64,000 bases of DNA. Origin: Vermamoeba vermiformis. Its lineage: Eukaryota. The stretch spans positions 62,001 to 126,000 of the forward strand of contig JBEWZL010000121.1 in the NCBI GenBank assembly GCA_045837725.1, read 5' to 3'. The notes below the pieces were generated by a model. It ran no database searches, had not been told where the DNA came from, and worked only from the letters and a program-made list of their open reading frames with translations. A program made the translations under genes and the position numbers. This document shows, piece by piece, positions 1 through 64,000 of this stretch. Every line of letters starts with the position of its first letter. Position 1 is the stretch's first letter.

Positions 1-2436
1 GAACATTAGTAACGATCTTAGACGTGTCTTATTTTGACAAATTGCATTGGCCGTCAGATTTAAAAGCACGAGGAATGTGACACATTTGACACTTTGACGC
101 TTCCGAAATAATTTGGCTTTTTGACGTGTGCTCAAGCGATCAATTGGCATTTAAACTGACTTTTTTGACACTTTTGACACGTGTTACTTGCCTAACTTGA
201 GTGTGCTTGACAACGAGAATAAATCGCACAACATGAGCACGAAACAGACTGTCTCGATGGATAGATGGTCGCGCAAGTATGACTCGACTACTTGCACTAC
301 TGGCTTCTCGTCGTACATGTGGGCAATCCTAAAGTAAACGACGTTAGTTTTTCACAATTATTATTCGAACTTATAAATATTACCTTAACACGTCGCACAC
401 AATGGACTCGTCGTCGATTTGTCTGGCATTGAGGTAATAGTACTTGATGAGGAAGAACATCGCTGATTAGAACTAAGTCAGTAGGGGCAATTTAACGGCC
501 TTCAATTCGCTTACCGTCATAACTACAATTGTCTACGATGAGCTCTGCTGCATCTGACTCTTTGAATCCTCCCTGCACGACAACTGATTAGTAGCTGCTA
601 TGGTTTTAAAGGTCGGAAATGACACGTGTCAAAGTGTCAAATAGATATCGTGACGCTTGAACCTGGTCTGACGTTGAGTGAACGCGGATAGATATTTTTT
701 AACGTTGAAACTGACACGTGTCATTAAATATTTTTCACTTGTCAAAATGTCGTGCACTTACGTAATACATAGTTCTGAAATAAGCGCTGCGAGCACATAA
801 GATCATCTTGTGACAAAAGATCTCTCGTTCAGTCTTCTTCGACTCTTTGACGACGATCTTCAAGTCGCTCAAAAAGTTCAAGTTGAGAAGTCGTTCGAAC
901 TTTGGGTCAAATCCTTCAATAACGACGTTTTCTTGCTTCAATATCGGCAATAAATTAAATACTTCAAGTTTCATAATCGCTGGTTTGTATAAATCATTGC
1001 TAATGTTTTCGCTGTCCGTACCGCCGATTAGCGACATTTTTCCATATTTGGTAAATAACGTTTTGTCCAAGACGTACCGTTGAAACTTTCCAGTATAAAG
1101 ATATTTCATTATACTCAACACGGCGGGATAATTCAATGCGGATAAATCCATTTCTTTGTCGGTCTGAAAAAGCCGTTAAAAAAACTAATTTTTATTAAAG
1201 AAATTACGTACGGGTTTAATTTTCTCCATAAAACTTGGTAGTCTCGAGAATAGTACGGCCTCTATAATAAAAATATCAGTATTGAATACTCAAATCAAGC
1301 CAGCACTCACTGTGCACATAAATATTTCTATCGCCGGCTACTTTGAGTACCAGGTCCGAGTACTTCTCAACATCTAATAAATATGTTTGAATATCTTCGA
1401 CCTATTATACATATAATTGGTTATAAATATGACCAGGTAAGATACAGAAATTTCGGATTCGAACTTAAGTTTGTAACGTACTATATTTGCGTTAGCCTGC
1501 GGAATAACAATATTGCTGTGCGGAATAACTTTTTTGACCGGTTTGGCGGGCTTATTTTTCTTTTTCTTTTGCGGTTCAGCTTTCTCAGCTCGTCGTTTTC
1601 GAAGCATCCGGATGAGCTCGAATACGGCTTCATCAACGTTAATGCGAACCCTTGCTGATGTTGAAAAGAAAGGCGCTCCATATCTCTTTGCGAGTTGTTG
1701 ACCTTCTTCGAGTGAAACCATGCGATCTGAAGCAAAAATTAAATTTAGATCCTCGGAAAAAAAATTAAAAGTTACTTACCTTGTTGTAGATCGCATTTTG
1801 TTTCAATAATAACGATCGGTATTAATTGTTCGATAGTGTCTACATCTCTGGTGCGCATGACTCGTTCGATGATACGCGGGATCTCCTCAAAAGAGGATCG
1901 ATCTGTATGACTGTACGCAAGCTGCCGAAAATAATTAGTAAATATTTTAATATAATAGTATTTTGTATACAGAAAAATTTTCGATTAGCGAACTGCTTAC
2001 AATTAAACCTTGGTTTCGTAAATTCCATTGATCCGTCCATGCCGGCCGAGCATAAATCTCATCAGGATCAATACCTAACCCACTTAACTCATATATACAT
2101 AAGATACCGTCGATTTCAGATTGTTTTCGGTATGTATCTTAAAAACAAAAAATTAGAATTCAACAATTTTTAAATTGTTTTATTTTTACCTTCACCAATC
2201 GTAGGATCGTAGTACTCTATTGCAAACAAATAATTAAAATTTTTAAAAATTAAAATAAATAAATTTGGAAGCGCTGGATCAACGTTATAATGCTTAATAA
2301 ATTTAATTATTCTTTATGGTCGGCCAACATTAATTAAATTACCTACGAAGTGGTTTTGTACGTGCTGCGTTATAAAAGCCATAACGCCCACACCGCACTT
2401 GCCCTCGACGCCCAATAGCCACTCTTCCCTTTCCAT
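1..2436 (-). CDS. Ras-like (probable pseudo-GTPase) domain fused to BTB/POZ domain(s); multi-exon, 3' end runs off the window start
   Basis: Spliced translation from ATG 2436: [51 protein letters not shown]...IIETKCDLQ-DRMVSLEEGQQLAKRYGAPFFSTSARVRINVDEAVFELIR (Ras-like). BTB hallmarks follow: AVLSIMKYLYTG, FLSDLKIVV...IFCHKMILCARSAYFRTM. GT-AG introns lie between the exons. Confidence 0.82.
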
Positions 2437-2491
2437 TTACTAATTATATATAAATTTATGCCTGTTCGCTACTTCACCAACAGGATTCAAA

Positions 2492-5400
2492 TCAGTAAGC
2501 GGTTTGAACGGAGCTATCAAATATCGCGAAAGTAAATTCTACCTAAAAATAGCCGACCAATCATATTCTTCCATTTTCTAAAAATAAATTGGCTTTCATT
2601 TATAAAAATCGTAAATGACAGCTGAGCCATTTTGGTTGCCAACAAGGTATCGTGTGTTCGCAGCGATGAGTTGCGCTTGTACGTGATAAACTGCCTCCCA
2701 TTGCATTGACGGCACGTGACAAATCGTAACCAATCCCGTTCTGCTGTCTGCGAGTATCGCACGATTCATTGAACAAGACATTATGCATGTTGAGGCCTAA
2801 TATAAACATAATCACTATAGTGGACTATAATATCTTGGTTCAATTAACAAAACTTACCGTGGAATGATCAACGCGAATGAGTTTTTCCACAATTTCTGTT
2901 TCTTTGAAATCTATCAACATGTACGACCTTACATTATCACGCCAAAACAACGTAAACTCGTTAAGAAAGACAAAATGGCCAGTAGTGAAGTCGTTCTTGG
3001 TGTTAAATTGTCTTATCAACTTGCGGTTCATGTCGTAGATTTCAAAGCAGTGCTTGCGAAGGAGAATCATGTAGGTATGGTTAAACGGATTGTACACCAA
3101 GTCCTCGGAGGGAACTATCGTTGGATCGAGAATGCTTTCCGATTGAATGTCGTATATGACGCCATCTGTGGAAGAGAAATTAGCTTTTCCGAGTGTCGGT
3201 TGTGATAGCCTTATCTATGTATCATGAAAACATCGAACATTCCAAATAAAGGAATTAATAGTACTTGAGACCCCAAGGAATATTACTAACTTTCATCAAA
3301 TTTGCAGATTTGGTAACGGTTAGAAAAGTTCGCGGAAAGGTTGGCAAAAAAATTTGCGTTGATGAAAATTCTTCTGAAATTTGACAAGATATAAATTCGA
3401 ATAGTACTTACTTGGTGCTAATATTACGTTTTCATCAATTTGATACGCTTCAGTGCCGTGTTGAGATAGAGCGTCAGCTTCAGGAAAATCAAAATATTCA
3501 TGCAACCGCACCCACTCGCCATTAAAGGCCAGAATATATGTTCTAACGCGATTCTTTTGCTGCATCAATATTGGCGGACAAATCCCGTTGTAAGTTCCTC
3601 CAAGAATTCTGAGAGGGACGAAGTCTCTCAAGGAGTAGGTCTTACAAATCCAATGAATCTTTTGAGTATGACAGTCCCATAAGTACAAATCATGGCCTTT
3701 CATCAGCGCGAGCCAGTTTTCGTCCATTAACGGTGTCGCTGTGTAGCCGTCGAGGCAGATCCGGTTGAAATTTCGCTCGATCCAATTCGTCGAGGCACTG
3801 TGAGATAAAAACTATTAGCATATATTGTTAGTAGTGACTTTAAATGTTAGTATCAATCACATTGTAGGTAATGGTAACTAATGGAAGCGGTTTTTTTTTT
3901 GCGATCTGGCTCCGCATGACTAGACGAGAATTCTGTTGATTGTCTTACATTGCATCTTGTAGTATCATCGCTTTGTAATTATTAATTTTGCTGTTTGGAC
4001 GGACATTTCGTTCGTAGAACTGACGCCAAAACTTGTCGTTCTTTGTAATAATGAAACTTGTCATCGACTTTGTTGCTGTAAATAATCCTACGAGGCCTTT
4101 ACTATCTAAATAGTCTGCTATCATCCACACGATCTCCGGAATCATTTGATCGATCGGAAAATTGTCCGAAGATGGCGCGGAGTTTTGTTCATTTCTGGAT
4201 TTGTCGCTGTCGTCATCTTTCTTTTCGTTTTTATACCGATATTCATTATGTACTATTTCAAAAATATTTTTAGGTTGTTGATAGTAATATCCAGTATGGC
4301 CTTGTTGAATTGGCGGAATTTTGTCGGGCGTCATTCCGTACTTGTACAAAAGAAGAGATACGTTGCTTGATTCGAACATTGGAATTGTTCCAAAATAATT
4401 AAGCGATTGAAAATCACCGGATTTTGCGATACTAATAAAAGCCAACAAAATCTCTAAAGATTCGAACAGTTAGATCGAGTTTTTGGTTCGTTTTTTAAGT
4501 ACCTTTTGGCATTCGGTTACTATGGTTGAAATAATTTGAGACGATCAAAAACAGAGCACTTCTATCCAGCGGGTTCCTATAGGAGGAAAAATGGATTAGA
4601 CGATAGACATTAAAAGACCAGATGCTGATTTAAGACTTACACTTCTAATAACATTTGCACTATCTCCTCTGCTGAATACATCTTCAACAATGATTTCCAC
4701 ATCTTCAATATGCCTCCGTGATAAACGGCTGCATGAAGGATATTATTGCTTTTGTTTTTGCTGTCCGCATCCAGATTCGCAGGAGGAATGTATCCTTCGA
4801 TTTGGGAATCATCGATGCTTGGGAAATGCCTTAAAAAGCATCCAAAGGATAAATCTTTGCCCTCAATAAGGCCGCTGTAAATCGTTTTGAGTGGCAGTGG
4901 ATTCGTCTCATAACAGTTTTGTTGTAGAAGCCATTCAAACAATTGATACTTCTCTGAGGGTATCAAATTTTCATTCTCGTATATTGCTAGTGCAAGATTA
5001 TCATCTATAACGTTATATTAGGAACTAGTTCGAGAATTGACGCGAGATCAAGTTACCTTTAAATCTCGGCTTAAATTTTCTCACACCAAGATGATACGCT
5101 GCTTTAATATACTTCGGATTATCTATAAATAAGTCGAGAGAAATATTTTCGACGTCAACATAGGGCCTCAAAACGGCTGCTAAAGTCTCTGCTGGAACTT
5201 TTCGGAACGAGATCCGCTCTAACTGGTTATCAACCAATTCTAAGTGGCTCAAAAAATCAATAAATATTCATCTATTAATTATGGGATACAGTATTTACCG
5301 AATAGGACGTCTGGACTGATGTCAGGAAAAATAATTGAAAGATGCGAGAGAAATTTGGCAATATTATCGTCCTATAGATCAAATTTCTGTCAGATAATAT

Positions 5401-5509
5401 TACTTATATTTTGCGAGAGATTTCCTGCGTCAAAACAGCATACTTGGGCTCGATCAACTTGCGCATCCGTTACAGTCTTCAACTGCTGAAGGCTTAACGT
5501 ACCGGACAT
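2492..5509 (-). CDS. Multi-exon protein: unknown/ankyrin-like N-terminal half, internal F-box, C-terminal beta-rich (propeller-like) region
   Basis: ATG 5509 (MSGTLSLQQ...), exons matching ORFs 5025-5252, 4637-4966 (NNILHAAVYHG), 3945-4448 (F-box-like IDQMIPEIVWMIADYLDSKGLVGLFTATKSM...FWRQFY), 3320-3727 and 2840-3100; stop TGA at 2492-2494. Confidence 0.6.
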
Positions 5510-5793
5510 TCTATTGCATTACTCGATCGCCTTCTTCAATACAAAAAGCTTGAAAGTTAAAAGATTTGTGGTTATGTCCTTTATGAGCCAAATGAGACCT
5601 GAACGGGACATAACGGCTAAATCAGGAATTGCGGGAATTCTACAACATTGCAAAGAAAGCATGTCATTACGATTGAATTTTGACCGTCAAATTATCCTAC
5701 GAAAATAAACGAGCTGTTCTTATAAGTAGTGTCTTATAAACAAATTTTAATGTCGAGAAGACAAGATCTAGATCCGCTGAGGTTGGATTTCCT

Positions 5794-7937
5794 TTAATGC
5801 TCGAGAAATGCATTGACGTAGTCTTGTACTTCGCTGCACTCTTTCATCGCAGGGCTAAATAAATAATCAGCGTTAGCCACATTTTGAGTTTGTCAAAGTC
5901 TAGACTGACGTACCATTCACTAATAGCCTCTTTGTACTGGTTCAAATCGACAGTGAATTCTTCCACGAAATTTCGTATCATTTGCAGATCACGTGACTCA
6001 ACGACGTAATAAAGCACGTTGCTAAAGTCAAAGTCTTGCAGTAACTTTTTCACCTCTTCTTGCGTCTCTTTTGACGCCTTGTAATATAGATCATGCAAAT
6101 AAGCACGATAATGTTGAGGATTTGCGCGCATTATTTCATAAATTGTTGCTGCTGCTAATTTTGTCGGGCTTCGCAATGTCACGTACGCAACAACTGGATG
6201 TGACACGCCAAAAGCTTCGTGCATGATTTCTCCTTTCTTTCCCTATACAATAATGATGCTATTAGCTTAAGTAGTTTACTGTTACAAGATTAGCTAATTC
6301 AGCGAATGTGGATCTGATCCGTTTTTTGTTTCGGTTTCAAGTACCACAGTTTTTGAAATAACTTTACGAATTTTGAAAATTACGATTATTTTTTGAATGT
6401 TATTGTGTACCTTTGTTGCACAAGTCAATCCCTGGGATATCAAATAGTCCAATATCGCTTTGCGGTTATGTACATCCAGTGCCAGGAAAGTTTCGTTATC
6501 CAAAAAGAACGGGAAATAGTCAGGCAAATAAATAGTCATGTGCATCTTTTTGTGAGTTTCTATCGTTCTTGTATAAAATTGCAATTCTTTTTCGAGGGAA
6601 GTTATTCCGCTGTCAATCAGGAATTTGATAGTGTCAAATGCTTCTCGGTAACAAGCATAGGCGAATGGCGTCTAAATAAATTAAGTAATTATATATATAA
6701 TATAAATTATAACTTTTAAAAAGAATTCGAAATAATTGGACTGAATTACGTAGGAATTGCAAAACTTAAACTTACGTAGTGGAGAGCTCTATAGTATTCA
6801 TAAGGCAATCCATTCTTATAATAAGCTTCTTTAAACAATTCGAGGTGCGGAACTAAAACGAACAGATCTCGCACGACCAATTCAATCCCGAACTTTTTCT
6901 CCATATAAGTTTCTAGAGTGGTGAATGTTTGCATCAATTCTTGAACATCCTTTTGCCCTATATTGTTCGAGAAGCAGAGAATCAGTTTCTAAAAAAGGAA
7001 ATTAGTAAAAACTTGTCAACAGATCCGCGATAGAAATTTGTCGTGCCTTTAGTTTCGGAAGTCCTTTTGGTACGTTATCCAAAAAAGTATATATACTGTC
7101 ACTATTGTATTCGCAAGTAGTACGTAATATCTCTGTATTTTCACGGGCGAATTCGAAGGACCAGTCTGGAGGATAAACCATAACCGGGAACACCAGGGGT
7201 ATGCTGAATATTCTCACTTTTGGAAATTTCTTGCGGAATGTTACAATAGGGAATTGCCACCAATTTAGGTCTATAAAAATGGGTTGGTTTTTTAGATCCG
7301 CATCTAATAAAAAAAATAAAATGAACTTACAAACGATGGAGAGTTGTTCGATATCAAAAGGCTCCGACTCAGTCAAAATCAATTGCTCTACAGCGAGACT
7401 TAATGTAAGCCATTTTAGTTGTTTTGAAGCGGCTATGACAGCCGGCCAAGGTCTGTCAGTGGTGCACGCAGCTTCGAAGCAATATACTTCGAGGCCAGTG
7501 ACTTGATACGTTGAAACTATATTATGGATCATGCTCGTTTTGGTGCGATGTCCGAGTTTGAGCGTAGTATCGTTGATTATAAAACACTTGTTTTGAGATT
7601 GGGACGTTTGACATAAACGTCTAAAAAGTACAATTAAAATCCAAAAAATCGTGAAAATAATCCATTAAATTAACGTAGTATTAAACTGATGAGAGATAGT
7701 TCTTAACAGGATAACATAATTATTGATTTAATTTTAGATCGCAAAATCAGCCTCCTACAGTAGTATGAAGGGCCAACAAAGACGTAAAAAATATTAATAT
7801 ATTTGATACATTTATATAATTGATATAACTTACTTCCATTCCTTGCATACGAGCACTACAGAATTAAGCCAATCCACAAACGGAACTCGATCCAAAATCT
7901 CTTGGATGAGTTCACTTGGTAGGCACTTGAGGTCCAT
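5794..7937 (-). CDS. F-box protein with LRR-like middle and short ankyrin-like C-terminus (paralog of 13282-17801)
   Basis: First exon MDLKCLPSELIQEILDRVPFVDWLNSVVLVCKEWK is a typical F-box. VRDLFVLVPHLELFKEAYYKNGLPYEYY matches CRDLYLLVHNINLFAKSFQLQDLPYSYY in the paralog. Stop TAA at 5794-5796. Confidence 0.75.
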
Positions 7938-8104
7938 GATAATATAATGATGATTTAAATCAAAATAATAAATTCAAAATTTATTTTGTAATTGTGCTAT
8001 TCTACGGGTCCTGTTCTGCCTTTTTTCTGTAGACGTCGTCTGTTTTAGCTAAAACAACATAGGGCCAGAACTGCAGTTATGGACCTATAAAGCATTGTTT
8101 ATTT

Positions 8105-10209
8105 TTAATACACAGTTACGCTGTCAAATACTTCGCCTTTGTCGTTTACAGCACGCAAAGTAATGTTCGTTCTGCCGACCGTTACGTGCACGAAATTTCG
8201 CGTGCCAACAGCATTAGCAAGGTACCAGTAATCTCCAGGCTTATCTGGCTTGACGCCCCATCCTCCATCACCAATATACAATGTGCCTGTAGCATCTTCT
8301 TTGCCCTCACGAATCAATTTTGTTCGTTTGTACAGGTGCGAATGATTTTCAAAGCCAACCGTCAAATTGTATCTGAAAATAAAAAAATATATTAATTTAT
8401 ATTTATGTTGCATTTAATATTGCCTATATAATTTAGGGCCGTTTCCATAAAAAGAAATTAAATAGGATTACTTACTGATTGAAAACGGGTTCCCAAGCCT
8501 CACGTACAGCCACCGAACTTGAACTTTCGCGCTTCTCACCAGTGTACAATGGAGCGTGATAAATCGCCGAAGTGAAGCGAATGTTCGATGGAAGAGTTGA
8601 TAGGTGTGCTGTCATCCACGGCACTTGCGACTGCGGCGATGAAATGATTTGGCTATCGAGGGCCATCATAAATAAATTGCCCAAGTAATATGCGTGGAAG
8701 AACGTGGCATTCCCCTATCACAAAAAAAATGTTAGAACTTAGCCCGACTGAGATGTCGCGGATGACACGTGTCAAATTAAAGAGCACTTACATTAGTATC
8801 AAAATAATGCTGGTAAAACTTCATGTTGTTGAGGTTTGATTTGAAAGTACCAGCCTCGTGATTTCCGATGGCTGGCAACAAAGGCACCGTGTAGCCCGAT
8901 GGTGTCACCATTGCCTCTTGCCAGTAGCTTAACCACTTATCAACACGTGGGTAGCAGCCAATATATCCGTTATCATAAGTCAAATCTCCGCCAATCGCTG
9001 CAAAGTATGGCTCGTACGAAGCGGCACTTTTGAACATCTGAAAATACGTTAGAAATGATTCATACGCGATACAATTAGGTCTGTATACTAAGCTTGAGTC
9101 CTAATATCACTTACATCCTTAACTATGCGTGAAGCTCCATTATCACCACCGGCAACAAAGCTGAATTCCGCGTCCATCGGTATAGTTCGGAACTTGATTT
9201 CTTCAGAAAAAGAGTTCAAATTTGATTGATCACCGACTGAGAGATAGTAGGTAGTGCCAGGACTTAAATTGGTCAATTCGGCCGTGTATAGATATCTCGG
9301 ATATTCATGAATGTCAGGTGTAGATCGTGGATGCGCATCCAAAACTGTATCATTGCCCTTAACGTCCAAAATTAATATGACTAACAATATACATTGCACA
9401 CACTTACATCTTTCATAGGCGTCGTGCTTATTTTAACTATTGGTTTGGTGTATTCGATGCCAGTGTGGATGAAGACTTTAAACGAAGTTGATCCATTTGT
9501 TCCGACAGTTAAGTAAACGAAACAAGGATCATCACGATCTAAATAAATATTATGATAAGCACAAATTGAATATTAAGATATTTTTCTCTTTGAAAGCTAG
9601 ATCAAGGATGCGCGATCGACTTACCGCTGCAGGGATCGTCATAAAATAAGCGAGTGAATCGCGTTGAAATTGTATCCGGTTCTGTAGCAATGCAAATATC
9701 CGAAGTTCCCCAAAATGAAGCAGCGTAAAAGCCAGTTAACACGACAAGAACCACAATCTGCCATGGACGGAGTTAATTTTGAGCGTTAGTAGTTGAAAAT
9801 CGTTATTAATTACCTGTGCCCAATGGAAAGCGGATTGCTTCTTAATGGCAAAGCTTTCTTCGGGATCCATAAAGTATTCAGATTCGGCGGCATCTCCTAA
9901 CTCATACAAGCCGTCTTTTTTTGTCTTCTTTTGCAAGTATTTGAGCCACAATAAATACAACGGAATATGAACTACGGCTACGATGGCAAATGTCCACATC
10001 CAAGAGAGATAAGAAAATACAGACAGTATGGAGATCGTGCCCGTGAGTGAAATTGTGAATAAAATAAATATAATTCGTATAATCCACATTGGGCATTTTT
10101 TAACGAATTTTGCGCGCAATACAATAAATAAAACGAGAAGAAAAACCGTAACGCTCGCCAAATACGGCGTTGGCTTAATTAGTTCTCGTTCTACGTATGT
10201 TTGCCCCAT
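8105..10209 (-). CDS. Membrane-anchored purple acid phosphatase-like metallophosphoesterase (N-terminal TM helices, FN3-like PAP-N domain, catalytic domain)
   Basis: Motifs AGGDNG, GGDLTYDNG, IGNHE, IYHAPLY, FENHSH and YIGDGGWG; AELTNLSPGTTYYLSVG (PAP N-domain). About 4 hydrophobic segments lie in exon 1 and the start of exon 2. Confidence 0.87.
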
Positions 10210-10428
10210 GTCGTAAATATCCACACTAAAAATACATGCAAGTGGTACTATTGCTACCACCGTAAAAATTTAGGAATGCGAAAAATCGTTCCCAAATTTA
10301 GCATCCAGATCGCGGGCAGAATTTTCTCGCAAAATAACTCGTGACTCCAAAATGTCCGATAGATGTAGCCTACAACCACGAATATCAATATCAAAATTTG
10401 ACGAGTGAAAATGAAAAGGTTTAATGCC

Positions 10429-13083
10429 TCAGTAGTCCGCGCTAGGAAATTTCCATAGTCGAACAGTGCCGTCACCAGCGCCGTTCACGAGTGTTCCATC
10501 GGGCAATACAGTCAACGAGCACACATCGCCAGAAGGGGCATTCTACAATAACAAATAATGAGATATTTGTACTTCGATAAAAGTGTATATAAAGTGCTGA
10601 TTACCTGCAACACGTTGATGCAACTCGGAGTTTCTTTGCTAATATCCCATAATCTGAGCGTAGAGTCCGACGAGCCCGAAGCAACCACGTGATCGTTAAC
10701 GACGTAACCGCAAAGGATGCTGTCCGTATGACCCTACATCATGACATTAAGCACGTGTTCTAATCCAACTCGTGCCGATATTACGTACCTCTAAGGTATG
10801 CAAACACTTCATAGTATTCAAGTCCCAAATCTTCAATGTCGTGTCGTCGGATCCGCTCAGCAAGTTACCGTCCGGCAATAAAAGCAAAGTATTCACGGAG
10901 CTTTTGTGGGCCTACATATTGCCAAAGATGTTAATACTGTATTAAACGAGTAAATGCACGTGCAAAGGATGTGTAATTACCTCAAGGACGCTCAAGCATT
11001 TGCCCGAGGTCGTGTCCCAGAATCGAATCGTCTTGTCAAATGAAGCTGACACGAGACGACTGTCAGGCAAACTAATGATCGCTTCGACAGTGTTAGAGTG
11101 TTTCTTTAGTGTTCTCAAGCATTGGTTACTAAAGCCAGAGTGTTAGTATTTGCAAAAATGTTACGCGGGGAGGTAGCTTACGTTTCGATGTCCCATAGCC
11201 TGATAGTCTTATCGAAGGAACTGCTCGCAAGTGTTTTTCTATCGCGCATGACGAGCACACATAAGACACTGCTAGCATGGCCTAAAAAACGATCATTGTT
11301 AGACATTTGACACGTGTCAAAGTCATCGTGTGACACGCACCTTCCATCGTTTGCAAACAATCTCCCGAATCAGATTCCCAAATCTTGATCGTGCTATCGT
11401 CAGAGCCACTCACTATCAACTCACTATAAGCAACGTTAATATTACTGCTATTAATCTAAGGTAAGACTAGTGCTTCAAACTCACCTTCTCTGGAGGTCGT
11501 CGAGCATGACTAACGAACAAATGCCAGATTTGTGACCAGTGAATGAATCGATTTTTTCTCGACGCGAGATATCCCACAAATTAATATTGGCATCCCACGA
11601 GCCCGTGATGAGATTTCCTAAAAAGGCAAAATGTCAGCAATGAAACGTTCGTAGTATATTTCTGTATACCTTCGTTAACTGAAACTGTCATTGAAATTAC
11701 ACCGTCTTCATGCTCTTTTAATTCTATTAGCTCGTCAATAGCCGCGGAATAATCCACATTATTTTTGGTGCTATTCTTGTTATATTTGTAATAGTTCGAT
11801 GTCTTTTCAACGATCAGATCTTCTTTAGGAATATCCGTTAATGCGCGTATTTGCAGTAATTTTCTCTGCAAAGTAAATAATTGGTCTTTATAATTTCGTA
11901 TTTCGTCTTTCAGATCTTGATTTTCTTGAACGAGCGTTTGAAACTCTTTGAGACTATGCTCTTGATATTGAATATTCGCCTCCATACTTTCATTCGCTTC
12001 TTGTTGCGCATTTTCATCAAAAACTAAAATCGCATCCATTAATTAACCAGTACAAAAAATACCAAAAAAGGCAAGTGTCAAAATTAAATTTTAATTTACT
12101 TAGTAATGCTAATGAAACGTACCTTTATCTTCATACGTCTTAAGAGCCTTTTGTAATAGCTGATTTTCTAATTGATCCAATTCTCGCTTAATTAGCAGTC
12201 GAATAAATTTGCTAATGTTGGCCCCGGTCTCTTTATCTTTGTTATCGAGTTGCAATTGGTTCAAAATCTCCTCAGCTGTATTTCATATGTTATTATAGCG
12301 TTGTTATATTTAACTATTGAAATTACCTTTGTTTGTTCGAGAACTATCGACATCCAGATCGCGCGGAGTTGGCTAAAAATAATGATCAATAAAACGATTC
12401 CATTAAATTGGTTATTACTATAAATTGTATCCATATAATGTATATTATATTTACGTACCACTTCGCTCTTGCTCAAGCTCGATCCAGAATTATTGTTTTC
12501 TTTGAATACAATAGTCATTCTTCTAGAAAGTCCGCGATCGTGACTCGTGCTCGTGGATTGAGTTGTTTCGGATTTTATGTTGGTCATAATACTACTGCGG
12601 CGACGGAGTCGTTTCACTGGAAAATAAAATTAGATCTGACATTTTAAATTGAAACAAAAATAGGATATTTTAATAGCAAGGATTATAGATATTTGCCGAA
12701 GCATTAATAACCGTTTTATAGGTAGGTATAATAATCAACGGATTATTAAATTAAAATTCTAAATTTCTCTTCAGATAATCTTTTGATATCTTCTAAATTC
12801 AATACTCACTCGCGGCAGCTGCATTTTCTTTATCTTTAGCTAATTTTGTAATGGCGGCAGTCCAATCAAAATTATACAAAGAGCGGGCATTGTAGATGTG
12901 TTCTAAAATATTGAACAGATCGAATCTAGAGCAATGCTTCTTGAATAATTCGGTGTCTTGAATAGACCTAATAGCGAATATAGAGTCCTCTAAGAAGCAA
13001 CATTCTTTTACGGCCGTGAAGATCTCTTTGAACTCTTTTTCGATCAACTCTCGTTGGGCTTGGTTCAAGAACTTGGAGGTCAT
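10429..13083 (-). CDS. Coiled-coil plus 7-bladed WD40-repeat protein
   Basis: Seven xH...SGSxDxTIxxW(D/E/K)-type repeats across exons (e.g. GHASSVLCVLVMRDRKTLASSSFDKTIRLWD, GHTDSILCGYVVNDHVVASGSSDSTLRLWD), preceded by a heptad-rich segment. Stop TGA at 10429-10431; the N-terminal exons are less certain. Confidence 0.82.
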
Positions 13084-13281
13084 GAATAAGAGGATAATAA
13101 GGGTCTAATAAATAAATAAATAAATATGAATATAATACAGCAACAAAATCTATTGTTGTTATTTACAGGGCAACTGAAGAAAAAATAAAATCACAAAAAA
13201 ATCGTTTTAAATCGACCAAAAACCGATTAATTAAACATAGAACATTGCTAAAATGCTATTATAAAAATACGCATACGATAG

Positions 13282-16200
13282 ATGGATGATTTGGCTCCAA
13301 AATCTGCGAAAAATCAGAATGATCTTACATCTACGGACCATTTTAGCAAATTACCCTCCGAAATCAAGCTAGCCATATTTCAACAATTTCCTTTCATTGA
13401 ATGGGTTGCTAAGTTATCACCGACATGCTCAGATTGGAGGTAGGATTTTAATCGATATTTAATTCTTCGATCGACAAAATTTTTCGGCTTGTACAGTTCA
13501 TATTGTGTTAATAATGGTCTTAACTAATAATAATATTATTTAAAGGAGAATTTGCACGAGCTCGAGGTTCCCAAAAGAGCTGATCGTCAAACATTTTGTC
13601 GATCGTTTTAGCGGGATTCGATCAAGCACACTTTTTCAAATAGCAAAGAATTTCCACGTAACAGGGATTGATTTAGAAGGCATACCAAAAGAATTATATT
13701 CCTCTAGCGATTGTTCTTGGATTACTATTTTTGCCGCTTCGCCACATCTGACTTGGGTGAACATGAAATCGCTTGACGAAGACATATATAACGAAGATGA
13801 TATACCTCTAGATCCAAACACGGTATCTGAGCTATCTATCGAATGTAAGATCCGAGTATTATTTTTGATCTAGATTCGCATCCCTTATGACGACTCTATT
13901 TTACTTTATTTATAATTCAAATATGTATAATAATTATCTTAATAGTATTTTTAATATTATATTATAGCGTGGGACCTTGTTGAAGAAGTTCAAAACGCCT
14001 TCCCTCAAATAACTACATTAATGGTCCATTCGCCGATCAATTCGAGCGGAATAATTCGCGAAGAAATTAAATTCTTGCAATTAAAGACGCTGCACACCAT
14101 AGGACGACTCATGTCAGTGGAAACAATCAAAACTTTTTTGACCAATCTCAAAGCGTCATTTGCACCAAACTTAGAGGTAATTCTTTGCATTTATTTTTAT
14201 TATGAAATATTACCATATAAAGCAATGGCTCTAAAATATCATTTGCAGACGGTTTACTTGTCGATCCAGAATCGAAAAGACGTGAAAGAATTGATCGCAC
14301 AATATGAAGCCTTAGAAGTATTTGCAAAGGGTCTTAATATCAAACTCTATTGTCGGGATTTATATCTGCTCGTGCATAATATTAATTTATTTGCAAAATC
14401 ATTTCAACTGCAAGATCTGCCCTACAGTTATTACACCTACGAAAATAAGGTACGAAAAAACGCTTATTAGTTAATATAACTAACAAAATAGTATCATAAA
14501 TAATACCTTGTGACGTATTGTTAGTTATTTCATATTATTTTAACCCTTAGCGAAGCGGTTGGTGCTTCTGATCCAAATCCGTTCAAATTTAAAACAGATC
14601 TTTCATGAGTTTAATTTGCTATATTATTCTTTGTTAAATTAGTGATTATATAACATTAATATTAATAATTTTACGATAGACGTTGCTCAGCGAAGCAATT
14701 TTGGCCGGATCTCTTCCAGTCGTCAGATTGCTGCTCGAAACAAAGTTGACCACAATCGAAAAAGAATTGGGTCCTTATCCACTGCCCAATATATTCCATC
14801 GCGCTATTGGTTCAAAACCACCGTCACCACCGTTCTTGCTGCCAAAACATTTGACTTCCAGCGAACGGATCGTTGTGGATTATCTTTTGGATCATGGCTT
14901 AGACGTCAATAGAAAGGTATATATATAAATATCACTATAGACCTTATTAATGTATTAATAGTCTCTAATATCATTTGTAGGTGAACGATAAGCTCTTGTT
15001 CGAAGACATGCAGATCTTGCATTCACCGCTCGCGAGATACTTGGCGAAGAAACGAAAAGTCGATTGGACCACGATGACTTCTGATGGCTATACAGGTATG
15101 TTAATATTAAGACGTCTTTGAATCGGTTCTAAATCAACATGTTTCTGAGATCTGGTTCGAATTTTGTTATGAAATTAATTTCTTTGCTTTAAAAATTACT
15201 TGAATATGAAATTAATATTAAACTTATTATTTAATATTAAAGGGCTTTTATAAATATTATGCTGTTTTAAAGCAATTACTAACATTTATTCCTTTTATAG
15301 TAATGCACATGGTCTTCGAAGACGACGCCTTCGAACTGTTCAAAGAAATTATTCGTCAAACACCTGACGAGACTAGTGTGCGTAATTTATTGCATTTGCG
15401 AGACAAGGACGGCAATACTCCGCTGCATTACCTCGGGCAATGTCGCACGCAATTTATTGACGCGATTGCTGCGTTCAATCCTGATTGGCAGACCAAAAAT
15501 AACTAGTAAGGCCATACATATATAGATATATATATTTATATTTATAATCGTGATATAATAACCTGTTTTTTTACCGAAAATTTTTATGTACAGAAATGTA
15601 CGGGCAATTTTTTAGATTTTATTTGACCCATAACGTTATCACTATAGTTGTAATACTTTTAATGAATTTTATTACAAATATTGTTTTTTTAATCGATTTT
15701 TGCAGTGGTGATACGCCGTTGCTGCATTGGGTCAAGATGAGCAGCGCTGACTTTTTGAGCGAAAAGTTCGAACGTAAGAGTTACTTTTCATCGTTTGAAA
15801 TTTCCGAGAATTAATTGAATTTGCCACAATAGGAATCGTATCATTGGTCACTCATGTCCAAGAAGGTGTTTTGACCGCAATTTTCAGAACTCAAAAAGAT
15901 CCGGAAGCTCTCGAGAAGAATATTACTATCTTGGCGTCTAAAGGCATTAATTTCAATGAAAATATTCGCGGGGAGCCTGCTGTTACGCATTTACGCTGTT
16001 TTTCCGCGCCTTTATTGAAAGTAAGCGAATTTTCGAGATCTTGAAAAATTCAAATTTAACCTATAGAAGTCTAACGTATAATGTAGGCATTAACGAGCTA
16101 TAATATCGATATTAAAGCTGTTAATGGAATGAAGAGGTCGTTATTGTATAATGTTATTGAGAGCTCGGACGAAGCAGATCTGTTTGAACTTCTCGTCAAG

Positions 16201-17801
16201 GACTACAAACTGAATATCAATCATATTGATAGCAATGGCATGACACCACTTATATTTGCAATTAGAATGCAAAAAGATGAGGTCATAATTAGAAAGTTAC
16301 TCGAGCTTGGAGCGGATGTAGGTCGAAAATCAATCTTTGCAGGAATTTTTTTCTAACATTCCTTCTTTAGCCTAATTTAGCAGGACCTAATGCACCACCA
16401 GCTCTATATTACATGAGATTTCATTTGGACGAAATAGAGGAAATATGCGAGCTGTTATTGAAAGCTGGAGCAGATCCGAATCTGCGGTTCATGAACGAAG
16501 ATAAACTAACTACGTCATTTATGGCGTTAGTGACGTCTAATCCTAGCGAAGAATTACTACAGCTCCTAATTAAATATGGTAAGCTTATTCGTCTTGCAGA
16601 GTTTAGGATCTGATCCAAATCCGCAGGTGGCAATGAAAATGAACGAGATGAAGTTGGCAATACGCTGCTGCATATTATCGACAGCAAAGATCAAATCAAA
16701 GCCTTATTGCACTATATAGATGTTAATATGACGAATAATTATGGCGAAACACCTCTTTGGGGTAAGATCCAAAATTCCAAATTGAAAAAAACCCAGTTTT
16801 TATTGACCTATTTCCTTTTTAGGCAAAGTCTCGGACATATCTCCGTTCATTAATAAGAAAGCTAATGTCAATCACGTTTCACTGAACGGGTCTACAGCAC
16901 TTCATACAGCAATGCAAAACAAAGACGAAGAAAAAGCACACGCGCTCTTAGCCGTCCAAAATATAGGTTCGCAAATTTATTTCCTTATTTGGAAAGTCAC
17001 GTGCTAACATAATTTCCATTTGCAGATCTATCTCTGCTTGATAACTGCGGTCGGTCATTTTTGCATTTTATTCATCGCTGTCCGATCGTGTTCGAAGATA
17101 TTTTGAATGCCTATAATAGGCAATCGGAAGAAAACAAACGCAAAGTTAAGCAAGCAGTGAACAACATTGACTTTTTTGGCAAAACAGCGGTGCATTATGT
17201 CGTCAAGACGGCGAGCGAAACATTGGTCAGATCTCTCGTTCAAACTTTCGAACTGAATGTGGCGCCATTAACTGATTATACACCACTACATCAATGGTAC
17301 GTACTGCTATATAATATGATTACAGAATATTCTTTCGTCACATTTCAGTCTTAACATCTGTGCCGGATCAGATCCGACCGAGTTCAGTTTTCTTAGTAAT
17401 TATTGGATACTGCGTTTTAATTGTTATTATTATCGGTTTAAATGATAATAATTTACTAATTGCTATGGCGTAGTATATCGTCATTAGACAACAACTACCA
17501 AGCCTCACTGCGGATCGCAAAGTACCTCTGTGAACTGGGCGTGGACATCAACGCAGCAATTAAATCGAGTAATAATACTGCGCTATTATTATTGTGTGCG
17601 AAACACCCGCACGCAACTGAAATGAAACGGATCTTGTTGAAAGTAAGTTCAAAATATTTAGCAATGCAATGCGTTATTAATTAATAATTTTTGCAGTACG
17701 GTGCTTCTATAACATGGAAAAACAACAAGGGAATAGCTCCCGTGGACATCGATCCTGAAATTCGAAAATTAATAGTGGTAGATCCAAGTAAAACGCCTTA
17801 G
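13282..17801 (+). CDS. F-box, LRR-like and multiple ankyrin-repeat protein
   Basis: Exon 1 HFSKLPSEIKLAIFQQFPFIEWVAKLSPTCSDWR (F-box). Many ankyrin motifs follow (DKDGNTPLHYL, DSNGMTPLIFAI...LLELGAD, DFFGKTAVHY, YLCELGVDINA). Stop TAG at 17799-17801. Confidence 0.85.
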
Positions 17802-18032
17802 TTTATGCAAATAAAGCAGGGGGGTGCCAATTTAATAAATGTCATGCCTTAACATCGGTAAATGGCAATCACAAAATTAAAATTAAGTTTATACTTAACG
17901 CGATCGGATTCAAGCAAAGCAAATTTTAATTTGTATGCGTAAACAAATTCATTTTAGATTATAAACAGGAGTTCAGGTTTCACTAACATCATTGAAAGAG
18001 TATACTTGAAGTAGGCAAGTCAAGTATTTATA

Positions 18033-19867
18033 TTAATCAAACAAACTGTCATTTGCAGATGATTGACTGGCGAGGTACTCGTCAATGTTCAATTTGCTGA
18101 GATCCACCGTGTCTTTTTTGTTCGTTGACACCATATCAAACAGATCATCGCCAGTATTAACCTTCTTATTAGAACTAGTACTTGGTTTTGTGCCGAACAA
18201 GTCATCGTCATCGTCGGCAATTGTAACTGTCACTTTGGCAGCTGGTTTGGGCTGTTCTTTTTGAACTACTGGTTTCTTTTGTGGCACTTCAGTACTGCGA
18301 AAAAAAACAATTAGCAAGTCAATCTTGGTTGACACGTGAAAAATATCAAGTGACACGTGTCAACTTTTGACAGTAAAAAAACAACGTTATCGATTTAGTC
18401 TTACATTTCAAGTAATGATCGATCGATAGTAATATCATCTTGGAATACCGATTTCTTGCTGCCAAAAAGACTATCTTCCGTAAGCTAAATAATTATTATT
18501 GCCACGTTAGAATTAGATCTGATAACAACCCTAGTATTCCTTACCATTTCCTTTTTAGGCTGTTCTACTTCAATAACTTGCGGCTCTGGCACTTGAATAC
18601 CTTCGTGTAATTTAGTTCTGCAGAATCAGAGTTAATCATTGCGAAAATTTTCGTCGTTCACTGAAAGAGGATCAGATCTACTTACGAAATCTCGAGGCGA
18701 GATCTTGAATCCTTGAACACGCCAGGTGTAGATTGAGTAGTGTTATTATTAGTGGTTGGTTTATCTTCTTTCGGTTTCTCTTCAGTTTTTTGCGTTGACT
18801 GTGGATTTGGTTCGTCGTTCGCTTTTTCAATTTGCGCGGGCTTTTTTTCAGTAACAGGAGCTATTGTTGGTTTCGTTGTTTTTTCTTCGATTTTTTTAAC
18901 TGGCTGTTCTTCGACTTTTGGTTTAGGAACATCTTTTGGTTTTTCCGACTCGGGCGCCTTTTGAACTGGCACAGGCTTTTCCTCTTTTGGTAATGACGGT
19001 GAAATTTCATTTGCGGGCTGCTCGGTGGCAATTGGGGTGACTTTTGTTTCTTGAACAGGGCTGGCAGTCTTTGCGGGAATTTTTTTCTCTTCTTCGGCGA
19101 CTTGAACTTTGACAGGCGTGTCAGTGGTCGGTTGTGGCTTAGTGTTCTTGCTCAACGGATTATTTGAGAATAAAAAGTCCGAATCCTCTTCGTCATCGTC
19201 AAAAAGGGAGGATTTTTTCGGAGTATTTTGAACGGGCTTTTGATCTCGTTCAGATCCGATTGGAACGCCATCAAGAACTTTCAAAGTCTTAATTCCTTCG
19301 ATCATATATGCTCTGTAGCCTGCTTCATTGCACACTACAATAATTAACGTTAAAAAAATAGTTCGACAAAGGATCAGATCCGATCATGAAACTAATTGGC
19401 CTCTTAATTGCCAGGCTATTGTTAAATGTTGTTAATAATATTATGAACGTACCTGGATTACCGCGTAAATCCAATTCTTCCAATGCTGGAGCTTGAAATA
19501 AGCCTTCAATATTCCGCTTGAACCGCATCCGATTATTGCTATTTTTAAATAAATTAATTAACGCTGCATATTATTTATTAACGTGATGATTTAATATTTT
19601 GACCATGTACATACCTTAAATCTAATTTTTTCAATTTTGCGAATTTAGCAAAAGATCCTACTTCATCAATTTGCTTGTTAGACAATGTGACCTCCTCTAA
19701 AGCAGCTGGATCACCTGGCTAATATTATTAATTAATTATTGCGCCTGTACTAACAATTAATTTGGTCGAAGAAATGTGATAAAATCTCGATCGAGCTTGA
19801 TCGGCATTATTTAATTTACCTTGCCAATTTTACTATTAATAGTCTCGAAAGTAAGTTTATTGACCAT
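18033..19867 (-). CDS. Short SDS22/U2A'-type LRR and LRR-cap domain followed by a long P/K/E-rich disordered tail with acidic LF motifs
   Basis: LEEVTLSNKQI...LKKLDLSNNRM...LEELDLRGNPVCNEAGYRAYMIEGIKTLKVLDG (LRR plus cap). The tail contains SLFDDDEE, DDDDDLFG and GDDLFD, and ends NIDEYLASQSSANDSLFD*. Confidence 0.77.
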
Positions 19868-20099
19868 GGTGTTGCTCGTTGATAATTAATTAACGCAAAA
19901 ATAAGACCTGGAACAACTGCCGTTTCTACAGCACGAAAACGAGGCGTAAATTTCCAATCCCAAAAAAACACTACAACAAGAGAAATAATGGCAGATAATG
20001 GTTGTATTAGATTTAAATAGCGTATTAGACAGGTATCAGAATTATTTGTACGAGATCTAAGAGCAGATCGTCAAACAGAAATTTTATTTTTGGTTAGGA

Positions 20100-21276
20100 T
20101 TACCAAGGTAATTCAGTTTTGTCGTACATTAAGAACTTTCCGTTATCTCGGTCAGTAATCTCCGCAATGAGCTGCAAAATTTTCTCCGCGGCCTGATCTG
20201 GTGTCATTTTATTTGGCACGCTTTGCGTGTACGGCCGAGACAGATCCGTATCGACAACTCCTGCACGAACCAACCGCTTAATAATACTACACTAGCACAA
20301 TATTATAATTTTAATAATTTACCTGGATGAACAGCTGCTACTATTACGCCTTTTCGGCCCAACTCGATCGCGAGATTTTTCGTGACTAATTGGCGAAAGA
20401 ATTAGCATTAAATCGATAATTTTCATTTGCTGCAACATATTTTTATAGAAAAATATTATTACTAATAGTATTGTTTTCGTTATAATTAAAATTTTGTGCG
20501 AGACCTGGTTCGGATCCTTACTCATATTCAAAGCAGTTTTCGAAGCTCTATAAGAGTACCAGCCTCCCATATCATTATTTGCAATGGAGGCGACTTTGGC
20601 AGTCAAATTGACCACTTTTGAACCCTTTTGCAGCGCTGGTTGAAAATGTTTGGCCACGAGAAGTGGGCCTAACGCGTTGGTCCTAAAACTGTCCAAAAAC
20701 TTTGTTTCATCGATTCGATTCAGCGCAGTTTCTATATTTAGTAATTAAACTATGAGATAATCGACCAAATAAGGAAATTTCTTACCGACATGTAGCATGC
20801 CAGAGCTATTAACAAGAATATCGAATTTTTTCTGCGTTTTTAAAATCTCAGTTGCAGCGTCCTAATGTTAAATATTATTATTAATATTAAATATTACCTT
20901 ATTAGCTATTTTCGACGTACTTTAATCGTGCCCTCGTGGTGCGTGTCGATCTTGAACACGTGAAGTTTGTCCCCGTGAGTCTGTTTGAGTTGGTGCAAGT
21001 CCTTTGCTTGCTCTGGATTACGACACGTAGCAATAACGACTCTAAAGTAATTAATTGGTCGTTAGGATCTCGCGCATCTCACGGAAAAAATTGAAAAAAT
21101 CTTAAAAAATTTTGCTTTCCACCAAAATTAAGAATGTCTTCAGCAAAATTATTTCTGTATTAAACATAACATAAATAATTTTCAAAAATGTCTTACGCGT
21201 TGTTCTGAAGGAGTTTCTTCGTCAACGAAAGTCCAATCCCGCGACTGGCGCCTTGAATCAAAGCAGTGACCGACAT
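20100..21276 (-). CDS. Short-chain dehydrogenase/reductase, CsgA/C-factor-like
   Basis: MSVTALIQGASRGIGL (Rossmann GxxxGxG), FRTNALGP, SIANNDMGGWYSYRASKTALNM (YxxxK), HPGVVDTDLS, and C-terminal DNGKFLMYDKTELPW*. Confidence 0.9.
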
Positions 21277-21614
21277 AGTTCTTCTTGTGTGCTATAGTAT
21301 GAAGATAAATAGCTTTAACGCATTAAAACTGCGATTTTGAACAGTGCGCGTTCAAATTCAGCAGAGATCGCGCGACTCTGTAAAATTTCTGATGGCTTGG
21401 ACCTAAAAAGGAAATAATAGTACCAAGTGTGATCCTTATTATTTGCGGCATATTGATTTTAACAACCAAGTTGTAAATGTTGAATTGTGTTTCAAACATT
21501 ATTCAATGAAAAAGAACGGCTCCAAAAAATTTCTTTCGCTAATTTCAATAATGTTTCTCCTTGTTAACACCACGTATGACTAACTTATAAATTGTATCTT
21601 ATATTTGTGCGGGT

Positions 21615-24600
21615 ATGGGCCAGGTTAATCAACGGATCGACGCTTGGTTGAATCCAAATGACGCGGACAACGACAAAAATAAAGCGGTACATAGGAACCC
21701 GTATTAGATATTATAATACAATAAATTATATAGATAGATTTAATAGTACAATAGCTTAGGCAGTCTTAGACTGATTGAAAATGATTTTTATTTGAAAATT
21801 AATACAAATTGATCACTTTAGGACCCCTTCGACGTTATAAATCCACTGACACCTAATGGAATATTCCCGCCAGAAGTAGTAGAGCTAATTTTGAAATATT
21901 TGGGCGTCGATCCAAAATCTTTATTTTCCACGGCAATATCCTGCAAACTATGGCTTCAAACTGGCGGCTTATTCGTAAAAGTAAGATGAATTACTTATTA
22001 TAGGCTTTTTCTTACCATTACTGCAGGGTTTTCGTCGTTATAAACTCGATCCAAACACAGCGAATTTAAGAAACGAAGTTTTTCGACAACAAACCATAGA
22101 AAATAATATTAAAAATGGAATGTATGTATAATATGTATAGTATTAGCTATTATTAACACAATTTCAGATATTGGGCGAATGTGCTGGCTAAACCTTACTG
22201 GGTTCATAGAAGCACTACAATGTTCAATTTCGATTGGTCAATTTGGAAGAATTTAATCGCTATTAATGAAGAAAAGTCTATAAGAATGTACGTAAAGTTA
22301 ATATTGTTAACCGGATTAACAGAATATTGTCGCGCAACAAGATTTTTGTTGGCGAATTTTTCATTCCAACAACGAACATCGCAAATGCGAACGGGGACCA
22401 ACGGCGCCGCTGTGGGTTTTCAGGAGATTTATCTGCCGCGCCCCGTCCGCAGAGCAGATAAGGAGATAAATTATTTACATATATAAATATATCTACAGAA
22501 AAATCTACAAAGAGCAAGGAAACCCAAATAGGCGACCGCGTCACCTCCACGCTGGCGTGAATATACCAAGCCAAGATATGAGGACGATGGGGGGGGAACC
22601 GAACCCCCCAGGAACCACACGCACCCACGATAACAGCAGCAGTGCTAGTGTAAGATAAGCGATATATATGAATAGCAATATAAGAAAATAATTAAGATTG
22701 AATTAGTGAAGTCAGTCGGGCATCCGGGACCGCACTAGCGGCCGAGATACGACAGAATCTCCGTGAGATCTATACCGCGGTGCAGTCGGTGCCGCATCAA
22801 CGATGCTAAGAAGTTCGCAACTACAAAATTTTCGCACAAACAAAAAATCTTGTTGCGATTCGCAACAATAATTTCGTGGGAATTTGAATCCGGTTAACAA
22901 TATCGCACGTTTTGAGACACTTTTGTGAAAAAGTTCTGATCTGGATCGCGTACTTTGAACAGGTCTATGGGTCCAGAATATCTTTTCACGCGCGGAAAAA
23001 TTATCGATCTTGGCAGTGGCCGGCAAGAAGACGATGCGGATTGGGGAGTGCACGTAGTTGGTGGCGTACAAGTCGTGCTTAACAGGTCGAATTGGGGCTT
23101 TGACTGGTCCCGCTTCACGTGTTACATCGACAGAAAACGATCTGCAAATATCGGTACGACATTATTTTATATATTTTATTAATAAGCAAGACATTAGAAC
23201 CTGTTTTCTCTTCCCAGTCGGATCAGATCCAAGATAATTCGCTAATTTTTTCTGTACCATTTTTACGAAAATAATATTAACTCTAATGTATACCCAGTTA
23301 ACATTAATGCAGTGAGCAACATAAATATTCCGCGGGATATGAATGACAGCTACCACGCCTTACGAGTGCCCAGTCGCATCATCGCAGGACTGCACAATCT
23401 CGATGAATCTCCCACAGTGCTCCTCTACGATCGAGTTTACGCTCAAGTTGTTTCATTTGCGTAAGACTTCAGTTTATCAAATTTATTCGTTCTTCGCTAA
23501 TTTTCATGGCAGTATAATATCGTCATTTGACAAGAAAATTAATGCAATTTAATTTTTTATTAGGGGAAGCAAAGAAAATGACACGGCAAATAGTTTTTCA
23601 GTGGAATGTTATGACCTACTGACTGGCCAGATGCTTCATGAAATGAAAATCAATCAACTTGGCTCTGTTATCGGATACTTTGTACGCGATATGACTACGT
23701 TGTTTGGCAATATAACTAATGACGAATGTCCACAGAAACACTATGTGATTTGTTCTTCACCAACAGAAACAGTGTTCGTCGATTTGCGGAGCAAAAATAT
23801 TTCAACGAAATTTCCCGTTGGATCCGTCACCGAAGACACGTTTTGTATATGCGATCGGAAGGTACGCTTATACTATTATATTATATTAAATATTAATACT
23901 AATGGTTAATTACTCGATAGATCGCTTTTGCAAATGGTACTTTAGTGCTATTTTATGATTGGTCAACTGGTCGCCAAATTAGGAAATTAAATGTTGGTGG
24001 CCTGTTCGACGAATCAAAGTACAAAGAACAAAAGCGACCAATGAAGGTCGGTAGTTTAATCTTTGCGAAAATTTTTTAGTCGACCGTTCATGAACGCTAA
24101 TAATCAATTTTCTATTTTTAGATTCAAGGAATTGCATTCGATCGGTGGAAATTAGTTCTTGGAATTGGAGCGGATTTATCTGCGACGCGTGAAGATTATT
24201 TTTTACGGTTCCGTGAAGGCGACTCCGTGCCGACTTTTCTGGCCATATTTGACATGCACGATGACTTTAAATTGTTGCAAAGTATCCACGTGCCGAGTAC
24301 TTTTCGGGGCAATTGTCCGTTCAAAATTGCGTTGCCACCAAAAGGCTCCATAGTCGTTGAAAACAAGTAGGTCAACACTCTTTTATAAAAATATTCCGTT
24401 CTTAAGAATTAAAATTAATTTTTCACGCAGGGCACTAATCGAGTTTGATTTCAATCATCCATATTTGGCAAAACAAATTCCCGTTGCATTTTTCAACGCC
24501 GTAAGTAACTTACCATAAAATTTTCCATAATTATTTTTATGGTACCTTATAATCTAATCTCTTGTATTATAGAAAGATCTAGCGTTACAAGTCCACAAAG

Positions 24601-25327
24601 TTGATCCGAAGCAGCTGAGCGAATTCGTGCAAAAGAAACTTGGCTGTGACTTACCGATGGTTCAAAACGTTACGTATTTTGAACGAGATCCGCACATTGA
24701 ACACAAGTACGTATTACAGTACATCTTAAATACATATGTATCATAAATGTGTCGATCTTTTATTAGTATTATTTCGCGAACAGACACTGTGAAAAATATC
24801 AAAATATCCGTGAAAAAATTAGATCCGACAGGTCACGTTCATTTTTTAATTTTTCTTTAAGTTTAATCATCTAAACCATAATGAAATTTAATTGTTATTA
24901 TTTTATAGGAGTAGACAACGGAGCAAAATGTTACTTGAACACAGCAAAAACCCTTCGAACTGGAAATCAGTACGCATTACGTTTCTTTCCTCGAACAAAT
25001 CAAATCCAGACAGCGTTGCGTTCACTGAACTCGGAGAATTCAAGAAATATTACGAAAAATTGCCCGATGTCGTTTCGGTATTTGCGATAACTTCAAAAAT
25101 TCCTGGAACAACTGCCGACCCGCAAGTACGCCCTACATACAATACAATAATTATAATAATACTAATGATATTTTATGCAGGTTTGTAACCGACCAAAGTC
25201 TGTCCAGGGAAAATGCGTGCTGATCTTCGAACGGTTCAATGACGAGACTGGCCAATGGGATATTATCGAGCCGTTTGCACCGAAAGGCATTAATTTCAGC
25301 ACGCATGATGCGGAGGCAGGTATTTAA
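21615..25327 (+). CDS. F-box protein with beta-propeller-like middle and lineage-specific C-terminal domain (paralog of 39250-41807)
   Basis: MGQVNQRIDAW...PNGIFPPEVVELILKYLGVDPKSLFSTAISCKLWLQ (F-box). Later exons include FDRWKLVL...IFDMHDDFKLLQSIH and a last exon VCNRPKSVQGKCVLIFERFNDETGQW. Many GT-AG introns. Confidence 0.75.
22305..22899. mobile_element. 595-bp non-coding insertion with TGT...ACA inverted termini and ATAT target-site duplication (non-autonomous Ginger/TDD-like DNA transposon or solo LTR), inside an intron
   Basis: TGTTAACCGGATT (22305-22317) and AATCCGGTTAACA (22887-22899) are a perfect inverted repeat. An imperfect inner IR (CGCAACAAGATTTTT / AAAAATCTTGTTGCG) follows. 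ATAT flanks both sides (22301-22304, 22900-22903). Removing the element leaves a 76-nt intron of normal size. Confidence 0.78.
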
Positions 25328-25551
25328 ATTTCCTAGGCCCAATCGTTAGACTGAAGATAAACGATTAAACTATCGTAGCATTAACAATGACCCTTATTGA
25401 TATTATCTTCAATTATCAAACAGAAACAGAGAACATTTGTCATAATTCATGAACGAATAATAGAGTAATAATAGAAACACAGGCTAAAAAGTCTGCGAAT
25501 TAGTAACTAAGTTTTTTAGTTCGGTTTTCTGAGCGAGTAACGAACTATTTA

Positions 25552-26757
25552 TTATAATACAATATTCGCTGCCTCACGAAGCTGATCCATGACAGTGAGC
25601 GCTCTCAGATACGATTCTTTGTACTGTTCACGGCCTATCACGAGTTCAAGCACGGAGTGAAAATCACCGTAGTGCAATCGCTCTTCTTCTTCTAGACTAA
25701 AGTTGTTATAATTCACTGCAATTATCTGTCAATATAATAATTAAGATCAGATTGGAGATTACTGGAGATTCTACGTCAATTTTCCGTAATTTCCAAATTA
25801 GGAAATTTAAATAAAAGTTCGGTTTAGGACTTACGTGCCAGTTCTTAGTCTCGCTATTGTACACCATAAATCTCTCACTAAAATATCTCATTTTTGCAGG
25901 TCTATATTCATTTTCAATAGGAGCTCTTCGAACGGCAAGTCCTCGTCTTGTTTGTGTTCGTGGATGCGGCACCGGTGGCTTTGGTGCCCGAACGACTTTT
26001 GATATTCTGATTGGTGGCTGCATCTCCACGCGAAATTTCACCGGAATTGTGGACTGACCAATCGCAATGAACTCTACGGCCACATGTTTCGTGTCAAAAT
26101 CGTCTTCTTGTCGTGGATCGGTAACTGCATCCGGATACATTTCTCTATTTTCCTCCTTGATAGTATCTAAATTATCATATTTAACTTCTTGACCGTCGTT
26201 ATCAATTTTGTAGAACGAGATCCGTGCCGGATTCAGATTTGGAAAGAGTAAAGGCTTAATTGGGGATACATGCACTTCATCGCCTAATTGTGATCGTAAT
26301 TTGTATCTAATTTTCCAAGAATATTCGTGCCAATAGTTAAACAGGACGAATCTTCTTGCACTTATGGGGATCGAGTCTGGGGTAAGACACATTAGATTTA
26401 AATTAGCCAAAATTAACTATAATACCTTCTAAAATCGCCAAAGTATTTTTCGGAGGGCTTTTGACTTGATCAATTTTCCACCGCTGAACGTAGAGACGCA
26501 TCCACTCAGAATCTGAAAAAAGATCTTGCACCGGCGTCGCAGAAATTATAAATAAAGCTAATTCTTTCGCTTCCGAATATCCAATAATTATTTTCAAAAT
26601 ATCTGTCGGCAATTCTACTATTTTTTGTTCCAGATCAAGTTGATCATCTGCCTTAAATCGTTTTAAATTGATTCTATCCTCATCCTGCTGTATACAAATT
26701 AATACGACGCTACAATTAGATTGAAAATCTTACTTGGTCTTCAAATCTTCTCTTCAT
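25552..26757 (-). CDS. F-box protein sharing the C-terminal domain of the 21615 and 39250 genes but lacking the propeller region
   Basis: MKRRFEDQ-...IVELPTDILKIIIGYSEAKELALFIISATPVQDLFSDSEWMRLY (F-box-like), then EYRPAKMRYFSERFMVYNSETKNW; stop TAA at 25552-25554. Confidence 0.65.
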
Positions 26758-26992
26758 GGTGTTCGTTCCAAACGAGTTAAACTTGAGGTTCGTCAAAATA
26801 CGTGTTCCTGAAAGGTCCTTCGTAAATGGGATATCAAAAGGGCAACATAAATATGACTTACATTGTTTACGTTCATTTTTCTTTGTAAAAACTCGTTCAA
26901 ATCGAGGATCCCTTTCATTGGAATTAAGACGAAATTTTTTTTTGAAATGCTTGCTCGACAAGCCAAAAATTCGGCAAATTAATTATTTTTTT

Positions 26993-28443
26993 TTATTTTT
27001 CATCATCGCTTTGAGAAATATCGTCAGTAGTAAAGATCGCATAAGCAGCTGTGAGCGGTGAAGTACTTGGTTCCGGATTCGTCAGCCACGGATGATTCAA
27101 CGCCTCTTCTAATGTCATTCTATCTTCTGGATTACGCTTTAATAGTCGCAAAATGAAATCTTTGGCCAGATCTGACAACTCGTTGTTCGGATCCTTGATC
27201 TCGTAACTTTGAAATTTTCTCATTTCGAACATTGCTCTCATCGGATGAATATCGTACAAGTATGTTCCAGTTAATAAGAACTTGGTCAATATGCCTTATT
27301 AATAATAATGTCAATTTCTCGCAAGATAATGGACTATTTCCAAAAAAGGAAATTGTACGTACCAAGCGAGAACAGATCCGAACTAACAGTCAACGTAGGA
27401 TTTTCATGGACTATATCCGGAGATAGCAAATGCCCAGGGTATATTATTGGCGCATATATTGCATACCAATTATGCATGTAGTTGGCGAGCTGCAAACAGA
27501 TCTAGATCCGAGATCCAAGTTAGATCCGAGTAAAAGCAATCAAAATATTAATAATAATATTCTTAAATATACCTTTCCATTTATAGATCGTTTCATGCCT
27601 AAATGAAGCGTGCCAAAACAAGTTACCAAGAATAAATTTCGTTCGTGCAAATATTTCATGGCGTGGATCACTTGCTGGATCAGCCGAACGATTAATTTTT
27701 CGTTATATTCTTCTGCTGGTATAGTACTGAAATAATCTAATAATGATTCATATTCATTATCGAATACCATGTAGAAATACTCTTCGTCTTCAAAATATTT
27801 TGTGGGTATTGCCAAATATGGACAATTGAACGTTACTATTTCGTTCATGAATTTACGAATGACCTCCATGGATTCCGCATAATAATGCTTGATTTTAGTT
27901 TGTACATAAAGGAAACTTAGATTCGCATCCACCTTAAAAAATCGTTACTGAAGAATTAAAAAATATAAATATTATATATTATTATATATTCGCACTTACT
28001 GAAGCTTTGTTAAATATGCCTATATATTTAGGTTCGCTGACTAAATATTTTTTGAGGTGTTCTATCGTTTGAACCAGATGCACCCCTCCACGAGTAAACA
28101 TTCGAAAATAATTGCCTAAAAATATTTTACTATGAGCCATGGTAAGATACTAAAGCAATCTTACCTTTAAAGTCCGCTACATAATTCTTTAACGTTGGCG
28201 GGATTTTTATTTCCCAATAAAATTCATTTCGAAGATTATTTAGCCATATCTTACATACAACACGACATCTAATAATTATTAGTAATTTTTACAACCAAAA
28301 TTTTAAAGATTAACTACTCACACAATCAGATCTGTTGGTGACAGATGTTGAACGACCAATAGTCTGAGCTCGTTTGGCCATCGATCATCACCAAAAAAAT
28401 CTAGCGCACTATTAGAATTTTTTTCGCTTTCGTGCTTCTCCAT
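26993..28443 (-). CDS. F-box-pseudokinase, tandem copy 1 (frame intact)
   Basis: MEKHESE...FFGDDRWPNELRLLVVQHLSPTDLIVCRVVCKIWL (F-box). CAMK-like kinase fold: KYFEDEEYFYMVFD, HAMKYLHERN, SDLFSLG, SDLAKDFILRLLKRNPEDRMTLEEALNHPWL. No HRD and no DFG. Confidence 0.85.
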
Positions 28444-28556
28444 TGTTGAGATTAAACAAAAACAGTATCGAAACTAAAAATCTGTGAAAACATTACACGT
28501 GTCAAACCTAAATGCTCTTTGTAACGATAATAAATATAAAATCTTTGGGGACTGAA

Positions 28557-29966
28557 TTATTCGTCATATTGAGCGACGAAACGGGTGTAAGCGGATCGAA
28601 GTGGTGGAAGTACTTTTTGGCTCTGGATTCGTCAGCCATGTATGATTCAACGCCTCTTCTAATGTCATTCTATCTTCTGGATTACGCTTCAATAATCGCA
28701 AAATGAAATCTTTGGCCAGATCTGACAGCTCGTTGTTGGGATCTTGGAACTCGTAATTTTCAAAGTTCCGTATTTTGTATAAAACTCGTCCAGGAAGACC
28801 ACTATATGGTGGCAAACCATTCAGTAGATAGAATACCAATGATCCTAAAGTAAAGATTGATCAGGAAAAGAGCTAAATGAATTTTCCTTTTACGGTAATT
28901 CGATCGCGTACCCAGCGTGAACAGATCCGATTTGAGATTAAGAGGGGATTTAGGACTTTTCAGTCTTTCAGGTGACACGTAAGGAATCAAGGAAGTTTGC
29001 GCGGCAATACTATACGTGTAATTGATGATCTGCAACTGGATCTGGATCAAGACAAGATTAGACAACACGCAAATTAAGAATGCTGCTTACATCACCATTA
29101 TGGTTCCGTTTGATACCAAAATCTACGCCACCAAAGTACGATATCAAACAGAAATTTCGTTCGTGCAAGTACTTGATCGCATGGATCAGCTGACGAACTA
29201 ATTTGACCACTAATTTCTCGCTGTATTCTTCTAGCGGTATACTTTTGATATACTTTTGCAGATCTTCAAACTGATTGTCAAAAACCAGGTAAAAATTCTC
29301 GTCGTCTTCGAAGTACTTTGTTGGAATTGCCAAATAAGGACAATCAAACTCCATTGCCTTGACAACAAATGCACGAATATCATTGAGATTATCCGCATTA
29401 TAATCCATCTTATTTGTTATTGTGTAGTGAAATCCCAGGTCCGTGTCGATCTGAAAAAATATTCAATAAAGACGATCTATTGACGCCTAATAAGATATCC
29501 TACATACCCTGCCTTGATATAATTCGATATATTGAACAAATTTCATGAATTGATCGTCGTCAAGCAAAAATTTTTCGAGATGGTCAACCGTTTGGATCAG
29601 ATGCACGCCTCCACGAACAAACAATCGGAAATTTATCCCTAAAAATATATTAATATTTAATTTTGTATAATTAGGCGTATTTTTACCATTGTAATCCAAA
29701 TTACAGTCCGATAAACTTGACGGGAATTTAATTTTCCAATATAATTCATTTTCAAGGCTATTTAGCCACAATTTACATACAACTCGGCACCTAATAATTA
29801 TAAATAATTAATAAAATTACAATTAGAAATTTTTGACGCACGTAAGCAGATCTTTTGGTGAGAGATAGTTTACAACTATGAGTTTAAGTTCATTCGGCCA
29901 TTGATCGCTGCCAAAAAAATTCAAAGCGCTAAATTCTTCATTTAGGTCGTCTATGGTGTTGTTCAT
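28557..29966 (-). CDS. F-box-pseudokinase, tandem copy 2 (+1 frameshift near C-terminus)
   Basis: MNNTIDD...FFGSDQWPNELKLIVVNYLSPKDLL...; same exon structure as copy 1; YVSPE...SDLFTLG. One extra C near 28605 shifts the last ~15 codons relative to the paralogs. Confidence 0.8.
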
Positions 29967-30068
29967 ATTGGAAAAATCAAAACAACAAAAACTACATCCG
30001 TTGTTTTGTTCTTGAGCATCGAAATAACATTATATTATGGACCTATAGTAAGCCTGAAGAACGTTTAT

Positions 30069-30491
30069 TCATTCGTCTTCGTCATCGGAAAAATCGTCAA
30101 ACTTGGCTGCGAGGTTAAAATAAGCAGTTCGAAGTGGCGTAGTTCCCGGATGTGGATTCGTCAGCCACGGATGATTCGATGCCTCTTCTAATGTCATTCT
30201 ATCTTCTGGTTTACGCTGAAGTAAGCGCTGAACAAAATCTTTGGCCAGATCTGAAACTTCATTTTCGGCGGCTTTAAAGTCGTAACCTTTAAATAGCCAC
30301 ATATAGCCCAAAAACCTTCTTAGATTTTCTTCCTGACACAAAGTGTGACCCTGAGAGCAGATAAAATGTCAAAGAACCTAAATAACAACTCGGTTAACAA
30401 GCAAGTTATAATAGCGGAATTTTCCTTTTATGGCAATTTCACAGCAAAAAATAAATCCCATCTTTTCCAAATTTTTATTTGGAAAATTTTA

Positions 30492-30522
<31 letters not shown>

Positions 30523-31669
30523 TGGGGGGGTATAAAAAAATATTTTTTTTTAAAAATTTTTTTCATTTACCTAGAGAAAACAGATCCGCTTGAAGAATAG
30601 GAGGGCCATTAACATTACTTGCTCTCTCTGGTGAGATGAAACGACACACATGGCTAGTTATCGTTCCGATGTTGACAGCACAACTGAGAACTTGCAACTG
30701 AATCTGGATTGAGGAGTAAGTAAGTTCGAAAAGACCGATATGGATACTACGACTAAAAAATTACTTACCTCACCGTCATAATTTCGTTTAATGCATAAAT
30801 CTACTCCACCAAGGGACGATATCAAACATAAATTTCGTTCGTGCAAGTACTTGATCGCGTGGATCAGCTGACGGACTAATTTGACCACTAATTTCTCGTT
30901 GTATTCTTCTACCGGTATTGAATTTAAATATACGCTAAGTTCTTGGAATTGATTGTCAAATACTATGTAGAAGCACTTTTCGTCTTCAAAATACTTTGTT
31001 GGCAGCACTAAATACGGACAGTCGAATTTCGTCGCCTCATTAACAAAGCCACGCACATCATCGTACGTCATTCATTGCAACGTACTCGATCTTCTTTGTC
31101 TTCGAATAAATAAAATCCTAAATCCGGATTGATCTGTTTTCAAAATTATTATCTCACGCTGGTGAACAAATTTCATCTATTACTAACCCGACTTGGATAT
31201 AAGTGAGCGGAACTAAGATATGCCAGCATAAGATCGTCATCGACTTGATATTTTTTGAGGTGTTCCAACGTTTGGAATCAGATGCACGCCACCACGAGTA
31301 AAAATTTGGTAATAATCGCCTAAAAATATATTAATAAGTCTTTATTCATATCAGCATTGAATATTACCTTTAAAGTCCGAAAAATAATCAGAAAAACTTG
31401 ACGGAATTTTACTCTTCCAATATAATTCATTGTTGAGGCTAAAACGCCATTTTTTGCATATAACACGACACCTAATTACAATTAGTAATTATTTGGATAA
31501 TATTTAAAGATAAAATACTCACACAATCAGATCTGTTGGTGACAGATGTTGAACGACCAATAGTCCGAGCTCGGTTGGCCATCGTTCATCGGTCAAAAAA
31601 ATCCAACGCGGTGTAACCTTGCGAATCTTCGCTAAAGCACTCTTTATAATCTCCTTCTCTCTTCTCCAT
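30069..31669 (-). pseudogene. F-box-pseudokinase, tandem copy 3 (frameshifted and garbled: pseudogene or low-quality sequence)
   Basis: MEKREGDY...ALDFF, then a +1 shift before ERWPTELGLLVVQHLSPTDL. Kinase exons 30658-31071 and 30069-30341 are homologous to the other copies. A homopolymer-rich stretch lies at about 30470-30570. Confidence 0.65.
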
Positions 31670-31938
31670 AACCAGAACGAAAAATATAAAAAGATTCTCT
31701 AGCCGTGACACTGACAGCTGTCGTTTTCAGTGAATGGCTCCAGATATCGTTTTTATTGTCACCTACATACATAAAACTATGGTTTAAATTGTTATGTACA
31801 ACGAGGTTAGGCAACAAAGGGCGAAACAGGAGAATTAACATTGTAGTAAGCGTTGTTAAAATCTTCCGCTTTTAGTTGTCAAGTACTACTGAGCCTGCCG
31901 TCATATTTTCATTGTATAGATCTATATAACGATAGTCT

Positions 31939-33358
31939 TTAATTATCACTTTCAGCATTATCATCAATAGTGAAGTTTGCATAGGCAGTTTTGAGCGGGG
32001 AAGTACTTGGCTCCGGATTCGTCAGCCACGGATGATTCAATGCCTCTTCTAATGTCAGTCTATCTTCTGGATTACGCTTTAACAATCGCATAACGAAGTC
32101 TTTGGCCAGATCCGAGATTTCGTTGTGCGGATCCTTGATCTCGTAACTTTTAAAGTGCGCAATTGAAAACATTATTCTCATCGGATGCTCATCGTATAAA
32201 GGCGATCCAGTTAATAGGTACAACGTCAAAGAACCTATAAAATAAGATCATCAGCTCGTTGACACGACAGTTTTTTCCTTTTATGGAAATTTCGTTCAAC
32301 GCACGTACCAAGAGAGAACAAATCAGAGCTTGTTTTGACTGAACCATGTTCCACTACGCTTTCAGGAGCCATAAAATGGCATAGTGGCACTAACGAACTG
32401 GCATACAAATTCACCGTGTAGTTTATGAGCTTCAATTGGATCTTGACACGTGTCATTCAAAAAAGTTTTCAAAAACTAATAGTATATTTACTTACCTCTC
32501 CACTATATGTTCGTGTAATGCCCATGTCAGTTCCACCAAAACGAGTGATCAAACAGAAATTTCGTTCGTGCAAATACTGGATCGCATGGATCAGCTGACG
32601 AACTAATTTGACCACTAGTTTCTCGTTGTATTCTTCTACTTGATATACTTTTGATATACTTTTGCAGATCTTCAAACTGATTGTCAAATACCACGTAAAA
32701 ATTCTCGTTGTCTTCGAAGTACTTTGTTGGAATTGCCAAATAAGGACAATCAAGCTCCATTGCCTTGTTCATGAACTCTTTTAATTCTTCCGCGTTATTT
32801 CTGCCGTAAAAGCGCTTGTTGGTTTCTACGTAATGGAAACCGAGATCCGCGTCGATCTGAAAAAAACGTTGAATAACGTATCCTTGGCACAAAATATGTC
32901 GGCAATAATACATACATGCGCTATATTAATATACCAAACAGATCTAAAATATTGAGCGCCACTTTTCGGATATTTTTTCAGGTGTTTTAATGTTTGAATC
33001 AGATGCACTCCACCACGAGTAAATAATCGGAGATAATTGCCTAGAAAATATTATTACATTGTAATATATTAATTATATACGCAGCTCACCATCGAAATCG
33101 ACTAAGGAATTTAATAAATCTTTTGGAATTTTAATTTTCCAAAATATTTCATTTTGCATCGACTTCAGCCAGTTCTTACATACTACTCGAACACTTGAAT
33201 ATTATTGTTAATATATAAACTATTTTTGGAGCAAGAATCTCCGTTATTTACTCACGCCATCAAATCCAACGGCGACAGATGCTGCACGACTAATAGTCTT
33301 TAATTCATTTGGCCAACATATTATCGCCAAATATATTTAAAACAAATGAATCTGTCAT
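31939..33358 (-). pseudogene. F-box-pseudokinase, tandem copy 4 (three +1 insertions: pseudogene or assembly error)
   Basis: MTDSFVLNIFGDN..WPNEL.LLVVQHLSPLDL; FMAPE...SDLFSLG; SDLAKDFVMRLLKRNPEDRLTLEEALNHPWL. Single-base insertions occur at about 33320, 33300 and 32640. Confidence 0.65.
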
Positions 33359-33487
33359 TATGTGGTTCCTTTCCTTCGCTGAATAAAATGCAATGGAATT
33401 ACTTGCACGAAACAATACAGTAAATCCGAAAATAATTTACAACAAAAACTTCGAAAAATGTATTTATTGAGTGTTTAATATGGAATA

Positions 33488-34983
33488 TTATAGGGCAATA
33501 GCGAAACCAATCAAGCCAACGATTGAAGCAAAGACTTGCGAGGCGCTCGAAACAGCTTTAGATCCGGGCATCTCAGGCACAGCTATCTCAGCAGAGACAA
33601 CGCATCCTTCAACATCAGTAACAGTTACTGTAGCTTTACCACCGAATGCAGAGTTCAAATCACCGCCAGAACTGAACTTCCAGGTGTAATTATAAGATCC
33701 ATAGCCGCCAGTCGTTTTGACACTCGGCAAAGTTCCGCTGTTATCAATAGTGAGGGATAAATTTGTTGAAGGCAATTTAAAGTTAAAACTAGTGCTGCGA
33801 GCGGCACAATCGGAGATTTGTCGTTGATACGAGATCTGACTTTCGCCATTCACAACGTCAGCCGTGAATTGCTGATTGGACAATGTAACAGGACTGCCGT
33901 TGAACGTGATTGAAATGTCGCCCTGAGCAATGAACGTGATGGCCATAGGTGTCGTGCAGTAAGTCGTCTGCGGATCCACAACTTGAAATTGTACGGCGCA
34001 CATGCCCCAATTAACGATGCTTTCCAAGGGCGTGGTGATGTTCGCGAAGATTTCGTCGGGCAAAAAGTTGATCTGACGAGCACCGTCGAGAGCGTCACTG
34101 AGGTTTCCCCATTGACCGAGAACAACCATGATGGTTCTAGCCTCACCAGCAGGAATAACGACGTCGTAATAAGTAAATGAAGTGTCGTCATTTCCGGTCA
34201 CAAAATCACCGGGCAATTTTGTAGGGAGGATTTGCGCGCCATAGCTAGCAGCGTTCACTGAAAATGGTGTGTCATCAACGCCGTTTGCACCATCAGAGCT
34301 GAAAATAAAATTAACCCAAGTTATTAAATATGATCATGAATCAAAATAAGAAATTATTAAGTAACTTACCTGACCCAGTAGTATTCGTTCAATTCATGAA
34401 ATTGAGTGCCCTCATCGGATCCGTAGTTTCCGCTGTAAGTCAATGAGATATTTACTGCGGATGTTCCAAAGTTACGCAGCGTATCGAGGACACGAATCCA
34501 CGTGCCTAAAATAGTACATTAGTATGACGTTAGAAAAATATTGTGAACAGGGAATTAATGTTACGAACAAAAAGAACCGAATGAATAATTGAATAATAAT
34601 TAGCTTTTCTTACTTGAACGAGGAGCGTAAAACTCGCGGAAGATCTGAATCGTGTCGGTGATATTGTAGGTGTAGCTAGCATATGAAGTCGAGTTCATAT
34701 CAGTCGTGCCAACATCGCAGTAGTAATCTACGGGAGATCCGTAAAAGTTGCTCATAGAATAGGTAACGTTATCGATGATCAAATCCAAGTAGAAGTAGTC
34801 GTCAAAAGTGTCGCTAGTACCGTCGCCAAAGTAATAGCCTCGCCAGTCCCAAGATTGCTCGCCATAGCCACCGCTCATGCCGTAGCCGTTGTAAAAATCG
34901 AAGGAATAGCTGTCGCAACTAGATTGTGATTGACAAGTGGCCAATGCTATAAAGCAAGCGAAGATTAATGCTTTAAATAGCAT
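33488..34983 (-). CDS. Secreted, probably GPI-anchored beta-rich surface glycoprotein with a SprB-repeat-like C-terminal module
   Basis: Signal peptide MLFKALIFACFIALATC; three exons; many NxS/T sites; TTGGYGSYNYTW...TVTVTDVEGC; hydrophobic C-terminus SSASQVFASIVGLIGFAIAL*. Confidence 0.8.
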
Positions 34984-36441
34984 CTTGATGAAGCGTGTTG
35001 TTGTTGTTGTTACGTTTGAGTTGAAATAAATGAACGGCAAGCCTATCGCTATTTAAGCCAAAACTATAATCTCGCTACGGAGATACATTACGCCAACAAA
35101 ACCAATCAATATCTTCGGCAGAATAACGGTTGTATCTTGTCGCTGAGATTACTAAAGCGTACACAAAGATGAAAATACGCACAAAAAAGTCTATTATTAT
35201 TGGACATCAATTTAACTTACCTTACGCGCCTAGTCTTGACTCGACGTATCAAGCTTCGATCAAACAGAATTGAGGTGTGGCTGGCTACAGCAATCTTTAT
35301 GAACTTTCGTTGATATTGTCTGACGAGTTGATTGCACTGTAATAGTAATAGATCGTCTATATGGATGCAATATGAACGAATGATTGGAGCCGAATGAGAC
35401 TCAAGTGAAGAAATGAGCGACTTGTAAATAAAATACATGCGGAAGAGGCGGAGCAATTCACAGGTGTGGCCGTTGATTTTCTTTGTATTTGATTTCGTTT
35501 TAACTTCGTAAGCAATAAATACTCCGTTCGAACGTTGAAAATAGCGTTGTCGTAGCTATTTTTCGATCATGCTTGAAATTGAGATCTGTCATAATGATTG
35601 TGATTTGTGAGACATCATCGGTGCTCAATTTTCGTTGTCCGTGACGAACGGGCTTAATTAGTCCGATGATGCATTGGAGCCACGGTGCGCTGAGCCGAAT
35701 AAAAAAGCTGTTAGATCTGTGGTAGAGACATCGCTATTAACGTATTTTTTACGTCTCTTCTAGAAAGGTCAGTTTGATTCAACGCCACTATAAGATGCCA
35801 TTTCGTACAACTTTTCGAATGCTGCATTGCCCGGATCAGCTGTCGACCCAATTTAGTGACCACGACTTCGCCAAACTGTTTGTCAGATTGAAATGTCGTT
35901 AGCGTCTTCGAAGTAGAAATTGAAATAAAACCGCTTCAGCTTCAACGTCAAGACAAGTAGATGCACAGAGCTATCAAGATTTTCGCGAGATTGTTTGCAT
36001 TATAAAACAAACAAACCCACATCCGAAGTCGTGGCAGTTCTTGAACTGGAGTCAATTCTCTGCAAGTAATATTTTAATATTTTGTGTATAATATTATGTT
36101 AGCTTACCAATTGACGAATACTTATAATCTAGTGCTTAGTCAGATTTTATTTTGTTTTTTTAAACAAAATCTGATCGCATCTTGGAAAATCAACTCTCGT
36201 CTCAGGGATAACCTCAATGCCAATTTCATTATTATCGATTGCTAGCAAGAATACGATTGATCAAATACTAGGTTTGTGGTGCTGATTGAGTAGGCAAAAA
36301 GAATATAAATTTAAAGCGTCCTTTTTGAATATTAAATCTTGCACCAAGTAGTCGTTCGAAAGAAGTGCTGATCGCTAATGCATATTTTTAGAGCTTCGAG
36401 ATCGGCTTAACTCGGGAAATAAGTTGGGTTTATTTACGTAT

Positions 36442-37370
36442 CTAAGCCAAAACAAGCACCGCAGTAGTGACGGAGATGAATCCAACAGCGATATTCGAAG
36501 CAGAAGATAGATTATTGGTTGGTGCTGAGGCGTCAGGAGTGGTGCTGGCAACGGGAGTGGCTTCAGGGACAGCGAGAGGAGTGGCTCCAGGTACAGCAAC
36601 GGGAGCGGTTCCGGGTACAGCGATGGGAGCGGCTCCAGGGACAGCGAGCGGAGTGGCTCCAGGTGCCGCAACTGGAGAATCAACAATTACAAAACCAGGG
36701 CACCTGACTATAGTGTCGTTTTTGAGATAAGACCAGCATTCGTTGGGATTGCACACGTTGGTTGTGGGATTGATATTCGATAGACATTCAGTGTAAGTAT
36801 TGTAGGTGATGATAGTTGTATCGCCTTGTGCAGCACAACCCGAAATCTTAAGGTAAATATCCAAACCTCGGGGAACCCACAAAGAGATACAAGTATCAAG
36901 TGGGACTTAACATAACCGTATTAGATTTTTCGAAATGCTATTATATATTAATTGCGCATACCAGCAAGATGATTTTCAGTTTTAGGGTTGCTGTTGCATG
37001 ACAAATCATTTGAGTTGGAGAAGAAAGTCATAAGAGCGAAATCCGCAGGAAGATTGGCTAGCGGATTAGATTCAACGCATCGTGCTGTGTAACTAAGATC
37101 TCCGACTCCTTGGCAGTCAACATCAAAGCAAACCTGCATCTGGGTTAACGATCGGATTTAATGTTTTCGTTGAACTTACTGGACCAAAATACAGAACATA
37201 ATACCAAACAAAAGAAGGAGTGCATTGAGTGCCATAGGAAAACTTAGCAGTCCAATATTGACCGGCTACCAAAGTAAAGGCGATCGATAAAACAAAGGCT
37301 TGGCAAATGATTCTCGCAAACTATTTGAAGAGCTTTAGTAAAGTCTTTACCAATACGATTGCTTTACCAT
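36442..37370 (-). CDS. Cys-rich GPI-type surface protein with AVPG/PVA repeat stalk, tandem copy A
   Basis: ATG-only first exon, then signal FARIICQAFVLSIAFTLVAG, a Cys-rich ectodomain, an (A/V)PG(A/T)xP repeat stalk and C-terminal SSASNIAVGFISVTTAVLVLA*. Confidence 0.8.
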
Positions 37371-37905
37371 TTGTGAGGTGTGTTGTTTATTTGTAACGAG
37401 CAAAGGTAAAAACTTTTGGTTCTCCGCAGCTTTACGTTTTGGTTCTCCGCAGTTTTACGTTCGATTTCTGACCAAAACACACATTCCGAAGTCGTGGCAG
37501 TTCTTGAATAGGAGTCGTCTATCTCCTTCGCTTCATGCAATTATGGAACACAAAGTCACGTATGGAATGAATGATAAAAATTTTTAGGCGTTCTGAATAT
37601 CCTCTTCAACCAACCGCTCGTAATTCTATGCAATTAATATTTTAATATTTTAATATAATATTATGTTACCTTACCAGTTGACGAAATTTTTAATAACCTA
37701 GTAGCTGGAATTTTAATTTTCAAAACTAGATCGCACCTTTTTTTTGTTAAATCAACTCTTGTCGCAGGGATATAACCTCAATGACAATTTCATCACTAAC
37801 AATTACTAGAAAAATCTAGCACCAGAGAGCATTGTACGTAAAAACCGTTTGAATGGACAATCGCTCGCTTAACTCGGGAAATAAGTTTAAGGTTTATTTA
37901 TGGAT

Positions 37906-38758
37906 CTAAGCCAAAACAAGCACCGCAGCAGTGACGGAGATGAATCCAACAGCGATATTCGAAGCAGAAGATGACCTCTTGGTGGGTGCTGAGGCGCCAG
38001 GAGTGGTGCTGGCAACGGGAGTGGCAACAGGAGCGGCCACGGGGACAGCGACGGGAGCGGCTACAGGGACAGCAACGGGAGCGAGGACTGGGCACGTGAT
38101 CTTAGCGTCGTATTGGGAAAAAGAGCAGCAATCGCCGGGATTGCACACTTCGGTTGTGGGATTGGTATTCGATCCACAATCGCTTAAAGTTTTGTAACTG
38201 GTGATAGTCGTATTGCCTTGTGCAGCACAACCCGAAATCTTATAGGTAGCCAAACCAGGCGTCTCGGTACAAGCACCAACTGGGGCTAAAAAAACCGTTA
38301 GTAAAATTACGATTAATAAAATAAAAATATATTATCTATTAATTGCGCGTACCACCAAAATAATAATCAGCTTGAGGCTTGCTAGTGCATGACAAATTGT
38401 TTGAGTCGTAGCTAGTCAGAAGAACGAAATCCGCAGGAAGAGAGGCTAGCGGATTAGATTCAAGGCATTCTGATGTTAAGTAATAGCCATCATTTGAAAG
38501 AGTGCAATTAGCTGCCTGGCAACTCTGCATCCAGGTTAAGGATCGGATTTAAGTTTTTTCGTTGAACTTACTGAACCACCATAGTAAGCAAAAAAATTAG
38601 TAGCAGAAGAGCATTGAGAGTCCGTAAAAAGCAATACGACCCTAAATTGACCAGCTACCAAAGTAAAGGCGATCGATAAAACAAAGGCTTGGCAAATGAT
38701 TTTCGCAAACTATTTGAAGAGCTTTAGTAAAGTCTTTACCAATACGATTGCTTACCAT
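37906..38758 (-). CDS. Cys-rich GPI-type surface protein with PVA repeat stalk, tandem copy B
   Basis: Same exon layout as copy A; APVAVPVAAPVAVPVAAPVATPVA stalk; C-terminal SSASNIAVGFISVTAAVLVLA*. Confidence 0.8.
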
Positions 38759-38927
38759 TTGTGAGGTTTGTTGTTTATAGTAACGAGCAAGGGAAAAACG
38801 GTTGGTTCAACGAAAAAAACATGTTTTTGCACTCCTTTTACGGATTCGGATTTGTAAACAAAACCTCGCGTGAATCTCGTTTTAGTATTAATTTTTAATT
38901 TTTTGCAATATATTCGGTTAACACACT

Positions 38928-39241
38928 ATGGATATGAATTCACACCCGACTGCCTATTTTCACGGATCGCAGTGTGTACCGAGATCTGACGAAGATGCAC
39001 AATTGCAAAGCTTTTGGTACCAATAATAATCATGTATCGTAGGAACATATTAACATATTTTTAATAGCCAAAGGATCCGAAAGCAAAGTTGTTACATTCC
39101 GGAAGTGATCCGTCCTCCAGTACAATTTATAAAAAAAAAAACAACTAATGAATTAATACGATTAAATAGGACTTTGGAATTACCCGACGCACCATTTTTT
39201 ACGCTTCGAACAGTTACATTCACCTATTTTTGGGGTCTTAA
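38928..39241 (+). CDS. Possible small 3-exon gene (~70 aa, unknown function)
   Basis: The frame stays open across two short GT-AG introns: MDMNSHPTAYFHGSQCVPRSDEDAQLQSFC-QRIRKQSCYIPEVIRPP-DFGITRRTIFYASNSYIHLFLGS*. No recognisable domain. Confidence 0.3.
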
Positions 39242-39249
39242 AGTTAGAT

Positions 39250-41807
39250 CTATTTTTGGCAATAATAATCAATCTCTTCGTAATCAACGCTAATTTTCTT
39301 CACCGCGGGTCTGATTATTTCCAAATTTTCCTCGAATTGAGGCTTGCAGAATTTCCATTTGCCCATCTTAGCATCAAACTCTTCGAACACTATCAAACAA
39401 CTACCATTGAACCCTGGCGGACGATATCTACTCATTCATATTAATATAATATTCTATAATCAAGTTCGATCATTACGGTTGGAAGTGGGTTCTTTGCAAC
39501 GTTTTCAGCTCGTTGTTCGTGATCGCGAATGGTACCCAAAGTGCAGGACTTTTAGGCCACCCCTCAACGGCACTCAAAAATCCAACTCTTCTATACTCCA
39601 GTTGCGCTTTGAATATGCATGTCATACGCATAACAAACCTAATATTGAATTCAAAGTCAGATCCGCATCCAATCTAAAAAATTGTACTTTGGAACTACTT
39701 CTTCAGTCTGTATAGTCCATAGAGATAATGTATGTTCTATTCGCAGTAAAAAAAATTCTTCTAGGCACTTACGGAGTATCAGGGTTAAGGCGCTTGTTGA
39801 CCGTTACAGCGTTAATATCATCCAGCTCACGCTTTAGAGTTTCTAAAGCTACTTTCGTAATATCGACGGCATTAATATTGTACATTGAGATGTGTGCCTT
39901 GTCCTAAAACCGAAGCGTTATAACGACCATAGATTAAATTATAATTTATATTATTATAATATTTTCGGGACTTACATCGTCGTAGAAACCAACCGTTATC
40001 TTCTCGTGGAGTGCAGGATGGTCGAAATGATAGACCGTTAAGTTTCTATTTAGAAAAAATATGTTAGTAATTGTTAGGTATTTAAGGCAAGATCCGGATC
40101 CGACTTACGTGTCACCCACAACGATAGACCCGTTAGGCAATAATTCTATCTTCGTCTCTCGTGATATGTTCATGACATCGTGGATGGTTTGCAATAACTC
40201 AAAGTTGTTGTTAATGTCGTAGACTTGCAACACGTGATAGTCGTTCACGAGCAAGAGAGCCACGACAAGCCGCCACTTATCAAATGTTATGGCTAGCATC
40301 CCTTTAATATCCTCTTTTCCATTCGCCAATTCCGATGTATCAATAACAATACGTCGGATCTCTTTTCCCTTTTCGAGATCGATGAGCACGATAGTGTCTT
40401 GAAATCCGTATGCAAACTAACATTCTTATTAGTAATTTGATAGAACACTATTATGCCGTTCTACCTTGCCGTCGAAAAAATAAGTTGCAACCCGCTTGGT
40501 ACTCGTAACAAAAGAAAACTTTTTCTCTCCTGTTGTCAGATCTAGTATACCGAGACGGTCAGGCTCCGCAGTATCAGTAGAAGCGATATAATTTTTCTGA
40601 GAAAACTAATTAGGAATTGTTTTAAGTTTTGTAGTGGAGCTTACGTAAAAACATTGTGCATCCAGAACAGAAGGCTTTGGAAGCTGTTGCCTTAGAATAA
40701 CCTTGCTTGACATAGTATCGAATACTTCCACTGAATTGTCGAAATACTGAATCAGGATTTGGTTGCTGCCGTCAAGGTTTTTGCGATGGTGCATCATGTT
40801 TTTGGCGGGCGGTGACGCAATTTCTGTTGAAGTAAATGTTAAATCGAACGTTACGCACTATAAGTAACAATATATTCTTGCCTATTTTGGTCTTCTTTTT
40901 AGGCTGGCCAATAGGATGACTCTCGACCACTGTAGCGCTAGGTTCTTCATTGACGGGAAAGTACATTTCTGTCTGGCCCACGTAAAGACAGTTGAACTCG
41001 TGAGGAGTTTTCTCGGACGTAAGAGCGTTGTACTTGTAGGCCTCTTTGGCATACACGGCACTTAGGTATGAACTGCAGCAAAGCTAAGTTACAAATTTCT
41101 TGGAAAGTGAGGTACTTACTCGTAAACAACTTTGAATGTACTATACGCAATATCATTGTTATGCGTCGTGAGCGTGTAACTGACGTCACCACCATGTCTA
41201 GTTTTATATTGGCTGCACAGGATCTCTGGCCAGTACCTTTCGAGATAAAATTAAAACCTACATCTAGGATCCCGAAAACTTACACTCCTTTCCTTAGGTT
41301 ATCCTTAGCTTTACGAAGCTTTATATACATCTCCCTATAGTCAATATGTTGACTTTCGTCGATACTTGGGTCAAATTCTTGGCGGTAAAGGTGCTGTAAC
41401 AAAGTTAGAAAACCACGAAGGCAAATCCGCAGATAAATTACCTTTAATGCTTGATACGAGGTCTCCAGCCATAATTTACACGACAAGCTCGAGCTTATCA
41501 TTGCTTCAAGGTCCAAATAAACCATAATCAGTTCCAAAATTTCTGGCGGATACATTCCATTTGGTCTGACAATGTTCTGGAATATGAATTCCTATGAATT
41601 AAATTAAATTAATTAATAAGAATACGATAAATAATATTAAATAATTAAACTGCACCTTCCTAGGGGAGATCCGATTCCAAAGTCCTCTCTAACGAAGCTG
41701 TTAATTGAAAATATTCGTATATATATAATACATATCGTGGTAAGCATATGTTAACTAGTTACCCTTTGATTATGGCTGAACCTGGTTGTGACTGACCCAT
41801 TTCCCAT
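39250..41807 (-). CDS. F-box protein with beta-propeller-like middle and lineage-specific C-terminal domain (paralog of 21615-25327)
   Basis: MGNGSV...PNGMYPPEILELIMVYLDLEAMISSSLSCKLWLE (F-box); TFDKWRLVVAL...VYDINNNFELLQTIH...LLPNGSIVV; YRPPGFNGSCLIVFEEFDAKMGKW. Confidence 0.75.
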
Positions 41808-42018
41808 TAGCTAAATGCCGTTGTAGAACTCTAAAGACCTCAATTGAGCTATTTTCTATAACACTACAATGCGTGTAATAAACCTTCAATTTGTAATTAA
41901 CAAATAAAGTTGTTACTAGTTGCTGTAGGCAACACCACAAAAATTCTGCGGGCTTTGCCCAGATCGTTGCAAAACAGGATTTTTCTTCGTGCTCTATCAT
42001 ATTAACACGTGTACAACA

Positions 42019-43331
42019 ATGGAAGGTGAAGTCAACAAATTATTGCAAACGGATCGATACTCACCCGAGATCATCCCTCAACTCGAGAAATACGTGCAAG
42101 AGCAAGTCGATAAGAAGACTTACAACCTCGAGGCTAATTTGGCCTTGCTTAAGTTGTACCAATTCCACACAGACAAAGCCAACGTTAAAGTTATCAGCCA
42201 AATCTTGATCAAGGCTCTGATGAACATGCCCAGCACTGATTTCTTGTTGGCGTCGTATTTAATTTCTGAAAAAAATGTACGTATTTATTAGCATATTTTT
42301 TAGAGGCATAAGCGCTAATATTTGGATTTTTTAATAGCACGCAGAAGAAAATATTACCAGTTTGTCAAATCTGCATAGCCTTTTAGAACGAGCACAATTC
42401 CAAGACTTTTGGAAAGCAGCACAAGAGAAACAATCAGTTTTGGCTGGCGTTGCTGGCTTTGATGATGCCATTCGATCGTGTACGTATTTTCTCTATCGAA
42501 TCTCGTTTTTGATTATCGCTGGTTTCATAATTTATAACGTTAAACGTACAATATTATTACATTATTTCTTAAGATCGAGTATTTATCCGAAATCAAGCTC
42601 ATATAAAGTAGTTTTAAAAAATAAGATCCTGATCAAACATTCAAGCGGCGTCTCAAAGGGTTTGAAAATTATTTTCCATGTTTTTGAACTTTACGAATCG
42701 TCGCAATATCATATTTGATTTAGCTAAATGTATCTACCAATTTAACTGTTATTTTTCTGTCCCGATCCTCAATCTGGCCTTTTGTTCGATTCCAGCGATA
42801 TTCCTTGCACCCTTAACATTTTTAGAATAACAATAATTAATCATCGCATTATTAGTCATTTTGGAGGTCGTTGGACGCACTTACAAAAATATTTCTCGAT
42901 CACTGTTACGCGACATGCTCAACTTCAAAGACGAGACTACCTTGAACACTTTATTGAACTCTAAGGATGTAAAATACACCAATGATACTGGTAAGTTGAT
43001 AGATACTATTAACAGAGCGTTAGTTAAACCTCCAAGCCAAGATCGTGATCGCAGGGTTCATGATCTCGCTTGGCGGTATCACCACTCAATTCTAAACGTA
43101 CTATAACGTCATATAATTATTCATTATGCTATAATTACGCGTTTTTATTCGTGAGAGCACGTTTTAATCTTCAATTCCAGTCTCGTTCACGATCGAAAGC
43201 CAAACTAAGCCCAAGCCTACTTCAGAAAACATTCGATTCGAGCGTAAGTTGAAGATAGGGTATAATAGTATCATGTAGTACTAATATATGGTTACATAGA
43301 ACTCGGAAAGCTTTTGCAAGCCTTGAACTAA
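42019..43331 (+). CDS. EIF3K: Eukaryotic translation initiation factor 3 subunit K
   Basis: DRYSPEIIPQLEKYVQEQVDKKTYNLEANLALLKLYQF...ILIKALMNMPSTDFLL...LLERAQFQDFW...GFDDAIR...VVGRTYKNI...KPKPTSENIRFE. Confidence 0.93.
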
Positions 43332-43950
43332 ATACAGAACTAACACGGACTTCAAAAAGAACTGCTTGCGAGATAACTGCTCAATTTTGCGAAATAAACA
43401 CTGTTTAAACGAGGTACGAATGATATTGATATAATACTAAAGGTACATGAGCTGTATTGTTGGGAAACGCGATCTTGATCTCGCGCACAAGCAGCAAAGA
43501 TCCAGGGCCTTTTGCGGCCCATCTACGACTGGCAATAATGGTTTGTAAGGGCCATCGAAGTTTAAGGAGCGGCTAGAAGAGGTAGGCTGCAGAATGGTTG
43601 GTAGAGTGCTTACGGTGGGTAGCACCATCCGTTACAAATCCGAGTTTCGCCACCCGAAATTTTTTGATCATCTTTTCAGCCTATTGTCATACTTAAGTAA
43701 GTAATTGGTACAATATTAGCAACTATTTTAAGCTTAGCGAATCTACAAGGTTAAGTAACACGATGACAGGTGGAGGTGACAAAAAGGGACATCCACCAAA
43801 TTTTAAATCAAACGTATATTTTTAACCAACTAGCTAATACAAGTACTACGGGTTATTTATTTTGTATTTTCGAAGTTAATGAGGATTTAGTTCTGGTACA
43901 GACAATCAGTTTGGAATTGGATTCGTCAAACTCGACGCAATATTATCAAG

Positions 43951-46875
43951 ATGAGTTATACTCAAAAAGGTACATTTATTAAACGAATATTTGCAATGAT
44001 TAATGTTATTTCGAAGTCAAACGAATGGAATTACAATCATGAAATTAATTTTAATTCAATTACAAACTTTTGTCATATTTATTTGGCCATAAATGTCGAA
44101 TGCGTATTAATGTTTTTATTTTGCAGATAAAGCACGAGCTGCAGATTTTTTGAGCCGTAATTTACCGACATCCAAGAACGATCAAGTCATAACTGTCAAG
44201 AAAGATGAAGTTCCGAAAGGTAATGCCTGATATTAAATATAAATATCTTCGATTATTTCATTACAGCTCCTTCAAACAATTACTTGTCGATTTCATTAAC
44301 GGATGTGCACCGAAACGAGTAACTCCATTCCTGACCTAGTTTATCATTAAAAATAGGAACTTTCACGATAAAAACAGAAAAAGAATTAAGCAGCACCTTC
44401 GCATCTTGCCCAGAATTATTACAAAATTTGAAAAAGCAGCTCAAGTTCGCATCTGGAACAACTTTCAAGATTACGATCAAAGGAACGTCTTCAGGCACAT
44501 CTATTGAAGTCAGAGAAGAGCGGGAGGTCGTTAAACCAGCCGCTACAACAACTACAGCAGCACCACAAAAAAGTTTTGGATCCCCTACATCCAGCGCGAA
44601 CAGTCGCTTGAGTATGGCTGTCACACCAACTCATAAGGCTGAAGAGAAGAAGACAACAGCTCCGACGACGACCTCAACACACTCGTTTAATAAACCAAGT
44701 ACCACGAGCACTACAGCATCAGCCAAACCGACCGTAACCTCGAGCCTCACATTCAATGGCTCACCAAACAACAGAGCAACGACTTCATTCACGAAGCCGC
44801 CCGTGACTACTAGTGCCGCATCCCCTAAGACAACAACAACTACAGCACCAGGAACGTTCAAAAAGCCAGAGTTGAACGCTACTATGCGAGCACCAAGTCC
44901 GCCAACAACGACCGGCAAAACAGTGACATCGTCAATGTTTAACAAACCAACGCAAGCTTCTTCGGCTCCCACGCTCAGCAATAGACCTTCAACACCGCCC
45001 ACTTCAGCAGCCGTGACTCCGAGACCTATCACTCAGAGCACGAATATCCACGACCAGGTAATGGCATGTCGAGCAATTTGAAGGCTTTAAATCTCAACAC
45101 AACGAGCGCTAAAGGACCAACAAATACTCAAAGCCCCGTAGGAAGTCCTGGAAGGAGCGCTGCAGTTTCAGTTTCAGTGACCAAGAATTCAAAAGAGCAC
45201 GTGATCACTAAGCCCAATATCAACACAACAACCGTCAATAGCTCGCGTGAAGACACGGGTAGTGCGCATAAACCCAAACCATTGCCAAAGACACCAACGA
45301 GTGAGTCTCCAGAGGTACCGCACAAAGAAAAAGACAAAGACGAGAAGTCACCTTTTGCGGCTATTGGCAACGTGTTCAAGAAACTTGTGAACGGTGGAAA
45401 AGACAAGAGCGAAGATAATAGTCCGAATAATAGTCAAGGCCGCGCTTATAGCTCAACCGATTCAGTTCCTTCGAGCGATTCTAAGGGTAAGTACCAAAAT
45501 TTTATTAAATTTTACCGACGCTGACCACGTGTTTTGAAGGCGAGTTGATTTCGTTGCCTGATGTCAATGCCAAGGCAGGCACGAGTGGAGCTATCGAGAC
45601 CAAGTACATTGACAAGCTGATCGACCAGATCAAAGCCACAAACTCCATTGAAGCGGGCAAACAACTCGCGCACTTGGCCACTCAGAGCGATGAACATCGA
45701 CGAGAAATTTTGAAGCGTGGTGGATTTGAACTGTTGTGGAAGTTCGCAAAGGCGGGCAAGTTGAAGTGGGTTGATAAATGGTACCATGAAGTGGACGCCA
45801 AGAATTTGAAGGTTAAAGGAGTCCTTGGATCCGGCGCGTTTGCTGTGGTTTATTCTGGAACTCTAAAAGACGGCAGTAAGAAGCATAAAGTTGCTATTAA
45901 ATGCATGGATGAGAATAAGGTGCGTAGCTACTTAACTTCAACATTTGGGAACTCAATCTAAAAATAGCTTTTTAGGTGAATCTGGAAGATCTGCGAGCCG
46001 AACTTGTGACTATGAGTTTATTATCGCCTGTCATCGACAACATGGTCAAATTCAAAGGTTACACGTACATAGAAGCAGACTCGAACTCTGGTGGTGTCAA
46101 AATCATGCAAAATGTGCATTGTATAATATTGGAACTTATGGACACAAGTCTGGAGTCGCTAATCAAAAGATCATTCCAAGAACTCGAGACAAACCCGCGT
46201 CTCGTCAAGCATATCGCGATGGCAATAGCGAATGGCATGGCACAACTTCACTCGTACAATGTTTTGCATCGGTAAGTGGATCAGATCCGAGATCCGGATC
46301 TCGGAGTCATCGATTTTTTCAAACGTCATATTATACTATTGTGGATTAGATGCCGACGCAATACTAAATTTATCATTTATTGTAGTGATTTGAAGCCTGC
46401 AAATATTTTGTTGAAGAAGCTAAAAGACACGTACGAAGTAAAGATTGCAGACTTTGGATTTGCGCGTCAAGGCATGGAAACAGCTATTTCAGTCGTAGGA
46501 ACACCTGCATATCAAGCCCCTGAAATCTTCGGAAAATCTAACTCGCAAGATGTCAACAAAAAGGCTGACGTTTACGGCTACGGAGTGGTAAGAAAAACTG
46601 TCTAAGTGTGTACTTCCTAATTAGGCAAGTAGCTTATTTTTCATTTTCAGATATTATGGGAGATGGTGACTGGCGAACAAGCATTTAACGCACTGGATTT
46701 TGATCAGCTAAGCCGGTTGGTCAGCCAGGCCAATCACACGAGGGACGCAACTGTATTAAAGCTACCGACCAACTGCGACCCTATTCTACTTAACCTTATG
46801 AAGCGTTGTTTGGCCGTTAATCCTGATGTGCGTCCTGAATTCATGGAAATTTGCTTTGAATTGAGCAAATTGTAA
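43951..46875 (+). CDS. TKL-group protein kinase with long S/T/P-rich linker and an ARM-like repeat before the kinase domain; start uncertain
   Basis: Intact motifs LGSGAFAVV, VAIK, HRDLKPANIL, IADFG, GTPAYQAPE, DVYGYG, RPEF. ARM-like AGKQLAHLATQSDEHRREILKRGGFELL. Frame discontinuity near 45050-45083. Confidence 0.88.
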
Positions 46876-46962
46876 CATAACAAAAATGTACAGTAGTAGA
46901 TGCGAGGATAAATTATCGAATTATTTATTGTTAATTCGAGTATAATATGATCAATAATATTG

Positions 46963-47780
46963 TTACATCAATGTACAAACAATGGCAACTAACAAAAGAA
47001 GGATGGAAGCGGCGGATGTGGTCGCGGAGTTGAAGCAGGGCTCGCCTTCAGTAGAAACACGATCAATGCCCAAAGGGAAGTAATTTCTAAAGACATCATC
47101 GCCGTTGCTCCATTTTTGAACGCAAGCGCCTTGATTTCCAGATTGACGGCTGAAAATAATTATTGATCAGATCCGGGTTGTCAAATTGAATCATTTCATT
47201 AACAGGGTAATTTAGATTTTTAGCATTCAAAAATATTTATGATAATATTAATCCATATTAAAAGATGAAATAACTTACCAATCGGTGTTGTTAGAGCAGG
47301 CTTGTACGTTCATACATTTGTCAACAATTCTGTCATAAAAGCCTGAGCAAACTTGAAATTTGCCGTTCTTAAATAAGTCAATTAAATTAGGTTTGCAATT
47401 GACGGCACATTCAATCATTGAGGTCAAATCTGAGCAAGGATCTGAAATTACGCAACGGTTAATTCTGAAAATAAGTATAATTAACTCTAATAATCATACC
47501 AGGAGTTCTGCGGCATCCATCAGAGTTAGTACAGAATGAATCTTCCCAAGAGACATCGCAGCACGAGTCAGATGCGTATTGAGGGCAAAGAGAAGTTTTT
47601 GGATCTACCTAAATTAAGCAAAATAAATATTAGATATTTTTCTATGCAATATATTGCTTATTGATTTATACTTACGGCTCGTGATTGACGGAAAGCGTTC
47701 GTGTAGCAAGATCCAGCCTCGAGCGAGCTAATTCCCGCGAGAATAACCGCAGCGATCAAAAATAAAGAAACGACTCGCAT
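46963..47780 (-). CDS. Folate-receptor-family (Cys-rich FOLR/HHIP-N-like) GPI-type protein, copy 1
   Basis: 4 exons: MRVVSLFLIAAVILAGISSLEA-GSC...LCPQYASDSCC...MIECAVNCKP...FQVCSGFYDRIVDKC...PCFNSATTSAASILLLLVAIVCTLM*. The Cys spacing resembles the folate receptor fold. Not captured by the ORF track. Confidence 0.72.
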
Positions 47781-47922
47781 AATTTGTGGTGTTATATTCG
47801 GTAAATGAGTAATAAGTAACTAAAGATGCACAACTGACATTTTCATAATGACAGGCGTCAAATAAACAATCCGCCATAACACGACAAAATGTCGGTATGT
47901 AGTTGTTTACCAGCGCAATAAT

Positions 47923-48601
47923 ATGAACCATTATGATGATATTTCGTTGCCTGATATCGAAGAGGGCTTGCCCTTTTTGACGGAAGAAACAGCGACGACA
48001 AAGACCGGATTACTTGTCAGCCGAATCAAACGGCGATTAAAAACGAAAGAATTTTGGATCAAAAGCTTAAAATTTATTATTAAAGTAGCTGTGGTAGTTA
48101 TATGCGCAATAATATTTAATTGGGGTAAGTTTGGATCGAGTCTTAGAATCTTTTTGCTAACCCGCCTTTTTATTTAGTGTTTCATAACCAATTATGTAAT
48201 TTTTTATTTAAATGTGGATGCACGTGGAATTGGGCTGGCAGTTGGGACAAATGCAACGTGCATAATGCTGAAGGTAATTTTGAATAACTTATTTTAAAAT
48301 ATAATTACGTTTAAAATTATCACGCGGGTTGTTTATGCGGCAAATATATTTAAATAATTTTTGTTAAGGTCCGCATTGCCCTTGGTGTATGGCAAAGTTC
48401 CCGCAGACTTTGACAACAGATCCGTTAATGGAGGCGACTATTGTTATTACTTTTCTAGCTACAGATTATTTCTTACCAAAATGGCGCTTTTTGTGGCTTA
48501 AAATCCTCGCTGCTGTATTTATAGGCTTCGTACTAGTCGGAGTTATCGTTGGCCTTATTTTTAAGCTTAATTCAGACTATCCGTACTTCATTGTGAAATA
48601 A
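47923..48601 (+). CDS. Small multi-pass membrane protein, unknown function
   Basis: Three exons with hydrophobic segments (FIIKVAVVVICAIIFNW; ILAAVFIGFVLVGVIVGLIF); GT-AG introns at about 48124-48177 and 48274-48368. Confidence 0.6.
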
Positions 48602-48723
48602 ATATGCGTGCTTTATGTTGTTCATATGCAAACAGGACTAAAATAGCGCTCCGAAATTGTGCGATCGAGTTTTCTTCCAGGAAACTTTAATTTTTCGATC
48701 TACTCCTCTAAAAAGCACCACAA

Positions 48724-49880
48724 ATGTCTCGACGCGCGTCATCTCGGTTAGCAAATAAAGGAATAAAGAGAAAAGAGGACGAAGCTGAATTAGAAGAAGA
48801 GGATCGGCCAAAGAAAAAACAAAAAATTGAAAAAAAGGCAAAAACGACCAAAAAATCTAAAAAAAATCAAAAAAAGCAAGAGAGTGAAGAAGAGAGCGTA
48901 TCAGAGCACTCCGAAGAACCAGAATTAAGTGGATCTGACGAAGAAAATAGTGAAGACGACGTCGTTCGTGAATCTGAAACACCAGTAGCAGCTCATATTC
49001 CACTATTTATGCCAATGCAAGCATTCAACTTCGGTCGAGGACAAATACAATTACGAAACAGATCCCTTTACGCCTCAGCGTACACGCCAAAGTCTGCTTC
49101 AAAAGAAGGCACCGAAGTATGTCAATTATTTAATCTATAATTGGATAATACTAATAACATATTGTAGTCATTATTCAAAGCGTTAACTCAAATAATTACA
49201 GCTAAGAATTACAAAGAAGATGGATTTTCAGGTAAATATTCAATTTAAATAATAATCTGCGTTATTTTCAACGGTATTTATTTACTATTGATTATAGTCG
49301 AGCCTGTTGATGATAATGTATATAAATGGCACGTGAAGTTCTTCGGATTTGATGTCAACACGCAGATCGGCCAAGATATCTTTATGTACGAATCAGCTAA
49401 GCCAGGACGCGACCACGTATTAATGGAAGTGCTATTTCCAAGGTATTTTTATCGCATAATTAGAATTACTTCAAATTTTCTAAGCGAACTTTTGTAATTT
49501 GCAGCACTTGGCCACATAGCCCGCCATTTATGCGTGTTGTCTACCCGCGATTTCATCAATATACTGGTCACATTACTATAGGCGGGTCTATTTGCGTCAA
49601 AGAACTAACAACGAGTGGCTGGAACGCTGAGATCCCGTTGACCTCTTTATTTATCATGGTCAGAAATCTTTTGCTAGAAGGTAAAAAACAGTTGCAAAGG
49701 CATAAATATACTCTTATTATAATATACTATAATAATATATATTTGCAAGTGGGCTAATAAAATCGCTTTTTTCTAGGCGGTGCGTTGATTGACATGGACA
49801 GTGCAGACTACGATTACACGGAAGACGAGGCATTTGATGCTTTCAATCGCGTTGCAATGCAGCACGGATGGAACCCTTAA
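48724..49880 (+). CDS. Ubiquitin-conjugating enzyme E2, UBE2Q-like, with basic/acidic N-terminal extension
   Basis: VEPVDDNVYKWHVKF...VLMEVLFP..WPHSPPFMRVVYPRF...GHITIGGSICVKELTTSGW...YTEDEAFDAFNRVAMQHGW; the catalytic Cys is present. Confidence 0.88.
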
Positions 49881-50096
49881 ATGAGTGTATATAGTGCCAA
49901 TAGTACTGTGAGTATAGTATTTGTAGTATAGTACCCTAAACAGGCTAATAAACCCGACTTTTTTTTTCGCCGAGATCTACACCTTAAAAATCATTAGAAC
50001 AATTTGTGTCGTAAGTAACACTATGCAAATAATAAATATAACATTTTAATCATTAATATTAATGTTTCAGAAAGGTGTCCAGTGTACGTGCGTTTT

Positions 50097-51188
50097 TTAG
50101 AACATCAAAGTTGCGACAGCCAAAGAAGCCAACAAACTAAACACGACATTTTGTCGGCTGAGCAGACTAGCCGCAGTGTTGAAACAAACGCCGTCACCTT
50201 CGTAACGCACTACTGAGGTCAACGCAAAGTTCGGTACTGCGATGGTCCAGATCATGGTCTCGTTTTCGTAAGTCGTCAGACATTGGTCGGGGTTGGAGAA
50301 GCTGCATGAAAAATTGAACGTAAGTGTTATGGTTCATATTATTCTAGTATTATTTAATAATTTTATCGTTACGTAACGCATCTGGTTTTAAAAATAATCG
50401 ACCAATCATAAAATAGCTCACGAAATTTAATTTGATCGCGTCACTTTGCATGGATAGCATAATAATATGATATAATGATATTTTTAATATTATTAAGCAG
50501 CGATAATGAACTGAATTGTGCATTAGGACTTACCAATCCGTATCCTCGTCCGGGCAGTACTTTGAATCTTTGCAAGCTTGCACGACTCGGTCATAAAAAC
50601 CAGCGCATACAGGTAAATCACCATTTTCATAGAAATACACGTCCATATTGGGCTTGCACTCCAAGGCGCAGCTGATCAACTCCATGTATCCGCTGCAGGG
50701 ATCTTAAGCCAGACATTAGAACGGTATTTATTAATATTATGATTAGCATTATTATTATTAAATATTATTTTGATCGTTATGTAAGAATTTTTCAGTTAAT
50801 TGGAATTCAGCTAAAGTCTTTTAAATTTCTGGATTTGCTAAATCGCTTATTTAACCGTCACAATGCTAGGAATATTATTTAAATATTATATTAATATTAA
50901 TTATTACCAGGGACTCTTCGGCAACCGTCGTTTCTAACACATTGTCCTTCAACGTAATCCGCTTTACAGCAAGTGTCGGCCATATAATGAGGGCATTTGG
51001 AGGTGCGCGTTGTAATCTATATTTTAATTAATAATAGAATAATATTTAATCTGATTTTTCAGATCAGACGGTTGGAAACTTACGGCGAAAGAAGTAATGT
51101 TTGGATTCGTTAAACAACTGCCTCCCAGGACATAAGAAATATTTACAGCTAATAATATAACTACGGCGAGGGTAATTGTGGTCTTCAT
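50097..51188 (-). CDS. Folate-receptor-family GPI-type protein, copy 2
   Basis: MKTTITLAVVILLAVNISYVLG-GSC...KCPHYMADTCC...DGCRRVP-DPCS...LISCALECKP...LPVCAGFYDRVVQAC...VCFNTAASLL...LAVATLMF*. Same four-exon structure as copy 1. Confidence 0.72.
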
Positions 51189-51619
51189 GATGCCGTTCAA
51201 AAAATTCTAACTGACATTAATTCTCGACAGGCCAAAAAAATCTTTGCCCGAGATTTTTTGAGGTTTAGATAGGCCTTAAAAAGGTCATATTAAGGTCGTA
51301 CTTAATCTATTTGAGGATCAACATCGGATTTTCATCGCTGGCAGCACAAGCAATCTTTTTGTGTTCGGATTTGGGATCCCGATCGGTAGATCTGAGGATC
51401 TAGTTCTCTTGCGTTATTTGTAAATGGTAAGCAAGATTTTGTGTTAGAATCGCTCAAGAATCATGAATACGTGTTAGTTAAAGCCCTGCACTGACGCGTA
51501 ATTTCAGCTAGATCTCCAATTGTTGTGGTGTCGCAAAAAAACGGTACGCTCACAGCCTTTTTTTTTGATACAGCAATGTTGACAACACAAATCTTCGACT
51601 AGACAGTCTCATTATTAAT

Positions 51620-54600
51620 ATGTCGAATAGCACTGCGCCTATTGCTGCTCCAATTGCAGCACCGAGTGGCGGCTCAACTTTTCTGGATGGCGGCTACATC
51701 TTCAACTCTGCGATTTCTCTGTTGCTAGTCCAGATCATCATCATTACTACTCTCTCTAGAGGCCTCGGGTTCGCTATTGGGTAAGCGGCTTGATTGATTT
51801 TTGATTCTATTGCATCCGACCGTTGCATATCCAATTGTTTCTCGCTTATTCTCACTAAAAACGACCTATTTTTTTGCGAATATATATCTACTAAATACCC
51901 GGAACCATCCCTAGCGACGGCGGCGCTAACAGAAATTCTTGATCTTTTGATCAAAAAGTTTCATCCGCATCTGTGCTAACCGTAATACTCTTTAGCAAAA
52001 TAAAAGAGCCTATGGTCGTCGCTGAAATGCTTGCAGGCATTATCTTGGGCCCTACAGTACTTGGTCGCATCCCTGGCTTTTCAGATACGCTCTTCCCTAA
52101 ATCATCCCAACCACTTCTCGGGTATACTGCTCTAATTAAAATCAAGCTAATATACTAACATCATATATTTAAGCATCGTCGCTAACTTGGGTCTGATTTT
52201 GTTCATGTTCGTCGTTGGCTTGGAGATCGACTTCAAGGAGTTCAAAAGTACGTCAGATGCGCCAGAAGTTACGAGATTTTAATTAATTTTATTTATAGCA
52301 CAAGCAAAGTCATCGCTCATTGCGTCAGTATGTGGCGTAATCGTGCCATTTGTCTGCGCAGTTCCGTTGATCTTCTTGCTCTACACTCCCGATCTGGTCG
52401 ACCAGAATGTGAGCATTGGTATATTCTACTTATTCCTTAGTGTCGTCATGGGTATCAGTGCCTTGCCGGTATTGGCGCGAATCCTTTCCGAGTATCATTT
52501 CTTGGGCAGCCCGATCGGTGTTTTTACGATGTCTGCTACTGCCTTCGACGACTTGCTTGCTTGGCCTTTATTAGCCCTGGCGATTGCCCTTACTGAAGCT
52601 ACGAATGCCATCAGTATTCTCTACATTTTCATCTGCATGGGTGGTTTGGTCGTTTTGCTCATCTTCCCCGTCAGACTCTTTTTCAAATGGCTCGCTAAGC
52701 GAACTCGTCATAGAGAGAACTTGTCGCAGTTCACCCTGCTTATTATCTTGTTGGTAGCGTTCACTATCGCATGGTAAGCGAAGGACACAAGAGCCGCATC
52801 CGAGTGATTCAAATTGAAATTAATTTTATCAATAATAGGTTTTGCGAAGTAATCGGTCTCACTGGATTGATTGGTGCCTTTTCCGTCGGTTTATTTGTCC
52901 CTAGAGAGAACAATATCCCTGTAAGTTGCAATTTAATTTTGACAGATCGAGCTCACGTGATCCGTTAGAAATTTCCTCTCTTTTCTGGTTTTGCGCTGCG
53001 TAGCTCACAAAATCCACTACGCAATTTCTAATCTTATATTTATAGAGCCAAATTAGTGAGCGGATTGAAGATCTGATCGTTATCGTGTTCATGCCTTTGT
53101 ATTTCACTTTGTCCGGTCTTAAAACTCAATTCGCGCTCTTGGATAACGGTAAAATAGACAAGATCTCACTAAATATAGAGCTGACATGATATATTTAGGC
53201 ACTTTATGGGGCTACACGATCCTTATTATCGTCGTTACGTTGATCTCAAAAATTGTAGGCTGCTCGATCCCGACTCGCTACTTGGGAAAATTCTCTTGGA
53301 CCGAGTCCCTCATCTTCGGCGTATTAATGAACACTAAGGGCCTCGTCGCTTTGATTTCACTCAACTTGGATTCTGGTCTCATTTCTCAGAAATTCTTCGC
53401 TATGTTGATTATTATGGTCTTAGTCAACACTATGATTCCTTGCCCGACCGTAGCGTTGATTTATCGCATTTCCAAGAAAAAATCGCCTGAACAACTCGAA
53501 GCAGAGAAGAAAGAGGCTGGGTAAGAAAAACAACGAACAGATCAAGCGATATTGTATTAATTTGTATTGTTTAGACCGTCATTGAAGGTTATGGCTGCTA
53601 TTAACCATCACTTGAGTGCTCCTTATATGGTCTCGTTGGCTAAGTACGATGAACAACTTTTCATTTTTTTGGATCCGATCCGGATGCTGACTTTTGGTAC
53701 CTTAGGACATTATCGTTGAAGCAGAAACCGCTTGAATTGACCTTCATTCGTTTGCTCGAGTCAAGCAGTCGTCCTTCAGAGATTATGGCAGGCTGGTCGA
53801 AGAAGTCTGAGCGCAAAGATGACGTCATAATCTGTGCCTCTCAACGAGCTAAACTTTTGGGCATTAACGTCAAAGAGGTAAGCCTTAGTTGCACTAAGAC
53901 GTTATATTGGTATTAATGTATCATATAGACGTTGTATTATATGAGCAATGACATCGGTCACGATATTTGCAAAGACTCTCGCAACAAAGAAATGGATTTG
54001 CTTATCGTCGGTTGCCACCACAAAAGAATCCGCGGAGAGGTAATTAAGACCAAAAAATATCAACAATTTACACGCAATTAACACGTATATTTAGACCGTT
54101 GATAAAATCATTGAAGGCAGTTCGGTGAACACTGCGATCTTGCTCGGCAGACAAGATACCTTGGAACTCACTTCTAACATTTTATTCTTGTACCGCGAGA
54201 GTGAACATGATATTTTGGCCCTTAAATTGGCTATGACTATGGCTGAGTCTCAGAACCAACGATTGGTAAGTCAGATCGCATACGTTCGTAGCGGATGTGA
54301 CCTTCAAGTTATCTAACGACGTTCTCTATTAGACTATCTTGCATATTACTAATCCTAAGAAGAGAGAGAACCAGGCCTTCTTGAATATGTTGCTTCAGAA
54401 GACTTACATCGGTAAGTATATCCGTCGCGTACTGGAACTTTTCGATTGATTTTAACACTTTGTGAGTAGAATACAAGCTCGTGGAAACTGAATCCAAGTA
54501 TAAGACCGCTTTGGCTCAAGAACTCAACAGCACACAATACTCTTTCGTCGTTCTTGGCTTGAGCTCCAAGATCGCGCGACGCATCCAAGTTATTAACGAG

Positions 54601-54699
54601 AACTTGCCTATTATGGCCGTCATGGACGTTGAAGTCATGCTTCGTCAAAAGATGAACGAGGCTTGGAGAAGAAAATCGCAACCTGATCAAGAGCGGTGA
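51620..54699 (+). CDS. CPA2-family cation/H+ antiporter (KHA1/CHX-like) with C-terminal USP-like cytosolic tail
   Basis: LLLVQIIII...EPMVVAEMLAGIILGPTVLGRIPGF...GLILFMFVVGLEID...ISALPVLARILSE...ATAFDDLLAWPLLALA...FMPLYFTLSGLKT...GVLMNTKGLVALI; stop TGA at 54697-54699. Confidence 0.93.
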
Positions 54700-54830
54700 C
54701 GGATCTCGAAGCACTGAAGAAGTCAGCATTAATATTTCGAATAGCATTCGCGAGCGATTTGAATAACACTTTTATTTATAAATAAACTAATGTACTACTT
54801 TTAAATAAGTTGTAACAATTCGTTGGTGCC

Positions 54831-57274
54831 TCAATTAGTAGGAAGCAATTCCTTCAACTTCTTGATCTTCTGCTCAATCTTGGCTTTATCTCCGCCTTTC
54901 AGATTTTCAATTAGGGTATTGCTTTGCGTTACAAACTCCTGCTTAATCATTTTGATAACGGCTTTGTACATGTTTTGAAGGTTTTCTACGAGTTCAAAAA
55001 CGAGGTCGTTGACACTTTCTCCAGGAAATTCAGGCAGATAATGTTTGATACTCTTTTTGGCATACTTTTCGAGATGTCGAATGGCCTCGTTTTGTGCGAG
55101 TGATACAAACTGAACGTCAGCTAATGCTTTTGGCTTTTCGACCTCGTTGATCGTTTTTCGTAACGGACTTAACACGTCGCTCGAGATGTTAATGTAGCCT
55201 CGTTTAGGCGAAGAGAACCTTCCTGATCGTCTAATAACAGCGCCTAACACTTGATACCCTCCGCTCTGAAAGTCGTGTTAGTAAAAGCCAGCAAAAAAAT
55301 TGGATTCTTACCCCGCCAAATCGTTTCGGTGAAAACCAGAAGTTTGTGCAAATTGCCTTCCAGTCAGCAGCATTACAGCCATCTAACACTTTTGGAATCG
55401 TTTTAGTGAAGTGCTTTCGGATCTCGCGTATCAGCAACTCAGTCTTGTTTCTACTCTGTTCCAAAACTTGGATCATGTTCTTAATAAGAGCCTCCAATTC
55501 GGTTGCTTTAATAGCAACAATCTCTTCTAAAAAGATCGTGAATCGTTCGTCGCCTTCGTCCAAACCAATGCCCGTCAGTAAGTACGGCATGTCACGAATT
55601 CTTTTTGGTGCATTTGCTTCGTTTTGAAACTGTCCGCAAGCAGATTAATAGATATTACTATTAGGTATCTGGCTTACTTTATTATAGGCTTGTAACCAAG
55701 CCTCGTTGTATGTCTTCCCGTTCTTCATCAATAAATCACCAAAAGTGGCAACGTTCAAAATTCTCGTTGATCGTTTGGATTCCATTGAATTCAATCCGTA
55801 CTTGAATAACTTCCTTTCAATTGTTTTTGCAGTCATATTGTTTCTTTGATTTGACACAAAAATTATCACATCCACCTCGCCAATAATCTTCTCAATCATC
55901 TTGGCTCGATTTGTATTCGTGTCATTCGATCCAGGAAGGTCTATTATAGTCAAATCAGGAAGGTAGAAGCAATCTTCATGCGTGTGCGGAATTTCTGAGG
56001 AGACTGACTCAACGAATTGTCGCTGTTTTTGCAACTCGGCAATAAATTGTTGGTACTCGTCCAAAGAGTCTGTTTCGACGCCTTCCCCGCTATATTTTTC
56101 TTCCAACTCGTCAACGTCGGGTGGTCTATCAATGTACATTAAGTGAGAACTATCTGCATCCAATCGCTCTGCCAAAAGGTTGCCAAAGTAAGATCTGACC
56201 TCGTTTTTAGTTTCTTTCAGTTTGCCGTACTCTTTTATCTCTTCATCGCATTCTTCACGAAGTCTGTCAATTTCTTCTTCTTGGACGAATACAGCAGAGA
56301 GTCTAAATTTACTCGACGTAGTAAAATTGAATTCGTGGATCCATGACGTTTCTAGTTTCAATAGGTAAAAATAATAGACAATAATAATTATACTACTTAC
56401 GTGACCCGCTTTCATCAGATTTTGTGCTGACATTAGGGCCGTAAATCGATTCTACTAGCGTTGATTTGCCTTTACCCACACCACCAAAGAGACCAACTCG
56501 AACTTTCTTCGGGAATCGAGACACGAGGTGATAAAGCGGGAAGTCGAGGCTCTTGTTAAGGTCTTTGAGATTTGCTAGAGTATCGCCGATATTAATGTGC
56601 TCTAATTTAAATTTAAAAATAATTAGAAAATTAGTATTTTGACGAGTTTGACACGTGTCATACTTTTTCTGGTTGCAGGAACAGTTTTCCAAGTGTTATC
56701 TTCGAAGAAAAGGGTAGCCTTAGATACGCCACTTTCAGGCGAAAACGTTTGCGGTGTTGATACAATCGTGACACCGGCGCGGTTAGCCATTTTTTGCAAT
56801 CGTTTTGCAATTGGCTTTATCTCAGAGCAATCGGGAAAGTCCAGAATTTTAGAATAAAACTCCGATTCATTACCGCTCGTGGCTAGAGACACTGCCGCGA
56901 GAAATTCATATTGCGAATGAAGCGGTGTCCATAATTTTTCTTTCTCCTTAACAATAAGATCAGTAATCATATAATTACAGCTGTATTTGTGCTTACTTGA
57001 CTCTGAAATGCAGGGTCCATCATGTCACTGCCAAACAAAGGGGTCAGATGATAGCAAATTGAATTAAGCTTAAATTGTGAGTACCAAATTGCTGCATTAA
57101 TTGAAAGACTATGTACAGGAAATACGTACCTTTGTTACTGAAATTCGTGGTCTTCTGAACGAGACTGAGTTCATGTGTCAATATTTTTTTTGTGTAGAAT
57201 CGAATACCTGTCACTCGTTGAAAAGATCTGCTTTTATTTTACATTAATTAATACATTTAGCATTGATTACAAAC
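54831..57274 (-). CDS. Dynamin-superfamily-like GTPase region (helical linker, G domain, helical tail); separate gene or C-terminal part of the ZZ-CLU gene
   Basis: VRVGLFGGVGKGKSTLVESIYG (G1), DLTIIDLPGSNDTN (G3), VDVIIFVS and VATFGD (G4-like), followed by amphipathic helices. Confidence 0.72.
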
Positions 57275-60200
57275 CTATGCTTCATTTTCCTCGCAATACT
57301 CTTTCTTGTAAGCCTAAATATCAAGAGTAATCAGTACGTTGCAAAAGTATGACACGTGTCAACTAAATTAACTATCTTACCTCAAAGTACGGTAATAAAT
57401 TTGCAGGAATAAGTGATGGATCCATCGACTCAAGGCCCATAAAGCTCTCTTTGATCGCTGTATCGACCCAAGTCCGCGTGAGCGGCCTACACGTTTCAAA
57501 ATCGTCATGTGTCAGCGGGTAGAGTGCATTAAATTTCTCCGAGTTTGCAATGAGGCTTTGCGTGACACCTTCTTTGAAGTAGAATCCCGTGTATTTTTGC
57601 AACGCGGCAAATACTTCAGCTTTGTGGTTCCACGAAGAATCTTGCCGCAGATCCACCGCTAGACTCAACTCTTCAGGCTTAAGTGCTTCAATACCGAACT
57701 TTCTGCTTATAAGAAGCTTTATGTCTCGGGTCCAGTGCATCGCAGAAGCTATATTTAGTGAGTTAGTATTACTTCCAAATTAGTAAAAGTTATGTTTTGG
57801 GCACGTACCGCTCGTGTGACCGAACAAGAGATTGAAATAGGCAATAACTGGTTTGATGTCTTCCGGCGATAGCTCTTTAGACTTGATGGACCGCATTAAC
57901 ACGCGGATCGTTTGTTTTTCCGCTCGTGCAAACATTTCGGCACACACGACGGCGTCGAGTTTAGGGTTCTTTTTCTTATCAATAAATGAACGGACTTTGC
58001 CCAAAAATCGCAAGTTAATTCCTCTCGCGTGCATCTCTCGCTTCAATTGTTCGACGGTGTCCACTTGACAATCTCCCGCGAGAATATCTTCGACAAAGTC
58101 AGGGATGGTCTCTTCTCGCAATCTTTTTGCTGCTGCTACCAAATCCAACTGCAAGCATTTTAATATCATAATAGTCATATCGCTATATTGAATATGTTAC
58201 TAACCTCGTCTTTTTGTTTCTCCATGCCGTCAGTCTGGAACTGCGTGAACGCATCCGAACTCAACGGTATTGAATTTGAAACGACGAATTCTCTTCGGAA
58301 TAAGTTGTATAATTGTTTGCCCTAATAAAGAGTGGTTAAAATTTGCTATACAAGGTAGGGCGTAATATGCATTAAAGAGATCTGGTTGACACGCGTCAAC
58401 GCATTTTTTCACGTGTCATCAAGAATCGTTGTAATTACCTTCAGACCAGCAATGAGCAAGCATACAGCATCACCGTAGATCAGCTTTGGAGCAAAAGGCT
58501 GTAGCGTTGCGATTCAGAACTAATGTCTTTTGGAACTACGGAACCCGTCCTTAGTTAAGGTTCCATGACATATAAAGTTAAACTTTTACGTACGCGCTGA
58601 GGCATGTAAAAGACGAGACCCAATGGGAATTGTTCGTAGTCGAGCGATTCTGTGGGAGGAATGTCCGGGAAGAACCTCTTAATGTCGTACTTCCACGTTC
58701 GTTTGCGGAGTTCAATAGGCTCGATCGAACCAGGCGCACCCCATAAGTGATCGACATCGTCGGCTGGATCTTTTTTAAACACGAGTCCGCTGATTTTATC
58801 CTCTGGTGGGAACGGAGGCAACACTAAAAGTGACTAGTTAGCACGAGACTTTTTTCTACGAATTTGCGAGGCTCGAATGAATAGTTATGCGTTAATATAA
58901 TTAGGGTTTATAATTAAGTACCTCGAGCTGTGTCGATGACTAGAGCCATGCCTGTTTCTTCCATAAGATGGACTTCGAGATCCGCTGAAATTTTTATCGT
59001 TAGTCTTAATACTCAAACGAAAAGGATCGAGTTAATTACAATTTAATATGGCACGTACCAGGTCCATAAATCTTCTTGGGTGGCCTAATGCCGACGTAAT
59101 GAGCCTTCAGATTGGATCTGATTCCGAACTCTTTCATTTTTCTGTTGATTTCTTTATCAATCTTCACGATGGTTTGACCGCCATCAGCGCTGCCGTAAGT
59201 CAGCGTGTGACTTCCAATAGGAGAATAAGGAGTGGCTAAAATGAGTATTTGTTAATACAAGTCACCGAAAGACACGTGAGCTAAAAATGACACCTGTCAC
59301 TTAATTTTTCATGTGTCAAAGTAAAAACATTGATCTGCAAATCAATATAATGCTTATATCTAGAGCAAGTATTCATTCGTGTATGATCGTGGCGATTTGC
59401 GTTTGACACGTGTCAAAGTGTCACTTTTGTAAAGTACGTACCAATCATTCTGAAGCCTCTGTAATCAATCAAGTACATAATAGGAATGTTCAGGCCATCA
59501 ACATGAGAGTGATATATGCACTTTAGGCCTTGAATTTCACGACTGGCTGCTTTAAGGGCAAACGCATCTGATCCGTAAATGTTGTGCGTGTCAACTGCAA
59601 ACTTGAAGAAGACACCACCGTGCAAATACTAACATAATATTAGTATCGTAGTCATAATACAATATTTGTAGTACCTTTTCGCCTCCAGCAACGCCGCCAA
59701 TATCTGTTTATGAAATAAAATTAATAAAATTTGAATTGAATTTTTTTGTAACGTACCAATAGGCTTAATAGTCTTTTGATCGACAGGTAAATAAGCCTCG
59801 TCTATAATCAACTTGACGATATCACAAGCGAAATCTCGAAAATCATCGACAGCTTCTTTGATCGAGGAAATAATTTGAATTCGTTCGAACGGATCTGGAC
59901 AACTGCTCGCACGTTGTTTTAACGTCATTAAATGCGTGTGCCAATCAGTAATCGTGTTCAAGTCATCGCCTTCATCTAACGAGTCGTCATCTGATGAAGC
60001 TAAACTTGACGAAGTTGTTTTGCTGTCTTTGGATGCAGTACTGCTGTGCAAACTCGAGCCGTCTAAATATAGCAATGTAAATTAAAAATAGCCTTATATA
60101 GGTATTTTACTATTTAAAGTGAATAAAACTGAAATGAAGAAATAAATTTTCAGACTAAAGGGCGAAAATAATTTGTAAGCCCCGTTTATGAAGTCTTATA

Positions 60201-61796
60201 TGACTATAGTTACCTATAACTTGTTCAGGAGGTCCAGCATCACCGTCGACATAATTTGATTGCACTGATGAATTAAGCGAAGCGTTTTTAGCGGATCCGT
60301 TGCTATCGCGCAACGCGACGGCGTGTACAGGCAACATAAACTTGCTTAAACCGGCTAAATTTAACGCAAAATTAGAGCAAAATTAATATTATAACCTTAT
60401 TTAGCAAAATTAAACTTACTGCTTTGTTTTAAATGCGGATGTGGCGTGGCTGGAACTGCTGGTCCGCTGTAATTATTGTTTTGTGCTTGCATACTCGTAG
60501 GTGAATCGTACTTCATATTGCTAATAGAGAATAGTCTCATAGACGATGGCAGAGCGCTTAATTTGAACTTTGAAAGACGGCGCGTGGATGCTAAAAATAG
60601 AGAATGAAATTATAGGCTGTTTAAATAAGGCAATAAATAGCTAAATATTGGCTCAAATTATATTAATATGCTTACGCAGGCTTTGTTTCTGGTACACTGA
60701 GTTTTGGCGCGCAAACTCCATGTCAGATGCGAGCTTCGACATTTTACGGACCATTTTTTTCTTAAATTCAGGGCTTTCTGAGACTTCATCGGAGTCTCTT
60801 AATACTACTGGTGACTTAGGTCGAGTCGAGTTTAATAATTGATCTTGCGGTCGCTTTAACCAAGGCACTTCCTGTCGATTTTTCGCAAAGATTAATAAAC
60901 TTTTTCAATCGCTAAAAATAACCTCAAACCAGATCTAAACGCGCCTAATTAATACAAAATGCGTGCAATAGGGACACTTACCGTTTCAGAGTCCCAATCG
61001 AGCTCGTTGACGTTCGACAAAAGAGATCTGATCTTCAAGAAAACTTTGTCGTGCAGATGCTCGCTTGGATTGAAGTGTTTGAAGCACAAATTATATTCGC
61101 TATCGTCTAGTGATAAGTATCGAACGCCTAATATATTTTTGGTCACTCTGCACTCTCTACAGTCCACATAATGTCGTTCTGATGAACACGGTGTGATTTC
61201 GTCTGCATCCACAAATAAAAAACGTTAATTCCATTCATAACTGATACGAACAGTGTTTATATTGATAAATAAATGATTTTTTACGATAAAAAAGATTAAA
61301 TTGATTCAATTTATCGATTTGGTCAATCAAAAAAAAGATTCTTTTGTTAATTTTTGAGTTAAATAGGTAAAATTCGCTCAAAAATTAATAATTAAAACTA
61401 AGTCTTGCAAAGTGGAGTTATTGTATCGATAAATAACCCAAGATCAAGTACGTGATTTTGAAATTTCCGGGGGAACTCAATATAGTTTCGTCACACAAAC
61501 TTTTAATGAACTCGTTTTGCTATCATTATTAATAAAAGCCTTATGTTATTAATATTCTTATAATTAAAGCGTAATTTACCTTTGACATTTGCAATATTTT
61601 CGGAGTTATTGAGCAATACATCCAATCTGCCAGTAGCGAAGACGTGTTGCACTGGGTGAAATATAAGGGATACCACTTCGCATTCTGAGCAAATTATGAA
61701 TGGGATTGAGCAATGAATGCATTGGAAAACAATTTGTTGCGGATTTAGTTGGTTACCACATCCACAACAAGTTGTCTCGCTGGATTGAGTCGCCAT
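57275..61796 (-). CDS. ZZ-type zinc finger(s) plus CLU (Clueless) domain protein
   Basis: CCGCGNQL...FQCIHCSIPFIICSEC...HPVQHVF (ZZ) and a second, degenerate ZZ. CLU motifs: KTIKPI-DIGGVAGGEK, FFKFAVD, ALKAASREIQGL, LIDYRGFRMI, TLTYGSADGG, VIDTAR-VLPP, EMHARGINLRFLGKVR, EMFARAEKQTIR. Confidence 0.82.
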
Positions 61797-62251
61797 TTAA
61801 TTAAATAATATATATTTTACGCTTTCTTACGTTCGTTGTCGAACGTTTGTGCAATCAACGTGAAACAATGCCGAGCAAAGGAAAACGGAGGGAGAGGAAA
61901 TCACAATAAAATAATTGGTTTTCGTTTAAAATTCATTATCGACGAATCTTCAAGCGACGCGTACTAAAATGAAATTGTTTAGTAATTTGATTTGCGAATC
62001 TGCCACGAGAACTTACATTTTAAATCTGCATGCGTTTTTTGTAACGGCTATATTCCTTGCAAACGACCAGGTCTTGCCTCGAACTGCTCGTGAACTGAGT
62101 ATATATTATGCTTCTATCCTCCTTTTCCGCTAAGGGACTAACTCAGTGTCTCCTTTTTCGAGTCTTTAAAAAAAAAAAAACCGTTTCTCGATTTAATTTT
62201 AAACCTGCTGCGCTACACATCACCTAATCCAATCGTATTATAGCAGCAACA

Positions 62252-64000
62252 ATGGAGAAGAATGGGCTTGAAGTAGACCACAACGTGCCGCACTCCATCT
62301 GGCTTTACCTTCCAACAGAACTGTGGTTTCAAATATTTCAATGGTTAAGAGCTACTCGATATATAGCATTAATAGGCGCATTATCGAAAGGCTTCAGAGA
62401 GTTCATGATAGAGTATTTTAAATCCGTTGGTCCGTGGATGAACAAAAATATGAACGTTGCGATTGTTGGTGCTCCTGCAGTTGGTAAGTTGATTAAACAT
62501 TAATAATATAATAATATCTTTAGTATTATTTGAGTTAAAATTTATTTTTGCGAGCAATTTTAGATCAGCTGATATTTTGCGAATTTTCAAAGAATGCCAA
62601 TTGTACCTTCTAACGCTTATTATAGGAAAAACCACTATGCTTGCTCACCTTTTTCTTCAATCACGCCTAAATAACATCGAGCATCGATTCGCCAATTTCA
62701 TGGCAAAAAACAATAAGCTGCCCGTAACATCGCATTATAATTCGTTCCTTAATGCTCGCAATGCTAAACATCCTATAACATATACGCAACATATTCGACC
62801 TTTTTACTTCGACACTAGTCTGCACCACTTTACCTTTTTTGATAGTCCCGGATGTGCACGACGATTAATCACTGCGTATCGTATTTGCTCTCAAGTAAGC
62901 AATATATTACCACATTATATGATTTAAATGCTTATTTGTACGCAATTATAGGTTAATACCGCTATTTTGGTGCTTCAACGCAAACAAGAGCTCGATCTGG
63001 ACTGGTTAATCAGTGGTGTAACTGCAGTATGGACGTCATTAACGCACTCGCACTTTATTATTGCCGTCAATTATAGCCACGGTATTTTTACTCAACCTAG
63101 TAAGTACTCGCACGAAAAAAAGGATCGTACTAGTACCTTAAAAATTCATAATTTATTTTTCTTTGCTTTGAGCTTAAAAATAGTGTCATTAATATAAGGA
63201 GCGCTAATACGGCCTATATTTAATATTGGAAGGATTATTAATGATAATTTGCTTTAGATTGGGAAGCAGATCAAAAACTACTTTACGAGAAATTGGTTAA
63301 GGCAGTGCCTGCAAAGTTGCTTTCTAATATTAAACTGATTCCGATCAACGCACTTGAAGGGTTTAATGTTTACTCGCCTCATGCCGGCATCGATGACTCG
63401 AACATCTGGTAAGTCGGTTAATCAGCTTCAAAATTCAATTTTATACAGAAATTATTATTTAAGTCCTATACGTCTTAATTTGTGATATATAAATATAGGT
63501 ATAACGGCCCTACATTATATCGAGCATTACATGCTATATGGGAGAAGTTGGAATATCCTGCCGAACGGATCGAGAAGCCGTTTTCGATGACAGTCCTTCG
63601 CCCTATGAAAGTTGGTGGAGTAGGACCCATTATTGCCGGAGCAGTTAATAGTAAGGAGATTAGAATCATATTTGACGTTTAAGCCAAATCTAAAAAATAT
63701 TTCCTTTTTAGGCGGATGTCTCAAACCCGGAATGAAACTTCGCGTTTGCTGCTCTGGTTTCCCAGCGACTCCATTAGTAGTTCATTCTATCCAGCATAAT
63801 GGCAGAAATATGGACGAAGCTAAACCCTCCGATTATATTGGAATTTCATTCACATCCGCTTCAAGAACTCAAATAACCGGCTGGAACATACTCGAAAAAG
63901 TCAAATATGGCATGATAGTGGCCGATAATAATAATCCTCCGAAGAGAGTCAAGTCGTTTACGGCGGCTATTGCTATCGTAAGTAGTCACAAGAATTTCGT
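62252..64000 (+). CDS. F-box fused to a divergent EF-1alpha-like (translational GTPase) protein; runs off the window end
   Basis: WLYLPTELWFQIFQWL (F-box), then NVAIVGAPAVGKTT, FDTSLHHFTFFDSPG, LIPINALEGFNV, WYNGPTL, EKPFSMTV...VGGVGPIIAGAVNSGCLKPGM, VHSIQHN...EAKPSDYIG, KYGMIV...PPKRVKSFTAAI. These are colinear with EF-1alpha domains I-III. Confidence 0.82.

Follow-up and report, generated by a model that had tools for sequence, protein, structure and literature searches.

Canonical F-box receptors (FBXW, FBXL and FBXO) begin with an N-terminal F-box of ~40 residues, behind which a domain for protein binding is located. Degenerate translational GTPases of the eEF1A/HBS1/eRF3 group, e.g. Ski7, have an EF-1α-type G domain, in which another residue stands for the catalytic His, and a domain II, and they serve as adaptor, not as enzyme. 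For ZED1/RKS1 and NLR-ID, a dead copy of a host enzyme is attached to, or works with, a surveillance protein. In nematodes and plants, the expanded and fast-evolving F-box and MATH-BTB families are clustered tandem cullin adaptors with pseudogenes, for which Thomas reportedly proposed an immune or conflict role in 2006. Excerpts from PMC8120010 and PMC3030570 propose such a role for the expanded F-box families as well. RhoBTB proteins (RhoBTB1-3; RacA-like) contain an atypical small GTPase domain and then two BTB domains in one protein. According to an excerpt from PMC4931677, RhoBTB is a Cul3 adaptor assembling cullin 3 ligases. In its locked form, the GTPase domain is bound to the first of the two BTB domains, so that cullin 3 cannot bind before partners have released the lock.

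The window, i.e. the whole 64-kb stretch of DNA that was analysed, is intron-dense and eukaryotic, with only nine ATG-ORFs of at least 150 aa. By a rough count restricted to these 64 kb, cullin adaptors make up ~10–12 of ~26 genes and belong to four to six independent lineages, and ordinary genes are interspersed among them. In several of these ubiquitin-ligase adaptor genes, the adaptor domain is fused to a kinase, translation GTPase or Ras copy that is catalytically dead. The F-box genes of the window resemble the canonical F-box receptors in their domain order, including ankyrin repeats in genes A and B (probable in A), but differ in a C-terminal CaMK-type pseudokinase or EF-1α-type pseudoGTPase. 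Neither of these two combinations with an F-box was found described in a full-text literature search, by which absence is not proven. While the variable part of the nematode and plant families is a domain dedicated to substrate binding (FTH/FBA, MATH), the window varies a dead enzyme, and its kinase copies have a purifying dN/dS on average. In contrast to plant NLR-ID, no NLR or other signalling domain occurs in the fusion genes and the output would be ubiquitination; NB-ARC/NACHT-type domains were absent from all of them, the sole such match being a weak NNH2 match in gene A (Pfam, E 0.0034, below cut-off). With a probability slightly better than even, we consider the locus a lineage-restricted birth-and-death cluster of cullin-RING substrate receptors in which pseudoenzyme folds serve for binding or regulation.

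Four F-box/pseudokinase copies form a tandem array on the minus strand with 66–93% DNA identity between copies. All four are covered by contigs of run X1, which are spliced transcript contigs from a ~96% identical relative; the kinase copies and gene C are transcribed in this relative, and splicing is seen there for at least some of the fusions. The F-box/CaMK-like pseudokinase gene c1 (26993..28443) is intact with six exons, 376 aa, GT..AG introns and an open frame. It matched Pkinase in Pfam with E 3.8e-4 and 3.7e-7, and an X1 contig covers 27010-27292. Copy c2 (28564..29966) is likewise intact with six exons and 372 aa (Pkinase E 2.1e-4). A single exon (29508-29638; ORF 29490-29807) contains the second half of its F-box as well as the beginning of the N-lobe of the kinase-like domain. 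In X1, 29450 and 29508 are joined by splicing, at a depth of 6.3. In c3 (30069..31669), the frame is disrupted in exons 1, 3 and 4; compared with c1, this copy has several indels of a length not divisible by 3, and an in-frame stop precedes the main kinase-like exon. An extra base of c3 at 31274 is absent from X1. Intron 5 of this copy contains a long poly-A/poly-G run. Copy c4 (31939..33358) has several indels not multiples of 3 and frame disruptions in exons 1 and 4; its C-lobe exon scored 34.4 bits for Pkinase, above the cut-off (Pfam), and matched CaMK1 with E 6.7e-12. With only c1 and c2 intact in this assembly, part of the array may be dead.

Pkinase (PF00069) was matched by all five kinase-like exons that were sent to Pfam (E 1.9e-8 to 1.8e-3). 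In the PDB, 285 sequences matched at E ≤ 1e-3, with CaMK1/DAPK as the best solved relatives (E 6.7e-12). In an alignment of the copies to four active kinases, an eight-residue gap takes the place of the HRD..N catalytic loop (HRDxKxxN), N-Y-M/T that of DFG and V/T that of the β3 Lys, and the pattern of the Gly-rich loop is gone, too. The sequence-only reading had described four kinase fusions without HRD and DFG, which is confirmed and extended by the loss of the β3 Lys. Since catalytic loop, DFG and β3 Lys are lost and the loop is alike in the proteins P0002 and P0003, the kinase-like domains are pseudokinases. A profile of the main kinase-like exon retrieved 13 proteins at E ≤ 1e-3 from 1.84 billion, and only two of these, both exon-sized and with the same degenerate loop, reached E ≤ 1e-10. 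Ten of the 13 were scanned and comprised, besides the two exon-sized relatives, eight active kinases. The nearest active kinases scored ~35–40 bits against this profile. The two exon-sized relatives, P0002 and P0003, are 46–69% identical and share these features. No further domain of a substrate-binding type was present in the gene models of the F-box/pseudokinase proteins.

The F-box/EF-1α-like pseudoGTPase gene (62252..64000, plus strand) is open over six exons and 406 aa with GTAAG donors and AG acceptors, and it continues past the right end of the window. Its F-box-like domain (Pfam E 0.0082) and the P-loop share the first exon (62252-62483). With exons scored singly, the curated Pfam thresholds were missed for GTP_EFTU (PF00009; 11.8–12.8 vs 26.5 bits), D2 (PF03144; 12.3 vs 30.3 bits) and D4 (15.4 vs 23.8 bits), and the E values of 0.089–0.19, 0.23 and 0.017, respectively, are each non-significant alone. 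EF-1α was the first-ranked PDB relative for two consecutive exons (top 5 of 8 and top 3), with E 0.08–0.44, which is weak singly. These matches are collinear at chain positions 210-254 and then 259-345, namely, the G domain followed by domain II. The top three Atlas matches of the gene were also EF-1α/GTP_EFTU (0.86–0.87). The G-domain exon matched no PDB chain at E ≤ 10, and domain II is ~25% identical to yeast eEF1A. As read from the model, G1 is intact (G-x4-G-K-T) and the G2 Thr and the D..G of G3 are kept. G3 reads D-S-P-G-C with a Cys instead of the His of DxPGH, and N-Y-S-H is found for NKxD (G4). The altered G motifs claimed for this protein are thus G3 and G4. Given the conserved G1 and the retained residues of G2 and G3, the domain might still bind nucleotide. 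The protein resembles Ski7-like GTPases in its G domain, domain II and replaced catalytic His, but it is fused to an F-box and has lost NKxD; its putative nearest subfamily is EF-1α, judged by the top PDB matches with E 0.08–0.44.

A Ras-like pseudoGTPase and two BTB domains make up a gene of RhoBTB-type build (187..2436, minus strand, ATG at 2436), which was assigned by Pfam and direct exon reading and whose 3′ end probably continues towards or past the left end of the window. Pfam yielded Ras with E 4.3e-7 and 2.3e-4 and BTB with E 3.3e-10 (40.5 bits). The 519-aa homologue P0017 contains Ras (9.3e-31, residues 10–174) and BTB in two stretches (6e-30), and in tblastn it covers 2436..190 in eight collinear pieces with 35–79% identity. 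The identity is 35% in the Ras switch region vs 63–79% in the BTB exons. The single BTB gene reported before is therefore one gene with two BTB domains. By direct reading, the P-loop Lys and DxxG are missing from the Ras domain, as had been stated, and likewise from P0017. The Atlas clusters nearest to P0017 were RhoBTB1, RhoBTB3 and RacA-like (0.91–0.94). The window GTPase differs from RhoBTB in that it lacks the P-loop Lys/Ser and DxxG and seems, judged by eye from its motifs, closer to Ras than to Rho. Furthermore, the protein is shorter (519 aa for P0017 vs 591–875 aa in the Atlas clusters). All six fusions of an adaptor to a degenerate enzyme that had been proposed are real single genes; the initial concern that they were artefacts of joining adjacent genes is contradicted by the shared exons, the spliced X1 joint and P0017.

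Ten candidate F-box exons were tested with Pfam (PF00646 / PF12937), with c4 left out. The gathering score was passed by one of them, gene A (7833-7973), with 30.2 vs 20.5 bits. Scores below the threshold with E 1.5e-4 to 0.018 were obtained for five candidates, most of them intron-shortened, namely, gene B (13282-13440), gene C (21822-21986), gene D (41283-41591), the EF-1α-like gene (62228-62500) and the first half of c2. No Pfam F-box was detected at E ≤ 1 in the other four exons (3948-4469, 26406-26729 and the first halves of c1 and c3). A profile built from the N-terminal parts of c1 to c4 after splicing matched the five F-boxes with Pfam support in hhalign (probability 87%, E 4e-6). Compared with the F-boxes of the window by hhalign, 3948-4469 and 26406-26729 gave no match, with probabilities of only 4.7% and 1.2%. 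Judged by these profiles, the F-box assignment appears supported for nine of the eleven F-box genes claimed before; the candidates at ~4.1 kb and ~26.6 kb failed every profile test and would be F-box genes at motif level only.

Between the four kinase copies, dN/dS was 0.23–0.34 in the kinase-like domain and 0.13–0.42 in the F-box (six pairwise comparisons each); these values are pairwise averages compatible with positive selection at few sites, and the estimate is weakened by dS near or beyond saturation. The activation-segment exon alone, which is poorly aligned, reached 0.53–0.73. The kinase-copy paralogues are under net purifying selection. Constraint is also suggested by the dead P-loop that the Ras-like gene and P0017 have in common and by the changed codons of gene C vs X1 (at least 19 synonymous, at least 16 non-synonymous). 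The sequence-only reading had held that purifying rather than diversifying selection on the bait surfaces would speak against decoys, and this was found for the domain averages, with the higher values confined to the activation-segment exon. The fastest-changing parts, i.e. this exon and the Ras switch region, would normally touch partners, and fast change there would also be predicted by a host–pathogen race. The tandem array, its two frameshifted copies and the old inverted pairs A/B and C/D point to birth-and-death evolution, which shares the slightly better than even standing of the explanation as a whole.

According to this preferred explanation, the N-terminal F-box would dock Skp1/Cul1 in nine genes and the BTB pair Cul3 in one, and the C-terminal end would provide a protein-binding module. 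In six genes this end is a pseudoenzyme, namely, a CaMK-derived kinase fold without catalytic loop, DFG and β3 Lys in four tandem copies, an EF-1α/HBS1-type translational GTPase fold that keeps its P-loop intact and lacks catalytic His and NKxD, and a Ras fold without P-loop Lys or DxxG. The dead folds most likely are scaffolds for endogenous partners of the parent enzymes; we infer the nature of these partners as well as their ubiquitination. By analogy with RhoBTB, the fold of the Ras-like/BTB/BTB gene is more likely an intramolecular lock on the BTB. The cluster would grow and decay through local duplication. The second option of the sequence-only reading, that partners of the mimicked proteins are captured for ubiquitination, is compatible with everything seen.

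Alternatively, most of the cluster could have been produced neutrally as genes duplicated locally and domains were shuffled within a large, fast-turnover F-box superfamily, with many members having no specific function and being lost; genomic drift is proposed for plant F-box families in an excerpt from PMC3030570. The frame disruptions in two of four kinase copies, the lost profile signal of two F-box candidates and the X1 transcript depth of 0 across 25702-26368 and missing cover over 40376-41699 agree with such drift. We regard it as unlikely, however, given a dN/dS well under 1 in F-box and pseudoenzyme domains, intact frames of 376, 372 and 406 aa with six exons each, the X1 cover of four out of four kinase copies and the features retained by P0002 and P0003 at 46–69% identity. 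It is rather doubtful that the pseudoenzymes are instead switches that fold back on the F-box or BTB and gate cullin binding while substrates bind elsewhere. This would correspond to the autoinhibition model for RhoBTB in an excerpt from PMC4931677, whose exact build is found in the Ras-like/BTB/BTB gene, and the EF-1α-like domain with its conserved G1, G2 Thr and D..G of G3 might bind nucleotide. In the kinase-like domains, however, Gly-rich loop pattern, β3 Lys, catalytic loop and DFG are all gone, so that a ligand-driven switch is unlikely there, and the F-box/pseudokinase proteins offer no other domain for substrates.

The headline of the sequence-only reading was integrated-decoy immunity against Legionella-type effectors. 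The dead kinase, EF-1α-like and Ras domains would imitate host proteins attacked by pathogens, and a bound effector would be ubiquitinated by SCF/CRL3, or the state of the adaptor would report the attack. Tandem duplication with copy loss, the narrow lineage restriction of the kinase-like domain and the quickest change in the partner-facing activation-segment exon (dN/dS 0.53–0.73) and the Ras switch region (35% vs 63–79%) would suit such traps, and an excerpt from PMC8120010 reports strong positive selection on the expanded F-box families of C. elegans. Selection is purifying on average, however, and the baits are very remote from the mimicked proteins (EF-1α-like G-domain exon without PDB match at E ≤ 10, domain II ~25%, active kinases 35–40 bits). 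Compared with the kinase, eEF1A and Ras families of Pfam and the PDB, they show a resemblance at fold level only. The eEF1A loop modified by Legionella glucosyltransferases is not recognisably retained in the EF-1α-like model. The dead Ras P-loop is common to the 68% identical homologue P0017, so that this domain would seem to have settled and not to be under attack, and the Ras-like/BTB/BTB gene has the build of RhoBTB, a known Cul3 adaptor with an autoinhibiting GTPase according to the excerpt from PMC4931677. Moreover, ordinary genes lie in between those for adaptors, an NLR-type signalling domain is absent from the fusion genes, and the architecture was not found in the full-text literature search. 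The headline is thus left without positive support, purifying selection, remote baits and the RhoBTB precedent weighing against it, and we consider effector traps improbable. It is more improbable still that a unicellular or poorly known eukaryote uses this nest of cullin adaptors, with dead core enzymes as target-binding ends, as a ubiquitin-based equivalent of the integrated decoys of plants; if true, such decoy immunity would have arisen outside plants and animals.

The remaining adaptor genes and candidates of the cluster are outside the six pseudoenzyme fusions. Gene A (4600..7973, minus strand) encodes the F-box (PF00646), a region without assignment and then probable ankyrin-type repeats, and its parts 7005-7664 and 6749-6988 are paralogous to gene B with 26–39% identity. 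Gene B (13282..17681, plus strand) combines its F-box (F-box 20.1 bits, F-box-like 21.9 bits) with ankyrin repeats, and Ank_2 was detected at 16087-16353 with 30.4 bits, above the cut-off (Pfam). The motif-only exon 3948..4469 (minus strand, motif at ~4050-4150) is followed downstream by exons (2843-3811) of no family, as Pfam gave no significant match on 3323-3811 and 2843-3214. The second motif-only gene (25709..26729, minus strand, motif in 26406-26729) contains a 236-aa exon of no known family. Gene D (40108..41591, minus strand; F-box in 41283-41591, F-box-like 21.0 bits, E 2.8e-4) is 32% identical in 40108-40416 to 24122-24367 of gene C; A/B and C/D are old inverted paralogue pairs. Gene C (21821..25311, plus strand) has an F-box (21864-21980, F-box-like E 0.0011) followed by ~580 aa without a Pfam match. 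A spliced X1 contig of 1912 nt with 12 GT..AG joints defines its introns of 46–675 nt, and the frame is open over all 13 exons. Compared to X1, gene C contains at least 19 synonymous and at least 16 non-synonymous codon changes.

The tandem array of F-box/CaMK-like pseudokinase genes on the minus strand (26.99-33.36 kb) comprises four copies, c1 to c4, with 66-93% DNA identity. All five kinase-like exons sent to Pfam matched Pkinase (E 1.9e-8 to 1.8e-3), and the C-lobe exon matched 285 PDB sequences at E ≤ 1e-3, with CaMK1 and DAPK1 at the top (6.7e-12). Models with canonical splice sites were intact for c1 (376 aa) and c2 (372 aa). Four active kinases of the CAMK/CDPK type served as the alignment reference: against them, an 8-residue gap replaced the catalytic loop, N-Y-M or N-Y-T occupied the DFG position and V or T the β3 Lys position; S-P-E/D was retained, as was the C-lobe. 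The sequence-only reading had described four kinase fusions lacking HRD and DFG, which is borne out by the deleted loop and the replaced DFG motif. The F-box of the kinase copies is split by an intron. In c2, its second half shares one ORF with the start of the kinase-like N-lobe, and the joint 29508/29450 is spliced in X1, a read run of a ~96%-identical relative, at a depth of 6.3. The F-box/kinase fusion is therefore real. X1 contigs covered all four copies with depths of 0.3-2.5. Exons 1, 3 and 4 of c3 and c4 carry several indels of a length not divisible by three, and an extra base at 31274 is missing from the X1 contig; hence, both copies are either broken or mis-assembled here. Intron 5 of c3 (30478-30569) contains a long poly-A and then a poly-G/C run and was flagged as a skipped repeat in read mapping; it may mark an assembly weakness close to a frameshifted copy.

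Nei-Gojobori dN/dS was calculated on the codon columns of c1 for all six pairs of copies. In the contrast between F-box and bait proposed by the sequence-only reading, values of 0.13-0.42 were obtained for the F-box versus 0.23-0.34 for the whole kinase-like domain, and 0.53-0.73 for the poorly aligned and indel-rich activation-segment exon; all values are rough because dS is near or beyond saturation. Rough as they are, they show that both the F-box and the kinase-like halves are constrained and that replacement change is not in excess. Diversifying selection on the kinase baits was thus not found, as selection over the kinase-like domain is net purifying.

Profile A1, built from the main kinase-like exon, was searched against 1.84 billion representative proteins and retrieved 13 at E ≤ 1e-3, two of which reached E ≤ 1e-10. 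P0002 (144 aa) and P0003 (117 aa) are exon-sized, 46-69% identical to the kinase copies of the window, and have the same degenerate loop and exon ends. Ten of the 13 matches were scanned by Pfam, and the eight other than P0002 and P0003 were ordinary active kinases. The two close relatives, with active kinases as the rest of the matches scanned, mark this family as an offshoot of CAMK that is confined to a narrow, poorly sampled lineage. No longer protein was found among 91 candidates with the kinase-like exon, and neither P0002 nor the c2 exon found a relative in metagenome contigs.

The EF-1alpha-like gene (62252..64000, plus strand) was modelled with six exons (donors GTAAG, acceptors AG), which give a 406-aa open frame leaving the window at its end. 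Its first exon contains the F-box (F-box-like, E 0.0082) together with the P-loop. The Pfam scores for GTP_EFTU (E 0.089-0.19), GTP_EFTU_D2 (E 0.23) and GTP_EFTU_D4 (E 0.017) are each non-significant alone, the thresholds being missed exon by exon, and the G-domain exon matched nothing in PDB at E ≤ 10. With the next exon, EF-1alpha accounted for all of the best five of 8 PDB matches (chain positions 210-254), and with the following one for the top three (259-345, collinear). Atlas placed the G-domain exon with EF-1alpha fragments (0.86-0.87), which serves as a lead only. When the model was read directly, G1 was intact and the Thr of G2 retained, the catalytic His of G3 was replaced by Cys and NKxD by N-Y-S-H. 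The proposed EF-1alpha-like protein with altered G motifs was accepted on the collinear PDB ranks, the G3 Cys and the lost NKxD, at scores below the Pfam thresholds. A search with exon 2 yielded no longer protein among 7 candidates. Alignment-free structure prediction of the first exon gave a mean pLDDT of 60.9, too poor for a fold search.

In the Ras/BTB/BTB gene (187..2436, minus strand), separate exons matched Ras (E 4.3e-7 and 2.3e-4) and BTB (E 3.3e-10) in Pfam. Direct reading of the exons revealed a second BTB domain and showed that the P-loop lacks Lys/Ser and that DxxG is missing. Against the protein collection, the BTB exon had a single match, P0001. A homologue cluster contains P0017 (519 aa), labelled 'GTPase KRas protein' by one source, which unites Ras (9.3e-31) with a pair of BTB stretches (6e-30) in a single protein; its P-loop is also dead. 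Both the single BTB gene and the Ras domain without P-loop Lys and DxxG, as previously read, were thereby confirmed. P0017 aligns collinearly with the exons of the window (35-79% identity), and the most diverged of these is the switch-region exon (2138-1959, minus strand) with 35% to residues 41-100, compared to 63-79% for the BTB exons; from sequence comparison, this could mean that constraint on a nucleotide-free GTPase has relaxed or that its partner surface has diversified. The structure prediction of P0017 without alignment (mean pLDDT 37.5) was too poor for a fold search. The nearest Atlas clusters were RhoBTB1, RhoBTB3 and RacA-like (0.91-0.94). According to PMC4931677, RhoBTB proteins build cullin 3 ligases, and the GTPase domain, held against the first of the BTB domains, prevents cullin binding until partners lift this block. 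The gene resembles RhoBTB in having a GTPase domain and two BTB domains; therefore, it belongs to this known kind, and a regulatory role of a dead GTPase has precedent.

Eleven F-box candidates had been picked by reading ORFs, and ten candidate exons were compared with Pfam. Only gene A (4600..7973, minus strand) exceeded the F-box threshold with 30.2 bits (cut-off 20.5). Five exons, from genes B (13282..17681, plus), C (21821..25311, plus) and D (40108..41591, minus), from the EF-like gene and from c2 (its first half), scored between E 1.5e-4 and 0.018, and the domain is cut by an intron in most of them. The other four had no match at E ≤ 1. A five-seed HMM built from the Pfam-supported boxes was run on 2,040 ORFs of at least 20 aa and on spliced N-termini; its top non-seed match was c2 (E 0.014), and no additional box was found in these ORFs. 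The profile of the kinase-copy N-termini (n = 4) aligned with the seed profile over 33 columns (hhalign probability 87%, E 4e-6), and the candidates at ~4.1 kb and ~26.6 kb had no match to it (hhalign 4.7% and 1.2%). Taken together, the three approaches support nine of the eleven claimed F-boxes, and these two candidates stay at motif level. A and B, which combine an F-box with ankyrin repeats (Ank_2 30.4 bits), are old paralogues with 26-39% identity, and C and D form another old pair (32%). Between the adaptors lie ordinary genes, namely for a metallophosphatase, a WD40 protein, a short-chain dehydrogenase, an E2, a Na/H exchanger, a CLU protein and an active kinase. By rough count, cullin adaptors make up 10-12 of ~26 window genes and come from 4-6 independent lineages, a striking density as counted within the 64-kb window and without a genome-wide baseline.

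F-box and BTB adaptors determine which proteins cells destroy, and how they gain new ends for target binding is a standing question of evolution. Within a single small region, kinase, translation-factor and Ras folds devoid of catalysis are joined here to cullin adaptors, and one such combination was amplified in tandem. Joining of adjacent genes as an artefact was rejected because F-box and enzyme-like part lie in one exon in both c2 and the EF-like gene and, for the Ras/BTB gene, because P0017 spans Ras and both BTB domains. The cluster is best explained as a birth-and-death set of cullin substrate receptors, in which pseudoenzyme folds would have been recruited as binding modules of the adaptors; in the RhoBTB-type gene, the fold would be a regulatory module instead. 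For these adaptors, we infer cullin binding and bound partners.

The sequence-only reading had taken the pseudoenzyme ends for immune decoys. Tandem turnover of the copies, restriction to one lineage and quicker change in partner-facing segments would fit this, but the quicker change would be equally well explained by lost nucleotide binding. Furthermore, selection is net purifying, the 'baits' are remote from eEF1A and any active kinase, the dead Ras P-loop is common to a 68%-identical homologue and a signalling domain is absent. In sum, the fusions exist and their products are plausibly adaptors, whereas an immune decoy function is unsupported and considered unlikely. Should the pseudoenzyme ends of these receptors bind partners of the parent enzymes, the genes would amount to natural "degrader" designs and supply new substrate-receptor modules; as traps for pathogen proteins, they would carry decoy-based immunity into a lineage and to an output that are both new to it. 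On either reading, the F-box/pseudokinase family is limited to a lineage barely sampled by public protein collections. No description of F-box/pseudokinase or F-box/pseudoGTPase proteins was found in full-text searches of the literature.

The window has a GC content of 34-41% and holds 9 ATG-started ORFs of at least 150 aa, and its 305 stop-to-stop ORFs of at least 60 aa are arranged in strand-consistent runs. In gene C, an X1 contig with ~96% identity to the window lacks twelve GT..AG introns (46-675 nt) through splicing and defines 13 exons with a single open frame. The few long ORFs, the strand-consistent runs and the X1 splicing thus identify an intron-dense eukaryote, whose lineage is almost absent from protein collections. 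Rfam and tRNA scans of the window gave no match, and among its ten largest ORFs Dynamin_N alone was above the Pfam cut-off. Intron 3 of gene C (22288-22962) measures 675 nt, the other 11 being 46-202 nt, and is overlapped by antisense ORFs of 137 aa (22281-22691) and 149 aa (22715-23161); it may be an inserted element. From X5-X7, RNA-seq runs with the same species label, ~1.85 billion letters each were read against 21700-41699. Only 109-188 reads fell on these 20 kb with more than eight genes, nearly all partial and at A/T runs, and they are uninformative on expression. X1 consists of small runs with a different label and gave spliced contigs at ~96% identity; the window may not derive from the organism sampled by X5-X7.

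Some further genes were noted among the adaptors. An exon of a ubiquitin-conjugating E2 lies at 49249-49754 (plus strand; UQ_con E 8.8e-6). The kinase at 44335-46872 (plus), read directly, is apparently active with an intron-split HRD and DFG present; it is not CaMK-like and no obvious parent of the pseudokinases. An exon run at 54358-61796 (minus) combines a Cys-rich N-terminal exon without Pfam match, CLU 'clustered mitochondria' (E 2.3e-14) and a dynamin-type GTPase (Dynamin_N E 2.5e-11), and is either one unusual gene or two neighbours. Tandem paralogues with 51-54% identity at 36445-37157 and 37909-38548 (minus) encode small, Cys-containing products without a family assignment, in which Pro/Ala/Val repeats occur and the C-terminus is hydrophobic. 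At 281 aa and without Pfam match, the window's largest ORF lies within 33491-35052 (minus), where a signal-like start in the upstream exon makes the product look like a secreted or surface protein.

What the first reader, a model, noticed from the sequence alone, without database searches (positions are those of the whole stretch)
62252..64000. F-box fused to a degenerate EF-1alpha
Seen: the F-box and the start of the G domain are in the same exon, so the fusion is not a modelling artefact. G1 GHVDSGKST has become GAPAVGKTT, the switch-I RGITI motif has become HPITY, G3 is DSPG and G4 NKMD has become NYSH. Domains II-III remain recognisable. Inference: it is not a working elongation factor. 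It may be an SCF receptor that mimics eEF1A to bind ribosomes, eEF1A partners or eEF1A-targeting pathogen effectors.
Basis: partly seen in the sequence, partly recalled or inferred. Interest (0 to 1): 0.75.

Follow-up and report, generated by a model that had tools for sequence, protein, structure and literature searches.

The report
F-box-like motif on dead EF-1alpha paralogue
A real, conserved gene of an unidentified AT-rich eukaryote encodes a protein descended from translation elongation factor 1-alpha that has lost its catalytic and guanine-recognition residues and carries a probable F-box at its front end, so it may link the ubiquitin machinery to something that normally binds EF-1alpha.

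Summary
Six GT-AG exons (62252-63977, + strand) give 406 residues without a stop, and the gene runs off the window at a GTAAGT donor. Exon 1 alone carries both the F-box-like motif and the first strand and P-loop start of the G domain.

- **EF-1alpha homology:** the spliced protein scores 82-85 bits against an archaeal EF-1alpha profile; shuffles reach 3.3 bits at most.
- **G domain:** the P-loop core, a switch-I Thr and DxPG are kept. The catalytic His (now Cys), the switch-II helix and NKxD (now NYSH) are lost.
- **Selection:** a syntenic metagenome orthologue is 64% identical with all five introns in the same places. 11 of 16 exonic variants are synonymous. The gene is therefore under purifying selection.
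- **F-box:** F-box-like is the top Pfam hit in 3 of 3 family members, but always below threshold (15-18 bits against 24.3).
- **Domain III:** it is not in the window and is not significantly recognisable in the orthologue.
- **Expression:** three RNA runs gave 0, 0 and 1 reads, with no control for organism presence.

It is not a working elongation factor. An SCF-receptor role is plausible but inferred. I file it as a new variant of known kinds, of moderate interest.

The parts
62252..62483 (+). Exon 1: start codon, residues 1-77 plus the first base of codon 78. It holds the conserved N-terminus, the F-box-like motif, and the first strand and first half of the P-loop.
   Evidence: Searches give the frame and the GTAAGT donor at 62484. 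P0016 and P0017 carry the same content in one ORF.
62300..62419 (+). F-box-like motif, residues 17-56 (W.YLPxE[LI]WxQIFxxL...L[ST]KGFRxF..EYF).
   Evidence: Pfam F-box-like PF12937 matches residues 17-50 at E 0.0058, 16.8 bits, against a cutoff of 24.3. The orthologue gives E 0.018 and P0017 gives E 0.0018. The Atlas found 8 F-box clusters among 30 hits at score 0.90. The hallmark positions are invariant in 3 of 3 sequences.
62444..63568 (+). Degenerate G domain, residues 65-290, spread over exons 1-5 with introns between.
   Evidence: 36.8 bits against aEF1A profile columns 7-214; shuffle maximum 3.6. Alignment.
62468..62636 (+). G1 / P-loop GAPAVGKTT (residues 73-81), split by intron 1 (62484-62625) inside the Gly78 codon.
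   Evidence: G73, G78, K79 and T81 fall on invariant aEF1A columns; the H-V-D-H residues are lost.
62626..62894 (+). Exon 2: residues 78-167. It holds the P-loop Lys-Thr, the switch-I region and G3.
   Evidence: Four of four variants here are synonymous.
62784..62786 (+). Thr131, on the switch-I Thr column of the aEF1A profile. The orthologue keeps it as T130.
   Evidence: column 72.
62841..62855 (+). G3 DSPGC (residues 150-154). D, P and G are kept; the catalytic His position is Cys, as in the orthologue (DTPGC).
   Evidence: columns 91-95.
62952..63099 (+). Exon 3: residues 168-215 plus one base.
   Evidence: The orthologue's exon has the same length, 148 nt.
63069..63080 (+). G4 position NYSH (residues 207-210; NYNR in the orthologue). 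N is kept; K and D are lost.
   Evidence: columns 146-149.
63258..63408 (+). Exon 4: residues 216-267 (part). It holds the G5 region PINALEG and is the most conserved stretch (80% identity to the orthologue over residues 216-290).
63499..63650 (+). Exon 5: the end of the G domain and the first strands of domain II.
   Evidence: The PDB profile search has aEF1A 3wy9 as best hit at E 0.014, positions 198-242. NCBIfam EF-1_alpha gives E 0.04.
63712..63977 (+). Exon 6: the rest of domain II (residues 318-406).
   Evidence: NCBIfam TIGR00483 EF-1_alpha: E 2.8e-05, columns 252-326. PDB top 3 hits are EF1A. In the profile search, 10 of 11 hits are EF1A family. The Atlas finds GTP_EFTU_D2 clusters at 0.93. 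All 18 Foldseek rows listed through rank 21 are eEF1A/aEF1A, best E 0.095. Six relatives were found in the 1.84-billion-protein library.
63978..64000 (+). GTAAGT donor and the first bases of intron 6. The gene continues beyond the window.
   Evidence: All six relatives' ORFs read through the same donor as '..VS'.

Best explanation
This is a functional nuclear gene, restricted to one lineage, for a protein of about 540 residues (406 are in the window).

**Architecture.** The protein has a short conserved N-terminus with an F-box-like helix motif (residues about 17-56). About eight residues later comes a complete but catalytically disabled EF-1alpha-type body: a G domain (65-290), the domain II barrel (291-406), and in the orthologue a tail the size of domain III.

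**State of the G domain.** It keeps the residues that hold phosphates and Mg (GxxxxGKT, a switch-I Thr, DxxG). It has lost the hydrolysis His, the switch-II helix and the guanine-specifying NKxD. It can therefore at most hold a nucleotide as a fixed cofactor. It cannot cycle like eEF1A or deliver aa-tRNA.

**Most likely mechanism (inferred).** The F-box-like motif docks on Skp1. The EF1A-shaped body then serves as the substrate- or site-recognition module of an SCF-type ligase, or of another Skp1 complex. Its target would be a partner of EF1-family proteins, or a newly evolved target.

**Shown:** the gene model, EF1A-family homology, the motif states, the conserved fusion, and purifying selection.
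**Inferred:** the F-box fold, Skp1 binding, any ubiquitin-ligase role, and the substrate.
For: **Gene model**
- Six exons give 406 codons without a stop.
- Of the 9 indels in run X2's contigs, the only exonic one is 6 nt and in frame. The other 8 lie in introns or upstream.

**Selection**
- 11 of 16 exonic variants are synonymous, against 22% expected (binomial p = 9e-5).
- Against the orthologue, pN is 0.216 and pS is 0.731. In the N-terminal 64 codons alone, pN is 0.224 and pS is 0.859.

**Orthologue**
- L001 and L002 overlap by 580 nt at 100% identity.
- L001 is collinear with window 58437-63998, including the upstream neighbour.
- Its exon lengths in L001 are the same or differ by whole codons, all five introns sit at the same positions, and protein identity is 260 of 405.

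**EF1A homology**
- The spliced protein scores 85.5 and 82.1 bits against aEF1A profiles of 24 and 23 sequences.
- It scores 22.8 bits against SelB-like, 27.4 against CysN-like and 24.3 against EF-Tu profiles. The shuffle maximum is 3.3 in 400 shuffles.
- Independent support comes from NCBIfam EF-1_alpha on exon 6 (E 2.8e-05), PDB searches, the Atlas and Foldseek.

**F-box**
- F-box-like is the top Pfam family in 3 of 3 members at E 0.0058, 0.018 and 0.0018. PF00646 or PRANC follows as a second hit.
- Atlas features: all ten best hits that carry a family are F-box.
- LPxE..IF..L and the later L.K.FR positions are invariant in 3 of 3 sequences.
Against: - Every F-box match is below Pfam's gathering score (15.2-18.4 bits against 24.3).
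- A profile of exon 1 found no F-box protein among PDB sequences. Its 5 hits were OMP decarboxylases and a Bcl-2-like protein.
- The Atlas shared-feature counts are low (135 of 256), which that tool calls a lead only.
- The AlphaFold model of exon 1 is unusable (pLDDT 50.4).
- No Skp1 was available to test binding.
- Three RNA runs with the same species label gave 0, 0 and 1 reads out of about 13 million records read from each. There was no control that the organism is in those runs.
- Domain III is unseen in the window. In the orthologue it is not significant (1.4 bits against a shuffle maximum of 3.6), so the C-terminal model (L002 exons 7-8) rests on ORFs, splice sites and a few matching columns.
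- The tree did not place the family. It sits on a branch of 6.13 changes per column at an open fork.
Confidence: 0.45

Rival explanations
1. It is a remodelled, divergent EF-1alpha of the kind kept at low expression in lineages that translate with EFL. On this view it is retained for an auxiliary, non-translational EF-1alpha role. The conserved N-terminal helices would be a lineage-specific extension that only resembles an F-box and does not bind Skp1.
For: - Kamikawa et al. 2013 (PMC3699394, passages read) describe divergent EF-1alpha genes that co-occur with EFL. Their transcription is heavily suppressed, and the authors propose retained auxiliary roles, including ubiquitin-dependent degradation.
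- Here RNA reads are near zero.
- The F-box match never reaches Pfam's threshold.
- No F-box hit was found in PDB sequences.
Against: - Those divergent EF-1alphas are still alignable in ordinary EF-1alpha phylogenies. This protein keeps only 28 of 97 invariant columns.
- The paper's text has 0 occurrences of 'N-terminal'.
- The N-terminal 64 codons are under purifying selection (pN 0.224 against pS 0.859).
- The conserved positions in the N-terminus are exactly the F-box hallmark positions.
Confidence: 0.3
2. It is a ribosome-rescue or mRNA-surveillance-type EF1-family paralogue, like Hbs1, Ski7 or eRF3. Those proteins carry redeveloped N-terminal regions that recruit partner complexes. This one would bind an eRF1/Pelota-like partner or the ribosome without a GTPase cycle.
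For: [quoted passage not shown] It also argues that Dom34 binding may be ancestral to the EF1 family.
- The architecture here is likewise a new N-terminus on an EF1A-like body.
Against: - In PDB sequence and fold rankings, eEF1A and aEF1A come first and the rescue factors come late. Hbs1 3mca has E 0.83; eRF3 4d61 is at rank 30 and Hbs1 5m1j at rank 46.
- No eukaryotic reference set was available for a proper phylogeny.
- The switch-II and domain-II residues are replaced.
Confidence: 0.12
3. It is a decaying or silent gene copy with no function.
For: - 0, 0 and 1 RNA reads.
- Extreme divergence from EF1A.
- dN is about 3.7 times that of the neighbouring CLU-domain gene (0.255 against 0.069).
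Against: - The reading frame is open across six exons in two species whose synonymous sites are saturated (pS 0.73).
- All introns are conserved.
- 11 of 16 variants are synonymous.
- The only exonic indel is in frame.
- Six further relatives have an intact exon 6.
Confidence: 0.05

Closest known systems
a/eEF1A (translation elongation factor 1-alpha; NCBIfam TIGR00483; Pfam GTP_EFTU + GTP_EFTU_D2 + D3)
   Same: - The G domain and domain II are collinear: window residues 65-406 match profile columns 6-324 at 82-85 bits.
- EF1A is the best PDB, NCBIfam and Foldseek match.
- The P-loop GK[ST], a switch-I Thr, DxPG, the N of NKxD and the W.GPTL motif are kept.
   Different: - A 64-residue N-terminal addition is present.
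- The catalytic His is Cys, the switch-II helix is replaced, NKxD is NYSH/NYNR, and GRVE is GAVN.
- Only 28 of 97 invariant columns are kept.
- Scores are far below the curated equivalog cutoff (22.8 bits on exon 6 against 540 for the whole protein).
F-box proteins (Pfam PF12937 / PF00646), including enzyme-bearing ones such as the F-box helicase Fbh1 (recalled, not fetched)
   Same: - The motif is N-terminal and is followed after a short linker by a folded body that could recognise a target.
- The LPxE..IF..L core is conserved.
   Different: - All matches are sub-threshold, and Skp1 binding is untested.
- I found no F-box protein with an EF1A-type body in the text searches. None is mentioned in the trGTPase survey either ('F-box' occurs 0 times).
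Divergent EF-1alpha of dual-EF (EFL-containing) eukaryotes (Kamikawa et al. 2013, PMC3699394)
   Same: It is an EF-1alpha descendant that has apparently left translation. Expression appears low, and ubiquitin-dependent degradation has been proposed as a retained role.
   Different: This protein is far more divergent and carries an added N-terminal motif. Co-occurrence with EFL could not be checked because no genome is held.
Hbs1 / Ski7 / eRF3 (EF1-family paralogues with new N-terminal regions; Atkinson 2015, PMC4342817)
   Same: The principle is shared: an EF1A-like body plus a lineage-specific N-terminus that recruits another machine.
   Different: These proteins rank below eEF1A and aEF1A in every comparison made here. 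Hbs1 and eRF3 keep working G motifs (recalled).

Membership tests
EF1 family of translational GTPases (a/eEF1A-like) | Significant, collinear profile similarity over the G domain and domain II | tested here: met
   - Whole protein: 82-85 bits.
- G domain: 36.8 bits.
- Domain II: 32.8 bits.
- Shuffles reach at most 3.6 bits.
- Exon 6 against TIGR00483: E 2.8e-05.
EF1 family of translational GTPases (a/eEF1A-like) | Domain III (GTP_EFTU_D3 / GTP-eEF1A_C) | tested here: inconclusive
   - Domain III is not in the window.
- The orthologue's last 137 residues score 1.4 bits against a shuffle maximum of 3.6.
- Pfam and NCBIfam found nothing on L002 exons 7-8.
- In the full-length alignment, columns 375/376 (GD) and 384 (P) match.
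Working eEF1A (equivalog) | G1 GHVDxGKST | tested here: not met
   G1 is GAPAVGKTT. Only the generic GxxxxGK[ST] core remains.
Working eEF1A (equivalog) | Catalytic His after DxPG and the switch-II helix (DF.KNMITG) | tested here: not met
   The sequence is DSPGC followed by ARRLITAYRI. Columns 95-105 are all replaced in both species.
Working eEF1A (equivalog) | G4 NKxD guanine-specificity motif | tested here: not met
   The window has NYSH and the orthologue has NYNR.
F-box proteins (PF12937 / PF00646) | HMM match at or above the Pfam gathering score | tested here: not met
   Scores are 16.8, 15.2 and 18.4 bits against 24.3. F-box-like is nonetheless the top family in 3 of 3 members.
F-box proteins (PF12937 / PF00646) | Conserved LPxE[IL]...IF..L...[VL][CS]K.[WF]R core (consensus recalled) | tested here: met
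   L20, P21, E23, I28, F29, L32, L40, K46, F48 and R49 are invariant in 3 of 3 sequences.
F-box proteins (PF12937 / PF00646) | Binding to Skp1 | not testable with these tools
   No Skp1 sequence of this organism was available, and the exon 1 model is too poor to use (pLDDT 50.4).
Divergent EF-1alpha of dual-EF species | Co-occurrence with an EFL gene; suppressed transcription | tested here: inconclusive
   No genome is held. RNA reads were 0, 0 and 1, without a control for organism presence.
Hbs1 / eRF3 / Ski7 | Phylogenetic placement within those subfamilies | tested here: inconclusive
   No eukaryotic references could be fetched. PDB and Foldseek rankings put eEF1A/aEF1A ahead of Hbs1 and eRF3. 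The tree built with prokaryotic groups was unresolved.

The most novel reading that the evidence does not exclude
The protein is a Skp1/SCF substrate receptor whose recognition module is a nucleotide-locked eEF1A look-alike. It would bring a ubiquitin ligase to a site or partner that normally receives EF1-family factors. Candidates are the ribosomal factor-binding site on stalled ribosomes, an eRF1/Pelota-type tRNA mimic, and eEF1A-binding proteins. That would be an F-box route into translational quality control not described so far.
Probability: 0.15. Interest if true: 0.8.

Novelty: new variant of a known kind. Interest (0 to 1): 0.5.

Why it matters
EF1-family GTPases are among the most conserved proteins known. 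Their known offshoots (EFL, Hbs1, Ski7, eRF3, GTPBP, CysN) all keep a working or near-working G domain.

This offshoot keeps the fold and the phosphate-binding residues but has lost catalysis, the switch-II helix and base specificity. It has also acquired a probable F-box, and it is still under purifying selection in at least two species.

If the F-box is real, this is a domain combination I did not find in the literature searched. It would give a concrete, testable link between an EF-1alpha scaffold and ubiquitin ligation, an auxiliary EF-1alpha role that has long been suggested. If the F-box is not real, it remains an unusually extreme example of EF-1alpha remodelling into a pseudo-GTPase.

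Tried and rejected
- **Own genome.** None is held, so the gene could not be completed and EFL, eEF1A or Skp1 could not be looked for.
- **Word-indexed protein searches with exon 2.** Nothing was found.
- **Exon 2 and exon 4 against PDB.** No EF hits.
- **Viral contigs.** No relative was found.
- **Representative search.** Two of its 8 hits (P0006, P0008, both long tandem-repeat proteins) were judged spurious and left out of alignment A1.
- **AlphaFold of exon 1 with 3 sequences.** pLDDT was 50.4, so no fold search was run.
- **Exon 1 profile against PDB sequences.** 5 hits, none an F-box protein.
- **Tree.**
  - It used 23 aEF1A, 21 SelB-like, 14 CysN-like and 4 EF-Tu-like rows. The group labels are mine, assigned from length and N-terminal context.
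  - 57 of the 119 fetched loci were left out as incomplete or not fitting those rules.
  - Only the quick search finished. The family sits on a 6.13-long branch at an open fork, so placement is unresolved.
- **Sequencing runs with small word shares** (X5-X20, including 'RNA?' rows and one RNA row at 0.09).
- **One partial RNA read in X23.** It ends before the exon 1 donor and runs on as unlike sequence. It is not evidence of splicing.
- **Earlier findings of this scan.** Nothing relevant.
- **Rfam and tRNA scans of the window.** Nothing found.
- **Supplementary files** of PMC3699394 (substitution patterns of divergent EF-1alphas) were not consulted. They may bear on the comparison.

Full report
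**What is there**

The region is eukaryotic nuclear DNA; the window has 38% G+C. From an ATG at 62252 I built six exons:
- 62252-62483
- 62626-62894
- 62952-63099
- 63258-63408
- 63499-63650
- 63712-63977

They are joined by five GTAAG...TAG introns of 142, 57, 158, 90 and 61 nt. The result is 406 codons with no stop. A sixth GTAAGT donor sits at 63978, so the gene leaves the window. The opposite strand holds only short stop-to-stop frames, the longest 87 aa. There is no paralogue elsewhere in the window, and no Rfam family or tRNA.

**The model is right and the gene is under selection**

Contigs of a DNA run of the same organism label (X2) differ from the window at 16 exonic sites. Of these, 11 are synonymous and 5 are not, where 22% synonymous would be expected (binomial p = 9e-5). 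Of the 9 indels in those contigs, 8 lie in introns or upstream. The only exonic one is 6 nt and in frame.

**Relatives**

- A full HMMER scan of 1.84 billion representative proteins with exon 6 gave 8 hits at E <= 0.001. Six are true relatives (36-56% identical to the window's exon 6 in alignment A1). All six are exon-sized ORFs from metagenome contigs that read through the same donor. The other two are long repeat proteins that I set aside.
- One metagenome scan returned two loci, L001 and L002. They overlap by 580 nt at 100% identity.
- L001 is collinear with window 58437-63998, including the upstream neighbour.
- The orthologue has the same five intron positions, exon lengths that are equal or differ by whole codons, and 260 of 405 identical residues.
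- Synonymous sites are saturated (pS 0.73) while pN is 0.216. In the N-terminal 64 codons pN is 0.224 against pS 0.859. The neighbouring CLU-domain gene has dN 0.069 against 0.255 here, so this gene evolves fast but under constraint.

**EF-1alpha homology**

Single exons give only weak matches, but they are consistent and collinear:

| Test | Result |
|---|---|
| Pfam GTP_EFTU_D2, exon 6 | E 0.23 |
| PDB, exon 6 | top three hits are EF1A |
| PDB, exon 6 family profile | 10 of 11 hits at E <= 1 are EF1A family, best 0.021 |
| PDB, exon 5 profile | 5 of 7 hits are EF1A or EF-Tu, best 0.014 |
| NCBIfam EF-1_alpha, exon 6 | E 2.8e-05 |
| NCBIfam EF-1_alpha, exon 5 | E 0.04 |
| Atlas, exon 6 | GTP_EFTU_D2 clusters at 0.93 |
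| Foldseek, exon 6 model (pLDDT 66) | all 18 rows listed through rank 21 are eEF1A/aEF1A, none with E <= 0.001 |

Spliced proteins cannot be sent to the outside tools. I therefore fetched prokaryotic EF1-family genes with a G1 motif pattern and built profiles in the script box.
- The spliced window protein scores 85.5 bits against 24 aEF1A sequences, and 82.1 bits against 23.
- It scores 22.8 bits against SelB-like, 27.4 against CysN-like and 24.3 against EF-Tu profiles.
- 400 shuffles reach at most 3.3 bits.
- The G domain alone scores 36.8 bits, domain II 32.8, and the N-terminal 64 residues -4.6.

**State of the G domain**

*Kept:*
- G73, G78, K79 and T81 of the P-loop
- a Thr on the switch-I column (T131; T130 in the orthologue)
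- D150, P152 and G153
- the N of NKxD
- W267 and G270

*Lost in both species:*
- the H-V-D-H residues of G1
- the R-G of switch I
- the His after DxPG, now Cys
- the whole switch-II helix
- the K and D of NKxD (NYSH in the window, NYNR in the orthologue)
- most invariant domain II residues

In all, 28 of 97 columns invariant in aEF1A are kept.

From established knowledge (recalled), the His and switch II are needed for ribosome-triggered hydrolysis and for the switch, and NKxD sets guanine specificity. The protein is therefore not a working elongation factor, although it may still hold a nucleotide.

**The F-box**

- F-box-like (PF12937) is the top Pfam family for exon 1 of the window (E 0.0058), of the orthologue (E 0.018) and of a third member, P0017 (E 0.0018).
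- PF00646 or PRANC follows as a weaker second hit.
- All matches are below the gathering score.
- The hallmark positions are invariant in all three sequences.
- Atlas features give 8 F-box clusters among 30 hits, with low shared-feature counts.
- Against the F-box reading: a profile of exon 1 finds no F-box protein in PDB sequences, and its AlphaFold model is unusable.

I rate a true F-box at about 60%.

**Expression**

Three RNA runs with the same species label gave 0, 0 and 1 (partial) reads out of about 13 million records read from each. Without a second stretch there is no proof that the organism is in those runs. Expression is unresolved and leans low.

**The C-terminus**

In the orthologue, intron 6 (L002 468-877) contains a complete 5S rRNA gene on the same strand. 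Two further exons (878-1022 and 1113-1375) bring the protein to 543 residues. The full-length alignment runs on to profile column 389, and the invariant GD is recreated at the splice junction. Alone, however, this tail is not significant.

**Mechanism and comparison**

The most economical reading has two parts. The N-terminal F-box-like motif would bind Skp1. The dead EF1A-shaped body would act as a recognition module. Because the aa-tRNA pocket and the switch-II residues are replaced, simple mimicry of eEF1A's classical contacts is not favoured.

The main rival is a remodelled EF-1alpha of the kind found with EFL, which is poorly transcribed and has been proposed to keep auxiliary roles including ubiquitin-dependent degradation (PMC3699394, passages).

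The 2015 survey of trGTPase subfamilies lists no such member and never mentions F-box (PMC4342817, passages). Four text searches found no F-box/EF1A architecture.

A tree with prokaryotic groups could not place the family.

Noticed in passing
L002 661-779 (+), inside intron 6 of the orthologue (L002 468-877): A complete 5S rRNA gene (Rfam RF00001, 105 bits, model positions 1-120 of 120) sits in the intron on the same strand as the host gene. Whether the window's intron 6 has one cannot be seen, because the window ends 23 nt into that intron.
   Followed up: partly
window 58437-61850, minus strand: The upstream, divergently oriented neighbour is a multi-exon gene with a CLU (clustered mitochondria) domain (E 2.2e-14) and a ZZ zinc finger (E 1.4e-4). 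A Cys-rich first ORF lies at 61506-61796. It is syntenic and much better conserved in L001, with dN 0.069.
   Followed up: partly
window 61900-64000: In DNA run X2, several variants carry about half of the summed contig depth (for example 261.6 of 499.5 at 61964 and 348.4 of 718.8 at 63313). This fits two haplotypes or strains about 1.5% apart. One allele has a 6-nt in-frame deletion at 62259, near the N-terminus of the protein.
   Followed up: no
window 55645-56451 (-) and 52283-52777 (+): ORFs with Dynamin_N (E 2.5e-11) and Na_H_Exchanger (E 1.3e-08) domains. Several other long minus-strand ORFs (7002-7664, 18682-19383, 25706-26416, 33488-34333) have no Pfam family at E <= 0.01.
   Followed up: no
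P0004 and P0007 (protein collection): More distant family members of exon 6 (54% and 36% identical to the window in alignment A1) lie on metagenome contigs of 344-471 kb. Their source names them 'GTPase' and 'translation elongation factor EF-1alpha'.
   Followed up: no
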